A stretch of 64,000 nucleotides of DNA, taken from assembly GCA_965178125.1 (NCBI GenBank), contig OZ237765.1:744001-808000 (forward strand). The letters are read 5' to 3'. Shown here in pieces: positions 1 through 64,000 of this stretch. Every line of letters starts with the position of its first letter. Position 1 is the stretch's first letter. A model generated the notes under the pieces. It saw nothing but the letters and a program-made list of their open reading frames with translations. It was not told the origin of the DNA and searched no databases. The translations under genes and the position numbers were made by a program. The DNA comes from Bilabrum cf. latius. Taxonomy: Eukaryota.

Positions 1-46
1 TGATATTCTTCGAACGATCCGGCGTGAAGAGGGGCGCCTTTGCAGC

Positions 47-1846
47 ATGCAGACATTTCTGGAAGGCGAGCGATCTGCTGCCAAAGATGACTCGAACGCG
101 ACAAAAGCCGCGGCCGGGACGCATGCTGATACGCTGTCAAAGGTAAGCACCCGTACAGCTACTGTTGCTTCGGATGATAAAAACGATGGCAACGAAGAAA
201 CAGCGAGGGCGACACTGATGGCCCTTCTGCGGGCATCAGCCGCTGCAAGTGCAGGGGAAGAGCCGGATCCCATGGTGGACTGGCTTGTGTTTATATCATT
301 TGTCGGTAATGTATTTATATTGATCGCCAAGATCATCGTACTGGCGTTTAGCCTGACGTTGAGCGTGATTGGCAGCTCGCTAGACAGCTTGCTGGATATC
401 GCAGGTGGCGTGATCATCTATTTTTCCACCCGTGCTGCAAAGAAGACCTCGCTCCACGCGTTTCCAGCTGGGCGGGCTCGCGCCGAGCCGGTCGCGATCG
501 TGGTGCTCAGCGCGGTGATGGGGATGGCGGGCCTGCTGCTCGCACGAGAGGCAATCGCCTCTCTGGCAGCCGGTGCCCCGGACCGGGGCGAGGACGAGGG
601 CCCGGACATCCCTTCCCTGGCCGTGCTCGGCATCAATGTCGTGTACAAAGTCACCATGGCCTGGCTCTGCGGGGCCTACAAGGACGTCTCCCCCTCCATG
701 GGGGCCTTGGCGCAGGACCACTTCAACGACTGTCTCACCAACGGCGCGGCTATCCTAGCCGTCGGACTGGCCAGTGCCTACCCCGATCTGTGGGCGGCAG
801 ATCCCGCCTTTGCCATCCTGCTGGGCTGCTACATCATCTGGTCCTGGGTGCAGGAGGGCGCGGAGCAGGCCCGTCTGCTCATAGGCAAGGTGGCCAACCC
901 TGACGTGCTGCAGGAGCTCACCCGAGTGGCCTATTTCCATGACCCGAGGGTCCGCGCCATCGACTCCGTGGTCGCATTCCACGCAGGCACGCGTGTGACC
1001 GTGGAGGTCGACCTGCTGCTGGACCGAGGCATCCCGCTGCACGAGGCGCACGACATCGGGGAGGCCCTTCAGCTGAGGCTAGAGTCATTCGCAGAGGTAG
1101 AGAGGGCGTACGTGCACCTGGACTATGAGGTGGACCACAAACACAGCATGGCGCAGCTCGAGGCGGGGGCGGGGGGCGAGAGACACAGGGAGAAGAAGGG
1201 GGATGAGAAGGAGGACGACTAGGAGGAGGAGGTCGGCGGCAGCGTGGCTCCAAGGAGCGGCGGTTCAGACGGAGGATCTTCGGGTGGTGTGACGAGTGAC
1301 GGCGGGGGCGCTGCGGCTGCTTCGGCCCCACGATCGCGTGATGGTGGTACAGGAGAGTGCGGTAAAGGCCAGTAGGAGTAGAAAGAGGAGGAGGAGGGGG
1401 AGGGGGAGGGGGAGGGGGAGGAGGCAGTGGACGTGGAGGCAGGGGAGGTGAGAGCGAGAGTTGGGGCGGGGGTGGGGGTGGCAGTTGAGGGGAGGAGGGA
1501 GGGGGAGGGCGAGGCTGCGGGTGTGGAAGGCCAGGGGCAGGGGCTGGGGCTGGAATAGGAGGAATCGGAGGGTGGGGACGGGGCGTCCTCCGGTGGCAGC
1601 TCCCCCCGGGCCGTGCGGCGGCAGGGGTCGGGCGACCTGCGCAAGAGGCTGGGTGGGAGGGTGAGGTTGGGCGTGGGCGGGGGCTCGCCGCGGTCCATGG
1701 ACGGGACTAGCGGGACTGCGATGGGCCAGCTGGCCGAGCACGTGGTGAAGTAGCCGCAGTCGGGCAAGGAGCTCATGGGAGCGGGGGAGGTGGCTGCCAT
1801 GGAGGCGGAGCTGGAGAAGGCCTCGAGGACGACTCGGAGGGGGTGA
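47..1846 (+). CDS. Cation diffusion facilitator (Mn-CDF / MTP8-11-like metal tolerance protein) with acidic low-complexity C-terminal tail
   Basis: Motifs SSLDSLLD, QDHFND, HEAHDIGE and RAYVHLDYE plus hydrophobic TM segments. The frame continues through in-frame TAG at 1220, 1373, 1379, 1556 and 1751 to TGA 1844-1846. Confidence 0.9.
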
Positions 1847-2031
1847 ACGGGAAGGATTGCAAGGTGCTGCTGCTGCTACGCTGGGCTTCCGATTTCTGAG
1901 GGGGCTTCCAGGTCGCGTGCATGCGTGCGTTCTATTCTATAACTAGATCTAGAGTCGGCTATGGTTGCACTGCACTGTTGCTACGATACAATTTTTCGGC
2001 TTGGTACTGGGACAATTACGAATCTAACACC

Positions 2032-5000
2032 ATGGCAGCTTGCTGGGATTCAGTGGTTGAATTTGTTGAGGAGTCATGTTGCTGCTGCTGCTTTGGTGCT
2101 GGTACAGATTGCTGCCTACTCGTTTGCTTCAGGCCCTCGCACTGGCGCAGGGTTGTCGTTGCTCTGTTTCCCCCTACGGCTCTCGGAGGAGTCGAAGAGG
2201 GTTTGTCCCGCATTGTACGCTACAAGTCTGTTGTGGAATTTGCACAGGAGCGTACCTCCCACCTTGCCCTGTTAGGCCCAGAGCTTGAGACAAGGATCCG
2301 ACGATACGCTCGCCGAGGCTGCTTCGGGTACGTAGAGAGCGGATTTGCTGCCATTGATTCTATTATAATCAAACTCAGTGGAACACCGTCCGCGGCTCAA
2401 GCCCTCGGCGTGGCAGACTTTGGGGAGGACAGCGACGAGAATCAACAGTCGCCGTACGCAGGTCGCGGCGAGAGGGCTGGTGGAGCATCCAAAGACAGGC
2501 AAAGGGGCGGGGAGTTTAGTGCCAGAAACATCTCTACGAGGGGCAGTGGGCGCTCCGGCGGATCCTCCAAGTCTTATGACAGCTCATGGCTCCGTCTGGT
2601 CGACGTCAACTTCACCTCCTCCGCCTGCCTGGCCCTGGAGCACGCCCACCCCAGGGCTGTCAGCGCGGCGGCACACACGTGCGCGCTGTTATCTGCGCGC
2701 TTGAACCACCTGCTCGATCGGAACAGGCTCCAGCGATTCGCTGACGTCCTGCTGCCAGCCGCTGCCAAGGGCCTCGAGTGGGGCTCGATCTCGGGATCCG
2801 CGCCCTCTAACACGGTCGCACCGGGCGACGCCTCCACGCCGGAGCGGCAAGCCGCCATCGCCTGCGTCTCCGTGCTGGGCGCACTCAGGGTCGTGCTGGC
2901 CCGCGCGGATGCAGCCGCTCTTCGGAGACACGCGGGCTCCACGCTGCCAGTGCTCATGCGGCTGCTGCGGAACATGGCGGCCGCGGCCGGTGTGACGAGT
3001 AAATCAGGTCAATCGCAGATCACTCACGAGTCTCAAAATCACCGCACTGCGGTGCTCGGCGTACTGGGCGCCGTGTGCCTGTGCCTCAGGACCGCGGCCT
3101 CTGCCATCGACGCGAGCACGGGCGGGGCGGTGGCAGAAGCCGCCCTTAAAGAGGTGGGGGAGTGGGGATATGGGCCTGACGAGGCGGGGGTGGGGGCGGC
3201 TGCCCTGCGGCTGTTGGATCCCCAGGGGCTGGGGGGGAGGTGGAGGGGTGCTGCCTCGGGGGCGGCGATGGGGGTCTGGGGCATGGGCCCTGGGGATCCC
3301 AGCTAGGCCTCGCGTGCCTCTGGGGGTGGATCTGGCCCAGGACACTCGTCGTCGGTCGAGCCATCAAAAGGAACCGACGAGGACGAGGAGGACGAGGACG
3401 AGCCCACTGTTCCCCTCAGGATCGAGACACCGGGGCCGGGTCTCAAAGCCGCGCTGTCGGCACCCCGCGGGGAGCAGCAGCAGGCAGCAACCCTGCCGAG
3501 GCCCATGGGCGTGCTGCTGGCCGGGAAGGTGGGCAAATGGCTGGAGGAATACCCCCAGGTGAGGGTGCAGGGGAGCAAGGCCCCCACTGTGGGGTCAAGC
3601 ACCACCGGTCCGGACCGCAGCGCGCTCCTGGTTCTAGTGGGGCTGTGCCTGGGGTCATGCCGGGAGGCGAGGGCGAGGCAGCTGAGGGGGTTCGCCGCGG
3701 AGAGTGTAGGTCCTTTGGCGTTCCTGGCCATGGACGAGCCCTCTGGGGGAGGTGAAGGCGGAGGGGGTGATCGCGATGGATCCACGGGTGGATTAGGGGT
3801 CGGGCTGGCGGCTCTGGTGGCGCTCGAGAGCGAGTGCCTGGGAGCCACTGGATGGGGAGGGGGGGGGATGGGCCTGGATGGGGCTGGGGATTCCGGTGCT
3901 GTGAATGAGGGCAAGTGCAAGGGCGCTGGTAGGGCCTGGGAGCTCGTGTGTGGTGCAGTGCCCGGGGGCACGTCGGGCTTGATGCGCCTACAGCATGGTG
4001 CCGCCATCTCGCGCCATCCTGCGATCCATGAGGTGCGGGAAGACAGCAGGGGCAGTGAGAGCGGGTCTAGATCTGCATCTGAAGGTACTAGTGACGGTGA
4101 TCGTGCTGCAGGTAGGAAGGACAGCGAGTATGGCTCTCAGGTGCGCGAGGTCGGGCTGGAGTCTGGCTCGCTGTCCCGGGGGCTGGGCCTGGGCAAGGAG
4201 CACGGGCACGGGCATGGGTATGGCTCGTTCAGGATAGGGGGGGGTGCTTCTTCACCCGGTTAGTCGTATCGGAGTCAATCACGGGGGGCTATGCCGATGT
4301 GCAGTGCCATGCAGCGCGTGGGTCTAGAGGCGGTGCTCCGGCTTGCGTGGGCCTCCGGGGCAGAGGGCCAGTCGAGGGGGGCCCAGTCGGCGTGGGCGCT
4401 ATGCCAGGTGGTTGCAACCGAGGTGGCCGCTGTGCACTCCATGAGGCATTCCACAACTAGAGGGAGTGGCGGTGCAGGTGTGGCCGGCTTGGGGTCAGCG
4501 GGTGCATCGCACGATGCGTCGTACATGGATCGTTGGGGGGACGAGTGGACCCTGCTGCCAGGCACCCAGCCCGCATCTGAGGCACAAAGAGAGGCGGAGG
4601 GCAGCATGCACCGGGGAACAGCAGATGCGAGCGCTCCTGCGGTGGACGGGAAGCGACCACCCGGCCCCCCTCCACTGCCTGCTGCCCCTGCCCACCACGG
4701 CTCAGCCCCACCGCCGCCTCCTCCGCGCCCCCTCCCAAGCACCCGCCCACGATCCATGTCACTGTCAGGAGGCCAATGGGCCCGGCGGGCCTCCATGATG
4801 GGCAGGGTGTCTCGGGGCACTCGGTTGGAAGTAGGGGCTCCGAGTCCTGACGGGCCAAGAGTGACGGCCGTCAGCCTGCTGGGCGGAGGAAGCCGCAGTG
4901 GCAGTGGCAGGGGTATTGGCCAATCGGGGGAAGGGACGCGCGGCATGCATGCAAGGAGCCAGCAGCAGGAGAGGGAGGAACAGGAGGCAGAGCGACTCGA

Positions 5001-7932
5001 AGGGGTGGAGGTAAGGGGACTGGAGGTGCTCAGGGTGGCGCTGCTGGTGTCAGGTGCATTGCATGCGGGTGCATCTGCCCCCGTGCACCCGGGCGTGGTC
5101 CAGGTGGCCGCGCTGGCCTCGGCCGACTAGAGCCCGGCGGTGAGGCTGGCCGGGGCGCGGGTGCTCGAGGCGGTTGCAACCGGTGGTGTGGGAAGGCCAT
5201 GGCGGCGCGCGGGAGCAAGTGCAGTGCATGGCAGTGCGGGTGCAGCGAGCAGCGCAACCGCAGTAGTCGGGGGTGGTAGTGGGGTTTCCCGGGATCAAGA
5301 CCCGCTGGGAGGCATGGGCGACCTGTTCGCACTGGTGCCAGAGGCAAAGGCAGAAGGGGCAGGCAATGAAGCAGAACGGGCCTATGGGAGTACCCATGGA
5401 AGGCCCACGACAGTTGACGCTGCGCTAGTTCGTGCTAGAGGGGCTCTGCTGGACATGCCCTCCACAGAGGCAGCTGCTGTGGGTCTGTCTCCGAATGCGC
5501 CACAGCCCGCCGAGGCCCAGCCACCGCATCTGAGCCTGTCCTCGCCGCAGCCAGGGAACAACAGGATGGTGTCTGGCAGCTCCATGGCCAGCGCGGGCGT
5601 GCTGCTCCAGACGCACGACACCGCGGCTGACCTGTCACTACATGCAGCCGGGGCCCGGGCCGTCGGGGCTGGCAGGACGGACAGCGGTGCGGGGAACTTG
5701 GGTCATGCAGCTGGCTACAGCCCAGGCGTGGGCATGGGCATGGGCAGTCCTGCACTGGGCTCGGCTGCGTCCATGGGGGGCTTCAGTCCTGGCCGTGCTG
5801 GGAGCTCGCCCGGCAGGCCGCTCTGCTTTGTGGTGGGCAGGCAGTCGTACAGCCACCCCTCCCCATCGCAATCATCCGCTGGTGTTTCTTCCACTGGGGG
5901 CATGAGGCAGGAGGGCAACAGGCCGGGTCCATCTGCACGCAACAGGATGCATGGGGCCGACGTGCAGGCTGTGCTGATCGCTGCAGTGAGCGCCTGTACG
6001 CGCATGGCTGGATCCGTGGGTCACGTTGTGGCGACTCATCGAGCGTCGCAGGATGCAGGGGCAGGAGCAGAGGCACCTGACGATGAACAAGGGGGCGAGC
6101 GGGAGCGGGAGCTCTGCAATGTCGCCGCCTCACTTGCCGCTGCAGTGCGATGCATGCGCGCCGCGCGCGCCGCTGCCGGATCCCAGGGAGTGCACGGCAT
6201 TGCAAAGCTAGTCGCAACCAGCGGCACCCTCCTGCGCCTGTCCTCTGCTCTAGCACGGCAAGCCGGAGCAAGCGATTCCGAAGTGCTGTCCTCCGCTGTG
6301 CTCGCCGAGTGCGGGCTGGCCTTGTGGGCCGCAGCGGCGGGCGACCTCTAGTCGGTGTCTGCGGCAAAGGAGGCAGAGGAGCTGCAGGAGAGCCTGGCGC
6401 AGGTACTGCAAGCATCCGCAAGTGTTGAAGATGAAGATGACGGGGCTAAGAGCGCCATTGAGGCTGGGATGTTCCCTCTGGCGATCGTGTCGTCTCCCGG
6501 TCCAGAGCTGCTGGGCAAGACGCACCTCATGGCTGGACTCGGAGCTGCTTCCGCGGGGGCACAGCAACCCAGTGCACTGGTGGGGAACATTTATGCCGAG
6601 CGTGGGCAGGACGTCCACGCGATGGGGCAGGGCTAGGCTCGTGTTCGCCAGGGCGAGAGATCGGCGGGAGAGTCGGGCGGTAGGGCGCATCGGCATCAGT
6701 ACCGCAGGGGTGTGGCACACCTGCCTGCAGCGCACTGCATTGCACGAGCACTGCGGGTGGTTCGTGCGATTGCGAGCAATGCCAGCGAAGGATCGGCCGG
6801 AGAGAGCCGTGTCGCTGCCATGGCACTGAGACTAGGGGACTGGTGCACCGGTGCCCAGCGGAGGATTATCGCCGCGTTCGAACGCACGTCAGTGGTGAAG
6901 GCAGCCGTGGGTGCAGCGAGGAAAGCACCAGATGTCGCCGCGCAGCTCCTGCAGCCGGTTGGGGCCAGGGGATGGGGATCAGCGGACCGCAGACGGCTGA
7001 GGAAGATGATAGACACGCAGGCGCAGGCGCTGCCTAAGGAGATCAAGCGGCATCTGGCGCTGCAGCGCAGTGCAGTGAATCAAGGGAGCGAGAGAAAGGG
7101 TGGTACCGTGGATCCTGCGGCAGACACCGAAGGATCCATCCTAGAGCTGGGGCCGGGGGCAGGGGCGGCAGCGGGCGTGCTGGGTCTCGAAGCCGGAGCC
7201 AAGGCAGCAGATGGTGCCGGTGGTCGGGCAGCCAGCGCAGCGGGTGGGCCTGTGGACCTGGCCCCTGCGATCGGCAGGACGGCGAGCCTGGGCCTGTGGG
7301 CGCCCGGCAGGGCTCAGGAGAGGGCCGTGGGCGCCGCGCACGGAGGTTCCGCAGCGGTGCGCGGCTTGCTGCGGGTGCTTGCCACGGAGGACCCCTGCAC
7401 GGTGCTGCTGCGGGAGCTGGAGGCAGGGGTTGTGGAGGCGCTGCCGGGAGCGGGGGTGGAGCGAGCCGATGGGCTCCGAGTGATCGGATCAGCCGAGTCT
7501 CTCGAGGCGGTGCTGGCGGCCTCCTGCCCCCTTGAGGGGCCAAGGCGGCTGGCGGCGGATCTGGATGAGTATGCCGGTGGTAGTGCTGGGGGCGGGAAGG
7601 GGGTCGGCGGCAGGGACGGGGGCAGGAGCAGGAGCGATTCGGGGTACTCGTCACATGGCAGCGCGGGCCCGGGTCCTGTGGGGCAGTCTCTGCTGAGTCG
7701 CGCCGCGGGGAGGCGGCGGGCCGGATCTCGAGGGGGGGTTGATTCTCCTGCGGGCGGCCTCGACCTGGCGGGCGTGACTGCTGCCGGTGATGGCGGTGCT
7801 GCCGCGGTGGGCGTGCCCGTGGGGGAGGTTGCTCTTCACCTGGGGAGGGAGGCTGCAGCGGAGAACAAGTGCCAGGAGGCGAGGGTGGACGGGCTGGAGG
7901 ACGTGCTGGCGGCGCTGGGGGTGGAGATGTGA
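2032..7932 (+). CDS. EFR3: EFR3-like protein (PI4K-III-alpha membrane anchor), ~1966 aa with long Gly/Ala-rich insertions
   Basis: The N-terminal Cys cluster and CFRPSHWRRVVVALFPP...LGPELETRIRR...GYVESGFAAIDSII resemble the EFR3 N-terminus. Six same-frame ORF pieces are joined by TAG at 3304, 4261, 5128, 6349 and 6634. Ends TGA. Confidence 0.7.
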
Positions 7933-8005
7933 GGTAAAGATGCGGCGCTGGGTGTGCATAGTACGAAGTGGGTTACAGAATTGCAGGTGTCCTGTCTGAG
8001 ATCAG

Positions 8006-11000
8006 TCACATGTACACGCTCTCGAGCAGCACGTTGGCCACCTTTTTCATCTTCTGCGCCTTCTCCCCGCTGGCTGCCTCCTCCTTCTCCCTGTGGCTGT
8101 CCCTCAACCGGTCCTTGACCACGCGGAGGGTGTGCCGCACCAGCCGATTCTCGTCCCCGAAGAACTTGGCCCCACGCTCGTGCATGATGAACAGAAGGTA
8201 CTGCACCTTGGACACGAGCGTGGGCAGCGCGCCGGAGCCACCCCTCTCCTTGGCGTCAGCGTACGAGTACAGGTGGTTGGCGATCATCGCGATGAGCTCA
8301 ACGAACTCGGGGTAGCACAGGGTGTCGGGGTTGTCGTCGTGTGCGAGCCCCCTGTTGGCCTCCCTGAAGATGGACGTCAGCTGCGGCCTCGTCAGCATGT
8401 CGGGCATGATCTTCATGTCTCCGCAGAACTTGTAGAAGGCGTACCTCGTCATGCGGTGGTGCGACTGCAGCACCTGCTGCCACCCCTCCTGCCTCACCTT
8501 GAGCACGCCATCGCCCCCGATCGGGTCCGTGGCGCCGCCGCCCACCGAGGGCGACCCAGCCGAGGCGCCGGCAGCCGCGGCGCCCGCGCCACCGTGCGTG
8601 CCTCCCTTGCCCGGCTCCTTCAGCATGGCAAACCGCATGAAGATGGACTGAAAGGCATCGTCAAAGTCCTAGAAGAACCCGATCGTGTCCTGCGTCAGGA
8701 ACTGCTCGTTGAAGCGAGCCAGCGGCTCCGCGCTGCCCTCACGCACCACGTCGTAGACAAACGTGGCGCTCTTCTTGAGCTTTTCGTAGATAGGCAGCAC
8801 GTGTTCCTTGAGCAGCGTCCTGAGGGCCTCCGACTCGTAGTTGGGGTCGGACTCGACCTCGCGCTGCCTGGCGGGGTCCAGGTCGCGGTACTTGCGGGCC
8901 GCCAGTGACGTCAGGCTCTGGATGAAGGTCTCGTAAGACATGCGGCCCGTCTCGCCGGCTCTCCTCTGCTCCCTGGCCACCACGATGTCCACGTCGCTGT
9001 GGGACACGTGGGTGTTGTCCAGCACCCGGCAGTCCCGGACCATCTTGTAGAACTGGCTGCGGCTGATCGTCTCGCCCGTGCCCAGCCTCTGCCCGAACAT
9101 GGCGTAGTAGGCGAAGATGTTCCTCAGCTTCTCGTCTATCGTGCTCTCCTTGGCCTTGACGGGGCTCTCGTCCAGCTCCCCCCTGACGGTCTGGTCCCCC
9201 GCCCCGATGCGGCGCACCATCACTTCGTGGGGACCGACAGACCCGCGCCTGCCCTGCCTGCGGGGAGGGGACCCTGACCTGCCAGCCGTTGCAGCCTGGA
9301 TGGTCTGCATGGCCGCGGGGGTGGGCACGGCTCCGCTCCCCCTGCCCTAGGGCCCCGCCGCCGCCTCGATGCCCGCCTTCTCGGCCCCCCTTCCGAACGC
9401 CGCCACGAGCTCTGCCTGTTGGGAGGCCCTGGCCTGCTGCTGCTTGGCCGCGCGGTCCTTCATCACGCTCATGCGGCGGGTCTTCTTGGCGAAGGCCAGC
9501 ACGCCGTCGGAGGGGCCTGTCGGCGGCGGCGGCGGGGCGGGGGACCCCTGGGCCGGGCTCCCGATCCCGCTCCCCGCCCCCACAATGGGGTCGTTGCCCA
9601 CCTCAGCTCTGACGGCGGGGGGCAGCGTGCTCCACGCCTGGTACCCCTGCGCGCCACCCTCAGCCACCGAGGTTGCAACCGTGGTGCCGTCCTCGGCCAT
9701 GGGCGCGCACTCCTGAATGGCAGCCTCGAGCCGGGAGCCAATGGAGCGCATCCTGCGGTGCGTGTCGTCCTCCCCTCGCGCCTGGAAGATACCTCGGGAC
9801 CGATCGAGGGCTTCCATGAGCTCCGTGGCGGCGGGCTCGATCTTGGCCAGCGCCTTCTTCCAGGCCCTGAGCTTTGACCTGGCCGAGTCCAGGGAGGCCG
9901 TCTTGGAGGAGAGCTTCTGCTGCAGCCGCTGCACCACGGTCCGCTGCTGCGACTGGTACTGTGACACGTCCGCCATCTGACCGTCGAGTTTCCTCTGCGC
10001 GGCGAGGAGGTCTCTCTTGAGCCTCCTCTCCCGCTGCAAGGCAGCATCCAGCAGCTGCTGCGTCTCGGACACGCTCGCCCTCCTGCCCCCACCCGAGGGG
10101 GAAGCGCTCCTGCTCGAGGCCGTGGCACCTCCCGCTGGGACTAGGGCCTGGCCCCCGGGGGTGGACGCCAGCACCGAGGAACCTTCCCCGGGGAACTTCT
10201 TCCCGTGCTCCTGCCACGTGTGGCCCATGGCCCCGTCGTACCCCGCCTCGGGCTGCTTCTCTTGGAAGGCCTCGAAGGCGGCTCTCCCGTGCTCGGCGTT
10301 GTACTTGCCCGGGCCAGGGACCCACGTCTTCTCGTCCCTGAAGCGGGGGGCCTGCGACCACGAGGTCATCTTGGCCCCCTTGGGGAGGCCGTGGGCGCGG
10401 CGGGCGGAGGAGGGGCCCTTCCCGTGCCTGCCCCTGCCCCCTGGTGTTCCGGTCTGGGCCGGCCTGTAGAGGGCCGACACGATCTTGGGGCCCTGCGGCG
10501 CAGCGGTGCGGGGGCGACTCGCCTGAGGGGGGCTCCGGGCTACGGTTCCGTTGGACTGCGCGGCGCCACGGCCGTGGTCCATGGCGGCCAGTGAAGCCGA
10601 AGTCCCGTTGAAGTCGCCGGCGCCGCGCGCCCCCGGCGGGGCAGACGTTGGGGGCGGGGGCGGGCGGGCCTCTGGCGGGTCCACGCGGTTGGGCATGAGC
10701 GCGCGCGCGTCTTCCGGTTTCGGGGGCGGCGCCTGCCCGTCAAAGGGGGACGGGCTGGGCCCCTGGGAGACTAGGCTCTGCGTCTGGCGGGCCAGCTCTC
10801 GGATCTGCTGCTCTAGGCTCTCGCACTGCGGAAATGTAGTATGTTAAGGGGTGCATATGAGTGGGCGTGCGTCGTGGATCAAGCTTGATGCTGCTCAGTG
10901 CGGTTCTGCAACGAGCACTTCTGTCGCATAGCCCGACTTGAGGGAGTATAGTTGCGAACACGTCATCGCCCGACCCTATGGATAACACATGGGTGCATTC

Positions 11001-11335
11001 TTGCTGCTGTGAGCCCCTGCACTTCCGCGCCAACTGGCCCATGGGCTCAGCGACCACAGGCAAAAGCACGCGATCTGTACGCGGGTGATACCAAGCACAA
11101 ACACTTGCGCGACAATCCAGGCAGCTTGCAAGATTGCAAAACTGATATCTATTCTTGCAAGCGCGTTGCGATCACATTGGTGCAAGGAAGCGATGGCAAG
11201 CGATAGGCACAGATCTACCATAAGGGTGCAAATCGCGGCGGGCGCGCTCACCTGTTCTTTTTCGCGGCGAAGCTTCTCCTCCACATCTGCAAGTCGCTGT
11301 ACCTCTTCGACCCTAGGATTCAAGGGGGCCGCCAT
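8006..11335 (-). CDS. Coiled-coil protein with p25-alpha/TPPP-like (EF-hand-like) domains and a PGPGKY (STPGR/SHIPPO-type) motif; probable cytoskeletal/flagellar protein
   Basis: Exons 11335-11252 and 10825-8006; intron GTGAG...CTTAAC...CCGCAG. Segment KLRNIFAYYAMFG...SQFYKMVRDCRVLD...DVDIV...MSYETFIQSLTSLAARKY. In-frame TAG at 9347 and 8669. Ends TGA. Confidence 0.7.
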
Positions 11336-11800
11336 AGTGTGGCAAACCGGCAGGTGTGCGCTTTGATTGGGTCACATCATTGCCGCAAGCAGCGACGCTT
11401 GGCGCCGCGCGGATTAGCGGAACATAAACCTGAACGGTAAAGACGCGCGCAACGAGACAGTTTGAGCGTGGCTCTCAATTGAGTTTCCAACGCATAGCAT
11501 CGATGCAAAACCATCAATATAATCCCGCAGCTGGGCCCAGCGGGCAGACAGAAGGCAAGGCAACACGCACACGCGAGGACAACGACGACCGGTCGCAGCT
11601 TGTCTTCCAGTCCGCACGAAGCCATGCCCCGAGCACGACTGCAACTCCCTCGCACATTGCCGTGCCTCCCTCGCACATCGCGGCACTCGTCACACCAAAG
11701 AGCACCGGCACGCACCTGCACCGCCCCACCCCGCAAACCAAACTCCAACTCCCGACCAGACCGACCGCCCCCGCCCCACCCGCCATCACTCGTCACACCA

Positions 11801-12998
11801 TCAGTGCTCGTCGACCTCGTAGTAGCCGTCGTTCTCACCCGCCCCCGAGGCAGCCCCGCCCCTGCTCCCAGCCGAGCCCCCCATCACGTGGGCGGCGTAG
11901 TAGTACACGCCCACGATGGCAGCCCCCAGGAAGATGCCGCCGAAGAGGGCACCCACGATCTTACCCACGGGCATCGGGCCCCCGGGCACGCTGCAGTCCT
12001 TGCTGATGTACCCGTCGTCGCAGAAGCACCTGGGTGCTCCGAGGTCCGAGTCCATCCGGCAGATGCCCTGGTCGGCGCACGGCTTCCCGTCCGCGGCGAG
12101 GGGGCACTCGGCGGGACACCCGGCCGTGGACCCGATGATGGCCTCGTACTCGCAGTCCTGTTCCCCGGGCGCGGATGAGTTGCCCGCGTAGTGCTTGGGC
12201 AGGATGAAGAGGTCGTCCACCTGGCCCGTGGGGGGGAAGGCCCGCGAGTCGCAGATCATGCCGATCTCGAGCATCATCGTGTTGTACTGCGCTCCCTTGC
12301 ACGTCCCCGAAGTGGGGGTCTCGCCCCCCATGAAGTGAATCTTGTAGCCCTTGGTGGGGCGGTCGGGGTCGAACGCCCTGAAGGTGTAGGGCACGGTGAG
12401 CGTCTTGAAGTCCCCGCCCAGCACCACGCAGTGCGGCTTCCCTTGGGCTCCGTTCGCCCACATCAGAGCCATGGCGCCCTTCTGGGCAGGCGCATGCGCG
12501 GCACATGCAGGGGGCAATGGGTCGATGTTGCCGCACAGGTTGAACTCAAACATCCATTCCTTCAGGTCCAGCGAAGCGCCGCCGCCGGGTGAAGAAGGAT
12601 CGCTGGTAGTGTTGAATCCGTCCCTAGCTACCCAACTGCGAGGCCACATACTCCAGGAACGCGGTACACTGACAAGATATAGATGACACGGGATATCCCT
12701 GGCTGGCCACAGGGGAAGGAAGCAGCACAGCGAGTTGGCAAGCGTCAAGAAAAGGCCTCACGAAGTTGCAGAGTTCATCCCAGAAAAATCCCACGATGGG
12801 CCTGTTGCAGCATATTTCCAGTGACAATCACTGCGGTAGATTTACGATCCACAAAGGTATAAGATGAGTGTTGTGTGCATCCAAATCCGAAAGCTTTCTG
12901 CAAGCACCCGCACGTTCGAAGAAAACTGCTCACTTCTCAGGGGTTCCACCGAATGCGGCTGAAGCGAGTCCTAATACAACAAAAATGCTGGATCGCAT
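11801..12998 (-). CDS. Type I membrane protein: signal peptide, mannose-6-phosphate receptor homology (MRH/ATG27-like) domain, EGF-like domain, TM, Tyr/acidic tail (paralog A)
   Basis: Exons 12998-12934, 12830-12762 and 12635-11801 with phase-consistent GT-AG introns. Motifs FEFNLCG, IHFMGGE, CEYEAIIGSTAGCP and CFCDDGYISKDC; TM IVGALFGGIFLGAAIVGVYYY; tail GYYEVDEH. Ends TGA. Confidence 0.8.
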
Positions 12999-13180
12999 TG
13001 GCCTTGCTGCTTTTAGTGCTGCACTACGATCTGCTGACGCGCTTGCTTGCCAGAATGCGTGTCTGGTTTTTGATAGTATCACCTTACAGATATTGTAATG
13101 TGATGTAATCGTGAAATTCGGTTTACGGCGTCCAAGATTTCGGGACGCATCCAGGTTTATTGCTCTAAAGACTTGTGCAG
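12999..13180. promoter_or_regulatory. Putative bidirectional promoter between the two MRH-EGF paralogs
   Basis: 182-bp AT-richer gap between divergent ATGs. Function inferred from position only. Confidence 0.5.
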
Positions 13181-14770
13181 ATGCGAACGGTAGTCTCAAT
13201 TATTGGTAGCCTAATGGCATCTATGGCCGCTGCCAGAATCTCTCATGTGAGAATGCATGATGTATCAGTGTCGGCTTCCGCGAAGAGTGTTCGGAGCGTC
13301 TTGCATCGCCTCAGATACTATTCCTATCTCATCGGCCGGTTGAATTGCCGGGCCCCTGCTCTGTTGTATTTTAATCTCGAAAGTGTGTGTTTGTCGTCTT
13401 GGCTCGTAGTGTCGAGCTATTCGGCAACTCGCACCCCTCCGCGTCACATGGCTTCTGTTTACCATGCGGTATGCCCATGGGTTGCTTGAACGTACGATAT
13501 GGGTTTACATGTAAATTCCACGCCACGTTATCATCGCAGTCTTGCGCTTGGGATAGCGGGCTCGGTGCAACATTCAACCTTGCGCCATTCGTGGGCGACG
13601 AGGGGATCATGCTGCAAGACGACAGAAATGTGGATGATGGGCAGATGCACTGGGAATACGCTATTGGTTTCTGTAATAACTTAGGTGAGACCGTGCTTTC
13701 CCGTGCCAATATTGCGATGGCATTGCATTGTGTACTTGTGTGCGCTGCAGTCGGGACCCTTCCAAGAGATCCGCCTCGCACACGAACGCACCCCCAAGGG
13801 CACCCTCCCTATCAGTCCCAACCCCATCTTAATTGCGTTACCGAGCAACTTCGCAGATTCGATCCCGGCGGACTACCCCATGTGCCAGCAGACGGGCCCC
13901 TTCGGCGGCCCCTACACAAACTCTGCCCCCGCGCCCGCCTTCCAGTTCGCCTCCCCCATCAACAAGGATGACCCGGACACGAGGGACAAATGCTACCGCC
14001 TCGGCGGGGACGTGGGCGTCCTGGGCAACCTCAAGTTCGACCTCATCTGGGGCCCCAACTCGACAGACCCCTCCGAGGGCCTGTCTCTGACCTACTCGGG
14101 CGGAGACCTCTGCAAGGCCGACCAGACCCAGAAGCGCAAGATCAGGCTGCATATGCTCTGCGACGTCAAGGCCTCGTACCAGCCCTCCAGGGCACTCGTC
14201 GTGGAGGACAACGTCTGCGAGTACAACGTGATCGTGCACACCAAGTACGCGTGCCCCCTTGAGTGCGACCCCGACTATGGGGAGGACTCGCCCTCTCGCA
14301 GGGCCCTCCTCGAGGAGAACAACCCGTACAAGGCGCGGGAGCTGCAGTTCAACCCCAAGGGGGGGCTCTGCCACAGCCACGGTGTGTGCGGGTACGACCA
14401 GACCAACGGGTACGCCAAGTGCTTCTGCAACGAGGGCTACTCCGGGCAGTACTGCGAGCAGCTGGGCGACAAGGGGCTGGTTCCCATCAAGAGGCACACC
14501 GGCAACATCGTGGGCGCGCTCTTCGGAGGCATCGTGACGGGGCTCGTGCTCGCGGGCGGGGCCTACTGGTACTTTGTCATCGGGTGCGGTGGGGGCATGG
14601 GCGGCGGCATGGGAGGGGGCATGGGGGGAGGGTCCAAGAGTGCCCCCAGCGGGGGGGACTACGCCCCTGAGTTTAGCGGGGCAGCCGGCGGGGCTGGCGA
14701 GCTGGACGGGGGCGACGATGGGGGTTACACTGCGCCCATCGACGACATGGACGTGGGCATGGACCACTAA
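13181..14770 (+). CDS. Type I membrane protein: signal peptide, MRH-like domain, EGF-like domain, TM, acidic tail (paralog B)
   Basis: Exons 13181-13246, 13540-13684 and 13857-14770. Motifs YAIGFCNN, LTYSGGDLC, CEYNVIVHTKYACP and CFCNEGYSGQYC; TM IVGALFGGIVTGLVLAGG. Ends TAA. Confidence 0.8.
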
Positions 14771-15205
14771 GCACTGTGACCTGTGGGGAGGTCGTGGGGC
14801 GTGTGACGAGTGGGAACTAGCTCGCCCATCCATTGCCTCCCCCGTGCTCTCTATCGTGTTGGTCCTGCCCGGCTGCCAATGACTGCTGGTGGGCGGGCGC
14901 GCTGAGTGTTTTTATTTCTGTGTGGTGGTGAAGGACTGGATGTGCGGCGGGGCACTTTCTCGGATCGCAGAGCGGGGGCAGCATGGAACGATGGCGTGGT
15001 TGGGTGGGTGGATGGCTGTCTGCTGCATCCTGTTACTGTGTGATGAGTGGGCCGCGGGGCCGCACGCGTCGCTGCCCAGGCCGTGTGCATTGCGTGGCGA
15101 CAACTCTGGAATGAACCACACACGCAAGTGCGCAAATGTCCATGTGCATGTTTAGCATGCGCAAAAGCCATTCAATCGCACACCATATATTGCACGCTTG
15201 CTACA

Positions 15206-16322
15206 TCACGGGGTCGCGTGCACGAGCTGAGTTGTCGAGGCCGTGCTGGCGTCGCTGAGCCCCGCCTCGGTTTTGCCACCCCCACCATGCTCGATGCATT
15301 CAAGTGCTCCCAAGCGAGCATCATCCGTAGTTTTCGATTCCTATCCCCGCACGCCATCGCGCAGATGGTCTCCCCACGCCCCGCAGCACCCCGGGCACCA
15401 CCCCCTGATGTACACCTCGGCCAGAGCAAGCGGAGGCAGGTAGAAGAGCCACGCCGCCACGTTCAGCCATGTCACGAAGGCAGTTCCATCGAGGAACCTA
15501 AGCCTGAGGAACAAAGGGAATACGAGCAGCCTGTACACGGCGCTCCCGATCCCCACCGCGTACAGCCGAGTGGCCCACGCTCGGTGGGACTCGATCTCGC
15601 GGTGCCAGGCATGCCAGCCCGTCATGCATGCGCAGCCCAGCATGGCCAGGCCGTACCCAACGAACGACACATCCATCACAATCCCGCCTCTTGTGCTGTA
15701 CAGTATGGTGTAGATCAGGCCTGGGACGGCCGTGACGGCGCAGGCAGCGAGATATGTCCGTCCAGTCCACCGATGGACTGCAGGGTAACTGCGTCGGATG
15801 CACTTGACGAATTGGAGCGGGCCAGCCAGGAGGATGATGACGCCGCCGGCCCAGTGCATGCCCATGAGGAGGGCGTGGTACGTCTGCGAGACTGATAATT
15901 GGGAGCAGTCTCTTAGTTTCGGTCAAATACAGTGTGTATCCTATGCAACTAAGACTCAAACAGAACTTACCTGAGAGAAGTCTTCTATGGACTACCATTC
16001 GCTGACAGGCTGCGCATTGTCATTTGAATAGTGATCAGATCTGTGCGAAGAGGAGTTCTGGTCTCGGCGGTGGACGCCAGAATAGTGAAGGGGTCCGGGT
16101 ATGCGTCGGACATCTCGCCTTCGAGGAAAAGAAAAGAAATATGTATCCAGCAAATAGAACACCCCATGCTGCGAGACCCCACCAGAGCCATTCCACCGTT
16201 GTTGGAGAGCAAGACTCCTCGGCATTTTCCTGCGGCTGTGACGGACCCGCTGCTGCGACGCCCTTTATCAGCTGCCATGACATATCATTGGCAATTAACG
16301 GATCCCCTTGGGCTTGAACCAT
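15206..16322 (-). CDS. DUF2306-type multi-pass membrane protein, tandem copy 1
   Basis: Exons 16322-16119, 16009-15971 and 15883-15206; the first intron has a GC donor. Motifs MHWAGG...GPLQF...PAVHRWTGR.Y and HRAWATRLY. In-frame TAG at 15992 and 15341. Ends TGA. The start could instead be ATG 16283. Confidence 0.75.
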
Positions 16323-16476
16323 ACAATGTGACACTTCTAATCTCTAGAGCCAATCCCTGTTTCTTTGGGCTACTGGACAAATAACAGTCGCGGTGCCTGC
16401 CTAGACCCATCCGGAGTCGCAGTATTTCCGATGCTTCGAAGCCACGTCTTCAGACGCCTTCACAGGCACATAAAGC

Positions 16477-17928
16477 TCACACCTACCCTGCCTCAAGAGG
16501 GTCTACATCGGCTTCGCTGCCCGACGTCTCGCGAGAGGTCCCTGCCGCCCGCACGCCTGACGCAGCCAGCGCAACGCCGCTGCTAGTGGCCCCCACCTCC
16601 GAGTCTGCACCACCACTAGCACCAAGTTCTTTAGCATCGTCCGCATCGCCATTGTCTAGTTTCTATCCGCCATCTTGCTCGATCCCGCTCCCGCAGCACC
16701 CCGGGCACCACCCCCTGATGTACACCTCGGCCAGAGCGAGCGCAGGCAGGTAGAAGAGCCACGCCGCCACGTTCAGCCAGACCTCAAACTCGCGGTCAGG
16801 CAGGTAGAAGAAAAAGACAGGCACAATCAGCAGCCTGTACACGGCGCTCCCGATCCCCACCGCGTACAGCCGAGTGGCCCACGCTCGGTGGGACTCGATC
16901 TCGCGGTGCCAGGCATGCCAGCCCGTCATGCATGCGCAGCCCAGCATGGCCAGGCCGTACCCAACGAACGACACATCCATCACAATCCCGCCTCTTGTGC
17001 TGTACAGTATGGTGTAGATCAGGCCTGGGACGGCCGTGACGGCGCAGGCAGCGAGATATGCCCGTCCAGTCCACCGATGGACTGCAGGGTAAGTGCGTCG
17101 GATGCACTTGACGAATTGAAGTGGGCCAGCCAGGAGGATGATAACGCCGCCGGCCCAGTGCATGCCCATGAGGAGGGCGTGGTACGTCTGCGAGATTCGA
17201 AATGGGCATTGGGAAACTAACATAGAGTGCCGACGGTGACAGCAGCGAGTTGCTGGCGCCGAGACCGACTTGTCGCGCTTTTGAAATCGGGAAGACGCTA
17301 GCTTTGGTAGCACATCTATGATTTCCTGTATTAACTTGCGTTTATGTGCAAAGCATGCCGCAATGGGGACTTCATACCTGCCGAATGCACGAGCTGTCAT
17401 GCTTCCGGTTATGTCAGCAGCGGAAGTCTCCTCGGTGGGTGCGCTGGAGCTATCCTGCTCGCACGGAATGATGCATTATAAGATGAAACACCCTTCTCAC
17501 CTCAGAATAGTCGCTGACTGTTCCCCAGGTCTCGCTTGGCTGCGCTAGGAAGGGATGCACAGGCAGAACGGCACGGTGCTCCGGAAGCGTCCGCGGAGGC
17601 TTCCCGGCGGGTAACCGCAACGACACGAGCACCGGCGGGGAGCACCTGCTCTGCCATGCGAGCACGGCTTGCGATCGATGCAGCTATACCATGCAATACT
17701 TCTTACTTGGGCAAAGAACACTACCACGATGTACATGGCGAACAGCCCTCCCCAGCCCACGAGCGCCCACCAGAGCCAATCCACGCATGTGGCCTCTCCA
17801 CAGCAGCAGGCTTCCACTGCGGGCACGCTGGGGGCCCCAGGCGAAGTTGGCGAGTCTTTATCGTGGACACCGTGGTAGTCATCGTCCTGGTGAGCAGGTG
17901 TCGCTGCCATTTCTACCTGAGAAGCCAT
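16477..17928 (-). CDS. DUF2306-type multi-pass membrane protein, tandem copy 2
   Basis: Exons 17928-17707, 17539-17501 and 17187-16477, with the same 39-nt middle exon as copy 1. In-frame TAG at 16663 and 16483. Ends TGA. Confidence 0.8.
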
Positions 17929-18036
17929 TCTTGGCGTGTGCGGACGCCTTGGTGTGAGGCTCTTGCGCGTCACGTGTGTTTGCGGAACTGAATTAGCGCG
18001 GCGCCTAAAAGATCGAGGAGCATATTCTAATCGAAA

Positions 18037-20574
18037 ATGATGGCTGCAGCCGGTCTGCTGGCTCTATGCGCAGCATTGGTTGGTGCTGAGTTGGGAAACC
18101 GCCCCGTAAAGTTCAAAGTGCAGCCCGCAAACACCGACACATCGAAGGTGCATCGTCTTATCGTGGTGACTAGCTCGCACCTCGACCTAGGATTCAATGA
18201 CTTCTGGGGTGACACACACGGTCCATTTATGACCACGGGTATTATCCAACGCCACTGGGACGTCTACTACCAGCGGGCCATTGACACTCAGATTGCGCTC
18301 GCGGGCGATGATGAGGTGCGCCAGCTCCTCGCACCAAACTCCCTGCCGTATGCATACATGGCACAGCCATTCGTCGCAAAGCTGTTATACGATTGCGACG
18401 CATCGACACGGGGAGCCACTGCACTTGCTCGGGCGTGGAACGCGACCTGGTGGCCTTGGGGTGAGGATCGAACCAACGGTGGAAATGCTTCGCTCCCCTC
18501 CATCCCAGGCCCGCAGGGGGCTCCGCTGCTGAAGTGCCCACCTCCAAGCACAGTCGCTGCCTTCAAACAGGCTTTCAGCAACGGGACCCTTTTCCTGCCT
18601 GCGTACCCGCACAACGGCGGCCTGCAAATGCACACTGCCGGCGGCCTCATCGCCTCACTTGCGATCGCAAAGCGGCTGACAGCACAAGCAGGCGTGCCCG
18701 CCCCGCGGACGTATTCTTAGCGAGATGTCCCCGGCCTCACCCGGGGTGCCCTCCCCCTCCTCAACGCAAACGGGGTGCTCCAGGTGAGCCTGGGCTCTGG
18801 GGGTGCTCCAGGGGGTCACCCGGTGACCCCAGATGGACCCTTCGTCTGGAGGGACCAGGGAACTGGGGCTCAGGTGCTGATGACCCGCAGCGACGGGTAC
18901 GGGAACACCACGTTTGTCCTCCCAGACGGCACCGCAATGCTGTGCTACTGGAACAGGGACAACACGGGCCCGTTCTTCGCACCCTCGGTCAAGCAGGCGC
19001 TGCAGGCGCTCAGGGAACAATTCCCGCAGGCATCCATCGAGTTCGGTACATTCGATGCCTTTCTGGACGCGGCGCTCCCCCAGCTGCACCTGCTCCCTGT
19101 GCTGACCCAGGAGATCGGGGACGGGTGGCAGCACGGATCAGCGGCCTCGCCCTGGAAGCACGCGGCATTCATGGCACTGCAGCGCGCCAGAGAGGCGTGC
19201 ATCCTGGAGCGTGACCCGGCCTGTGACCCCTCCTCCTCTGAGATGCAGAGCTTCGACCTGTGGATGAGCAAGATCCCCGAGCACACGAGCGGGCTGAGCA
19301 CCAACTTTTACTTCACGGACTACAGCACCTGGACGAACGCTGAGTTCCAGCAGGCGGCCAGCTCGAGGAGTCCCCAACACGGCGAGTACAACGTGTATGC
19401 CCAGAGCCTCCTCGAGCAGAGCGCGGTCATCGACTGGGCCCTGGCCGCGCTCCCCGAGGGCCACCCTATCCGGCAGCGAGCCGAGGGGGCCATCGATCGG
19501 ATCAGGCCCAGGGAGCAGCCGGACCCGGGGTCGGAGGGTGCGGTCCCCCTGCAGTTCAATGCATCCGGGCTTGCCGATGTGCGCTGTGACCTGGATGGCG
19601 TGCAGGTGGTTGCAACCGTGAACCGGAGCGCCGTGGGCGTGACTGGGCTGACCGTCGCTGGCTAGCCCATCGTGTCGGCCTCGAACGGGGGCGTGCTCGG
19701 GGTGCTTCAGTACCAGCAGCTGGACGATGAGCACGACTTCATCCCGTTCCTCAACGACTTCGGATTTGAGGCCTGCCCCAAGAACATGTCCAGCTCAAGT
19801 AACCTGGGTTGCAACAACTTCATGAAACCAGGGGCACAGGCCGCTGCCGGGGAGCAGATGGTGTCCAGGGTCGTACGCGGGCAGATGGCCGGGGCATGGG
19901 CCGCGACCAGCTCTGCTAATGGACGCATGAATGGGCAGGGGCAGTGCTCGATGTACATCAAGGCCGATTTCACCAACAGCACCGCGAGCAGGACCGCGGG
20001 CGCGCCTGCCACCGGCTGGACGGTGATCCGTGTGAAAGCTGCGGGTGCGCGAGCGGTGCAGGTGTCCATCGATACGCAGGTGTTCGATAAGCGCGCCACG
20101 CGGCTCCCGGAAGCCCTGTGGACGAGCTTCCGGTTCGATGCGCCTGACGGGAGCGAGGCTGGTGGTGCCACTGGCAGCGGTGGCAGTGGTGGTCAAAGCC
20201 GTGCCGGGGGCGCCTCTGCAGGGGGTGAGTGGAGGGTGCGGGTGCTGGGGCAGCCCGTGGATCCCACGGACGTGGTCAGGCACGGCTCCACGCACCTGCA
20301 CGGCACTGCCAATGGGGTCACCTACGTGTCTCCCGGCATGAACCTGACCGTGACTTCGCTGTCGGCGCCGCTCTGGAGCACCGGGATCATGAGTCCATTT
20401 CCCACTCCGTCGGGCCCGCCTGACGGGGAGACGTCAGCCGTATTCAGCCCTTCCCGCGGGCTGCACATGAACTTATGGAACAACGTCTGGAACTGCAACT
20501 TCCCAACGTTCTGGCCCTTCCGCAAGGAGGACGCCAACCTGAGCTTCGGATTTTAGGTTCTTGTGGAATTGTGA
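18037..20574 (+). CDS. Secreted DUF5054 / GH38-N-terminal-like glycoside hydrolase superfamily protein
   Basis: Signal peptide. Motifs IVVTSSHLDLGF, S*RDVPGLTR, EIGDGWQHG, KIPEHT, TRLPEALW and NLWNNVWNCNFP. In-frame TAG at 18718, 19663 and 20554. Ends TGA. Confidence 0.75.
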
Positions 20575-20741
20575 TCGATTTGTACCCAGAGAGCTTGTTT
20601 ACGTGTTACGAACAACTGCAGAGCTTGTTTGGCACCAGTGGTCGTCTCCAACCGGAACCACATTCGCTGTGCTCAGTACCAAAAAGAGACTCCCAACTAG
20701 ACTAACTATATGGTATCAAGGCTCGCATAGCGCCAGCAAAC

Positions 20742-22228
20742 TCATTCGTAGTGCACGCGCACGGCCTCCCCGTTGAACTTGGCCCCGTTGTACCTGCTGA
20801 TGGCCGTCTCGGCCGCGTGGGCATCATCGAACGTCACGAACCCCGTTGCGCTCCTCCCCGAGGGGTTAGGCTTCACGTCCGTACGGCAGCTGCCCACCTT
20901 GCTCATCTCGTCCTTGAGGTCCTGCCACGCGATCCCCTCGGGCAGGTTCTCGATCACCACACGGGCGCCCCCACGGCGACCGCCCCCACCGCGGGGGGCA
21001 CCCCTGTCGAACCCCCGGTCGGCACCCCGGTCGTAACCGCCACCGCCGCCCCGGCGGTCGTACCCGCCCCTGTCCGCGCCCCTGTCGTACCCTCCCCTGG
21101 GGCCATCCCTGTCCCCGCCGCGGGGACGCGTGGGCTCCCCGTCGTGCTTGACGAACACGTTCCTGCCCATGAGGTTGCGCTCGTTCAGGATGCGCACGGC
21201 CCGGTCTGCGTCTGCCTTGGTCTCGTACTCGCAGATTCCGAATCCCTTGGACCTCCCCCCGGGCATCTCCTCCACCTTGGCGTATCCCACGGGCCCGGCC
21301 TCCCTGGCAAAGTCCTTGAGCTCCTGCCACTTGACGTCCCACGACAGGTTGCCGAAGTACACGCGGTGGCCGCTGCCCCTGGCTCCCCCGCGGGGGGGTC
21401 CCCGCTCGTCGCGGCGGTCCTCCCGGGGTGCCCTGTCCCGTGGTGCCCTGTCCCGTGGTGCGTCCCTGTCCCGGGGCGCCCTGCCCCCTGGCGCCTCGCG
21501 GTCCTCGCGCACCATCACGGGGCGGCCCATGTGGTCCTGGTCGTGCACCTCCTTGACCGCGCGCACCGCCTCCTCCTTGCTCGAGTACGTCACGATGGCG
21601 GCCCCGAGGGACTTGCCGTCCCTGCGACGGAGCAGGTCCACGTCCACGACCGTGCCGGCCTTGCCCATGAGGTCGCGCACGTCGTCCACGGTGGCTTCCC
21701 AGCTCATGTTACCCACGTACACGCGGGAGTTAGACACGGCTGCCGCCGCCTTCTTCTTGAACTCCGCCTCTGACTTCCTGCAAACCAACAGATGAGAATT
21801 GAATAAAAAACGCCTCGCTCCACCGAACCGTGTTTCCGCTCGATCGAACCACACAGACGATACCCATCAAAAAAGAATCCGATAGCATGTAGCACCCTCC
21901 ATTTTCAAAGCCCAATCCCCCGATTCCTGATGTGCTGGCCGTACGCGAGTGGTGGATCCGGCAGCACATCGATCGAATCTTCGAACCAAGTAATGGCCGC
22001 GGCGTACGAACGTCCGTGCAAAATCATGCTATGTTGCTGAACTCCCAAACACTCCACATGCACGTGCGAGTCTATTGTGTCTCCGTGTATGCCACGTCCT
22101 TTGGTTGCACTCCCCCAAAACCACACATCCCTCCCTCACCGGTCCGACGCCTTGGAAGGCCCCGCAGTCGCCTTCTTCTCATCCACAATATCATCAAGAG
22201 CGCGGTCAATGTCACTGATTGCCGCCAT
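20742..22228 (-). CDS. Three-RRM, RGG-rich RNA-binding protein (Gbp2/Hrb1/hnRNP M-like)
   Basis: Exons 22228-22140 and 21777-20742. RRM motifs VYVGNMSW, VYFGNLSWDVKWQELKD, SKGFGICEY and IAWQDLKD, with RD/RGG linkers. No internal TAG. Ends TGA. Confidence 0.88.
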
Positions 22229-22464
22229 GATGCAAGGAATTCAACGTAGTGCGCGCGCAGGAACGCGCGGACGGTCACGGAAAACCACACTTTCCGCTTC
22301 AAACATCACTCTACAATGCTTAAATTCGAGTTTGAACATTATCGGGTCCAATGGCGGACCTAACATCTGAAAGGGCAATTGCACGCCTGCTGAACGGACT
22401 TTAGATTGCTGATCAAAGCCTCCTAGACCTTTGTGTGCGGCAGTATGGCAGGGATGGTGCTGCC

Positions 22465-25400
22465 ATGTCGAATACGCAGGATCTTGGTCGCATTTTGGCG
22501 CATTTGAAGTCACATGCAGACCCGTCAAGCCATCGAGACATTGAAACATGTTTCATAAACCTGGTACAAAAGGTGAGCCAAATCAGGGCCCGACAACGCT
22601 TTTCGTGTCGACTCCTGGATACCACCACCTGCAGCTGCTTCGACTCTATTTACCTCTCAGGACTAGGGTGGCCTTGCGTACGTTCTTCGAACCATCGCCA
22701 GAACGCTTGGTGATAGCGGCTTCCTGTCTGCGGTAGGACCGTCAGCAGCTGGCTCAAGCGCCGGCAGCTCGGCACAGCGGTCCCCGGCTCGCTCTCGCTC
22801 CGGCTCCGGAGCGCGAGCCACTCCCGCCAGGCGAGCTGCAGCAGGCACTGCCAGTGAACGAGAAGGAGAACCACCCTACCAAGGTATTGGCGCGCACACC
22901 CGCGCATTCACTGCGTCCGGGTAGCAGCAGCAACCACAAGCCGACCCAGCAGCAGCATCGGGGGATGACACCCCCTCGCGCTCCCAGGGCCCCAGAGCCG
23001 GCGACGGGCAGCACCGCAGTGATCACCACCACCAACACCTCCGCGCCGGGCGAGCGGCCCTGCGCGGGGCCCATGAATCGGAGCCGGGAGTGCGCCGGGG
23101 CGACCCCCCGCGGCCCCCCCCACAGGCGTGGGCCAGCCCGACGAGGGGGGGGGAGGGGACCAGCGCCGTTGCCGTCACAGGCGTATCGCTGAGCGGAGGG
23201 GATGCCATGAGAAGTGCTGCTGGCCCATCGCCCCTCGCGATGGCGCGCCTGCAAGACCTGGAGGCGGGGCGGCGGGCCGTGCTGCGAGACGAGAGGAGGC
23301 GGGCTCCTGATGCCGTGCAGTACGGGGGGGTCATCATGCTGAGGTGCGCGCCATCCGCGGGGGGCAGGTGCATCGCGCTGCGGGGCACCTTGCGGGAATG
23401 GGGCCGAATCCGCGAGGGTCGGCGCGGAGGTGCGCTGGGAGATGGATGGGGGGGGATGGAGGACGATGAAGTGATGGAGGGCGAGGACGAAGGGGGGGCG
23501 CTGACGGTGAGTCTTGGGGGGTAGGCGCACGGCGGGCGCTGGGGGGGTCGGTCCGTGGGGTCGGGGTCGCTATCTGACTCCCGCTCGAGAGTCAGTTTGG
23601 ACGACTCGAGCCGGTCGATGTCGAGGAGCGGCCTGGGGATGGGGATGGGGATGGGGATGGGGCGCCGTGGGGGCGGGCGAGGGGGGCGCGGCTCTCGGCG
23701 GCTTGCCCTGGAGGGGAGAGGCGAAGGAGCAGCGGGGGAGTGCTTCGTGCTGTGCAGGGCGGGGGCTTCGGCGGGTGCTCTGGTGGGGCATGGGGCCGCG
23801 GGGGGGCTGGTGGGCGTGGCGTCTGCGGGCCGCGGCCCTCTGCTGTGCGGGGAGTCGGTGGTGCTTCGGTCTGCGAGGAGCAGGCGGGTGCTTGCTGCCA
23901 GCGGGCTGGGGACGGGGAACAGCGGTGTTCCCCGAGTGGATGTGGAGGACCCGGGGCAGGCCGGGGCAAGTGCTCAGTGGCTGGTCGCAACACCGAGCTG
24001 GCTCGCGGGAGAGAGCGCCCTGCGATCCTCGACCTAGTCCTCCTCGGATGCGGCCAAGAGCAACCAGGCGGTTGTAACCTACGGCGAGCCGGTGCTCCTG
24101 CGGAACCGCGCCACGGGCGAGTACCTGTGCGCGGCGCCGCAAGAGGAGGGATTGGGTGGGTGGGCGGATGCAGGAGGACCGCTCGCGTCTGGCCGGGGCG
24201 GCGGGAGCAGCAGCTCGGAGGACTCCGATTTTGAAGATGAAGACGAGTAGGCGAGGGAGGAGAGGAAGGTGGAGGAGGGGGCGGGGGTGCTCCCCGTGAT
24301 GGCCCCGCTGCTGCCCCCGAGTGGGGGTCAAGGCCAGGCCCCCAGGGGTCAGGCAGAGGAGGCGGCTCTGGAGGCCAGGGCAGCGGCGGCGGGTCGGGGC
24401 CGCGCCACGGTGCTGCTGCTGGACGACGGCGGCTCCCAGCTGCTGCAGAGGGACGCGGCTGCCACGGGGACCCACGAGCCCGCGCGTGTTCCCTCATCCA
24501 GGACCTGGCAGATCCTCCCGCGGTGCGCCCCCCTGGCACCCGCCTGGGCCTCGGCCAGGCCCGCCCTCGAGGCCGCACGGGCGGCAGTGACGTCAGCCAC
24601 GCCCGCGGCCTCCTCCCACACGAGGAGCACTGCGTCTAGGGGCGGCAGGGCGCTGGACATGGGAGCTGCCGCCAGGGCAGGCACAGCCGGGATCATCTCG
24701 TTTGCGGCCCCTGCGCACCCCGCCCCCTGCGCCCCGCTACTGCCCCTGCGCCCGGGCCTGCCGCGGGACGCCGGCAACTCGGAGTCGGATTCCCAGCCTT
24801 CTTCCACCGGCCCCGCGGAGGCGCTCGTGCCCGTCCCGCTGGGTACTTGTTCCCTGGAGGAACAAGAGGCATGCCTGGTGCAGGACCTGCTGGACGCGAT
24901 GGCGGGCGCGCACGGGAGGTACCTGGTGGCGAGGGTGGCGGCGGGCCGGGGCAGCCGCGGGGGCAGTGGGGCCGCAGCGGGGAGCGCGGTCTCGCCGTCT
25001 GGGCGGCTGGGGAGAGTGCTTGCGGGGGAGGTTCCGCAGGCGCCGCGCACTGCCCAGGCGGCGGCCGACTCGGCGGCCGGCACTTCTCTGGACCTCGGGC
25101 CTCACCTGCAGTCCCCAAGCGCGGCCGCCGCGGCTGCGAGCCGCCTCGTGTTTGAGGTGGACCACAGGGGCGCGGAGGGTGACCCGCCTGCTGACACGGG
25201 GCTGCTGCAGCTGGCCGCGGACGGGGCGCGGCTGGCGGGGGCGCACGTGCGCTGCAGTGCGCTGCTCGAAGCGGCCAGTCGGCCCAGCGCGGGGAGGACC
25301 TGGCAGGCCATCGCGGCGGCGGGGCGGGCGGTGCTGACTGAGTATGGGCTGCTGGTGGCGCAGCTCGAGGCAATCGCGGGCGGGGCGCTGCAGGAACGGG

Positions 25401-28147
25401 CCGATGGATCTCCCGGGGGCAGCCAGGCGGGGGCGGGCCGTGGCGGCCTGGGACCCGGTGGTGTCGCTGGTGGCATAGATTTCGGGGAAGGGGTCAGCGG
25501 GCTGCGGCGGGCGGGGGCGGGGCTGAGCCTGCAGCGGCTGTGGTCCCTCTCCCAGCCCACACTCGTCACACTAGAAGCGCTGGAGCGGGCGCTGCGGACG
25601 GGCCTGGCGGCGGGTGCGCGCGGCGGGGCGGTGCTGGGTGCACTGCACGGTCTTGCCTCCGCGTCCGGGGACGAGACCTCCAGGGCCCTGGCGGAGCACC
25701 TGCTGCAGGCGGGCTCGGGCCCCTTCCTCCGCCAGCTGGAGGAGTGGGTGTACAGGGGCAGGCTGGACGACCCCGAGGGGGAGTTCTTCGTGCAAGGCGA
25801 CCCGGGCCAGAGGAGGGGGCGGCTGGGGACGGACCCCCACTGCTTGTACTGGGAATAGCGATTCCGGATCCGGGAGGAGGCTGTTCCCTCGTTCCTCAAG
25901 CGTGTGGCGGGGAAGGCCCTGGAGGCGGGCAAGTGCCTCCACGCTCTCAGGGGGTCGGTCCCCCCTGCGGCCGTGCTGCCGGGACTCGCTGGGCGCGCGT
26001 CCTCCTCGGCCTCCCAGATCTCCGGATCGGGTCACCGCCAGCAGCAGGCGAGGGCTGGTGCCTCTCACTCGTCACACCCTCTCGCGTGGGAGGAGGGGGG
26101 CGCGGAGGCCCCCGGGCTGCCGCGGGTGCTGCTTCAGGACCGGGCGAAGAGGAGGCGCAACCTGCGAGAGGGGCGCGGCGGGGGTGGGCAGAGTGGCGTT
26201 AGAGATGGAAGGGCCGCAGCCGGAGTGGTCAGTGCCCCGGGGGCTCGCACGGGACAGTCTCCGCAGGCACTCAGCGTATGCCCGCACGCCGCGCCCCTGC
26301 ACCTGGGCGCAGACGTGGGTCCCCTCGAGGCGGCCGTGGAGAGGGCGCACGAGTATGCCACCCGCGCGCTGGCCCGGTTCTTGCTGCTGGATGCACGCGT
26401 GATCGAATACCTCCGTGCAGTGAGGGGCTTGTTCCTCGGGTCCGAGGGGCAGTACCTCCTCGCATTCGCGGAGAGCGCCGCTGACGAGCTGGACAAGGAG
26501 GTGGCGGTGGGGGTGGGGGTGGGGGGTGGGGGCGAGGCAGGTGTGGAGGGGGATGGGGGGGATGGGGGGGAGATGCCGGGGGCGGGTGGGAGGCGCGGTG
26601 GGAGCGCAGCCATGGCGCAATCCGTCGGCGCCCTCCAGCGGGCAGCGGCACACGAGCAGAAGCACGTGTCGCAGTTCCGGCTGCAGTCCCTTCTGGACCT
26701 GGCGCTGAGAACCTCCTCTTCGGCGGCGGCTGGGGGGCTGGATGGGCGCCCGGGACGGGAGGCAGGGGCCGTGTCTGGGATCGGCTTGCTGGCGGACAGC
26801 GTGTCCTGCCGGCTGGAAGAGGCCCGCCTGACTGACGTGCTGCAGGCGCTCAAGCACAGCAAGCCAGTGGAGGGAGGGGACCAGGATGAAGAGGGCGAAG
26901 GGGGCGATGGGGAGGATCAGAGCGCCGGGTGGGGAGGGTGGCAGGCTGCAGGCGCCATCCAGAAAGCCGCCGAGGAGGCGGTGGAGGCAGTGGCGGCTGC
27001 CCGCGCGCTGCCCGACGGGCTGGCTGGGGATGGCACAGGGGGTCGCATCTCCGGGTCTGCCTCTGTGTCCTCCCGGTCCACCATGGGGGGGGGCGGCTCC
27101 ATCGGGGGCGGGAGCAGGGGGGGGTCCTTGTCCTCTGGCGGGGTTCGGAGGGCGGACACGGCCCTGATGGGCTTCGCGGCGATGTCCATGGAGCTCTCTG
27201 TTCCCTGGCCCTGGGCTCTGGTGCTGACTCAGCGGGAGCAGCTCAAGTACCAGATGCTGTTCCGGCACCTGTTTTTCTGCAGGCACGTGCAGCTGGCCCT
27301 GGGCAAGTCCTGGTTGGGCCTGCAGAGCTGCAAGGAGCTGGACCTACGGGCGGAGCTCACGCATGCACACATGGTGCGGCAGCGGATGTCCCACTTCTTG
27401 CACAACCTGCTTCTCTTTATGACGGGAGAGAGCGTGGAGCCCAGGTGGCACGCCTTCGAGGAGGAAGCACGTGCGGCAGGCAGCGTGGATCAGCTGAGGC
27501 GCGCCCACGGGAGTTTCCTGGACGGCTGCCTGCACGACTGCCTGCTGACTGCGCCTGACCTGCTGCGGCCCTTGACCAAGCTGGTGACGCTGTGCCTGCT
27601 GTTCGCCAACCGCATGGCGCAGGACGTGGAGAGGCATCGCCCCGACGAGGAGGAGGTCAGCAGGGAGGCGGGGCTGGGGACTCCGCTGGCAGCGGCGAGG
27701 CGCAAGAGGAGGCGGGAGCTCACGGCGCACGGGTCCTTCCGGGGCTTGGGGAGGGGAGAGGGCGATGGGGGTGAGGAGGGGGAGGCGAGGCGCCTGACGA
27801 GGGAGGAGAGGGTGCGGGCGATGAAGACCAGGAAGAGGGCGGCGAGACTGAGGCTCATGGAGGACCGCACTCGTCACACCATGCTGCAGCAGGGGTGGCA
27901 GGTGATGGTGCACAAGAGCCAGCGGCTGTTCGACGAGCTGCTGCGGCAGTTCATGGCGCGGCTGATAGCCAGGGCGGAGGGGCTCACCGTGGGCAACCTG
28001 AACCTGGGGGCGGGGGCGGGGGCCGGGCTGGCGCTTGGAGGGGGCGCCACGCGGTCGCACGTGCAGCAACTGTGCATGCGGCTGGACTTCAACGGGTTTT
28101 ACTCGAAGAAACTGAACCTGAGGCTGGGCGGCGCCAGGCGGGATTGA
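22465..28147 (+). CDS. GCP2: Gamma-tubulin complex component 2 (GCP2/Spc97 family) with long N-terminal extension, ~1864 aa
   Basis: Exons 22465-22572 and 22661-28147. Motifs QEACLVQDLL, LEEWVYRGRLDDPEGEFF, YWE*RF, PSFL, KYQMLFRHLFFCRHV and LCMRLDFNGFY. In-frame TAG at 22664, 22922, 23522, 24035, 24248 and 25856. Ends TGA. Confidence 0.88.
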
Positions 28148-28280
28148 TCCGGACAATTCTGGCAGGCTGTCTCGGCAGTGATCGCCGCTAGTGCACACGG
28201 TAGCTGTTTTTGTTGTCTCAATGCAAGCATGTGGCACCCGAGCCTCCGTCAACTACCCAAAGCTTTGCCGTCGCAAAGCG

Positions 28281-28957
28281 TCACTGCCCCTTGGCCTTGC
28301 CTGCCTCTGCCTTCCGCGTGAAGGGGTGCTTCTGCGCGATCATGCGCCCCGCGTTGAAGGCGGGGAACAGCAGCCAGGGCAAGTTGAGCAGGAGCACCAT
28401 GATCTCCGATCCCTTGGAAGTGGCTGCGTGCACTCCGAGGAACTCTTCATGCAGGATGATGCACACGATGGCGATCAGCGAGCCGGACCACAGCAGCGAG
28501 ACCTCCCTGATCCACTCGTGGCCGTGCCACAGGCAGTACATGGCCGCGATGTAGAAAGGACCGAAGAAAAGAGAATCAATCCAGATCGTCATGCGCCAGA
28601 ACGCGGGCCTGGCGATGAGTACCGGGTCAAAATTGCGGCCATACCATCGGATCACATCAACTGCCGGGGCAGGCGGCCACCACGGGTACGATTCCTCCCC
28701 ATTCGGACCCAGAAGCGTGTCCGGATCGGTAGGATGGGTAACTGCGATACGTACCCGCGTGTAAGTCAGCAAACCTGGTAAACTTGGAAGCGTGCAGCGA
28801 CCGCACTTCGAAACTTCGTCAACTGCAACCATGCTAACTACTTCTTACTCTGCTCCACATCTACGCAGTAGGTGATCAGGAATAGATTGATCAGATAGAA
28901 TCCAAAATAAACAACATCAACAGGTCTCTTCGACAGCGGAACGACTTCCCGAACCAT
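28281..28957 (-). CDS. EXPERA/EBP-superfamily (TM6SF/TMEM97-like) small membrane protein
   Basis: Exons 28957-28849 and 28741-28281; intron GTAAG...CTGAC...CGCAG. Segment FDPVLIARPAFWRMTIWIDSLFFGPFY and NLPWLLFP, with about four TM segments. Ends TGA. Confidence 0.8.
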
Positions 28958-29267
28958 GGCTACAATGACTGCTGCGGCATAGGCCTATTCAAAAAATCAG
29001 GATCGCCGCAACACATGCGTCATGCATTTCGAAATTCGAAAATCGTCCGCGTGTGTGAGGTAGGGATGCGCAGCACCGCAAAACGAGCTTGAAACTTAGC
29101 ACGTGCAAACCGGTCATCTGTTGCACTCGATCACCAATTCTGCGCTGGCTTCAAGTGGCCTGGCCCGACCGGCCCCCCTGTTCACGCTAGCAGCCGCGCA
29201 GCTCGCGCCTGGCAATCCATCGACTGGGACGCCTCCATGGCGCATCACCGCAAGCCGCCATCCTCCC

Positions 29268-30119
29268 TCAGAGCTTGTTCCCCAGCTTGAGCTCCCTCTT
29301 GGCGTGCGCCTGCAGCCGGATCGAGTTCACCCGGATGAACCCCTCCGCGTCCTGGGGCTCGTACCCGCCCTGCCTGTCCATGGAAGACAGGTCCTCGTCG
29401 TACAGGCTGCGGGGGGACTCCCGGCCCTCGATCGAGGCGCGGCCCTTGTACAGCTTGACCGTGGTGGCGCCCGTGACGTGCTTCTGGGACTCCTTGATGC
29501 CCTTGAGCAGGAACTCCATCTCGGGCGAGAACCAGAATCCGTTGTAGCACGCGTCCGCGAACCGCTGCGACATGTAGTCGCGGACCCTGAACACCTCCCT
29601 GTCGAGCGTGAGTCCCTCCAGCCCGATGTGCGCCTGCCGCAGGACCTCCCCCGCGGGTGTCTCGTACACGCCCCGCGACTTGATGCCCACGAAGCGGTTC
29701 TCCACCACGTCCACGCGGCCCACGCCGTGCTTGCCCGCCAGGTCGTTCAGGTACAAGAATGCGTCCAGCTGGTCCTCGTGCTTGACCCCCGAGTCGAGGT
29801 TCTCCACCAGCACCGGGAGGCCCTCCTTGAAGTGCACCTTGACGTGCTCGGGCGCGTCAGGGGCGTCCTCCGGGTCGGTGGTCAGCCGGAACATGCCCTT
29901 GGGAGGGGGGTTGGCGGGGTCCTCCAGGATGCCAGCTTCGTACGAGATGTGGAACATGTTCTCGTCCATCGAGTAGGGCTTGGCCTTGGTCTGCACCACG
30001 GGGACACCGTTGGACTCGGCGTACTCAATCAGGTCGGGGCGGCCCTGGAAGCGCTCGTAGAAGGAGGGGTCTCTCCAAGGAACGATGGTCTGCAGGCTGG
30101 GCTCCAGGGCGAGGAAGCT

Positions 30120-30152
<33 letters not shown>

Positions 30153-30915
30153 CGTGGCTCCGTGCGCGACGTGCGAGCATCCCTCCCGCTGGGCGATCTC
30201 CACCGCGCGGCGGGAAATGCACGGCCTCGCGATAGAAGTGCCCATCAAGTACAGGTTCTCGTACATGCCGTTGGCTTGGATGGACGGAAGGATGTAGTTG
30301 TCCAGGAAATCCCGGCGAAGGTCCTCGACATGCACCTTGCTCGCACCGATCTGCGAGACGCTTGCAGTACGACAAATGACTATGGAGACAGATCCGACAA
30401 AAGTGGGCGTACATGTTGATTGCATCGATGCTGGGCCGGTCGTAGCAGCTGTCGTTGCACGAGAGCATCGTGGACTGCCAGTGGTGTAGGCAACCGCAGC
30501 CAACTGCCCTTTCGATTCAGCCAACATAAAGTTCGTGACAGCCCCAAGCGTTGCAAGACGGCAGCTGGTGTCATGTGGACATAATCTTAGCAATCTAGAG
30601 CGGCATTCGGATTGCTCTTACCTTGAGCGCCTTTTCTCGCGCAGCTTCAAAGTCCTCCTCCTGGCCGAGGTCGGCCATGTACGCATGCACGTCGTATCCC
30701 TGCTCGAGTAGCCACAGCAAAATGCAAGACGTATCCAACCCGCCGCTGTATAGCAGCACAACCTTGCCCTTCGAGCCAGGGGCAGCGCTGGTGGACAGGC
30801 ACGAAGCAGGCGCAACCGTGCGACTGAGACAAGTCGCGCCGGCTGTCGGGCGCATCATCCGGCCACCTAGCGATCGTGCAGCGCGAGCAGCAGTCCGAAA
30901 TGATCGAGCTAGCAT
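29268..30915 (-). CDS. ASS1: Argininosuccinate synthase with N-terminal Arg/Ala/Ser-rich presequence
   Basis: Exons 30915-30622 and 30350-29268. Motifs [36 protein letters not shown] and KSRGVYETP. No internal TAG. Ends TGA. Confidence 0.96.
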
Positions 30916-31042
30916 TGTGTAGAAGAGTTGTGGGTGCTAAAGACTGTGGGGTCCAGAGAAGCGCGTACCGTGGCGTCGTGCGGCTCTCCGGCTAAATTCG
31001 AACAATTATAATCTTCATGTTTCAAATCTTGCACAACGCGAG

Positions 31043-31408
31043 ATGATGGACATGTTTGAGATGATGTGCGAGGGCCTGCCGCGAGATCACAAAGTGACCG
31101 TGCTTAACCTATCTAGGACGGCCATAGGCGACGAGGGCAGGGTGCACTTGACAGCAGCCATCATCATGATGATGCGGGCGAACGGGGGGTGCGGAGTGGG
31201 TGCTGAGGCGATGCTGGAGGCGCTTCGGAGCGAGGCTTGCACGGTGCGCTTGCTGGACCTGTGGGGTAATAATGACATCCCGGGGGAGCTGGCGGATGCC
31301 ATCGCGGAGGCAGCAGCCAAGAACGGATCCGAGTGGCGGGCGTCCCACTGGCACCACTTGCCAGTGGTGGGCTCAAGGTGTGCATTAGGCCTGCAGGAAA
31401 ACCACTGA
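31043..31408 (+). CDS. Short leucine-rich-repeat (RNI-like) protein or fragment
   Basis: VTVLNLSRTAIGDEG and TVRLLDLWGNNDI resemble LRR units. The ORF is short and its structure is uncertain. Confidence 0.4.
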   Translation: MMDMFEMMCEGLPRDHKVTVLNLSRTAIGDEGRVHLTAAIIMMMRANGGCGVGAEAMLEALRSEACTVRLLDLWGNNDIPGELADAIAEAAAKNGSEWRASHWHHLPVVGSRCALGLQENH

Positions 31409-31584
31409 GGCGCGAAGGGTGCATAGCAAGGGGTGGTGAAATGCGTTCATGGATTGTATTCGGAAGGATGATGTAACCACGCCACGCCGAGCTGCGTGGG
31501 TATCTTCCCAGCCACATGCTGTGATGATATAGATCCGGATCGCCTGTTGCAGTTGGCAGCCACATCACTTGCATTCGCATCAGG

Positions 31585-33531
31585 ATGCATGCAGTTGGGC
31601 AAGCGTCTGCCGGTTCTGTTCGCTTAGTCAGTACGTAGGGTAAATTTGCACCAGGCTCGCGGGTTAGGTTCTCCGTCCCTCCAGACATAGCAGTCTCCAG
31701 ACGCCTCGCGAACAGCGCCGGCATCGGAGAAGTAGTGCTCAGCGAACGGAACAAGTCAGATCAAACGTGGATATATACAATTGGCAGTGCAACTTAGTGC
31801 TCCAATCTTCCTGGGCGCGCAGGAACCTTAGATGGAGTGCGAGAAGAATGGATAGAGCCCTGGTCTCGGCTGGATGAGGCTGCAGAGCGTCGAATTGCAG
31901 AGCTCCGAGAGACCCGACGTGCTTTCGACACCTGGATGATAGGCAATGAAGTGTCTGACACCTATGATGCCACATGCAGTGCTGTTGGGGCATCGCTACA
32001 GCGGAGCGACCGAGCTAGGAGGAAGCGCAAGCTGCCGAAAAAAAAGAGAGCCCCCGCTTCCGCATTCGGTGCCGCCATACTTTGGAAACAGGCAGGCGCA
32101 TCTCTGTTTCGCAATGCAGATATGCACGGCGCAGACGCTATGTTTGCTTTGGCCCTCAGGGAGCTGCAGCCGCTGGTGGACCCCTCCCTCGCGGATGAGC
32201 CCGCAGCAGGTCTGCTTGGGGCCGGTGCGACGGTGCTGGTACGCTGCGGCAGGAGACGAGCACCCAAAAAGGATAAGAAAGAGGTCGATGCTCCCGACGA
32301 TGCTGCGAGTCCGACAGGAATCGACGAGCGGGACGGGGACGAGGAGGCTGCGTGGCTGGCTGCCGTGGGGGGTGGCCCGGGGCCTGGTGTGGGCGAGGGG
32401 GCCACTCCCACTGCCAGCAAAGGTCAGGAGACAGGGCTCACCGCAGAGGGGGGCACAGAGGGAGGGGATGCACGCGCCAGCGGTATTGGGTCAGCTGGCT
32501 TTGAAGGGGTCGACTGGGAGGACGGGGCCGATGAGAGATGCAGCTGTGCCTTGGTGCTGCAGGGGGCACGTGCCTGGGTCCCTGCCATGGTGGGGCTCGT
32601 GGACCCCGATGAGGGGACGTGTGACGCGTGCGTGGACCCCATGCCCCTGAGGAGAGCAACCCTAGCGGCTGCTTCTCACTCTCTTGCCTCCTCTTCCCCG
32701 GCTGCTACCGCCGTGCCATCTGGGGCCCCTTCGCACGGCCCATCCCCTTCGCAAGCCAAAGCGGCGGCCTGGCTCACCCACAAGCAGGCAGCCGCCCTGG
32801 CCAAACCGGCCACTGAGCTAGACCGGGGCACTGGCCTGGAGCCCAGGGAATGGGTGCTGCAGGCGTGTGGCCGCGTGGACGAGGCAGGGGAAGCGGGTGA
32901 CCTGGACGGGGTGTCCCTGGGCCGACTCATGGCCCTTCCGAAGCTCGACGACCCAGCGGCGGCAGCATCCGGTGTGACGAGTGAGGCAGACGCTGACCCG
33001 AACCGTCTGCAGGGCCTGGTGGCGTCCCTGGCCCTGAACCGAGCCAAGTGTCACCTGCGAGTGCTGGACCAGGCCCAGAGGGCGGGGGCACAGCTGGACC
33101 CCGACGGTGGGCTGGCGAGCCGCACTGCGGTGGAGTCTGCGACACTGGCTGCCGCGTTGCTGTCCATGCAGGTGCCCCCGGAGAGTGATGGTCCCTGGGA
33201 CTGCCGGGCGGGAGGCTCTGGTGCCGGTGCGTGGGGCAAGCTGGGGTCGTGCTACTACGTGCGAGCCCGCGTGCTCACTCACTGGGGCAAGGTAGAGCTG
33301 GCACAGATCGACCTCAAGAGAGCAGAGCTGCTGATCCCCGCGGGATCCAAAGCGGCCGCGCAGCTACAGGTGGCCAAAGAGGCGCTGCAAGCCAAGAAGG
33401 CCAGTCGCAAGAAACAAGACCGAGCTCTGGCCAAGAGCATGGGGAGGTGGATCAAGCAGCAGATGGAGGAGGTGGAGGGACAGAGCGACGCACAAGGGGC
33501 TGGGTCAGGGGCTGCTGTGCCCTTTGGGTGA
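31585..33531 (+). CDS. TPR-containing protein with possible N-terminal SH3/Tudor-like domain
   Basis: Open from ATG 31585 through TAG at 31636 and 31795. TPR-like segments WKQAGASLFRNAD, SLALNRAKCHL and CYYVRARVLTHWGKVELAQIDLKRA. Ends TGA. Confidence 0.65.
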
Positions 33532-33599
33532 CTTGGAATGGACCTTAGATTTGATGCGGATGCAAGCAGAACGTTCCAGAGGAGTTGAAGCTGTTTGAT

Positions 33600-36427
33600 T
33601 CAAGACTCATCGTCGCCCGCCTTGCCCTACCCCCGTTCCTGTTTGGCCTGCTGCTTGAGCAATGCCTCGGCCCCCATGCTAGCAAGCGACGCACGGGCCG
33701 CCTCCCTGGCTCCCATCGTGGCCTGCGTCAGCTGCTTCCGCAGGTGACTCTATTCCACATCGGGAAGCAAAAAGCCCTGCACCAGGTCACGCACCACGGC
33801 GGTCGGCTGGTCCGCTGCCGCCGCCGCTGCCGCCGCCCGTGCACTCGCCGGCATGCCCTCCCCATACCCCTCGCCCGCTTTCCCCTCCCCAGACCCGGCC
33901 CCGCTGGCGGCCTGATCCCCAGCCTCTGCCTCGGATCCCCCCGCCAGCGCCGCCCCCCTCGCCTCCTTGGCCCTGTCGCCCGCGAACTGCTCCACGGCAG
34001 CACCCACCATCTGGTCCACGAAAGTAGCCGCGCTCCTCACGTGCACCCGCTGCAGCTGCCGCACCACGGCGTCCTGCCGCCCCCGAAGCAGCTCCTCCAC
34101 CTGCCTCGCACCCGCCTCCTCGGCTTCCCTCTTCCTCCTGCTCTCCTGCGCATCTGCCACCCTCCGTGCAAGCCGCCCGGCCTCTTGCTGCCTCACCAGC
34201 TCCTTTGCGAAGAAATCCAGAGCCGCGGTTGCCACCTCCCCGCCCGCCGAGTCCACCTCGGCCACACCCGCCTGCCTGACCCTCTCCGCCACCAGCGCCC
34301 TGGCCTCCCCCTGTGCCAGCCGCCGCTCCTCCTCCGCGTCCACGATGTCCTGCCGGATCTCCTCAATGAGCGCCAGCCTCCGCTCCTTCCCCTCAAACAT
34401 GGCGTTCTGCACCGCCCGACCCCTGAGCAGCCGCTGCAGCAGCAGCACGGCCTGCGCTCCCTCGTCGTCGTCGTCCTGCTCGTCGTCGCCCTCCAGCACA
34501 GGAGTCGAAGGGCGCTCCACCCTCTGCCTGGGCCTGCGCCACGCCGGGAGGTCCTGCGCCCGCACCCCGGGCAGTTTCCCGATGATGCCCCCCGCAGTCC
34601 CCGCCCCCGCAGCCTCGGCCTGCTCCTGCCCCGAGAGACCCCCCGCCGCTGTCTTGGCCAGGATCTCGGCCGCCTCTGCGGCCGCCCTGGAGCTCGCATC
34701 CGGCAGCTCGCTTGCCTTGCGCCCCTTGGTGGCCCGCAGCAGCTCGTGCACCCGGGCCAGGTCCTTCTGCACCGCTGCCTCGTGCCTCTCCTTCTTGTTG
34801 GTGGGCAGCGCGGGCTGCGGGGCCTTTACCCGAGGGTGCAGCAGGCCGGGCGCCGCGGCCTCCTCCGCCATAAGGAGAGCGGCAGTGCCGCCCACCCCCT
34901 CCGCCTCCGTCTCGAACCGGGCCGCATCCGCCAGGTGGTCCACGTGCCTGCCGTCCCTCCTAACAGGGGCGTACACCTTGGAGGACGGGTCGGCGTACTC
35001 ACCGATAATGTCGCGACCCGTGCGGCCACCGCGGGCGCGAGGCACCGCCCTGCCGTCGGCTGCCTGCGCCGCCCGCTTGGCCGCCGATGCCGCTCTGGCC
35101 GCTTGGGTCACGGCAGTGATGGACGTCCCGGTGGCCGCGTCCGCCCTGTCCTCCGCGACCTTCCTGGCCTTGGAGAGCTTCCTAAGAGTCTGTGCGCGGC
35201 GCCGCTGCGTCTCTGCCATGTTCCGCTCCTTTTCCTCCGCCAGCTGTTTCCTCAGAGTCTCCACCCTCTGTGCTGCGGCGAACTCTCTCCTCCTGTCCCT
35301 CTCCCGCAATGCACCCTCCACGGCATCCACCTTGCGCCCATTGGCAGCCTCCATGCTGGCCTCCCGCGCCTTAAAGTCGTCCAGCTCTTGCTACTGCATC
35401 ATCCGCTTGCGCACGGCGAATGCCGCCTCGTCCGTCATGGGCGGGAGCGCCCTCTCGAGAGCTCTCCTGGCCCGCAACCGATCGATCAGCTCCACCTCGG
35501 CCCTGCCCGCCGGCAGCCGCGAGCCGACCTCCCCTCCCAGCTCCAGGTGCGCTATGCTGAGCTCCTCGGGGTTGTGCCCAGCGGGCACGACGTAGTCAGG
35601 TGTGAAAGGGTCCGTCTGCGCCGCTCCATCCCTGTACTGTGTGATGGTGCCCACGGTGCGCCGAGTGCCATCGGCCGACCTGCCCGCCCCCGATGTGAGC
35701 GTCTCTGCCTCTGCCCGCTGGGCAGCGGCCTTTCGCTCCGCGCGGGTGGAGCTGGTGGAGGGCTGCGTGAGGCCCATGGGGGGCTGTGCGGCGCCGCGGG
35801 TGTCGAGGACCCTGCGGGGTGGGTGCATGGTGAGATGGAGGTGGGAGGGTAAGAAGGGGGCGAATGGGGAACTTGGTGAATGAGGCGGCGCACTAAGAAA
35901 ACAGTGCACGCATGCATGGGTGATAGCGCAGGGGTCAACCCTTGCCGCATTTCTCACGGCTGGGCCGGCAAGGGGTCCACATCACCGCCGGTCGGCTTGA
36001 AGAAAAACTTGTGTCTGTCAGTCCCCTGAACTTGACGCTCCACGTGCCGCGAAACGCGTGATCTCTACGGCGGGCGAAACGACCTGTCAACGTGGCTGGG
36101 GATTTCTTGCTTCGTCTTGAGGCGATACCCTTGCCGTGGGAAGTGCCGGAGCTCGCTAAACATGGACTTTGCATCTGCCACCCTTTCCACGCCGGAAAAC
36201 ATCACGCGCTGCTCATTGGCTACGAAATCTTTGGCACCAGACACGGTGTACGTTGGATCTGCGTAGAACATGATTTGCAGAGGAATTATTTGGAATTTGA
36301 TCCGCACAGGAAGCAACGCTGGAGCGGTTGGAGCAAATGCATGCATCCCTGAGCCGCTCTTCCCACGCAACTAACCGTAGAGATGATCATACTTTCTTGA
36401 TTCCTGCGTAACTGTCCGGGAAGCCAT
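33600..36427 (-). CDS. CFAP91: Cilia- and flagella-associated protein 91 (MAATS1/FAP91)
   Basis: Exons 36427-36376, 36258-35958 and 35811-33600. Motifs YDHLYDPTYTVSG, MFSELRHFP, TQYRDGAAQTDPFTPDY, LPAGRAEVELIDRLR and LQRLLRGRAVQNAMFEGKERR. In-frame TAG at 36065, 35391, 33750 and 33627. Ends TGA. Confidence 0.92.
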
Positions 36428-36576
36428 GCCGATGGGATTGAAGCGGCAGAATTACACGCAGAGAGAGACGTTGACAGTTCCGGCGCCGCGCACGGTTCCG
36501 GAACATGCAAGCCGAGCTCAACAACAACCATGATGGATCTCTGGATTAGCTCAAAATGCTTCTGTCAGTGCGATGT

Positions 36577-37157
36577 TTAGATCACATTGGTCGGCTCATC
36601 GCTACAATATTTCCCCGGTGCTCCTCCTCCGGATTGGGCACCAACACCATCACCGTCCCTGGCACCTGCAGCACCCACATTTGCTGGCAGTGGCACTGTG
36701 GGCCCACTTGGGGCAGACAGACCCGCACTCGCTGGCAGTGGCACTGTGGGCCCACTTGGGGCAGACAGACCCGCACTCGCTGGCAGTGGCACTGTGGGCC
36801 CACTTGGGGCAGACAGACCCGCACTCGCTGGCAGTGGCACTGTGGGCCCACTTGGGGCAGACAGACCCGCACTCGCTGGCAGTGGCACTGTGGGCCCACT
36901 TGGGGCAGACAGACCCGCACCCTTACGAGGCTCTCCCTCTCCCTCTCCCTCTCCCTCTCCCTCTCCCTCTCCCTCTCCATCTCCCTCTCCATCTCCCTCT
37001 CCCTCTCCATCTTTATCTCCCTATGCATGGCGCCCCAGACGAGTACTGGCATACATCTCCACCTCCACCTGCATCCTCCGCTTCAACTCCCACCGCAACG
37101 AATACTCGAGCTAGACCAGGCTGCGCAGCTCCTGCACCATGCCCCCAAAGCCACCTC

Positions 37158-37188
<31 letters not shown>

Positions 37189-40100
37189 GCCCTCGCCCTC
37201 GCCCTCACCCTCACCTTCACCTTCACCTTCACCCTCACCATCAATGATGACCCCACTACCGCTGCCGCTGCCGCCAGTTCTGGCCCTGCCACTAGGCGCC
37301 GCTTCCTCACCATCGGCGTGATGAGTGCGCATGATTGCCTCGGCCACTGCCCGAACCGATTCCAGTGCCTGCCTAGACGAGTGCTTGACCCAGGGGTTGC
37401 TATTGCCCTGGTCTGTGTCGATAGTCCTGGCCTTGCCCTTGTCATCGTCCTAGTACTAGCGTGTGCTCTTGATCCTAGCCTTGGCCTTGGCTGTGTCCTC
37501 CATTTGGTCCCACAGTCCAAGCATCGCCTGTTCAATCACCTCTTCCGATCCCAGCCCAGCCGCCCACCGCATTGGAGCAGGCATCACAGCGCTGCCGACC
37601 TGCATCCACAACGTGCTGGCCACGTCCCTGGCGCGCCGTAGGATCGCGTTTATTCTCCCCACCCTGAACTACGAGATCGCGATCTGCTTGCGTACCCGCG
37701 TGACTGCGTGCATTTTGTAATACGTGCTGCTCACTTTCCGCACCTCCGGGTGCAACAGCACACGGTCGGGCTCGGGCTGATCTACAACGGATTCTGAGGA
37801 TGGCGAAGCACCTGCACCTGCACCTGCACCTGCACCTGTACCTGCACCTGCACCTGCACCTGCACCTGCACCTGCACCTGCACCTGCACCTGCACCTGCA
37901 CCTGCACCTGCACCTGCACCTGCACCTGCACCTGCACCTGCACCTGCACCTGCACCTGCACCTGCACCGGCACCGGCACCGGCACCGGACGAGGACGAGG
38001 ACGAGGACTGGGGCCTCAGGGAGTCGAGTCCGTCCTTGGCAGCTTGCTCGCCCCGTGTCTGCCGCAGGGCAGCGGTCGCACCTGTCCTTTTACGCCTCCC
38101 CACCCCTTTGCCTTTGCCTTTGCCTGCCTCTTTGTTGCTTGTGGGGGAGCTGCCTGCGCCCCTCGCACAGACTGCCTTCTTTTCTTTCGACTTGCCTTTC
38201 GACTTGCCTTTCGACTTGCCTTTCGACTTGCCTTTCGACTTGCCTTTCGACTTGCCTTTCGACTTGCCTTTCGACTTCACGTTCTTCCCGGCCGCCTATT
38301 CTTTTAAAAGCTCCCCAGTCTCCCCCACTGTCCGCTCCTCCGAGGCACCTGCAGCACCAGCTCCGCCCGTCCGCTGCCTCTGCTGCTGCACCTCGGCGCG
38401 CCCCACCCTCTCTAACTCGTGCTCGGTCTTGAGCCACGCGCGCGCGCGAACGACCTCGTCCAGCGACAGGCCGTATGCGAGCTACCCGGCCGTTTCCCAC
38501 TCCCCTTCTGTCAGTTCCCTCAGACCGTGCTCCTTCCTGAGGCGGCGAGCCTCTGCCTGCACCAGCTCCCGCGAGCCGCCCTGCCTCATCCCGAGCGGGA
38601 TGGCCACGCCAGGGCCCGGCGGAGACCCTCGGCACAGCCGATGGGCGGCCACTACTTGCGCCCTTAGTGTCTCCAGCTGGCGGGGCAGCAGGGCACCACC
38701 CCCGAGGTACAGCTTGGACACCTTGGCAGACGTATCCGAGTGCCAGTGGGGCCTGCCTTCATGTGGGCGCATCGTGTGTATGCCTGTGCTGGTGCTGGTG
38801 TTGGTGCTCGTGTGGCCAGGATTGCTTCCAGTAGTGCCCCCTGATGATTGGTGTTCCCCTGGCGATGCTCTGTTGCTCCCTGCGGCGCTCTTCGATTCAT
38901 CGCCTTCCAACTGCGGCGGCCAAGAGTTGGTCACGTGCCGGTGCGAATACGCCCACCCTGCGTGCTCTGCACATTCATCCGCCCCCGCCTCGGAAGCACG
39001 CCTGGCTCTCACGGTCTCAAGTTCACGCGCAAGCGCCTCACTTCCATCCTACCCACTACCGCCGCGAGCGAGTGCCTCACCTAGAGAGCTTGCCTGCACC
39101 TGCCATGCCTGCACCTCGCACATGCTGCCACGCTCAGCCATCCCCTAGCTGCTGTCAGTGCCCTTGCCCGGCTTGGATGCCCCCTGCTTACCTTTGCTCT
39201 CACTGGTATCGATGCAGGCATCAAACCCGACCACGACACCAGCATCTGTACCATCGTGCGATGTACCATCACCGCCCATTGGCCTAGATCCGTTCGAGCC
39301 GCGCTGGCCCGTCCACGCCCATCCCCACACGGGATGGGATTTCCTGTCCTCCTCAGCAGCCTGCAGCACCTCTTCGTCAGTCACGCACGACACGCCCCCT
39401 GCAGCCAGAGGTGCTACCATCTGGCCCGCCTAGGTACTGGAATTTGAACTTTCGGATGTGGCGGAAGCAGTCGACTCGTGCTCCGATCCCGATGCGTGCG
39501 GGGGAGCCCCATCCTGGGCTATCGCTTCACCGTGCGGCGCGTGTATCTGCATAGAGGCCCGAGGGCACAGCGCCCTTCCTGCCTCTGGGGCGATCCTGCC
39601 GCGCGTGCTGCCCGCCCCACCGTCCGGAACCTCATCGAGGCAATCGCTTCCATTTGTCAGGTGGCTGAGGGCCTGCTTGGCAGCTGGTCTCCACATGGAA
39701 GCGTGCTCGTCCATTGCACCCAGGGCAGCTGCCTCTGCGATGGCGGGCGAGGGCGCGTTCCTGAGTATGAGCGCGATCTCTATGCTTCGCTTAAGGGCGC
39801 GCGCGAGCCCGTCTCCCCTCTGCAGCCCCAGGCCGTGCCAAGCGGGACGGTCCCAGCACGATAGCTTGGTTTCCCCGCCCCCGTTGGCCTCTGCGCCCCT
39901 CTTCTCTACGAGCCCCCGAAGAGCGAAGTGGCCACCGTGCAGCGCGGAATCTTCCAGCCGTGCATGCCGCAGTGGCGGGGCCAGGCCTGGCAGCCTGGAG
40001 TTCATGCTGTAGGCCGACCCCGCGAGGGGAAGAGTCAGCAGCGCGCTGTCAGCGGGTCGGTTGCCGAGGGGGGGCGGCAGGGCGACTAGGGGCAGGAACT

Positions 40101-42564
40101 ATCCATTCCCCGCAAGGGGTGGCTCCTGCTCCCCGGCGGATTCATGCTGCTTCCTGGCCCGTTTTCTTGAGGATCGCCGTGTTCTGCCCGGGTCAACGCC
40201 TGCCTAGGCCTGTGCATGTGCCTGTAATGGCAAAGAGAGCGTAGCAAGGCGTTGCAGGCTTGATTCATGCGCATCGACAGCGCTGGATTGCCCCACCATG
40301 TCACGCACCATGCTCGGAAGATGTTCCCTGCGCACAAGGTCGGAAGGGTGGCGCCCATCCTGGGCCTCCTCATGGTCACCTGCCTCCATGCTGGATGCAG
40401 GCAGGGCGCATGCCTGCGCGAATGCCAGGTCAGTGATGTCACTCACCTGCAGTTGCGGGTACACCCGCCTAGATTGCAGCTGCCGAACGGTCACTTCCTC
40501 GCTCCTAAACCGGGAGTATAGCTTCAGCGCGAGACCAGACCGCAACCTGCGGGCATCCACGCCATCAGTTCCTCTGCCAGTCGCAGGGTCACCCTCCAGA
40601 CACTCCCGCATGCGCAAGGTGGCGGCCTCGAGGCTTGTGCGATGCTGCAGGAGGGACGCCTGGAATGCTGTTCGAGGCTTCGGCAGCGGGACATGACGCT
40701 GGTCGGGGCTGCTCCTGCTACCATCATTGCTGATACTTTGCTGCTCCCCAGAACAAGCACGGGTCTACATATCTTCCTCCTTTTGGGCATGCATCGGCTG
40801 TTGCTGGGCTTGCATCGGCTGTTGCTGGGCTTGCATCGGCTGTTGCTGGGCTTGCATCGGCTGTTGCTGGGACACATTCTCCTGTGATTGATCATCAAGC
40901 CTAAGCTTGGGCGGGCTAGCAGGTGGCTCGTCGCCTTCTGAACCAAACAGTTGTAGTACAGCTGGCGCTGGTGCTGGCGCTGGTGCTGGTGCTGGCGCTG
41001 GTGCTGGCGCTGGTGCTGGTGCTGGCGCTGGTGCTGGCGCTGGTGCTGGTGCTGGCGCTGGTGCTGGTGCTGGCGCTGGTGCTGGCGCTGGTGCTGGTGC
41101 TGGTGCTGGTGCTGGTGCTGGTGCTGGTGCTGGTGCTGGTGCTGGTGCTGGTGCTGGTGCTGGGGTTGAACTCCCGTAAGAACTTCTAACGCTGCTGCTA
41201 CTAGCTGTGGTACCAGGGGCTCCCACACATCCACTCTGCACCGACTGTCCTGAACCACTGGCGCGCACCTGTCCATCGCGAGACCCATTGGAGGCGGGCC
41301 CGACCCCCCCCCACTGTCCTGAAACACTGGCGCGCACCTGTCCATCGCGAGACCCATTGGAGGCGGGCCCGATCCCCCCCCACTGTCCTGAAACACTGGC
41401 GCGCACCTGTCCATCGCGAGACCCATTGGAGGCGGGCCCGACCCCCCCCCACTGTCCTGAACCACTGGCGCGCACCTGTCCATCGCGAGACCCATTGGAG
41501 GCGGGCCCGACCCCCCCCCACTGTCCTGAACCACTGGCGCGCACCTGTCCATCGCGAGACCCATTGGAGGCGGGCCCGACCCCCCCACTGACAAAATGCC
41601 TCTTTCCATTGAAGCGCCCGAACACAGCGGCCAGTGCACCCGCAGCCTGGGCCGCAGTCATGTCCAAAGAGATGGTCGGGCCAGGCACTCCCCCTGGGCC
41701 TGGGCCTGCCACGGTTGCGCGGGTGACCCCTGACGACGATGAGGAAGAGGAAGAGGAAGAGGATGAGGACAATGAGGAAGAGGAGGACGATCCATTAGTG
41801 CCAGCACCAGCACCCGCGCGGTCCTTGCCCCCAGAGCCAGGAGCGTCAGCGTCACCCGGCGGCCCCCGGGCCTCCTCCTGCCTGGCAGCAAGCTCGTCCA
41901 CCGGGACCCGCGTGCCCTCGGGGAGCGGAGTGGGGTCAAGAACGAAATACCTGCGGATGGATGTGCGCATGAACTCATCTGCTCGTCGAATTTGCTTCTC
42001 CGTGTCTTTCTGGGCTGCTTGTTGGACTCGCAAGGCCGCTGTCTGCTAAGCTTGCTCCAGCGCCCGCCTGGCTTCGCTCCTGTCGGCATCTGTGACTTCG
42101 GCGTTGTGCTACTTGAGTGCAGCCAAGGCAGCCAACGATACGCTTTCACCAAGCAGTTCCTGTGTTGCGACAGCCTCACGAACCCCACGTTTCCATGCAT
42201 CACCCTGCACAGCAGCCAAGCTATTTCCTAGCAGGCTCGGCAGGAGAGCGTCAAAAGGAACCACTGGCGGAAGCTGTCGCGGCCCTGTCTAGAACCAAGT
42301 TCGCTCCCCAAAGAAATAAAACACAACTGGCCATTCGTGCTGCACCCGAAGCTTGGGGTTTCTTCTTCTCTGCTGCTGCACGTTCCTATGAATCAATTGC
42401 TCGGGAGCCTCGCAAACCCGTGATACACGTACGGCCCAAGGCAGACCCTTTCCATAGCGCGTCCAGCCAATTGTGTTAATTGGAAGTTTCTGCCGCCATT
42501 CAGGGACTGCCAGAGCATCTGGTACTCCTTTCGCCCCATCACCAGGTGTGGGCTGCTCCTCCAT
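36577..42564 (-). CDS. ~1995-aa protein with N-terminal PWWP-like domain and many internal tandem repeats
   Basis: One frame from ATG 42564 to TAA 36577 containing 16 in-frame TAG and no internal TAA/TGA. IGWTRYGKGLPWAVRV...VVFYFFGERTWF resembles a PWWP domain. Confidence 0.7.
36683..36920. repeat. 48-bp coding minisatellite, 5 copies
   Basis: Unit GCTGGCAGTGGCACTGTGGGCCCACTTGGGGCAGACAGACCCGCACTC at 36683, 36731, 36779, 36827 and 36875. Confidence 0.95.
36931..37010. repeat. (CTCTCC)n hexamer repeat encoding Gly-Glu/Gly-Asp on the minus strand
   Basis: Directly visible. Confidence 0.9.
37155..37240. repeat. Degenerate (CCCTCR/CCTTCA)n hexamer repeat encoding Glu-Gly
   Basis: Directly visible. 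Confidence 0.85.
37809..37988. repeat. (CACCTG)n hexamer repeat encoding Gly-Ala
   Basis: Directly visible; near-perfect array. Confidence 0.95.
38185..38276. repeat. 12-bp repeat (GACTTGCCTTTC)n encoding KSKG
   Basis: Directly visible; about 7-8 copies. Confidence 0.95.
40790..40871. repeat. 21-bp repeat encoding QQQPMQA, ~4 copies
   Basis: Unit GCATCGGCTGTTGCTGGGCTT. Confidence 0.9.
40961..41162. repeat. (GCTGGT/GCTGGC)n hexamer repeat encoding Pro-Ala
   Basis: Directly visible. Confidence 0.95.
41244..41590. repeat. 69-bp coding minisatellite, 5 copies (23-aa unit)
   Basis: Units start at 41244, 41313, 41382, 41451 and 41520 and encode SGQWGGVGPASNGSRDGQVRASG. Confidence 0.95.
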
Positions 42565-42895
42565 GGAGCACAGCGCACAACACTGAGGTGGGGACGGGAC
42601 AGGCCTGCTATAGGTTTGAATGCGGCTTCCGTATGATTACGTGACGGCGGATCGCAGAATTGAAGGCGCTTCGGTAGGGCAGTGACAAGGCCCGGTGGTT
42701 GCGTGTGGTTCCGCAATCCGCGGCGCCGCGAGACGACAGGAGCTAGGCTAGATCTAATCCATGACCAAAACATTCCAAACATCGGATTCCATCTGATTGA
42801 TACATAAGTTGGGTGCTGGCCATTTACGCTCATCACGGCAGGCTTCACCTTCGCCTTCACATTCCGACTCACCTTGCTAGGCTGGTCTAGTCAGA

Positions 42896-44177
42896 TCATC
42901 TCCTCCCCGCCTCCGCCTCATGCTCTTTCCGCCGCGCATTCCCACGCATCCCTGCATCCCCATCCTCTTCCCCTGCCCCTCCCTCGGCCCAGGCTTCCTC
43001 TACCGCGCTCTGCAGCCTCGCATCCAGCTGGGCATGCTCGGCCTTCTTGAACTCCCCGCTCACCCGAGACAGCACCTGCGCGCGTGCCAGCAGCTGCTGC
43101 ACATCTTCGGCCCTCACCTGCCGCCCGTCCGTCAGAGGAACGTTCGAGGACACGGGGCCCGGTGACGGGATCTGGGACAGAGGGAGCTGATCGAACCTTC
43201 GCGAAGCTTCCTTCTGCGCCCGCACGTCCTCCTCCTTGGCGTCCAAGGTGCGCCGGACGCTCTCCGCCTCTTTGCCCTGCAGCCGGCCCGACTGCTCCGC
43301 GTGCGAGAGCATGGCGCGCTGCAGGCCCAGCATGGCCTCCCCCGGGTCCACCGGTGGAGCGGGGGCCTGCAGGTACCCGTCCTCGCTCCAGCGGATGCCC
43401 TTGCCGACGTCCTCCTGCCTCACCCGCTCCGAGGGGCTCTTCGGGATGTCAGAGTCCGAGCGGGGGGCCATCCCGGCGGCGGCGTTGGGATCCAGGCGGT
43501 TCATGACCCGCCGCAGCTCCTTGCGCTCCTTAACGGTGAGCGAGGCGACGTATTTCTTGGCGGCAAGCTCGGCGTGCTCGCTCATGATCTTGTCCTGCAG
43601 CTGAGCCGCGTGCGCCTGCATTTGAGCGCGCCGTGCCGGTGTCATCTTCTGGCCAGATGCGCTGTACTACCAGCGCAGCAAATTAAGCTCAAAGGAAACC
43701 TCGCTATCGTATTCTTTCCACTCTGGCATCTCGTGCACGGTGCGGAGCACTTCGTTCGATACCGCGGATTCCTCCGCAAAACCTGTGAACAAAACAAAGG
43801 CAACTTGAGGCACGCCAGATGTTTGCGCAATATATTATGTCTTGAAGGAGTACGCATGTATGCTCACGCTTCAAGGCATCGAAAGGTGTTTTGGGTGGCT
43901 TGTCCTCCCAGCCAACTCCGGGCCGCTGCCTTTCTGGTGGTAAGCTTTCCCCAGACGACGGAACCAGTGCTTCACTTGAGTTACCAGCTGAATGCTATTC
44001 CGACGCTGCATGCTCTTTCTGTCTCATGGCCTCGTTCGTGTTGCCTAGGAGATGTGCGAAACTCGACAGGTTCAGGTTCGTCTTCCAAGCGGCAGCTCGC
44101 AAGCCCAAACGTCGTCGGCACTCAGTACACAGCGTGTTTCGGGTAGACCGCAAGGTCCTGAATGCACGAGCTGCCAT
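42896..44177 (-). CDS. Hypothetical protein with mitochondrial-type presequence
   Basis: Exons 44177-43868 and 43782-42896 with a phase-1 GTGAG...CACAG intron. N-terminus MAARAFRTLRSTR. In-frame TAG at 43995 and 43667. Ends TGA. Confidence 0.6.
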
Positions 44178-44294
44178 CTTGATGCTAAGACTGCTGCAGC
44201 GTTGTGGCGGCACAGATGGACTTGAAGCAAGTTCCGGTCCACGAAAATCGAACCAGTCATGTCGCAGTGATCGCGCCAGCATGATAGTGAAGCT

Positions 44295-47200
44295 ATGATC
44301 AGGCCAGGCCAGCATCTGCTATCACAACCTCACCATACCTAGCCACCCGGTACCGGAATATCCGCGGCAGCTAGGGTTGCATTCGCTGAGGTTGACGTTC
44401 GTAGAGATAGCTTTGCATGGTCTGTCACACAGAACTCGGTCACAGAGTTCAGGGCCCCTGTACATACATCAACATGTAGCAAGTGCGTGGAATGGGTAGC
44501 CTAGATTGGACTGCTGGCTTGGTTGCAGCAGCAGCACGGCGGCGCGAGGCGCATCTGCGTCGCATGCAGCGATCCCTCGGAGGCACAGGACGTGTTCGAT
44601 TCTCTATTAAGAAGGTCAAGCATGCCAGGATCTTGCATTTCTGGCAGTAGCGTTCGCCATCTGGTGGACGCGGTTCCCGTTGCTGAGGGTCGTTGCTTGG
44701 AGCGCAGGCTGGCAGCTGCAAGCAGTGCTAGGGCAACAGCAGGAACCCTGATCACTTCACGTGCCCCTGTCTCTCTAGAAGACACTATTGAAGTGACGAC
44801 CGCAGAGTCCGTCCGCCGCACTCTGCTTGTCGATCCCAGTTTGGGCTCGTGGGGCGTGCTGCTGCTGCCCTCCTGGTCCAAGAGGACGCGGGCACAGGCC
44901 ACCCTGCTCGCATGGACCAGGCTGCTCACTCGTCACACCAGGCGGCACGATCTACGAGTGGCGGTCCTAGAGTCACATTACGCAGAAGACCCGCTCCCCA
45001 CTGGTGCACCGCCAGACTCAGCCTCCGGCATGCAGGTGGTGCTCCATGGGAAGGAGGCCGGTGCCCCCTCTGTGTTTCCGTCCGCTGGCATGCACAAGCA
45101 TCACGCCGCATTGTCGGGTGCATTAGAGCCCACGGAGCACCCCGGCATGTTCGTGATGAAAGAACGAGAACAGAGCAGGCCGGCTGCACCAAGCAGCGTG
45201 AATGGTACTGCAACTGGCAGCAGCACTGCACTCGTCACACGGGGTGCAACACGATCATCATCAACAGCAGGGGCCGTAATGATCCGTGCCAGTGCGGAAC
45301 CTGCTCTCAGTACGTACTGGAGGTAGCCATCTCAGCTTGAGCTGAAGCTGGGGCTCGTGCACGGAGCGAGCAGAGCCGGCAGTGATGGTGGTGCAGGGGT
45401 CGGTACCACTGGAACGACTGGCAGCACTAGAAGCAGCACTGATCATGCGTCTGAGCCGAGGCCTGCTGTGGATATGCGGATAGAAGCAACGTCCGTATCA
45501 CGCAAGCGAAAAAGGTCCAGGTGGGGACCTGCTGCCCCTGGCCCTGCCCCTGCCCCTGCGCCTAATCCTGCACCCGGCATACCCCCAGCCAGCCTCAACT
45601 GGCCCCCAGCAGCTCCTCCCGCAGTTGGCAGCTACGGGCTGGTCACATGCACCCCGCCGGCCCTGCCTCCGCACCGTGACGAGTGCTTCCTGTCGCAGCC
45701 CCTGGGGTAGAGAGCACAGGGGGGGCTGGCAGAGGCGGCCGCGGGTGCGGCGCTGCAGTGGCTGGAGGAGGTACAGGGGCACGGGGCAGGTACAGGGGCA
45801 GGGGCAGGGGCAAGTGAAGGGGCGGTTGTGGTGCTGCTGCCCACTGCGGCGGAGGTGAGGGAGTGCAGCGCACTGCTGCGTCGAGTGGGGACTGCCAGCA
45901 TGGAGGGCACCAAGGTAGTCGAGGTGCTGGGACCCAGTCAGTCGCAGGCCAGGGGCAGGGCACTTGGTGCAGTGCGCAGACTGGGCCAAACCGCCGTCAT
46001 CGTGGCATGCGGCGGAGCAGAGGCGATCGCATGGCTCCCACCACAGGACATTGCGTGCCTGGTGGACTCGGGGCGTGAGGCGGTGCTTCAGGAGGGAGCC
46101 AAGGAACAAGTGGTCCCTGTGGTGGCCGTTGTTCCCTGTGGCCGCGCGGAGGTGTTCGAGCGCTCTTCCCTGGTGGGCCCCGGGCGTGGGCGGCGGGGGC
46201 GCGCGGGCGACTGGCGCGTGCTGTTGTCCCGCGGGGAATTGCGAGGCATGGCCAGCGGCCGACCTCCTGCCTGGGTGCGCCGCCCCGACCCGCTGGCCAT
46301 GGGACTGCAGCTGGTCCTTACGCCTGCTGATTTCATCCCCATGGACAAAACAGAAGAAGGGGCCCGGTCCTCGGGGAACAAACCGGGGGGCTTGTGTGCT
46401 CTTGGTGGGCTAGAGCTGCCGGGGACACAACCGCCAGCCGGACTGCTTCAGGCTGCATGGCGTGAGCTGGGCCGGTGGGGGGCCGTGCCTGCGGATGGGA
46501 AGGCTGTGCTGCATCCGGTGGGCAGAGCCATGCTGCGGCTGCCTGTTCCTCTGCCCGAGGCCTGTCTCTTGCTGGCTGGGGCAAGGTCCGAGCTGGGTGC
46601 GGGCGGGGCGGGGCGAGCTGTGCTGGGGGCGGTGTGCCTTGCTGCTGCGGCACGAGAGTGCGGAGGCGTGTGGACAGCGGCAGCAGCAGGTGGTCTGGGT
46701 GGCGATGGGGAGCTGCGGGGTGTGGCGAGGACGCCCGTTCCACCGAGACTGCAGGGGGGGAGGGGCGGCGGTGGTACTGGCGGCAGGCGTGGGTTTGGCA
46801 GGGGCAGGGGCAGGGGCAGGGGCAGATTCGGCAGGGGCTCTGATCACAGGGGTGCGCGGGGGAGGCAGTCAGGCATCGTGGGAGAGGAGGAGGACGACGA
46901 GGAAGAGACGGGCAGCGGCCTTCTGGACGGAACAAGGTATATCTCGCAGAGCGGGGACATCGGCACGCTGGGGGCTCTCTGGAGCGAGTGGGAGAGCATG
47001 GAGGCACACTCGTCACAGTAGAGCCAAAGGTCATCCAAGCGGGCGGGCCGATGGTGCCGGGAGTACGGCCTCATGCAAAACACCTTCCTGCGGGCTGCCT
47101 CGCTGGTACAGGTGCTGCAAGAGGGGCTGGCGGCTGCCGTGCGAGCCGAGCTGCAGGCTGCGGCACCGCCCGGCACGTGGATGCACCGCATGCCAGCTCA

Positions 47201-48611
47201 TGCCCCTTAGACATCAGGGTCGCTGTCTGTCGGACCGGCCGGTGGCTTGGATCCAGAGGTGCTGAGGCGCTGTGTGAGCGTAGGACTGCGAGGCCGACTG
47301 GCCCGGCATGATGGCAGGGGCGTGTTCGTGACTCTATCCGGGGGACTGCGCGCCGCGCTGGCCCCTGGGAGCTCCCTGGGGACTCGGCCGCACGGCTCTT
47401 TGCCCGACTGGGTGGTTTTCATGAGGATGATTCCGGCGATCGAGCCCGCCAAAGACCCCGCTGGCAGGGTGCGAGCTTTGATGCAGAGGCATGGGGGCTC
47501 CATGCTCTCGAGCGGGACTGGGGCTGGGGCTGGGAGCCGTGGCAGCACCGCGATGGTTCCGATGGGGGCGAAGCAGGGATCGGGCAGTGGCAGTGGCACT
47601 GCTGGGAGTGGCCGGCTTCAGGGCTTGCAGGTTGGGTTTGGGGTGGGCAGCGGTGACTACGGGGAGGACGACGAGGAGGAGGACGGGGACTGGGCGCAGG
47701 GGAGCGGGAGCAGGGGGGGCAGCAGCCGCATTTGGAAGGACAAGGAGGGCAAGGGGGACATGGTGGAGTGGCTGCTGCGGGACCGGTAGCCCGAGTTCAA
47801 AGCGAGGCGGGAGGGGGCAGGTGGCATCGGAGGAATGGCGGGTGCATCCTCTGGAATTGGCGGGGTAGTAAGCCATGGGTTGCCGATGCTGGTGGATGCC
47901 GAGGCGGCTGACTTGGAGACAGCTGCTCGTTGGTCGGGTGGGGCGATCTCTACCACGAGTCAGATAGAGAGAGAGGCCAAGCAAAGGAGAGACATCGCAC
48001 TGACGAGGGTGCAGAGGAAGAAAACGACAATGCAGAAGAACAATGGTGCACAGGTGAGTGGCACAACCCGGGCCAAGGTAGATCCTAGATTTGTGGACTC
48101 TGACTCTGACTCTGACGAGGAGGGCAAGAGGCGCAGGGGGAGGGGCGCAGGGGCCGGGAGCACGGGGTAGGCGGGCGTTTTGCCTAGTGCGGGTCCGTCT
48201 CCTGGTGATCATTTGAGGCAAGTGGGCGCGCTGGCTGGGCTGCGGCCGGGAGCAGCCGCCAGCACTGTCGGGGCGGATGTCGTCCGTGAGGGAGAGGCTG
48301 CACTGGCCAGTCGGGAACAAGCGGTGGGGGCCGGGGATGCAGAGGATGAAGAGGACGGTGGGTCCGGCGCCATACTGCGATTCAGAAGGAAGAAGGACAG
48401 GAAGACTGGGGGCAGGCGCAGGGGGGTGCAGATAGGCGGCGGTGGGGGTAGCAGAAAGCCGGAGCGGCTGGCCCGCAACCCATACGCGAGAGAAGAGCGC
48501 ATGGGTCTGGCAGCTGTGCATGAGGCCAGAGAGAGGAGAGAAAGGGCAGAAGCAAGGGAGGCGGACCAACGCGCTAGGGAGGTAGCTAGACAGGCGCGGA
48601 AATTTGAATGA
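44295..48611 (+). CDS. Degenerate DEAH/RHA-family helicase-like protein (RecA-like, HA2 and OB-like regions; catalytic motifs lost)
   Basis: Single frame with 7 in-frame TAG (44340, 44502, 45324, 45708, 47019, 47787, 48168). Segments LLVDPSLGSWGVLLL, GAVVVLLPTAAEV, VGRAMLRLPV, SGDIGTL, RWCREYGL and PDWVVF. Ends TGA. Start codon uncertain. Confidence 0.65.
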
Positions 48612-48704
48612 TCCGATGGATGGATGGAGACCTGCAAAATTACGGTCCAAATCCGGATTCCGGATCAGACTTGCGAGATAGAGAAAGGTGCATCGACAAG
48701 ACAA

Positions 48705-51700
48705 TCACATCCCGAGGGTGAACTGCTCCACTGGCTGCGGCGGTGCCACGGGCAGCCCCACCCCTTGCAAGAGGTGCGCCAGCGGCCCCTTGAGGTCCCG
48801 CATAGCCGCGCACTCGTCCGTCAGCTCTCCCGTGGCCTTGTCCATTGCGTGCAGGAGGGCGAGGATGGCGGTGGGGGGTCGCATGCGTGCAGCCCCGGCC
48901 AGCTCCGAAGCTGCCAACCGGGCTGCCCTTCCGCCCCCATACCCGCTGCCCAGCCGCTGCACCCGCTCTCGCTCTCCCTCTGGCACTGCCTGCATCGCGA
49001 GAGCCCACTGCGCCAGCCGGGCATCAACCAGCCCCCGGGCCCAGTCAAGCGCCCTCCCCAGACCGGGAGCCCCCTTGGACGGCAATCCCCACGGTCCCAC
49101 CCTCGCTCTCGTCCCCGCAGACGCCCCGGAGTGTCCTGCCTCCTCATCCTCCTTGCCCTCGCCTCGGCCGGCACCTGATCGTGCTGCCTGTTTGACTACT
49201 CCCAGGGCAGCAGCCGCGTCTCCCCACCGCAGGAGACCCCCCGCCGACCTGTGCGCCGCCGCCCCCACCAGCACCTGCCCCTCCGTGGCACTCAGCGCCC
49301 TGAGAGCGCCCTGCACCGCGCCCGACCGCCGGTCCCGCCTCTCTCCCGCCGTCCGCTTCCCAGGAGCCGCTGCCTCCCGCAGCAGACAAGCCGCGGCGGA
49401 GGACCCGTCGGCCCCGCTGCCTGCTGCAGGTGACCCGCTCGCCCTCGCCACCTTGACCAGTCTGGTCAGCACACCGGCGAGTCCCACCGCAAGCGGATCG
49501 GGCAGCCCCGTCCCCGCCAGCGCGGCGTGCAGCAGCAGGTCGTTCCTCTCGAGAGACACCGCCAGTCCCACGGCGTGCTCCACAGCCCGCCGCACCGCCT
49601 CCCGTCCCACCGGAATATCGTCCTCGGGAACACCCCGCGCAGTGCACTGCATCTTGCAGAACAGCTCCAGGGGCCCCCTAGTCGCTGTGTCCACGGGCAG
49701 CAGCCGGTGCGTGCTGCTGGCCAGCCGAGCCTGGAGGTCCATCCCACGGGTGCGGGTCCTCGGGTTGGATCCACCGATGAGACCAGCGCCGGCGGCATCC
49801 TCTTCATCCGAGTCGCTGTCGCTGTCCTCCTCACTCTCATCTTCATCCTCATCGTCCTCATCGCCATCCTCCATGCCAGCTTGTGCCCCGGACCCCCTCT
49901 TTGTCCCGACCTCCGCCCCTGCCAGCTCAGCACCGGCCAGCGCCAGCACAACCGCCACGCATCGCACAACAGCTGACTCGCTCACGTCCCGCACCCCTTC
50001 CAGAACACCGCATGCGCATTCAACCCACGCGCAAGCCAGCTGCGCCCGGAGGTCTCCTCCCTTCTGCCCCTCCTCTGCCCCTGCACTCCACAGCCCAGCT
50101 GGCATGCGAGCCACAGCCGCCAGCATGCCCCCCCGCCTCGCCTCCCCATCTGACAAGCACCCAGAAGCAGCCACGCGCGCAGCAGCCCGCACTGCATTGA
50201 CACAGGCCCGCAGACATGGAACGGTGGGCGACGGTGCGCCGGCTTCCATAGCAGCAGCCGCGCCCACCGCGTCAAGCACGCGAGTCACGGCCCGGGCGGC
50301 CGCCACGCGATCGGCAGACCCCGCCTGCGCCAGCGCACACGAAGAGGCAGGGCTGACAGCTTCTGAACCCGCAGTAGACTCAGCGGAAGATGCGCTGTCT
50401 GAGCGACTCCGCCGGCGGCCCCTGCCACCAGCTTTACCACTACCTTTGCCCTTGCTGTTGCTTTGCTCGTCGGCAGCCGCATCCTCCGCAGCAGCAGGCT
50501 CCACAAGCGCTTGCAACGCTTGCGTGGCGGCTTTCAGGGGTGTGACGAGCGAGCCTCCGACGGCCCCAGACCGCGCCGCGGCTCCAGCCTTCTCGAGCGC
50601 AGTTCTGCTGACCTCTGATGCTGCCAGCACTCTAGCCCGTGCAGCAGCGGCGGCCTCCTCGAGGCCAGCTCGGGCTGCTACGCTGGCTGCGTCGTGGGAC
50701 GGCGCGAGCGCAGCAGCCGCGAGGGCGCCTGCTACTGGCACCACAACAGAGGTGCCGATGGAAGGCGCCGCGATGGCTGCCAGAGGGCCAGCCCCTAACA
50801 CCGGTCGCAACCGCCGGCTGGTCCTCGCGCCGGCGCTGCCAACTGCATCAGCGAGAGTGGGGATGCGCGGCAAGGCCTGCGCCACCGCCACCTGGTTGCC
50901 TACACATAGACACACGTGGCACCCGTTGGGCCCCTGCTGGGATGCGCCCACCTGCAGCGCATGCAACGAACCAGTGGGCGCACCCTCGCTCTTGCCCTTT
51001 GATGCATCCCCTGTACCATCTCCCTCTCCCTCTTGCTTCCAGCTGGTGGATCCAAGCAGCACGCCTCGTTCTGCGTCCCACACGCCCAGCTCCGTGCCCT
51101 TGCCGTCCGCACCCACATGGGCCAGCAGCAAGGTCCGCGGCTCGAGGCTGAACGCAGCGGCGCCACCTCGCCCCTCCCCCACTACCTCCGCATCACCCCT
51201 TTCGGCAGCTTGCAGCCGGGGCAGCTTGCCCACGACGCCGACAGAGGGCGCGTGGCTGTACCACCCAGGCATCAGCCGGAACCTGTGCTGGGTCCACAGC
51301 CCGCTACCCCAGAACAGGGACAGGCACAGCATCTGCTTGTGGAAGCAGCCGGCCAGCACGCGATTGTCGGCAGCAGCGCCACTGCCGCTGGAGGCCTCTG
51401 CTGCCATGGGCTGCAGCGCGTGTCTCAGCGAGAGGCTAATTGAGGCAGAGCCCACTTCCCCTCCAGCCGCCGCTGACTCCTATGGCTAGACGTCATACAC
51501 GAGCAGCTCGGGCCCGGCGCCCCTGTGCTCCTAGTCGCCCTCGCCCTCGTCGTCTCCGTCGGTTGCCGACCCAGTATCGCTGCCCTTGCTGCCCCTGCCG
51601 CGAGACGAGCTGCGAGTCTTCCGGGTCTTGCGAGGCTTGGGCCCCTTAGGCACGGCAGTGGGCTGCACCACGACCAGCAGCACGTGCTGGCCAGCAGCCC

Positions 51701-52314
51701 TCCCCTTGAGGCTCACCAGCCGGCTCCACACCACGCGGCTGCCCGGAGTCCCGCCCACGCCTGCCTGAGTTACCCGCAGGGGGGCTCCAGCCGCGCCTCG
51801 CTGACGAGCTGCCACGAGGCTGGTGGAGCCGTCCCGATGCAGGAGAACCACAGGGCAGCGCTCCGTGGTGGAGGGGCACAGCACGGACGACACGGGAGTA
51901 GTGACGTCCAAAGTGGACGCATCGCGGAGTGTGGAGTGGCGTTCGTCCCACGCTAGAACCTTGGAACCATCCACAACGGCCATAAATTGCCGAGACCTCG
52001 CATGAAGGATGGCTGGCGCCGTGAAGCAAGTGCCGGTGCCGGCGTCCAGCGACCAGGACATGACGCACCGCCTTTCAGACGCCTACGAGGGAGAAGCGAT
52101 GATGCACGTAAATAAAGTGCCAATGATTCTGATCTGCGAGGTACTGATCTGCACCAAGGTCTTGCAAAGCGCGTAGTCTCACGTGGTAGACACGAACATG
52201 GGCTGTGCTTGTCAAGACCGGGAGCAGAGCGGCACTTGAAGCATTGACGCTGGCCCAGCTCTGTCCAACGATAGAATGGCTCTCTTGCAGCTGGCTTAAC
52301 GAACCAATCTCCAT
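48705..52314 (-). CDS. NOL11: Nucleolar protein 11 (NOL11/Utp8)-like
   Basis: Exons 52314-52183 and 52082-48705. VRVYHASERRCVMSWSLDAGTGTCFTAPAI...VVDGSKVLAWDE resembles the NOL11 N-terminus; C-terminus VEQFTL. In-frame TAG at 51531, 51486 and 51480. Ends TGA. Confidence 0.6.
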
Positions 52315-52426
52315 CTAGCCTATTGCTAAAGCTGGTCCCAAGTTTTGTTGTCAAGGAACCAATTATGGAACCTTCGCTGGGGTTCGGCACAATAATTGTG
52401 CAAGTGGCCAGATCAGTCAAGTTTAG

Positions 52427-55036
52427 ATGTCAGGCAAAATTGGAAATGACTTACAACGACTGATAAAAGGACTCGAGATAGTTGCGCATCACTTCGGAAA
52501 GCACGCGGTGAGATCTGATCGGTATTGATGCATACATAGGCTCGTTTTGCCTGAGCAGTTAATCCATGACGTGTCTCCAGCCTATCTTGAGAGTTCACGG
52601 CCGCAGGGGTCGCAAGTTGCCCGGAGACGTATTCAAGTGTCTAAACATGTACAGGATATGGCTACTACCTTGCCGAAAGTATTGTCGGTCCGATCTTCGA
52701 CCCAGGAAGTTCATGGAGGAAAAACAGCAACACCAGCTCACGAACCTGAAACACCACTCGACGGAAGACCCAAATCCAGTACACGCACTGCAAGTACTCA
52801 TTCCAATAGATTTGCTTTTCCAGCTGATTCTGTATCGGACCTGGTAACGCAAGCGTCCGAACCGACCAATAGCTCCATGCAGCAACAGTCGAGCAGCTAG
52901 CACGAGCAGTCTCACGATGACCGTGCAAGCCCCGAAGCCAGTTATCATGTCACCACACTCAGCCAGCAGCATGAGCAGGAGCCCCAGCCTCGTCGGCGCG
53001 CCCCAGTCCCGATCGAGGGCGCGGTGGAGGCCTGGGAGCTGGCCGACAGGGCGCACGCTGTCCCCGAGGAGGGCATCGACGCGACGGGCGGAGGCGGGAG
53101 TGGGGGCATTGCCGCGGGGGGCAGGCGCTTCCGGGAGAGGGCCGTGCCTTCTAACAGCTTTAGTAGGGCGGTGGGCTTCGGCAGCATTGGCGTGCAGATG
53201 GCGGCGGCAGCGATGGGCAGCTGGGTGAGCGGCGGATCCGGGTCCTCCTCGTCGGGATCGAAGGGCGGGTTTCTGACCGAGGACACGGCAGATGCGCTGG
53301 CCCAGGGTCTCTGCCGCATGCGCGGCGCGGCCCTGAAGCTGGGCCAGATGATGTCCCTGCAAGACGAAGAGGCTATCTCGCCCGACGTGGCGCGGGTCAT
53401 GGAGCGGGTGCGGACCGCCGCTGACGTCATGCCGCGGGCGCAACTCGAGGCTGTGCTGGAGGAGGAGCTGGGCGAGGGCTGGAGGGAGCAGTTGGGTGGC
53501 GAGTGGAAGGGGCCTAAGGGGGGGCAGCAGCCGCAGCAGGGGGGGGAGCAGTAGGGTGAGGACCTTGATACAGGCAGAGAGAGCCAAGGGCACGGGGACT
53601 TGCTGAGCGGATTCGATCCATCTCCAGTGGCAGCTGCCTCCATCGGACAGGTGCACCGGGCCGTGCTGCCTGACGGCTCCAGGGCCGCGGTGAAGGTCTA
53701 GTACCCGGGTGTGGGCGACTCGATCGAGAGCGACCTGCTCAACGTGACCCGGCTGATGACGGTGGCGGGCGCGGGGGTGCCCAAGGGGCTCTACCTGGAC
53801 AGCGTGGTGTCGAATGCGCAGGAGGAGCTGTCGCTGGAGTGCGACTACTTCTTCGAGGCAGAGGCGCATGAGGCCTACAGGTGTGCCTTGGGGGCGCTGG
53901 AGGGGGCGGATGCGGGCTTGGTGGACCTGGGTGTGGGGGGCGAGGGGGCCGTGGGTGGAGGGAAGGAGCCCAGCTGGGGGGTGCGCGTGGGTGCAGGGGA
54001 CAGGGGGATCGGGTGGCAGGAGGGCTCTAGCCTCATGGTGGACCAGGACACGGAGCATGAGGCGCAGGACTTTGTTGTTCCCCGAGTCAGGAGGGACCTC
54101 AGCGGCCGCAAGGTGCTGGTGACAGAGTGGGCTGACGGCGTGCCCCTGGATCGGTGCGTGTCGCTGCCTCAGGAGGCCAGGGACGGGATCGCGAGGCGGC
54201 TGCTGCGGCTGACACTGCGGGAGCTGTTCCAGCTGCGGTTCATGCAGAGCGACCCCAACCTGGGGAACTTCCTGTACGCGCCAAGCACGGACCGAGTTGT
54301 GTTGCTGGACTTTGGGGCAGCTCGCAGGTACGAGAAGAGTTTCGTGGATGACTACCTGCGGCTAGTGTGGGCGGCTGCTCTCCGCGATGAAGACGCGTTG
54401 CTGGAGGCGTCCTACCGGCTTGGCTTCCTGACTGGGCACGAGGGCGAGTCCATGGTAGATGCCCACCTGAAGGCCGGACTCGTGGTGGGGGAGCCATTCG
54501 CTGAGGACGGGGGGCTGTACGACTTCAAGGCAGCAAGGATCACAGCCCGTGTGGCGGAGCACTCGGCTGCCTTTGCTCAGCAGCGGCTGACCCCTCCCCC
54601 TCGACAGGTGTACTCCTTGCATCGCAAGCTCAGCGGGGCCTTCCTGATCTGCATCAAGATGGGCAGCCGCATGCACAGCTGGCCCGTGCTCAAGCAGGTC
54701 TTGGACAGCTACACGTTCACCACGCCGCCTCTGGAGGGACTCAGCCGTGGGGAGGCGGCAGAGAGAGCGAGGGAGGACCGGGCCAGCGGACGGTGGGCAG
54801 AGGGGCGGGCGGCGGAGTAGGAGATGGCAGCGGCGGTGCAGGCCGCGCATGAGGAGGAGGAGCAGCAAGAGCAGCAGGAGGGGGAGAGGAAGGGCCCATC
54901 CTGGTCGTAGAGGCGGAAGGTCCTTGGGGTGGACAGGGAGGGCATGCTCTGGAGGCTGCCTGCAGACGATGGGCACTTTGGCAGCGAAGCGCAGACCTGG
55001 GTGGGGCGTGAGGGCTTCATGCAGAGCAGGCAGTGA
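52427..55036 (+). CDS. COQ8: COQ8/ABC1 (UbiB family) atypical kinase
   Basis: Exons 52427-52507 and 52607-55036. Motifs [46 protein letters not shown] and HRKLSGAFL. In-frame TAG at 52898, 53552, 53699, 54818 and 54908. Ends TGA. Confidence 0.95.
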
Positions 55037-55137
55037 TGAGGTGCAGCTGCAGTTGAGCGAATACTTGGAATGAACAGACAGCTGTTGCAACAAACAATGC
55101 CCGTATTTATATCTGCATTCAACAAGCACAGGCCCGC

Positions 55138-56517
55138 TCAAGGGCCCGGGTCTGCTGCAGCAGACCCAGTCCCGGCAGCCTCCTCGCCCTCGCCCTCGCC
55201 CTCGCCCTCGCCCTCGCCCTCGCCCTCGCCCTCGCCCTCGCCCTCGCCCTCTCCAGCCCCGCCAGCTGCGGCACCCGCAGGCGCCGGCACCTCCCTGGGT
55301 GGCTATCTGCCCACCACCAGTGGCCTACCGTGCTCACCCCCGGGACTGGGCCCTCCCTCCTCGCCCCCCTCCTCCTCCACACCAACCACCCCCGCCACAG
55401 GAGACCCCGGGGCCCCCTCTCCCCTCGTGCCCGCCCAGCCCTTGAGGTCGTCGCTGGTCAGGCGCGCCGCCCCACTGAGGTGTGCCAGGGAGGCCCTCCT
55501 CCACTGTTCCTTGGAGGGGTGCTCGTCTGCAAGGGGGCCCGCTTTGGCCTCTTCCACCTTGAGGAGGCCCTTGGTGACGTACTGGAAGGCCTCCTCCACC
55601 GAGTCTGTGAAGTAGAGCCGGTCCACGTCCGACTGGCTCATGGTGCCCATGTCCACTGCCGCCTGAAAGTTCACCACCCTCCGCCAGTAGGTCTCGCCGA
55701 ACATCACGATGGGGGTGTGCCGCTTCCAGCGCCGCTCCTTGCCGCCGATCTTGCCCGTCTGCAGCAGGGTCATGGTCTCGGCCAGCTCGTCCAGAGTGCC
55801 TATGCCCCCAGGGGCCACCACCAGCGCGGCTGAGTCGTGGACCAGCCAGAACTTGCGGGTGGCGAAGTAGTGCAGCTCGAAGGAGAGTGCAGGGGTGCAG
55901 TAGGGATTCAAGGAGGGCTCGAAGGGGAGGCTGATCCCGATGCCGATGGAGCGAGCACCGGGCACTTGTGCAGCTCCCCCGTTTGCCGCCTCCATCATGC
56001 CGGGGCCCCCACCGGTCGCGATCACGTAGGGCTCCGAGCCAGACGCGTCCCGCCGGCCCATGCTCCATTCCGTCAGTCTACGGCTCAGCTCTCGTACCCT
56101 AACGTAGTACTCGCACATCCAAGCAGTGCGCTCGAGACGGTCGAGCTGCGCAACCGCGGTGTCTCGCTCCTCTGACCCCTCGGCTGCAGCCTCCACTGAC
56201 TTCTTGGCCGCAGCGACCGCCTTAACATGGTCATCAGGGTGTTTGGCACGAGCAGACCCGAAAACAAGTATGGTGCTCTTTACTTTTTCGCGTTGCAGAC
56301 GCTGTTCCGGTTCGAGCAGCTCCGAGAGAAATCGGAGGGGCTTTGCCGCTGGAGACGCCAGGAATGCAGCGTTCTTGTACGCCTTTTGCGGCTTAATCAT
56401 GTCCATGCCTGGGGGCAGCTGAACAACGGGGTCAAGTACGTCAGCCGCAGGGGCATCGCCTTCCACCCGTGCAGCTGCCACTGGCACAACATCCTATCCT
56501 TTCCCGGATGATGCCAT
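55138..56517 (-). CDS. LOG/SLOG-family (lysine-decarboxylase-like) nucleotide phosphoribohydrolase
   Basis: Motifs VFGSAR, TGGGPGMMEAAN, LPFE, YFATRKFW and PGGIGTLDE. ATG at 56517, in-frame TAG at 56494 and 55303, TGA at 55138. Intronless. Confidence 0.9.
55183..55250. repeat. (CTCGCC)n hexamer repeat encoding Gly-Glu in the LOG tail
   Basis: Directly visible. Confidence 0.9.
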
Positions 56518-56734
56518 TAGAAAAGAGAAGCTTGAACCACAGCTTCACAATAATACAATACTGTCTTCGCTAGATCCGCGTCGGCGTTCAGTAAATACTG
56601 TGTCGAGGCGGCTACTTCGTCAATCGGTTTCGCCCAATTCTGTTGAAATTCAGATTTTGGTTGCTTCAAACAACACCATATAAATAATCACATCTTGATT
56701 CTGTCAGAACAACATTTCGATCGAATAGCCCAGT

Positions 56735-59343
56735 ATGGCTGCTTTTCAGGCCGTAATGCGATGCCCACACATGCGAATGGCCTCAGTTGGGAATGGTGTG
56801 CTGCGTTCGTCCGCTTTGAAGTCAATGATGCGCTGCCCACACATGAACAAGGCTATGGCACAATCAGTTGCTTCCCTGTCTGGCGCCGCTACCAATGCGT
56901 CTGCCGTGGCCGCAGATGTTGCATCCAAGCGTGAGTATGATATATCTTGAGCTTATTGTGAAGCCTACAAAGGTCATACCCTCCAGTAGTCTGGCTGTGT
57001 GAACATGATGCAGGAGTCGCCGTACCGCTACTGCAGAGGCCGGCTCTCGCTCGGATGTTGGCCTTTGGCAAGCCTTATTGGGTGCTACGGGTGTAACTTG
57101 ATTCTAGATTTTGGTAACACCGCCGTTTAATCCGAATATTGAGGACTGGCTGAGAAACTGCCGATGCTGAGGTGACGTGGATGCTAGCTTTTCTTACCTA
57201 TGGTCTCCGTTGAAGCCAAATGGCCGTACTATTGCGGTCCAGTGAATTTAAAAGAACTCTATGAGTCTATTTGCCGGCTCTAGATTGCTCCGATGACATC
57301 CCCTAGTGTCTTCACGCTCGCTGCCATGCACGGATCCCTGATCAGTCGCCATGTTGCTGTTCTCATTACGCAGACGAGAACATACGTCGCTCTTCTTCCC
57401 CACCCCCCGAGTGCTTCGAAGCCCGAGCATCGCTTGCAGCTGGGCAGCAGCTGCCCCAGTCCGTGGCCCAGGTGGTGGCGAGCGTCGGGCACCGGCAAGC
57501 TGCATCTCCCCTACAGCCAGAGGCACGCGGCGCCGGCCAAGCAGTGGGCGATGCATCGGTTGCCGTCGAGGATGCATCTGAGTCCGGGCCAGACGTGTGG
57601 ATGAACCGCGGTGCCAAGAATGTCGATGCTGGCACATGCCCGCATGGACACGGGCAGCCTCTCGAGAGCGGCCGTGGCGGCGTTGCCTCAGCCACCGGAG
57701 AGCATGGCTCGTAGAAGGGGCAGATGGAAACGGAAGTGGGAGGGAAGCAGCAGGGAGGCTCGTCCGTCTCCCGCTACGAGGCCGGCTTCAAGCATGCCAT
57801 CAGCTCCATCCGCCGTGAGGGCAGGTACCGCGTGTTCCGCACGTTGGAGAGGCACCAGGGCAGGTTCCCCTACATGACGCTGCACGGGGAGCAGGGAACA
57901 GCCGAGGAAGGGGCACAGGGTGACGAGGGGCAGGCCCAGTCAGAGGCCAAGGAGATCGTGGGGTGGTGCTCGAACGACTACCTGGGCATGGGCCAGCACC
58001 CCGAGGTCATCCGGGCAGCCGTGCAGACGGCCGTGGAGTAGGGGGCAGGGGCGGGCGGCACCCGGAACATCAGCGGCACCAACTGCGAGCACGTGAAGTT
58101 GGAGCAGGAGCTGGCGGACCTGCACGGCAAGGGCGGCGCGCTCATTTTCCAGTCGTGCTACATGGCCAACGACGCGGTGCTGACCACTCTGGCCAAGGTC
58201 TTTCCCGGTCTGGAGGTGTACTCGGACGAGATGAACCACGCCTCTATGATCCAGGGGATCAGGCACTCGGGGGCCCCAAAGCACATCTACAGGCACAACG
58301 ACATGGAGCACCTGCGCGAGCTGCTGGCCAAGGCAGACCCCAGCACGCCCAAGCTTGTGGCATTCGAGTCGGTCAACTCGATGGAGGGCACGGTGGCGCC
58401 CATCCACGAGATCTGCGACCTGTGCGACGAGTTTGGGGCCATGACCTTCTGCGACGAGGTGCACGCCGTGGGTCTATACGGGGATACTGGGGCCGGGGTG
58501 GGCGAGAGGGACGGGGCCATGGATCGGCTCGACATGGTCACCGGGACGCTCGGCAAGGCATACGGTGTGGCGGGGGGATACGTGGCTGGGAGCGCTGCCA
58601 TGGTGGACGCGATGCGGCTCATGGCCAGCGGTTTCATCTTCACCACGGCCATGCCGCCCGCCAATGCCGCGGCCGCCACTGCCTCTGTAGCCCACCTGAA
58701 GAGATCCACCTGGGAGCGCCGCTTCCTGCACGCCAACTCGCAGCACCTGAAGCGGCTCCTGGTAGACGCTGGCATACCGGTCATGGACTCGGTCTCGCAC
58801 ATCGTGCCCGTGCTGGTGGGTGACGCAGCCAAAGCCCAGGCGGCCTCAAAGATGCTCCTGGAAAAGCACGGAATTTACGTGCAGCCCATCAACTACCCCA
58901 CGGTGCCCCGTGGCACGGAGCGGCTCCGGATGACGCCTACCCCCTTCCATTCGGAGGCCATGATGAGGCAGCTGGTGGAGGCCCTGGGGCAGGTGTGGAC
59001 CGAGCTGGGGCTGGGGAGGTCCCGTGCCTGTCCCGCGGGCATCAAGGAGTACGCTGCTGTGCCCGAGGAGGAGCACCTCCCGAGGGTGGAGTGGAGCGGG
59101 CCTGTGCAGCGGGAGGACAAGGACGTGACGGCGGTGGAGCGGGAGAGGCACGAGGCCAGGGTGAGGGAGTTCCACCAGCAGGCAAGCGCAAGGGGAAGGG
59201 GCAGAGAGGCGCAGGGGGCCACGGATGCGCTACAGGACAGCGCGCTGTGGTGGGCAGGGGTGCACGCATGTGGCGCAGCGGCCGAGGGTTTGAAGGAGGC
59301 AGCGGAGACTGGCCATCATGCCCAGGCGTAGGGTCGGGTGTGA
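56735..59343 (+). CDS. ALAS: 5-aminolevulinate synthase, mitochondrial, with N-terminal CP heme-regulatory motifs
   Basis: Exons 56735-56930 and 57374-59343. Motifs [47 protein letters not shown] and [17 protein letters not shown]. In-frame TAG at 57712, 58039 and 59329. Ends TGA. Confidence 0.96.
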
Positions 59344-59687
59344 GAAAGCTGGCAGGGCGGTAGGGGAGATCGCCTCAATCAGGCTGCTTTAATGTGTTGA
59401 TCTGGTCCAGCGCATAGTCGGGGCAAATGCTCGGCTTCTGCCGCTCGCAGATACACCTTAGGAGCAGCGAGTCTAACAGTGATCCACACGATCCATACTT
59501 GATTCGCGAAGAATCCTAGCAACTTCGGGATCCATCCATGGATACATGAACGAATCATGATAATCCCATAAGATCCTCACATTTTGTTATAACTTATCTT
59601 CAGAACAGATCCTCGGACATGGTCCGATCTAGACTTGGTCTGCTTGGTATTGCACCGGTTCTGTGCAGACAGCCAGAGAGCTCAACC

Positions 59688-62600
59688 TTACGTACTGCCC
59701 GTCCTTGCGACCGACTCTGCACCGAGGTGGCGTGACTGCTGCGCGTACCGCGCTGCGACCCACAGGGTCAAGCTAGCACTCCACAGTATCCCCAGCATGG
59801 ACAGCACTAGTGGCCCGCCCACTAGTATGCCCCGCTCCCACAGCCACAGCCTTGCGTCAAGCAACTCTCGCGCGGGCGACTCGTGCCGCGCAACCGCGCA
59901 GAACCCGGCAGAGGCCGGGTCCTGCATCGAGGTGCACCAACCGCCCAGCGAAAGCGCAGCAAAGAGGCCGAGATCCTCGAGCAGCCGCACCGCAATAGAC
60001 TGCACCCGCACTCGGCCCACCCACTCTTGCACGGGATTTGTGGCCCACCCAGCCAAGCCACCAGTACCCCCCAGCAGCATGAGCATGTGGCTGGGCCCCG
60101 CGTCCCACGCAAGCAGCGACACCAACCGCATGGCTACTATGGAGCTCTTGCTCGGGGTCTTTGCGCGGGCAAGAGGCAACCAATGCCCATCGATCAAGTG
60201 CTATCGACTACTGGTTTCCCCGCTGCTCCGGACTCTGTTGTACTACATGCTCTTGCCGGAAGCGGCCGACGGGTGTGCCATCAACGCGTCGGCTCGATCA
60301 TGCTTGTACGCTTGCTCCTACGCGTGTACCAGCTCCGCGACACAGTCCGTCTGTGGCTCGAGCGAGCCTCCGGAGCTGTCCATCGACTGCACCATTGGCC
60401 CCGTGTCCACAGCGAGAATGCACCCGCCCGCAACCTGGCTGTGCACGCGCATGTCCGACTCGGAGGGCGCACCACTGCTACGTAGGCGACTCGATGGGAC
60501 CACCGGACTGGCGCCTGAGTCCAGGGCTGCCGCTCCGGTGTTTGGATGCTGTGGTAGGAAATGCAACGAGTCAGTTCCAGCGTGAAAGCTTCGTGGGGAG
60601 TTCCTGCCCTGCATGGCTAGTCGGTATTTCGGGCCCGACTGCGCCGCGGGATGAATCGCGGTGAGCTGTGCATCGCTTGCAAATCGGCTCCCTTGCCCAA
60701 GCAGCTCGATCAGCATGCTCGTGGCATCGTGTCCCATGCAAGTCAGTATAGCTCTGCAAGCCCCGCCCAACCCAGCAGCTACCACCAGAACAGCTCCCGC
60801 CCCTGACAGATCGGCAGCGATAAGGGATAAGGCCAGCAGGATGTACCCCATGGCGCGAGCGACACCCGCCGCTGCTATCAAGTCAAGAGTACATACTAGC
60901 GAGACATCAGAGCTGCCGACCCCCTGCCCACCGCTGCTATCCTGATCCTCCCCTAGGAGCACACTAGATAGCCCTGCAGGGTCTTTGTCCACCATGCAAA
61001 AGCTTTGATGCACGCACTGCCCTACCGCCCCCACGACGCACAGCAACCCTACAGCCACGGTGCACCATGCCCAGGGAGAGGCGCTCAGCTGCGCTGCAGG
61101 ACACCTGTCCCACCTGCTGGCAGACCCCTCGCGCAGGCAAGGCAGCCGCACTTCAAGCCGCGCGCTGGATGCGTTCACAACTGGTAGCCACACGCCTCCC
61201 GGCAGCTGACCAGCTCGCAATAGCCGCACGAGACGCTGCGCCAGAGCCCCGGCGCTGCGAGTCCTCTGCTGCGGCACCCCGAGAACCTGCACTGCGGGCA
61301 GAGGCCTGAGTCTGACCTTGACGTCAATCTCCATGCGGATCACGGGCGGGTGCACCGAGGGTTGCAGCTTGGTCAGGCTCTGCTGGCTTGAGGCGGCTTC
61401 GGGTCGATCGGTGGGCAAGTCGCCGATGGGCCATTGCGGTGGATGTGCTCTGATGCCCATGATGAGGGGCTCAATACGGCGAGTGTCGAGGGAGACGTTC
61501 CTGCCCTGGTCTGCGTCCCACTCCCCCAAAAGATCTGCGATGTCAGCGCCTAGCTCCGCGGAGAGATGGTGCAGCTGGTCTGGGCTCGGCTCGGGATATT
61601 GCAGCCCCGGTGGTGCAGCGGGCTAGGGGGTCATGACCTGGGCTTGCGGCCACATATTTCGGTCGAAGTCGAGCGTGAAGTGCACCAGGGCAGTGCTGGA
61701 CTGCTCCCTCTGGGCCCATGCGGCAGAAAATGACAGCTCAACGCCTTTGCCCCGGTCGTTGACACACGTCAGTGTATGCTCGGCCCCATTGTGTGAGGCT
61801 GTAGCTCCATTCACAGGCAGGGGCGGTGACCCCGACCAGGCTGAAGACCACACCCTCGACACCGAGGCAGCCATGGCCCACCCGGTTGGTCTACCTGTGG
61901 GACTCGGTTCCATCACCAGGTCGACGGGCACATGGTCGGGATCATTGCACTTTGCCCTGCACACGGGTCGATACTAGAAGGCACCGATCAAAGACGTGTC
62001 GTTGCACTCCCATCCTCCCCCATTCACGACGGGCAGCTGCTGCAGCGCGGCCCCTGGGATTATGCGATCTAGCCGTACCCCCCTATACCTGGCGAATGGT
62101 CCTATCAGCGGAGATATCATCTCCTATGGCAGGGACCAAGCAGGTGACACCGGATCTTGGAGCGGTGTCGCGCTGCCATTCAGCGATGGGCTGGCTCGAG
62201 GTCCACGAAGGCGAGATATAGGCGGGCGCCAGGCACCGTGGGATGGAGGGTATGCCCTGCGGAACTCGCCGCCTATGGTCACTGCTCGCGTGGAAGTGGC
62301 CGCGGGATAGTCAAAGTGCACCAGATCTATGTTATACTCGCTGGTATTCACTGAGTATAGAGAAGCGCAGCCCAATTTGCCAGCCCTGCGCCAGGCAGGC
62401 AGGGCCTTCTGAGCGTCCATCCAGGACTACGACGCGGCGCTGATGGCGGATTGGCTCCATTGCAATTTGTTATCGAAAGAATGATCGTTAGTGCCTGCCC
62501 CTAGGGCGACAGTGGGGGAACAGTTCCTGGCCTGCACGCAGGAGGGGTCGTCCAGCAGCACGATGGCAGCGACCAGGACCGGCTCAGTGCCCCCCTTCTC

Positions 62601-64000
62601 GCTGCTGCAGACCACGGTGCTGGCTTCAAGGGAGTGGCCGATGTCCATGGTGGGCACGGTGTCCATCATGGTTTGCGTCACGGGCACGCGGTTGAGGCGC
62701 CATGGGTAGCCTGTCTGCGGGTATCCCAGGTGCAGCAGTCTGGAGCCGTTGGTGGGCAGCACGGCCACCGTGCCCGGAGGATAGGTCACCGACACCACCT
62801 GGTGCCAGCGATTGCCCTGATGAGCAATATGTTCCTGCTGGGATCCCCCTCTGAAGCTGAAATACTACTCCACGACCCCCACCGCAGTGGTGGCCTGTGC
62901 CACTGCGTAGTCTTGCTCGAACACAGACCGGTTGGCGAGGGATGGCCCTGTGTGCGGGATCAAGGGACATGCACCGGGCGATACAGCCCCATGGTCTGCA
63001 CTGGCAAACATGCCCCGACCTGGGTCTTCCCACTGAGGGGGCCACAGTGTGGCCTGTCTGCAAGTGTCGTTCGGTGCGATGGGCACGTCCATGGGGGTGC
63101 ACCTCGGGGAGTACAGCGCCCTGGGGCACACGGTGTGATGAGTGAACAGCCGAGGCTGTCTCATGTATCCGTATGTATTCAAGTCCACCTGTGTCCCTGC
63201 AGAGTAGTCCCTGTACACACGCGGCGATGTGAGGGGCTGCTGCGGGACGGGGCTCCAAGGCCGCTCTGACTCCCCGAGCCCGATGATGCCAGGCCACTGG
63301 TAGTAGCCAGCCGTGATCAAGCCGCCCGTGATGTGGTTGTCGGAGCTGCTAGGCTGTCGGAACTGAAAGAACCACTGCTCTTCCGTCCATGGCTCGACGC
63401 TGCGGGTCGGCGGGAACAGGGCGGACCGGCTTGTGGTGCAAGCAACAGCCAGTGCCGGCGGTTCTTGGGCGGTAGCTGCGGCTGGCGTGTACCCCTTATC
63501 GGCCGCCATTGTGGCAAAATTTAATATTTTGAGGGGGTTCCTAGCACTGACACCATTGGCTCGTGCTAACTGTCCCTCTGGACCTGCGCTCCAATTCCAC
63601 CGCATCGTAGCTTGATTTCGAATGGAGCCTGACCAGGGTTGCTGTACGACATCGCAGCCAAGCCCAATGTTCTGCTCCATGCTTTCGTTGTAATGGATGA
63701 TTCGCGAAGAACGAACAGCCGCCGGGCCAGTTCCTGTTGCATTAGCTGGCCAGGCTGCTCGCCACAATGCTGCTTGCCAGTGGGTCAATCGGGAACGATT
63801 ACAACGGGATGCAACGAGTAAGAAAATGACCAGCTTCGTTCGATTGATTACTTCTCATGGTATTGTTAGTCTGTGTGCACTCACAATTGCACACGGGCTC
63901 GCTTTGCGAAGCGAAAGGCAGCAAAATACTCGCGCCTGCGTCTCGCATAGTCTCGATGGTCCTCGCATCACATCCCAGATGCAGCAGGATTGCAGCAAAG
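59688..64000 (-). CDS. Large membrane protein of unknown function (long ectodomain, several C-terminal TM segments); 5' end outside the window
   Basis: Partial exon 64000-63885, intron 63884-63770, then one frame to TAA 59688 with 8 in-frame TAG (62865, 62427, 62124, 61974, 61623, 60318, 60243, 60201). Confidence 0.6.

What the first reader, a model, noticed from the sequence alone, without database searches (positions are those of the whole stretch)
47..64000. Non-standard nuclear genetic code: TAG is a sense codon (Gln) across the whole window
Seen: same-frame ORF fragments abut at TAG in 17 of about 23 genes. My hand count is about 77 internal TAG, with no frameshifts and no internal TAA/TGA. 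The affected genes include conserved housekeeping genes (COQ8, ALAS, GCP2, CFAP91). TAG often lies among Q/E runs (CAG TAG GAG TAG AAA at 1370; GGG TAG CAG CAG CAA at 22919). Reading through TAG extends genes until most convergent neighbours end about 70-170 bp apart. Known: UAG=Gln with UAA still a stop is rare in nuclear genomes; it is reported in the fornicate Iotanema spirale and a few ciliates. Most reassignments move UAA and UAG together. Inference: this GC-rich, intron-containing flagellate does not look like those lineages, so the reassignment may be independent and possibly undescribed.
Basis: partly seen in the sequence, partly recalled or inferred. Interest (0 to 1): 0.97.

Follow-up and report, generated by a model that had tools for sequence, protein, structure and literature searches.

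The report
Flagellate that reads TAG as glutamine
This stretch of nuclear DNA comes from a GC-rich flagellate related to Cafeteria that uses the stop codon TAG as a glutamine codon, a rare change of the genetic code that I could not find reported for this branch of life.

Summary
Reading TAG as sense gives 7 ORFs of 1000 codons or more, against 0 under the standard code and 0 in 60 simulated windows. 17 of 20 large ORFs carry 77 in-frame TAG.

TAG behaves as glutamine:
- One TAG sits at a COQ8 column that is Q in 120 of 120 homologs.
- A second strain's transcript has TAG where the window has CAG, at another column that is Q in 120 of 120.
- A syntenic metagenome contig from a relative has 6 in-frame TAG in GCP2. 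The 3 in conserved blocks pair with CAG, CAA and CAG here.

Spliced transcript contigs from three runs keep the TAGs, so errors, editing and micro-introns are excluded.

No TAA or TGA triplet has coding-like sequence on both sides (0 of 291 and 0 of 1389, against 17 of 717 for TAG).

The closest named relatives are Cafeteria (COQ8, 54% identity), so this is a bicosoecid-like stramenopile. Five searches found no paper reporting a nuclear code change there. The code itself (NCBI table 15 type) is known.

Still open:
- whether TAA is a reliable stop (all 3 TAA ends are followed by TGA within 2-4 codons);
- the tRNA and eRF1, which lie outside the window.

The parts
1..64000 (.). Nuclear DNA, about 64% GC, with 21 recognised genes. 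TAG is used in frame throughout; TGA is the main terminator.
52529..55036 (+). COQ8/ABC1 atypical kinase ORF, with TAG at 52898, 53552, 53699, 54818 and 54908. The TAG at 53699 is the Q of the KVQYPG motif. The CAG at 53648 (Q of SIGQVH) is TAG in run X5. There is an intron at 52507-52605.
22577..28147 (+). GCP2 (gamma-tubulin complex component 2) ORF, with TAG at 22664, 22922, 23522, 24035, 24248 and 25856. Orthologous to L001.
56807..59343 (+). ALAS gene. Exon 1 ends at 56930, the intron is 56931-57373, and exon 2 runs from 57374. TAG at 57712, 58039 and 59329 are kept in spliced transcript contigs of 3 runs. The TAG at 57304 is intronic.
33603..35981 (-). CFAP91 ORF, with TAG at 35393, 33752 and 33629. 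The last is 8 codons before TGA.
18031..20574 (+). DUF5054/GH38-like ORF, with TAG at 18718 (Q in the nearest homolog), 19663 and 20554. The last is 5 codons before TGA, and the conserved C-terminal strand continues after it.
2..1846 (+). Cation-efflux (CDF) transporter ORF, open at its 5' end. Five TAG lie in the acidic C-terminal tail (1220, 1373, 1379, 1556, 1751).
8009..10843 (-). ORF with a p25-alpha domain, with TAG at 9349 and 8671.
16480..17475 (-). DUF2306 membrane protein ORF, with TAG at 16665 and 16485. The last is 1 codon before TGA.
55141..56544 (-). LOG / lysine-decarboxylase-like ORF, with TAG at 56496 and 55305.
48708..52178 (-). ORF of 1157 codons with no Pfam family. TAG at 51533, 51488 and 51482 lie inside spliced transcript contigs. 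The intron is 52082-52181 and holds the TAG at 52085.
36580..42636 (-). ORF of 2019 codons, rich in low-complexity sequence, with 16 in-frame TAG. It ends at TAA, followed by TGA 4 codons later.
59691..63854 (-). ORF of 1388 codons with 8 TAG, all inside run X5 contigs. It has an intron at 63770-63884. It ends at TAA, followed by TGA 2 codons later.
44271..48611 (+). ORF of 1446 codons with 8 TAG. Four of them (44340, 44502, 45324, 45708) lie inside one X5 contig.
1900..7932 (+). ORF of 2010 codons with no Pfam family and 5 TAG.
13490..14770 (+). ATG27-like membrane protein, a paralog of 11804-12757(-). It ends at TAA, followed by TGA 3 codons later.
28284..28996 (-). Small membrane-protein gene with an intron, lying between GCP2 and ASS and conserved in L001. 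I call it TMEM97/EXPERA-like from recall; this was not tested.
29271..30617 (-). Last exon of argininosuccinate synthase. It has no TAG and is 81% identical in DNA to L001. Both copies end ...KLGNKL followed by TGA.

Best explanation
The organism is a GC-rich, intron-containing heterotrophic flagellate whose closest named relatives are the bicosoecid Cafeteria. It translates UAG as glutamine throughout its nuclear genes. UGA is the usual terminator (18 of 21 ORF ends). UAA is not used as a sense codon.

Shown:
- UAG lies in frame inside conserved, expressed, spliced genes.
- It falls on Gln positions.
- It alternates with CAG or CAA between strains and between related species.

Inferred by analogy with other UAG-to-Gln lineages, and not tested here:
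- decoding by a cognate tRNA-Gln with anticodon CUA;
- an eRF1 that no longer terminates at UAG.

A related uncultured organism (metagenome contig L001) shares the trait. The change is therefore a property of a small lineage, not of one strain.
For: 1. ORF structure. 7 ORFs of at least 1000 codons appear only when TAG is read as sense. Simulations give 0.

2. Specificity. Coding-like sequence lies on both sides of 17 of 717 TAG, 0 of 291 TAA and 0 of 1389 TGA.

3. Amino acid.
- COQ8 TAG at 53699 aligns to Q in 120 of 120 homologs.
- DUF5054 TAG at 18718 aligns to Q in the nearest homolog and to M in the other 5.
- At GCP2 TAG 25856, Q is the commonest residue, in 26 of 140.
- A 17-site BLOSUM62 likelihood, with one partner per site, puts Gln 5.2 ln units ahead of Arg and 5.3 ahead of Glu.

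4. Strain polymorphism. Run X5 has T for C at 53648, turning CAG into TAG at a column that is Q in 120 of 120. This rests on one contig at depth 5.4.

5. Cross-species evidence. L001 is syntenic (GCP2, then a small membrane-protein gene, then ASS; ASS is 81% identical in DNA). Its GCP2 has 6 in-frame TAG. The 3 in conserved blocks pair with window CAG, CAA and CAG.

6. Not an artefact.
- The DNA run X1 shows no difference at any TAG.
- Spliced transcript contigs in runs X5, X6 and X7 (two studies) cover ALAS 57374-59443 with the three TAG unchanged, and in X5 and X6 also cover big5 with its three TAG unchanged.
- 18 TAG in all lie inside X5 contigs that show 0 differences and 0 gaps.

7. TAG near gene ends is read through. 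In DUF5054 the conserved C-terminal strand follows the TAG. The tails after the last TAG score as coding (0.23-0.51), while the sequence after TGA scores -0.16 to -0.48.

8. Lineage.
- The best COQ8 cluster contains Cafeteria roenbergensis and C. burkhardae proteins (54% identity).
- In a single-gene FastTree the query is sister to the clade of Cafeteria plus unnamed relatives.
- The first named GCP2 hits are oomycetes.
Against: - Only two TAG-related columns are strictly invariant Gln. Most of the other aligned TAG fall at variable positions: ALAS H/V/C, CFAP91 A/E and K/R, p25 N, and GCP2 D, I, E, R, R, P.
- The polymorphism rests on a single low-depth contig.
- No tRNA was found in the window (ARAGORN found 0), and there is no eRF1, so the mechanism is untested.
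- 4 of 20 ORFs have a TAG within 8 codons of the final TGA (0.69 expected, P = 0.005). In COQ8 the relatives' proteins end 1-7 residues after the TAG at 54908. Some UAG could therefore still terminate, or these could be former stops.
- The placement rests on one gene tree, for which I printed no support values, and on best hits.
- The background amino-acid frequencies used are approximate values that I recalled.
Confidence: 0.88

Rival explanations
1. Both UAA and UAG encode glutamine (the classic UAR=Gln code, NCBI table 6), and UGA is the only stop. TAA would be nearly absent only because the genome is GC-rich.
For: All three ORFs that end at TAA have a TGA 2-4 codons further on. Only 1 of 18 TGA-ended ORFs has a second stop that close (Fisher P = 0.003). 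So every one of the 21 genes could in fact end at TGA.
Against: - CAA makes up 133 of the 730 CAR codons. If TAA were equivalent to TAG (77 codons), about 17 internal TAA would be expected. None is seen.
- 0 of 291 TAA triplets have coding-like flanks on both sides.
- L001 GCP2 has 6 TAG and 0 TAA, against 13 CAA.
Confidence: 0.07
2. UAG is ambiguous. It is read as Gln inside genes but still terminates near the 3' end of some mRNAs, as in the context-dependent codes of Condylostoma, karyorelict ciliates and Blastocrithidia.
For: - TAG is enriched in the last 8 codons (4 seen, 0.69 expected).
- The COQ8 relatives end 1-7 residues after the window's TAG at 54908.
Against: - In DUF5054 the homologous C-terminal strand lies after the TAG.
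- The tails of 30-54 codons after the last TAG in CDF, COQ8 and LOG have coding-like codon usage, unlike the sequence after TGA.
- A TGA follows closely after the near-terminal TAG, which would be unnecessary if TAG itself terminated.
Confidence: 0.1
3. UAG is a sense codon but stands for another polar residue (Glu, Arg or Lys), as UAG does for Glu in some ciliates.
For: Many aligned TAG sites hold E, K, R or D in homologs.
Against: - The two columns that are Q in 120 of 120 homologs.
- Three TAG paired with CAG, CAA and CAG in conserved blocks.
- The likelihood puts Gln 5.2 ln units ahead of Arg and 5.3 ahead of Glu.
Confidence: 0.03
4. Artefact: assembly or sequencing errors, pseudogenes, U-to-C RNA editing, or tiny in-frame introns that remove the TAG.
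For: None found.
Against: - A DNA run at about 100x shows no difference at TAG sites.
- Spliced transcript contigs from three runs keep the TAG, with no gaps or joints at them.
- The genes are conserved and intact apart from TAG.
- A related organism shows the same pattern.
Confidence: 0.01

Closest known systems
UAG=Gln with UAA and UGA kept as stops (NCBI table 15 type). Reported in the fornicate Iotanema spirale, the ciliate Protocruzia tuzeti and two phyllopharyngean ciliate lineages (PMC11687900 and PMC5304391, passages read).
   Same: Only UAG is reassigned, and to glutamine. No in-frame UAA or UGA is seen. UGA is the dominant terminator.
   Different: The host lineage is a GC-rich aerobic stramenopile close to Cafeteria, not a metamonad or a ciliate. 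Here every UAA ORF end is followed by UGA within 2-4 codons, so the strength of UAA as a stop is uncertain.
UAR=Gln codes (NCBI table 6). Found in many ciliates, Hexamita, oxymonads, ulvophycean green algae and the aphelid Amoeboaphelidium protococcarum (PMC11687900 and PMC6299283, passages read).
   Same: A stop codon is reassigned to glutamine, and UGA is the main stop.
   Different: Internal TAA is absent here (0 seen, about 17 expected).
TAG-to-Gln recoded phages (code 15), noted elsewhere in this scan.
   Same: The same codon takes the same meaning.
   Different: Those are phage genomes that carry their own suppressor tRNA. This is a eukaryotic nuclear genome with spliceosomal introns.
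Cafeteria roenbergensis / C. burkhardae nuclear genomes (10.1101/751586, passages read).
   Same: They are the nearest named relatives. They are very GC-rich (about 70%), and the paper spot-checked two intron-containing genes.
   Different: The passages I read mention a non-standard code only for the mitochondrion (UGA=Trp). The Cafeteria COQ8 proteins in the databases are full length, so they give no sign of in-frame TAG in that gene.

Membership tests
UAG=Gln, UAA/UGA=stop nuclear code (NCBI table 15 type) | In-frame UAG inside conserved protein-coding genes, with no frameshift or gap | tested here: met
   ALAS, COQ8, GCP2, CFAP91 and DUF5054 align straight through TAG. There are 77 TAG in 17 of 20 ORFs.
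UAG=Gln, UAA/UGA=stop nuclear code (NCBI table 15 type) | UAG falls on glutamine positions | tested here: met
   Q in 120 of 120 homologs at COQ8 aa 391. A CAG/TAG polymorphism at aa 374, also Q in 120 of 120. Three TAG paired with CAG, CAA and CAG against the relative. Gln is the best fit by 5.2 ln units.
UAG=Gln, UAA/UGA=stop nuclear code (NCBI table 15 type) | UAG is present in mature mRNA (not edited, not spliced out) | tested here: met
   Spliced transcript contigs in runs X5, X6 and X7 keep the TAG of ALAS (all three runs) and of big5 (X5 and X6). These are contigs, not raw reads.
UAG=Gln, UAA/UGA=stop nuclear code (NCBI table 15 type) | UAA and UGA are not used as sense codons | tested here: met
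   Coding-like flanks on both sides for 0 of 291 TAA and 0 of 1389 TGA. 0 internal TAA against about 17 expected. This holds for the window and L001 only.
UAG=Gln, UAA/UGA=stop nuclear code (NCBI table 15 type) | UAA works as a terminator | tested here: inconclusive
   3 of 21 ORFs end at TAA, but each has a TGA 2-4 codons later. The paralog comparison gave no alignable tails.
UAG=Gln, UAA/UGA=stop nuclear code (NCBI table 15 type) | A cognate tRNA-Gln(CUA) gene | not testable with these tools
   No tRNA in the window, and no whole genome is held.
UAG=Gln, UAA/UGA=stop nuclear code (NCBI table 15 type) | eRF1 N-domain substitutions that lower UAG recognition | not testable with these tools
UAR=Gln code (NCBI table 6) | In-frame UAA at Gln positions as well as UAG | tested here: not met
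   No internal TAA in 17,948 codons, nor in L001 GCP2.
Context-dependent (ambiguous) stop/sense codes | The same codon also ends genes near the mRNA 3' end | tested here: inconclusive
   TAG is enriched near ORF ends. But homology and coding-like codon usage continue past it.
Bicosoecida (the stramenopile order of Cafeteria) | Phylogenetic placement within or next to the clade | tested here: inconclusive
   One COQ8 FastTree places the window as sister to Cafeteria plus unnamed sequences. The best named hits are Cafeteria and then oomycetes. No 18S or multigene tree was possible.

The most novel reading that the evidence does not exclude
This is the first nuclear stop-codon reassignment in stramenopiles, and it has been caught at a young or transitional stage. 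UGA is the only efficient terminator. UAG is fully captured by glutamine. UAA is being vacated: it is never used as sense, and it is tolerated as a stop only where a UGA follows within a few codons. 7 of 21 genes carry a TAG or TAA within 8 codons upstream of the final TGA. That fraction is roughly what one would expect if they are former TAG and TAA stops of a GC-rich ancestor. It would give a GC-rich, apparently culturable model for how UAG and UAA uncouple during code change.
Probability: 0.3. Interest if true: 0.85.

Novelty: new member of a known kind. Interest (0 to 1): 0.74.

Why it matters
Nuclear genetic-code changes are few. Cases where UAG and UAA have different meanings are fewer still. 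The papers I read list one fornicate (Iotanema), one uncultured rhizarian, the green alga Scotinosphaera and a few ciliates.

An independent case in a free-living, aerobic, GC-rich stramenopile next to the well-studied Cafeteria would do three things:
- add a new major lineage to the list;
- give a close comparison between a standard-code relative and a variant-code organism;
- test ideas on how a stop codon is captured when the genome is GC-rich rather than AT-rich.

There is also a practical side. Any annotation of this genome, of related metagenome bins or of contaminated transcriptomes under the standard code will cut most genes into pieces. The database fragments P0139, P0142, P0144 and the 52-residue P0291 look like such pieces.

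Tried and rejected
- Whole genome: none is held. I could not scan for tRNA-Gln(CUA), find eRF1 or run a genome-wide code inference.
- ARAGORN and Rfam on the window: 0 tRNA and 0 RNA families.
- ESM Atlas with the TAG-free ASS exon: it returned only generic argininosuccinate synthase clusters and gave no taxonomic help.
- Amoeboaphelidium (an algal parasite with UAR=Gln): considered and dropped, because the nearest relatives are stramenopiles and TAA is not sense.
- Protein searches for DUF5054 and the p25 protein: only 6 hits and 1 hit, so they added few informative columns.
- GCP2 TAG at 25856: the two PDB GCP2 alignments shown suggested a conserved Q. The 140-sequence count showed a variable polar column where Q is only a plurality.
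- Paralog test of the TAA stop (g3 against the ATG27-like gene): they are paralogs (E = 1e-15), but the C-terminal tails do not align.
- Earlier notes of this scan: nothing on this genome or on look-alike windows; only phage TAG cases and a Cafeteria mitochondrial note.
- Sequencing runs: no listed holder is on record as RNA. I treat X5-X7 as transcript-bearing only because of their GT..AG joints and uneven depth. The tool itself marks X5 'probably DNA', and 12 of the 18 TAG covered in X5 lie in unspliced low-depth contigs.
- Script failures: one time-out and one script error, both rerun.
Full report
**What the window is.** The window is 64 kb of eukaryotic nuclear DNA, 60-72% GC per 4-kb bin. 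It holds no tRNA and no Rfam family.

Pfam and PDB sequence searches identify the following:
- a cation-efflux transporter
- a p25-alpha protein
- an ATG27-like pair of paralogs
- DUF2306
- a DUF5054/GH38-like protein
- a triple-RRM protein
- GCP2
- argininosuccinate synthase
- CFAP91
- COQ8/ABC1
- a LOG-like protein
- ALAS

There are also six long ORFs (667-2019 codons) and one of 312 codons without a family. A small membrane-protein gene sits between GCP2 and ASS.

- With TAA and TGA as the only stops, the window has 7 ORFs of at least 1000 codons and 23 of at least 500. Under the standard code it has 0 and 9.
- In 60 Markov simulations that keep dinucleotide content, no ORF reached 1000 codons under either code.
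- The 20 large ORFs hold 77 in-frame TAG in 17,948 codons. 17 of the 20 have at least one.
- Making TGA sense also lengthens ORFs. I attribute this to antisense frames of GC3-rich genes.
- The decisive control is therefore the flank test. I trained a codon log-odds score on the Pfam-matched stretches. Both 40-codon flanks look coding for 17 of 717 TAG, 0 of 291 TAA and 0 of 1389 TGA.
- Four of the 77 TAG are not coding: two lie before the first ATG of the GCP2 ORF and two lie in introns.

**Not an artefact.** One run search gave a deep DNA run (X1, possibly the source of the assembly) and three runs from two other studies (X5, X6, X7).
- The contigs of X5-X7 show canonical GT..AG joints at 56931-57373 (all three runs), 52082-52181 (all three), 52507-52605 (X5 only) and 63770-63884 (X5 only). 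Their depth varies up to about 100-fold along the stretch.
- I therefore read them as carrying transcripts, although the tool marks them only as guesses and marks X5 'probably DNA'.
- No run shows a different letter, a gap or a joint at any TAG.
- The spliced ALAS contigs keep TAG at 57712, 58039 and 59329 in all three runs. The spliced big5 contigs of X5 and X6 keep 51533, 51488 and 51482.
- In all, 18 TAG lie inside X5 contigs with 0 differences.
- Sequencing error, U-to-C editing and in-frame micro-introns are thus excluded for those sites.

**Which amino acid?**
- The TAG at 53699 in COQ8 is the Q of the KVQYPG motif. It is Q in 120 of 120 homologs.
- Run X5 carries T instead of C at 53648, which turns the CAG of SIGQVH into TAG. 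That column is also Q in 120 of 120. The evidence is one contig at depth 5.4.
- In DUF5054 the TAG at 18718 aligns to Q in the nearest homolog (SQRDVPGLTR) and to M in the other five.
- In GCP2 the TAG at 25856 aligns to a variable polar column where Q is the commonest residue: 26 of 140, against K 23 and E 20.
- The other aligned TAG fall at variable positions: ALAS H/V/C, CFAP91 A/E and K/R, and p25 N.
- Taking one partner per site over 17 sites, a BLOSUM62 likelihood puts Gln 5.2 ln units ahead of Arg and 5.3 ahead of Glu. The background frequencies used there are approximate.

**A relative with the same habit.**
- Several database fragments close to the window's GCP2 lay on one 6769-bp JGI metagenome contig. 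I fetched it as L001.
- It is 61% GC and syntenic with window 24087-30356: GCP2, then the small membrane-protein gene, then ASS. ASS is 81% identical in DNA.
- Its GCP2 is broken under the standard code and joins up when TAG is read as sense.
- Of its 6 in-frame TAG, the 3 in well-conserved blocks pair with window CAG, CAA and CAG. The other 3 pair with R, R and P in variable stretches.
- The window's own 3 aligned TAG pair with D, I and E.
- L001 GCP2 has 0 TAA against 13 CAA. Both GCP2 and ASS end at TGA there.

**TAA, TGA and gene ends.**
- Of 21 ORF ends, 18 are TGA, 3 are TAA and none is TAG (by construction).
- TAA is never internal. From the CAA:CAG ratio (133:597) about 17 would be expected if TAA were equivalent to TAG. 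So TAA is not a normal sense codon.
- Yet each TAA end is followed by TGA 2, 3 or 4 codons later. Only 1 of 18 TGA ends has a second stop that close (Fisher P = 0.003; Mann-Whitney P = 0.009).
- TAG is also enriched in the last 8 codons: DUF2306 1 codon before TGA, ALAS 3, DUF5054 5 and CFAP91 8. That is 4 seen against 0.69 expected (P = 0.005).
- In DUF5054 the conserved C-terminal strand lies after the TAG. Longer tails after the last TAG have coding-like codon usage. I therefore read these as former stops that are now read through, not as working stops.
- In COQ8 the relatives' proteins end 1-7 residues after the TAG at 54908, which fits a C-terminal extension created by the reassignment.
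- These samples are small. An ambiguous use of UAG, or a weak UAA stop, cannot be excluded.

**Who is it?**
- The best COQ8 cluster (54% identity) contains Cafeteria roenbergensis and C. burkhardae proteins. The next named hits are oomycetes and plants.
- A FastTree of 453 columns puts the window as sister to a clade of Cafeteria plus unnamed metagenome and Logan sequences. It is a single gene, and I printed no support values.
- The first named GCP2 hits are oomycetes, then a chlorarachniophyte and an ochrophyte.
- Cafeteria nuclear genomes are about 70% GC, and the paper spot-checked two intron-containing genes. The passages I read mention a variant code only for the mitochondrion (10.1101/751586).
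- ALAS, COQ8, CFAP91 and p25-alpha fit an aerobic heterotrophic flagellate.

**What is known?** From passages of PMC11687900 and PMC5304391:
- UAG-only reassignment to Gln is reported for Iotanema spirale, Protocruzia tuzeti and two phyllopharyngean ciliate lineages.
- UAG=Leu is reported in an uncultured rhizarian, and UAG=Ser in Scotinosphaera.
- UAR=Gln is reported in ciliates, Hexamita, Streblomastix, ulvophytes and Amoeboaphelidium. PMC6299283 (passages) also reports it for the last.

Five full-text searches found no paper reporting a nuclear reassignment in a stramenopile. They combined stramenopile or bicosoecid terms with genetic code, UAG or stop codon reassignment. A sixth search, on heterotrophic flagellates, also found none. 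The library lacks most subscription journals. The runs date from 2025, so a description may exist that I cannot see. I read no supplements. A paper on tandem stops in ciliates with reassigned codons (PMC6879139) was seen only in the search listing.

**Verdict.**
- The code variant is a known kind (table 15 type). The lineage appears to be new for it, and a relative shares it.
- The mechanism, a tRNA-Gln(CUA) plus an altered eRF1, is inferred and not shown.
- The status of UAA and the possible recency of the change are the most interesting open points.

Noticed in passing
14768-14779; 36565-36579; 59682-59690: Each of the three ORFs that end at TAA has a TGA 2-4 codons downstream in frame. Only 1 of 18 TGA-ended ORFs has a second stop that close (Fisher P = 0.003). 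UAA may be a weak stop here.
   Followed up: partly
16485, 59329, 20554, 33629: A TAG lies 1, 3, 5 and 8 codons before the final TGA in DUF2306, ALAS, DUF5054 and CFAP91 (4 seen, 0.69 expected). These look like former TAG stops that are now read through to a nearby TGA.
   Followed up: partly
53648: One transcript contig of run X5 has T for C, making CAG into TAG at an invariant Gln of COQ8. This looks like a synonymous strain difference under the new code. It rests on a single contig at depth 5.4.
   Followed up: partly
L001:1-6769 (syntenic with window 24087-30356): A metagenome contig from a related organism keeps the gene order GCP2, small membrane protein, ASS. It has 6 in-frame TAG in GCP2. 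Its two GCP2 pieces are in different frames and overlap at 1653-1770, which could be an intron or a frameshift in the contig.
   Followed up: partly
36580-42636 (-), 55141-55300 (-), 1200-1843 (+): There are long in-frame microsatellite-like codon repeats (runs of AP, GA, GE and KSKG, plus 20-30-residue tandem units) inside ORFs. They explain why contigs of all runs break there.
   Followed up: no
window 22577-28147 and 52529-55036: Homologs of both GCP2 (P0293) and COQ8 (P0005) are each recorded on a JGI contig of the same length, 141,550 bp. This may be one contig, which would hint at conserved linkage of the two genes in a more distant relative.
   Followed up: no
window 44001-64000: Runs filed under two other organism labels (coded B and C, from two studies) hold near-identical spliced transcripts of this organism. 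It may live in, or contaminate, cultures of other organisms. I did not try to identify them.
   Followed up: no
7933-8005, 20575-20741, 28148-28280, 33532-33599, 48612-48704, 55037-55137: Convergent gene pairs end only 68-167 bp apart, so 3' UTRs must be very short or overlapping.
   Followed up: no

Follow-up and report, generated by a model that had tools for sequence, protein, structure and literature searches.

A sharp 12-mer dispersed through coding and non-coding DNA of a protist, and a candidate role in recognition of the double strand

Sharp words that recur throughout a genome are known mainly in bacteria, where uptake sequences, Chi and HIP1 each expose a dedicated molecular machine; among eukaryotes they belong to a few chromosome-recognition systems. 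The uptake sequences of Neisseria (DUS) and the Pasteurellaceae (USS) are exact, non-palindromic 10-12-mers that are found on both strands, in any reading frame and in intergenic DNA, and are enriched hundreds- to thousands-fold. Related species have the word in common, but single sites are gained and lost. Eukaryotic examples are the C. elegans pairing-centre motifs of ZIM/HIM-8 and the MEX/rex motif, which are about 12 bp long, asymmetric, sharp, dispersed and bound by zinc fingers, with chromosome-scale roles. Here we describe a 12-mer, CACTCGTCACAC, that like DUS and USS is exact, strongly over-represented and present on both strands, in and between genes. The word also recurs, with turnover of its sites, in the one relative compared.

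The DNA examined was a 64 kb window, the whole stretch that was analysed, from a GC-rich protist, together with 6.8 kb from a relative. All ten exact copies listed in the original prediction were recovered, with the same coordinates and strands. Its five one-mismatch copies (2990, 15038, 47007, 50540 and 63133) were found too, but a sixth, at 32619 on the minus strand, had been missed, and the core that it gave at 7646 turns out to be TACTCGTCACAT at 7645, with two mismatches. The exact and one-mismatch sites are as follows.

1287..1298, minus strand: exact; 65 nt past the TAG (1220-1222) of a cation-efflux gene; if TAG is sense, within ORF 2-1846, coding GVTSD; mRNA strand G-rich.
2990..3001, minus strand: one mismatch, TACTCGTCACAC; in TAG-read ORF 1900-7932 (plus).
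11684..11695, plus strand: exact; 106 nt past the TGA stop (11801-11803) of a minus-strand ATG27/MRH-like gene with EGF; in mRNA sense GTGTGACGAGTG.
11787..11798, plus strand: exact; 2 nt past that TGA stop (11801-11803), same minus-strand ATG27/MRH-like + EGF gene.
14801..14812, minus strand: exact; 31 nt past the TAA stop (14768-14770) of a plus-strand MRH-like paralogue; in the 3' UTR, because it lies upstream of a contig end bearing 25 A at 15140.
15038..15049, minus strand: one mismatch, CACTCATCACAC (CpG to CpA); 3' UTR of the plus-strand MRH-like paralogue.
25560..25571, plus strand: exact; GCP2 N-terminal domain; codons ACA CTC GTC ACA C (TLVT).
26066..26077, plus strand: exact; poorly conserved GCP2 linker (HSSH).
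27868..27879, plus strand: exact; GCP2 C-terminal domain (TRHT), over the conserved xHT of homologues.
32619..32630, minus strand: one mismatch, CACGCGTCACAC; in ORF 31528-33531 (plus).
32972..32983, minus strand: exact; ORF 31528-33531 (plus), coding GVTSE; mRNA strand G-rich.
44927..44938, plus strand: exact; TAG-read ORF 44271-48611 (plus), coding score negative.
45229..45240, plus strand: exact; TAG-read ORF 44271-48611 (plus), coding score negative.
47007..47018, plus strand: one mismatch, CACTCGTCACAG; codes HSSQ, with an in-frame TAG directly after.
50540..50551, minus strand: one mismatch, CGCTCGTCACAC; ORF 48705-52178 (minus); mRNA strand C-rich.
63133..63144, minus strand: one mismatch, CACTCATCACAC (CpG to CpA); TAG-read ORF 59688-63854 (minus), coding score negative.

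The ten exact copies in 64 kb compare with 0.01 expected by shuffling, an excess of about 1000-fold, and none of 100 shuffles reached ten. When one mismatch is allowed there are 16 sites against 0.38 expected (shuffle maximum 3), and the one-mismatch copies alone are enriched about 15-fold; two-mismatch sites in the window number nine, given as a count only. Markov nulls of order 0-6, computed with the motif masked, expect at most 0.008 copies. Shuffling synonymous codons gives 0.008 against the four exact copies observed in 30.8 kb of standard-code ORFs, and 0.017 against seven in 52 kb of TAG-read ORFs, with a maximum of one in 2000 shuffles. No other dispersed, complex 12-mer of the window is as common. 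Of the two outcomes that the original prediction said would refute it, loss of the enrichment under a Markov or codon-aware null and confinement to this window, neither was seen: the enrichment persists under both nulls, and the word also stands on a contig of a related organism. Its density is alike inside and outside ORFs, seven of the ten exact copies falling within the roughly 52 kb of stop-to-stop, TAG-read ORFs; these ORFs make up about 81% of the window, and the coding fraction can be no larger than that.

All twelve positions of the word are nearly invariant over the 18 sites compared, and exact copies outnumber one-mismatch copies despite the 36 one-mismatch variants that could exist. 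Transcription-factor sites are usually degenerate, and a 12-mer invariant throughout is unusual for a protein site. Outside the word there is a weak preference for C at -2, T or G at -1 and C at +13; otherwise the flanks of the 18 sites are unrelated, as had been claimed, and carry no target-site duplication. No second word co-occurs within 150 nt of the sites beyond multiple-testing noise. The smallest spacing between copies is 103 nt and none are head to tail, which rules out a tandem repeat or microsatellite. The sites are not clustered overall (15 pairs closer than 4 kb against 15 expected, by hand arithmetic on the positions). A recurrent spacing of about 1.75 kb (1703, 1778 and 1802 nt) was dropped, because some 0.85 such triples are expected by chance. 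A promoter role was rejected, the sites showing no consistent nearness to gene starts, as was the idea that their orientation tracks local GC skew, which is contradicted at 24-28 kb and 44-48 kb.

The word is not the only one of its kind: a second sharp word, GGCGCCGCGCAC, also occurs in ORFs and is conserved in the relative, so such words may be ordinary cis-regulatory sites of a compact genome. As a viral control, 117 loci (313 kb) were seeded with the 14-mer CACTCGTCACACCA; a second copy was found in none of the 117, and these single matches are therefore chance matches only. To judge by their titles and abstracts, none of which contain the word, the papers returned for the exact word and its complement are unrelated, and the listed titles and abstract openings on over-represented motifs in thraustochytrids and stramenopiles held nothing relevant.

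The word takes no account of reading frame. Its C-rich sense is read in frames 0, 1 and 2 and its G-rich sense also lies within ORFs, the peptides being TLVT, HSSH, TRHT and GVTS; the three copies in GCP2 occupy three frames of a single ORF, as first described. The frames, the two orientations and the differing peptides rule out a peptide motif, in agreement with the original prediction. Codon preference is disregarded as well, since the word demands ACT and ACA (13% and 10% of Thr codons), CGT (6.7% of Arg) and TCA (5% of Ser). At least five sites lie in well-supported coding sequence.

A syntenic metagenome contig of a related species, L001 (6769 nt), matches window positions 24087-30356 in eight blastn blocks at 64-81% nucleotide identity, and itself holds two exact copies of the word. 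It covers three of the window sites, one of which is conserved, one inverted in place and one absent. At 27868 the word is identical at the orthologous codons, the rare ACT and CGT included: all five motif codons agree between the two species, compared with an identical codon at 112 of the 222 positions where the aligned part shares the amino acid. The plus-strand copy at 26066 and the minus-strand copy at 2380 of L001 adjoin the same conserved block, at positions no more than 1 nt apart, on opposite strands. At the place orthologous to 25560 the relative has ACG CTG GCG ACG in a gapless alignment, and the word is absent. Among homologues of the GCP2 ORF taken from a HMMER search, TRHT at 27868 aligns without gaps to the xHT of 12. 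The copies are thus not insertions: their flanks are unrelated, no gap separates them from orthologue or homologues, and they overlie conserved residues. The rare codons, the conserved synonymous sites and the in-place inversion bear out the proposal that a signal at the level of nucleic acid is written over coding sequence. Four more distant contigs (18.2 kb) hold no word at two or fewer mismatches.

Orientation follows a pattern of its own. Of neighbouring sites in the window, all eight pairs that lie within 2 kb of each other have the same orientation (2^-8 = 0.004, post hoc), and the window genes with two or three sites are each uniform. Such agreement suggests some property tied to the strand, which would not be predicted for a site wholly indifferent to orientation. 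In L001 the only near pair is discordant.

The position of copies just 3' of the stops of both MRH-like genes (2 nt past the TGA and 31 nt past the TAA) was also correctly noted. A link with stop codons is weak, as only four of the 16 sites are in well-supported 3' UTRs, all in these two genes, and the idea that the TGA in the word is an in-frame back-up stop was dropped, as it is in frame at 14801 only. The copy at 1287, also placed after a stop, is another matter, since its TAG may be sense. In this organism TAG seems to be read as glutamine, which shifts several copies that had been set after stop codons into probable coding sequence; copy 1287, past a TAG, and copy 47007, right before one, may then be coding. 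The listed titles and abstract openings on UAG reassignment in stramenopiles held nothing relevant. If TAG is glutamine, every standard-code gene model of the organism is truncated or split.

Our preferred reading, for which we would claim somewhat less than an even chance, is that the word is a candidate recognition site on double-stranded DNA for one very specific factor, kept by selection. CACTCGTCACAC with its weak flank preferences would be read by a single specific factor of this lineage, the simplest candidate being a protein with a footprint of about 12 bp such as a four-finger zinc-finger array. Sites would arise in place, by point substitution, wherever the local sequence bears them, including in conserved coding sequence, where the cost would be paid in rare codons. 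Selection for binding would then hold them exact, so that single sites could come and go and yet species would continue to share the word at a like density. Binding might serve chromosome architecture, gene-body regulation or some other end. We further infer a reader of DNA and not of RNA, a protein as that reader, and selection, not mutational drive, as what maintains the sites.

The last of these steps has a rival. Sequence-specific repair, nicking or short-patch conversion might turn near-matches into the exact word, as modelled on very-short-patch repair or the uptake-driven accumulation of DUS and USS in bacteria, in which case the sites need no function. Such a drive would account for the ten exact copies to six with one mismatch, for the even density in ORFs and outside, for the override of codon preference at 25560, within a conserved domain, and for a word that persists in the relative as individual sites are gained and lost. 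We know of no 12-bp-specific repair system of this kind in eukaryotes. The copy at 27868 and the position at 26066 are retained in both species, in better accord with constraint on individual sites, and the 15-fold enrichment of one-mismatch copies is what decay would produce and efficient correction would not. We regard drive as unlikely.

A strand-specific RNA element is a somewhat weaker contender. Here GUGUGACGAGUG or its complement would be bound in transcripts by an RNA-binding protein or guide RNA, and genes with the other orientation would carry the word in antisense transcripts. In its favour, all four well-supported 3' UTR sites place the G-rich strand in the mRNA, and the MRH-like paralogues, only 25% identical, have two 3' UTR copies each; the single orientation within each multi-site gene also agrees. 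Over the 16 sites, however, the sense strand is G-rich in eight and C-rich in eight, and the four UTR sites are the minority already mentioned. The flip of the 26066 copy in L001, where 27868 is not inverted, is something that a strand-specific RNA signal would not tolerate. There are no Rfam matches and no tRNA genes, and all eight folded contexts have z-scores of -0.71 to +1.48, the word sitting in differing structural settings with no common fold. Three public sequencing runs guessed as RNA show GT..AG and CT..AC joints without counterpart in the DNA run X2; no antisense transcript was seen in run contigs, which carry no strand, level or end information, and their low cover over GCP2 was not counted as evidence. 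We consider this explanation doubtful.

The notion that the word is a relic of mobile elements (a terminal repeat, target site or excision footprint of a transposon) is largely refuted, and we hold it to be very improbable. The word does start with CACT like CACTA-type ends, its reverse reading runs TG...CA like LTR ends, and the window clusters alternate as forward...reverse pairs 3-7 kb apart (11684/11787 with 14801/15038; 25560-27868 with 32619/32972; 44927-47007 with 50540). The intervals between these clusters carry ordinary conserved genes, e.g. GCP2 and argininosuccinate synthase, the pairing is broken in L001, and the unrelated flanks, the lack of target-site duplication and the gapless alignments to orthologue and homologues argue against transposition, as had been anticipated. 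Chance, base composition, codon usage or an assembly artefact is so improbable as to be negligible, as we found nothing in its support, every null expects at most 0.05 copies, the contigs of four public runs over 13300-33299 have no differing letters and no indels, and an independent metagenome contig has the word.

The double-strand recognition site that we favour is best placed against the systems with which we began. It is to some reader of DNA that the word points, and neither to a peptide motif nor to a transposon. The host, unlike those of DUS and USS, is a eukaryote without a known competence or uptake receptor; close inverted terminator pairs are absent, with opposite strands at least 3 kb apart, and a drive of uptake plus recombination has no known counterpart here. 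With the zinc-finger words of C. elegans it shares a eukaryotic host and an asymmetric, sharply defined and dispersed word of about 12 bp. Those words occupy particular chromosome domains and are mostly non-coding, whereas here at least five sites are in coding sequence that is well supported.

Reb1, Abf1, Rap1, CTCF and Su(Hw) have dispersed sites at which an abundant binder organises chromatin and where orientation can matter locally. Such general regulatory and insulator sites, unlike ours, are mainly promoter or intergenic and more degenerate, and inspection revealed no sequence likeness to those of these five factors. CRE/M26-type bZIP sites read TGACGTCA and ATGACGT, and M26 is active in coding DNA in either orientation. 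The pentamer TGACG is common to these and to our word, and it is all that the bZIP half-site suggested earlier has to go on: the word reads TGACGAGT in ten of ten exact copies, not the palindromic TGACGTCA, and its twelve invariant positions are far longer than a half-site.

HIP1 of cyanobacteria (GCGATCGC; PMC5861425) is a short word so abundant as to suggest selection, though its function has yet to be explained. Ours is likewise a hyper-abundant short word, although HIP1 is an 8-bp palindrome in bacteria and this is an asymmetric 12 bp in a eukaryote. It is an improbable proposal that the lineage keeps a DUS/HIP1-like word, at about one site per 4-6 kb in coding and non-coding DNA, with a sequence-specific drive or a chromosome-wide reader forcing rare codons and amino-acid changes on conserved genes; if true, eukaryotes would have their first described system of this sort. 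Enrichment of about 1000-fold, codon override in conserved genes and presence in a relative together imply a reader in this little-studied protist lineage that is as dedicated as the machines behind the bacterial words.

The 12-mer CACTCGTCACAC has 10 exact copies in the 64-kb window, where 0.01 would be expected, and 0/100 dinucleotide shuffles reach that number. All 10 were recovered with the coordinates and strands of the original prediction. Allowing up to one mismatch, which is how we define a site below, 16 sites are present where 0.38 would be expected; the near-copies previously listed are among them, although that list omitted 32619(-). The "core" reported at 7646 is a related site that matches CACTCGTCACAC with two mismatches (raw count of two-mismatch sites in the window, 9). 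With tandem repeats excluded, CACTCGTCACAC is the commonest dispersed complex 12-mer of the window. Markov models (order 0 to 6), fitted to the window after masking of CACTCGTCACAC, predict just 0.001-0.008 copies. When synonymous codons are shuffled in 30.8 kb of standard-code ORFs (1000 shuffles), 0.008 exact copies and 0.43 sites are expected, compared with 4 and 8 observed. In 52 kb of stop-to-stop ORFs read with TAG as sense, there are 7 exact copies against 0.017, with a maximum of 1 in 2000 shuffles. The predicted enrichment persists under both Markov and codon-aware nulls, therefore composition, codon usage and encoded peptides are not its source.

All 12 positions are nearly invariant across the 18 sites found in the window and in L001, a syntenic metagenome contig from a relative. 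Flank preferences are weak (C at -2 in 11/18, T or G at -1 in 14/18, C at +13 in 12/18), the remaining flanks of these sites show no relatedness, and a search for a second word co-occurring near them found none. Exact copies in the window outnumber one-mismatch copies by 10 to 6, and two of these six carry a CpG-to-CpA change. Adjacent window sites less than 2 kb apart agree in orientation in 8/8 pairs (2^-8 = 0.004; post hoc), and L001's one such pair is discordant. Short-range clustering is mild (5 adjacent gaps below 510 nt, about 1.9 expected). Within ORFs the C-rich sense is read in frames 0, 1 and 2 (HSSH, TLVT/ALVT, TRHT), the G-rich sense gives the peptide GVTS, and each frame requires rare codons. 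This occurrence in three frames excludes a protein motif, in line with the original prediction. At 27868, in the GCP2 gene, TRHT aligns without gaps to the xHT of 12 GCP2 homologues; judged by this alignment, the copy is not an insertion.

The window has a G+C content of 60-72%. Contigs from three public runs that we guess to be RNA, and from one DNA run, were compared over 13300-33299. The RNA-like contigs leave out stretches of 88-362 nt that are bounded by GT..AG or CT..AC and that the DNA run retains, and one contig has 25 A beyond 15140; the source must therefore be a eukaryote, with introns that are few and short. The named proteins nearest to its 5-aminolevulinate synthase are from Cafeteria (69%) and oomycetes (59-64%), and on this one protein the organism is likely a heterotrophic stramenopile. 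Pfam and PDB comparison named the following genes:

Cation-efflux transporter, GCP2, argininosuccinate synthase, COQ8
CFAP91, p25-alpha protein, RRM protein
Two ATG27/MRH-like + EGF membrane proteins
11801-12757 (minus) and 13490-14770 (plus): these same two MRH-like genes, head-to-head, 25% identical paralogues

The copies noted beside two MRH genes do lie 3' of two related genes. The MRH label itself is less secure, as the Pfam ATG27 match is weak (E 6.4e-05, below the curated cut-off, in one gene only), accompanied by EGF-like domains. The 3' UTR of each paralogue has two sites, and in both genes it is the G-rich strand that the mRNA carries; 11684, 11787, 14801 and 15038 are the only well-supported 3' UTR sites. 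Beyond about 8 kb, neighbouring genes are mostly on opposite strands, so that divergent promoters and convergent 3' ends follow each other along the window, with very short gaps at the convergent ends (e.g. 28147/28193, 33531/33600, 48611/48705, 55036/55138). In a minus-strand gene, two copies of a segment of at least 70 nt lie 1.3 kb from each other (15737 and 17041, minus strand). One RNA-like contig jumps back by 1310 there, from 16743 to 15434, and an internal duplication is suggested.

Where one in-frame stop interrupts a coding frame that is continuous on either side, it was TAG in 9/9 cases checked:

3304, 4261, 5128, 19663, 25856, 47787, 58039: plus strand, frame-splitting TAG
8669, 9347: minus strand, frame-splitting TAG

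In solved chains, a conserved Q stands opposite the TAG of COQ8 (KIQYPG, COQ8B) and opposite that of GCP2 at 25856 (YWDQRY, GCP2); an RNA-like contig crosses the GCP2 TAG unspliced. The CFAP91 match, partial in the standard reading (profile 83-153, E 2.7e-05), covers 3-153 of 153 with TAG as sense (E 3.1e-40). The ALAS TAG occupies a variable position (S in 11, T in 4 and N in 1 of 16 homologues). True stops observed are TGA and TAA. The L001 GCP2 frame (961 codons; L001 1653-4538) contains 4 in-frame TAG. From these alignments the source organism appears to read TAG as sense, probably as glutamine, and judging by its frame L001 has this trait in common; the parts of the literature covered by our search yielded no UAG-sense code in stramenopiles. 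TAG-read ORFs span up to 81% of the window and place copies 1287, 44927, 45229, 47007 and 63133 inside frames. Coding scores around 1287, 44927, 45229 and 63133 are negative, thus the coding placement of these four is putative. One TAG-read ORF, 36577-42636(-), contains about 5 tandem copies of a 69-bp unit (41259-41600) and extended runs of hexamers that encode (PA)n, (GA)n, (GE)n and (KSKG)n.

L001 (6769 nt, 61% G+C) was found by scanning metagenome contigs with the GCP2 C-terminus, and matches window 24087-30356 in 8 blastn blocks with nucleotide identities of 64-81%. Its 2 exact copies take CACTCGTCACAC beyond the window; because copies are present in both, the word predates the split of the two organisms. 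L001 4247(+) is the orthologue of window 27868, with 5/5 motif codons identical, rare ACT and CGT included, whereas the same codon is used at only 112/222 identical amino acids in the aligned part of the gene. As read from these codons, synonymous constraint acts on one site or more. L001 2380(-) and window 26066(+) both lie directly upstream of the conserved AWEEGG block, at most 1 nt apart but on opposite strands, each followed in motif orientation by C(C)TCT. This flip may have come about by a short inversion in place, of about 16 nt, or because the word was gained repeatedly at a spot under selection. Window copy 25560 is missing from L001, which has the preferred codons ACG CTG GCG ACG versus ACA CTC GTC ACA, with no gap in the alignment and the same peptide context. 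Individual sites are thus, on the aligned sequences, gained, lost or flipped between the two organisms. Four other contigs that bear GCP2, more distant and together 18.2 kb, contain no CACTCGTCACAC at up to two mismatches. Two contigs of the DNA run, X2, match the window from 26061 rightwards and differ leftwards. Position 26061 lies 5 nt upstream of copy 26066, whose counterpart in L001 is inverted; allelic variation or a low-complexity match could account for the difference.

On the evidence of this window and of one relative (6.8 kb), CACTCGTCACAC is a real feature, strongly non-random, lineage-conserved and written over genes. Our tentative reading, held with a little less than even confidence, is that CACTCGTCACAC is a duplex-DNA recognition site of a very specific candidate reader. 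This would explain why the word can take either orientation at a conserved position, why coding and non-coding DNA are used equally, why codon preference is overridden, and why the word persists while its sites turn over.

We consider it unlikely that repair or conversion drive spreads the word, although two of its properties fit, namely its sharpness, with exact copies in excess of those with one mismatch, and its indifference to coding; on the 71 kb of sequence covered, selection for binding and such a drive do not separate. A strand-specific RNA element is rather improbable. In its favour are the four UTR copies and the coherence of orientation within genes, which is uniform in every window gene with 2-3 sites. 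Against an RNA element are the even split of gene-relative sense strand (G-rich 8, C-rich 8), the inverted copy in L001, the absence of a common fold (z from -0.71 to +1.48 in 8/8 contexts) and the absence of an Rfam match. A transposon relic, doubted from the outset, is contradicted by ungapped alignments, unrelated flanks and ordinary genes between paired copies, and CACTCGTCACAC lacks the defining features of a palindromic CRE site, a tandem repeat or a single-orientation UTR element.

GGCGCCGCGCAC is a second 12-mer that is sharp and dispersed, and GGTTCCGCA is often found within 30 nt of it:

7330 (plus), 24127 (minus), 25039 (plus), 35192 (minus), 36482 (plus): exact, window
10556 (minus), 10619 (plus): one mismatch, window
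L001 1344 (plus): exact, at the place of window 25039, GCP2 frame
L001 405 (minus): one mismatch, at the place of window 24127

Several of these sites are near gene 5' ends. The word also occurs within ORFs and 2 sites are kept in L001, therefore long exact words may be general to the cis-elements of this compact genome. As a like case, GGCGCCGCGCAC tempers the novelty of CACTCGTCACAC.

CACTCGTCACAC would be a variant within the genome-wide recognition words. The systems it most resembles in behaviour are bacterial uptake sequences and HIP1. In C. elegans, 12-bp words are bound by zinc-finger proteins; in likely mechanism, CACTCGTCACAC is closest to these words and to general regulatory factor and insulator sites.

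Follow-up and report, generated by a model that had tools for sequence, protein, structure and literature searches.

The analysed stretch of DNA, hereafter the window, comprises 64,000 nucleotides from a flagellated eukaryote. It has a GC content of 64% and is poor in introns, the four that were seen measuring 99–443 nt. Twenty-two genes were curated from ORF length, codon bias and Pfam; TGA ends 19 of them and TAA ends three. The first-pass annotation had counted 20 TGA and three TAA ends, a tally that is consistent with the curated set given two weak TGA-ending ORFs that stand outside it (30941–31408 on the plus strand and 35954–36451 on the minus strand). Searches within the window found no tRNA, no match to an Rfam family and no eRF1 gene. 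In a protein atlas, a TAG-free ORF other than gene 3 pointed only to vague taxa (Cercozoa, Ciliophora).

The first gene that ends in TAA (gene 1, 13499..14770, plus strand) encodes a putative MRH/ATG27-like protein with EGF and transmembrane segments, recognised from its ORF, its codon bias and a weak Pfam match to ATG27. Its protein ends in ...DVGMDH, and the stop (site 1, 14768–14770) stands in the context CAC TAA GCA CTG TGA, so that an in-frame TGA occupies codon +3 (14777–14779). Gene 2 (36577..42564, minus strand) encodes a low-complexity protein of 1995 amino acids with 16 in-frame TAG codons and ends in ...EPTNVI. Its stop (site 2, 36579–36577) reads ATC TAA ACA TCG CAC TGA with the TGA at codon +4 (36567–36565), and the GC content falls after it. 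Gene 3 (59688..63680, minus strand) encodes a protein of 1330 amino acids that matches no Pfam family and includes eight in-frame TAG codons; an intron lies further upstream (63770–63884, minus strand), where a contig joins 63769 to 63885. It ends in ...ARTGST, and its stop (site 3, 59690–59688) reads ACG TAA GGT TGA with the TGA at codon +2 (59684–59682). The three sequences are thus exactly as described in the first-pass annotation, which had claimed that all three TAA stops are backed by a nearby in-frame TGA. The lowest codon-bias scores in the window, 0.07 and 0.12 per codon, belong to two of these three genes.

Relatives of two of the genes share their C-termini. The protein P0002, which is 75% identical to gene 1, terminates with the identical ...DVGMDH, and P0001, 84% identical to gene 3, ends at the same residue as gene 3. 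For the C-terminus of gene 2 the search gave five hits, all of them low-complexity matches, and no orthologue. A metagenome scan with gene 3 reduced 16 pattern matches to two loci, L001 and L002. These belong to distant relatives, at about 35–59% protein identity, and as N-terminal fragments cover only the N-terminus of gene 3; they include no orthologous stop site, and the L001 contig holds no gene end. One neighbouring gene on L002 ends in TGA TAA. The window also encodes a paralogue of gene 1 (11801..12757, minus strand; 26% identity), which ends in ...YYEVDEH followed by TGA and has a second in-frame TGA at codon +5. Acidic residues followed by a histidine close both proteins. This shared ending was given little weight, as BLASTP aligns the two proteins only up to the membrane segment. 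The 12-mer GTGTGACGAGTG, found in the 3′ UTRs of both genes, was considered as a source of the downstream TGAs and rejected: it is not the TGA at codon +3, and it is absent at sites 2 and 3.

UAG does not terminate translation in the genes of the window, though a dual role at some gene ends is conceivable. ORFs of about 2000 amino acids contain 5–16 in-frame TAG codons each, and in transcript-like contigs (built from reads placed on 44001–64000) the TAG codons are unaltered, with no other letters at these positions. Judged by the columns on which it falls, TAG encodes glutamine in the nuclear code of the window. In the COQ8/ABC1 kinase gene, residue-level alignment to the COQ8B and COQ8A chains places an in-frame TAG (53699..53701, plus strand) at the conserved glutamine of the motif VA(V/M)K(V/I)-Q-YPG. 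A second TAG, in a DUF5054 gene (18718..18720, plus strand), falls on the conserved glutamine of S-Q-RDVPG (SQRDVPG). Among the 150 homologues listed for this gene, 97 of the 111 that bear the motif have a glutamine before RD[VIL]P, and P0008, a relative of 95% identity, has glutamine at this very position. Both TAG codons of L002 that could be compared align with a glutamine of the gene 3 protein (2/2). One TAG of the ALAS gene falls where the alignment varies and says nothing on the meaning of the codon.

TAA behaves differently. The 17,480 in-frame codons of the coding sequences include 74 TAG, 120 CAA and 570 CAG but not a single TAA, as the first-pass annotation had noted in reporting no internal TAA despite the use of CAA. 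If TAA behaved like TAG, about 15.6 would be expected (TAG × CAA/CAG), and the probability of observing none is P = 1.7e-7. Two genes of low GC3 would alone be expected to hold about 5.5 and 2.7 TAA codons and have none. The two other reading frames of 19 of the ORFs contain 26 and 42 TAA triplets. Eight ORFs are bounded upstream by a TAA, and in none of the eight does the coding sequence continue across it, the ASS case being an intron. No TAA or TGA lies in frame inside any of the 22 genes, where a context-dependent stop/sense code would place them, and no UAA was found at glutamine columns, where the UAR=Gln code would have it. We therefore regard TAA as a true stop in this window, with very little doubt, because it never occurs inside genes and marks C-termini that are shared with relatives in two of the three cases. 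The earlier proposal that TAA is still a stop, if a rare one, holds on both grounds.

The opposite reading is that TAA also encodes glutamine (NCBI table 6), or is ambiguous according to context, and that the three genes actually end at the TGA. It could draw on the position of all three in-frame TAAs 2–4 codons ahead of a TGA, and on a published statement that among eukaryotic variant codes UAR=Gln occurs most often (PMC5304391). It is close to refuted by the missing internal codons and by the proteins of the relatives of genes 1 and 3, which stop at the TAA position. In addition, the long ORFs of L001 and L002 contain TAG and no TAA. The suggestion of the first-pass annotation that TAA is glutamine but very rare falls with it. 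With TAG at conserved glutamines and TAA not a sense codon, the nuclear code is therefore of the known UAG=Gln type, in which UAA and UGA are kept as terminators. The rarity of TAA, which ends three of 22 genes, is most simply ascribed to GC pressure that makes TGA the usual stop.

Site 3 required separate consideration, since its TAA also lies within a possible splice donor, AC/GTAAGG on the minus strand (the slash marks the exon end), and position 59688 had been suggested to be such a donor instead of a stop. The gene would then continue from a donor at 59689 into a downstream exon. Donors of the form GTAAG do occur in this genome, as the ASS intron, placed by homology, begins AAG/GTAAGA, and a CAG is located 31 nt downstream of site 3. 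A contig of the sequencing run X5 (59656–60771), however, crosses the site without a joint, with at least 32 letters on each side. Runs X5 to X7 are only guessed to be RNA and served solely for joints and bridging contigs; X5 has GT..AG joints of 99–443 nt elsewhere that the DNA run X1 lacks. Reads were placed on 44001–64000, and thus on site 3 but not on sites 1 and 2. An intron of 31 nt would moreover be shorter than any of the four introns seen (99–443 nt), and the stop of the convergent ALAS gene is only 345 nt away. A donor at site 3 is thus very improbable, and the transcript-like contig, if it is RNA, bridges it unspliced.

An in-frame TGA within four codons of the stop was found in all three TAA genes and in one of the 19 TGA genes. 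Behind the 19 TGA stops the first in-frame TGA is at codon +1, +5, +9, +9, +19, +19, +21, +23 and +39 in nine genes, and none was found within 50 codons in the other ten, so that TGA-ending genes exhibit no excess of tandem stops. In an exact permutation over the 1540 possible gene triples, the sum of distances was matched by 6/1540 (0.0039) and the maximum by 4/1540 (0.0026), the latter being equivalent to Fisher's test of 3/3 against 1/19. Although nominally significant (P 0.0026–0.0039), the association was found post hoc and rests on three genes. Elsewhere in the window a same-frame TGA follows within four codons in 22 of 288 other TAA triplets (7.6%) and in 12 of the 117 intergenic ones (10.3%), and cubing these two rates gives 4e-4 and 1e-3; the chance probability for 3/3 from background rates is put at 4e-4 to 1.7e-3. 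A tandem TGA that is specific to TAA genes in this window is therefore suggestive at n = 3.

The same code with a fully efficient TAA, and downstream TGAs that arose by coincidence in 3′ UTR starts where T, G and A are rather frequent, is an explanation that we consider somewhat unlikely. It fits the small number of cases and their discovery after the fact. The density of TGA is 2.7% per position in the first 15–30 nt after stops, as against 1.5% over 150 nt, and the intergenic TAA triplets already carry a close TGA at the rate given above. The accounts of UAG-only codes drawn on here (PMC5304391, PMC11687900) contain nothing to suggest weak termination at UAA. The background and permutation probabilities, however, count against coincidence, as does the scarcity of close TGAs in the other two frames behind the 22 stops, where only three of 44 cases have one within four codons.

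We tentatively favour, at somewhat less than an even chance, the explanation that the in-frame TGA 2–4 codons behind every TAA is a tandem back-up stop under selection. Such a TGA would limit read-through of UAA to an extension of one to three residues. The need for it could stem from an eRF1 that was retuned so as no longer to accept UAG and that may have become a poorer terminator at UAA; or read-through could be costlier where 3′ UTRs rarely hold in-frame stops. The stops are probably old, because relatives with no more than 75–84% protein identity have a stop codon at the corresponding position, and a neutral leftover TGA would therefore be expected to have decayed. Selection for tandem stops has been documented in organisms with reassigned stop codons (PMC6879139). 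The excess reported there for ciliates does not go beyond a log ratio of 0.756, which is modest and far from three of three. This speaks against selected back-up stops, as do the small number of cases, their discovery post hoc and the lack of any tandem excess in the TGA-ending genes.

A neutral history under the same code is also conceivable, if quite unlikely. Old TAA stops would have been converted to TGA under GC pressure, and today's TAA stops would mostly be tolerated late nonsense mutations (e.g. TAG, CAA or TAC to TAA) with the former TGA just downstream. The change from TAG, as glutamine, to TAA is a single transition, and TAG is enriched near C-termini: the final 10 codons hold four, whereas 0.93 would be expected (P = 0.015). 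Two of the three TAA genes, those with the codon-bias scores of 0.07 and 0.12, are the least constrained in the window. The relatives P0001 and P0002, on the other hand, end at the exact residues of genes 3 and 1, which indicates an old stop-type codon, though in the relative it may be a TAG. Such a history should also leave TGAs behind new TGA stops, yet only one was found behind 19. A related idea, that a relic UAR stop followed by TGA is the general model, failed in the DUF5054 gene, the sole gene in which it could be tested. This gene has an in-frame TAG (20554..20556, plus strand) six codons before its TGA stop, and 12 of the 12 homologues inspected extend 3–14 residues past the position aligned with it. 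Translation passes through this TAG, which is no relic stop, and the relic-stop model is therefore unsupported as a general explanation.

Selected back-up stops, if real, could mark a transition between the UAG-only and UAR=Gln codes, in which a weakened UAA is kept only where a close TGA buffers read-through. We consider this further step doubtful. UAG would have been captured by glutamine, GC pressure would have made TGA routine, and UAA would then have weakened, after which its own capture by glutamine would cost almost nothing. A weak UAA, and with it the case for selected back-up stops, is hard to reconcile with the general behaviour of eukaryotic stops, of which UAA is the tightest and UGA the leakiest. 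Sites 1 to 3 carry G, A and G at +4, respectively, all strong termination contexts, which likewise count against it. A CUA anticodon is not expected to decode UAA (PMC5304391), and in every UAG-only lineage described in PMC5304391 and PMC11687900 UAA is the main and evidently efficient stop, so that reassignment of UAG alone does not imply a weak UAA.

UAA and UAG are reported almost always to change meaning together, their uncoupling being rare (PMC5304391; PMC11687900), and the dominance of UAA in the uncoupled cases has been used to argue that its later reassignment is hardly possible (PMC11687900). The window presents the opposite configuration, in which UAG is glutamine and UAA ends about one gene in seven, each time with a TGA close behind. 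If this holds genome-wide, the lineage would be a natural test of a nearly cost-free second step to UAR=Gln, and of whether an eRF1 retuned away from UAG weakens the recognition of UAA. Gene calling here and in relatives needs TAG as glutamine and both TAA and TGA as stops. Callers that use the standard code fragment such genes, and pieces of them are present in protein collections (P0001, P0002, P0008 and P0025).

A literature search, mostly outside subscription journals, turned up neither a GC-rich eukaryote with UAG=Gln outside the ciliates nor any account of tandem stops specific to TAA. The combination of UAG=Gln with UAA and UGA stops corresponds to NCBI table 15 and has been described in Iotanema spirale (PMC5304391), in the phyllopharyngean ciliates Hartmannula sinica and Trochilia petrani, and in Protocruzia tuzeti (PMC11687900). 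Like these lineages, the window places in-frame UAG on conserved glutamines, keeps UAA and UGA out of gene interiors and uses UAA where genes truly end. It differs from them in stop usage. UAA ends 104 of 119 complete transcripts reported for Iotanema (PMC5304391) and 86.9–98.3% of genes in the UAG-only ciliates (PMC11687900), compared with three of 22 genes here. The window is dominated by TGA (19/22) and represents a non-ciliate genome of 64% GC with long, intron-poor genes.

Table 6, with UAR=Gln, is reported from many ciliates, hexamitin diplomonads, some ulvophyte algae and Amoeboaphelidium (PMC5304391, PMC6299283). It has UAG=Gln in common with the window; TAA, however, is not an amino acid codon here (0 against 15.6 expected). 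Amoeboaphelidium was rejected as a source of the window because its genomes have about 40% GC (PMC10608142), as against 64% here. In the context-dependent codes of Condylostoma, Parduczia, karyorelictids and Blastocrithidia, a stop close to the transcript end terminates, as the TAAs of the window do, but there the same codon is frequent inside genes, whereas TAA is absent from the gene interiors of the window. The tandem stops of ciliates with UAR=Gln (Fleming and Cavalcanti 2019, PMC6879139) resemble the pattern described here in that a second in-frame stop is found in the first codons of the 3′ UTR of organisms that have lost one or more stop codons. Those tandem stops are a modest excess (the log ratios up to 0.756 cited above) and follow UGA, the only stop of these ciliates, whereas in the window they are found only behind TAA (3 of 3) and not behind TGA (1 of 19), on the basis of three genes.

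Curation drew on Pfam, ORF length and a codon-bias score that had been trained with the long ORFs, and gave 22 genes. The window has a G+C content of 64% (0.60 to 0.72 per 4 kb) and its long frames are broken under the standard stops; with TAG read through, ORFs of up to ~2000 aa appear, holding 5–16 TAG codons each. Pfam identified eukaryotic genes for a gamma-tubulin complex component, CFAP91, a p25-alpha protein, 5-aminolevulinate synthase (ALAS), argininosuccinate synthase (ASS), a COQ8/ABC1 kinase, a LOG-family protein, a cation-efflux transporter, a triple-RRM protein, EXPERA, a DUF5054 protein and two DUF2306 paralogues. The latter are tandem membrane-protein genes (15206–15922 and 16477–17475, both minus strand) with near-identical cores and dissimilar N- and C-terminal tails, a pattern suggestive of recent duplication in tandem. 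The window yielded no tRNA and no Rfam RNA. In five convergent pairs the stop codons lie just 69–168 nt apart (7932/8006, 20574/20742, 33531/33600, 48611/48705 and 55036/55138), so their 3′ UTRs have to be very short or overlap on opposite strands.

TGA is the stop of 19 curated genes and of two additional weak ORFs; TAA is the stop of the other three curated genes. From first ATG to stop, the 17,480 codons of the 22 genes include 74 TAG, 570 CAG and 120 CAA, and neither TAA nor TGA. In 19 of these ORFs the remaining two frames hold 26 and 42 TAA triplets.

Homologous proteins indicate what TAG encodes. The TAG at 53699, in the COQ8 gene, aligns to the motif glutamine of VAMKIQYPG when compared with the solved chains of COQ8B and COQ8A. 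The TAG at 18718, in the DUF5054 gene, sits on an S-Q-RDVPG motif; x-RD[VIL]P is present in 111 of the 150 best homologues of a representative search, with glutamine as x in 97 of the 111, and P0008, a relative's protein 95% identical to this one, has Q at exactly that position. Another TAG of this gene (20554–20556, plus strand), six codons ahead of its stop, is read through: 12 of 12 inspected homologues run 3–14 residues past the aligned position. One ALAS TAG falls on a variable column and is less informative. Two metagenomic loci carry distant relatives of gene 3, one of the TAA-ending genes: both TAG codons of L002 align to Q of the window protein, and the three of L001 are in poorly aligned stretches and so less informative. 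The long frames of both loci include TAG and no TAA or TGA, so the code is common to a clade. We are highly confident that in the window TAG encodes glutamine and TAA and TGA are stops.

The TAA ends are at 14768–14770 (plus strand; gene 1, an MRH/ATG27-like protein with EGF and TM segments), 36579–36577 (minus strand; gene 2) and 59690–59688 (minus strand; gene 3), and the three TAA-TGA sequences are exactly as written in the first-pass annotation. If TAA were used like TAG, 15.6 in-frame occurrences would be expected (CAA:CAG ratio 0.21) against the zero observed (Poisson P = 1.7e-7), and in none of eight ORFs was coding continuation across the TAA at the upstream boundary plausible. The alternative that TAA is a rare glutamine codon is therefore not supported; since gene interiors lack TAA, a sense or ambiguous role for it is as good as excluded and, even pooled with all other explanations, is very improbable. 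The C-termini of relatives' proteins in public collections back two of the three ends: P0002 (75% identity) ends in DVGMDH, identically to gene 1, and P0001 (84% identity) ends in GRWGSR where gene 3 ends in ARTGST. These alignments show a stop-type codon at the same position in the relatives, and since both proteins were presumably called with the standard code, it may be TAA, TGA or even TAG. That TAA remains a stop, as first proposed, is thus well supported. For the site in gene 2, a search for relatives gave low-complexity matches only, and support is limited to a 2020-codon frame and a GC drop past the TAA. Gene 2 (36577–42564, minus strand) consists mostly of perfect low-complexity runs, including (AP)n, (GA)n, (GE)n, (KGKS)n, QQQPMQA repeats and five copies of AGLSAPSGPTVPLPAS, and has 16 TAG codons, the window maximum.

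The site at 59688 had also been suggested to be a splice donor, a fair concern since GTAAG is a donor form in the window. Introns are present but few. GT..AG joints skipping 443, 100, 99 and 115 nt were seen in three transcript-like sequencing runs (X5–X7) and were absent from a DNA run (X1). The 443-nt ALAS intron (56931–57373, plus strand) parts a short 5′ exon (~56720–56930) from the main ORF, and each of the three transcript-like runs shows it where the DNA run does not; homology also places an upstream exon in the ASS gene, with donor AAG/GTAAGA. An X5 contig spans 59656–60771 without joint or gap, with at least 32 letters on each side of the site, and the same run holds spliced contigs for neighbouring genes. 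The RNA nature of X5 is a guess, so this is good evidence, not conclusive. An intron to the next CAG would be 31 nt, outside the 99–443 nt range, and the convergent ALAS stop is just 345 nt from the gene 3 stop. The donor reading is accordingly not supported.

Past the TAA stops of genes 1, 2 and 3, an in-frame TGA first occurs at codons +3, +4 and +2. For the 19 genes that end in TGA the corresponding positions are +1, +5, +9, +9, +19, +19, +21, +23 and +39, and ten of these genes have none within 50 codons. Exact permutation over all 1540 gene triples gave P = 0.0039 when the distances were summed and P = 0.0026 when the largest distance was taken; Fisher's test of 3/3 against 1/19 within four codons yields this second value too. 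A same-frame TGA within four codons follows 22 of 288 other TAA triplets in the window (7.6%; cubed, 4e-4) and 12 of 117 intergenic ones (10.3%; cubed, 1e-3); in the two other frames past the 22 stops it occurs in 3 of 44. By these measures the association is nominally significant; it was found by inspection, with a post hoc cut-off and n = 3. TGA-ending genes have no excess of tandem stops. The one such gene with an in-frame TGA within four codons is the COQ8/ABC1 kinase, where two stops, TGA TGA, follow each other directly (55034–55039, plus strand). In L002 (56% GC, TAG also sense), the gene 3 homologue is preceded by a 791-codon ORF that closes with an adjacent TGA TAA at 2374–2379.

A selected tandem back-up stop is a plausible cause, at somewhat short of an even chance. 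Selected tandem stops are known in organisms with reassigned stops, where the excess is modest (log ratios up to 0.756; PMC6879139). A tRNA with anticodon CUA is not expected to read UAA (PMC5304391), so any weakness of UAA would have to come from eRF1. Chance is a somewhat unlikely source of the pattern. Under a neutral history, which we consider improbable, TAA would be a tolerated nonsense mutation just upstream of an older TGA. A generalised form, a relic UAR stop followed by TGA, was put to the test. TAG is enriched within the last ten codons of genes, with four against 0.93 expected (P = 0.015): in a DUF2306 copy (16483–16485, minus strand), ALAS (59332–59334, plus strand) and CFAP91 (33624–33626, minus strand), two, four and nine codons ahead of TGA, and the DUF5054 TAG already described. 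The last, in the single gene with homologues for a check, is ruled out as a relic stop because its family continues beyond it, a normal sense position. The C-termini common to relatives of 75–84% identity argue that the stops of genes 1 and 3 are not young. The original proposal, in which TAA is leaky, backed by a selected TGA and en route to UAR=Gln, is attractive as a possibility, and the window can neither confirm nor refute it.

Separately, the 12-mer GTGTGACGAGTG occurs in ten exact copies (1287, 14801 and 32972, plus strand; 11695, 11798, 25571, 26077, 27879, 44938 and 45240, minus strand) against none in 100 shuffles, and is the window's most over-represented non-tandem 10–12-mer. Its flanks are unrelated and one-mismatch variants number only six. 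Copies fall within coding sequence, in both orientations, as well as in the 3′ UTR of each of the two MRH-EGF-TM paralogues; L001 and L002 have none.

In the literature covered, which is incomplete, we found no description of TAA-specific tandem stops, nor of a GC-rich non-ciliate eukaryote with UAG=Gln and UAA as stop. GC content rules out an aphelid source for the window: Amoeboaphelidium is at ~40% (PMC10608142 Table 1), against 64% here. The code is the same as the variant described first for Iotanema spirale (PMC5304391) and then for phyllopharyngean ciliates (PMC11687900). UAA is the main stop of the known UAG-only lineages, ending 87–98% of genes in Iotanema spirale and the phyllopharyngean ciliates, whereas TGA ends 19 of 22 genes in the window. 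The simplest cause of this TGA-heavy usage is GC content; TGA usage is reported to climb with GC (PMC9348620).
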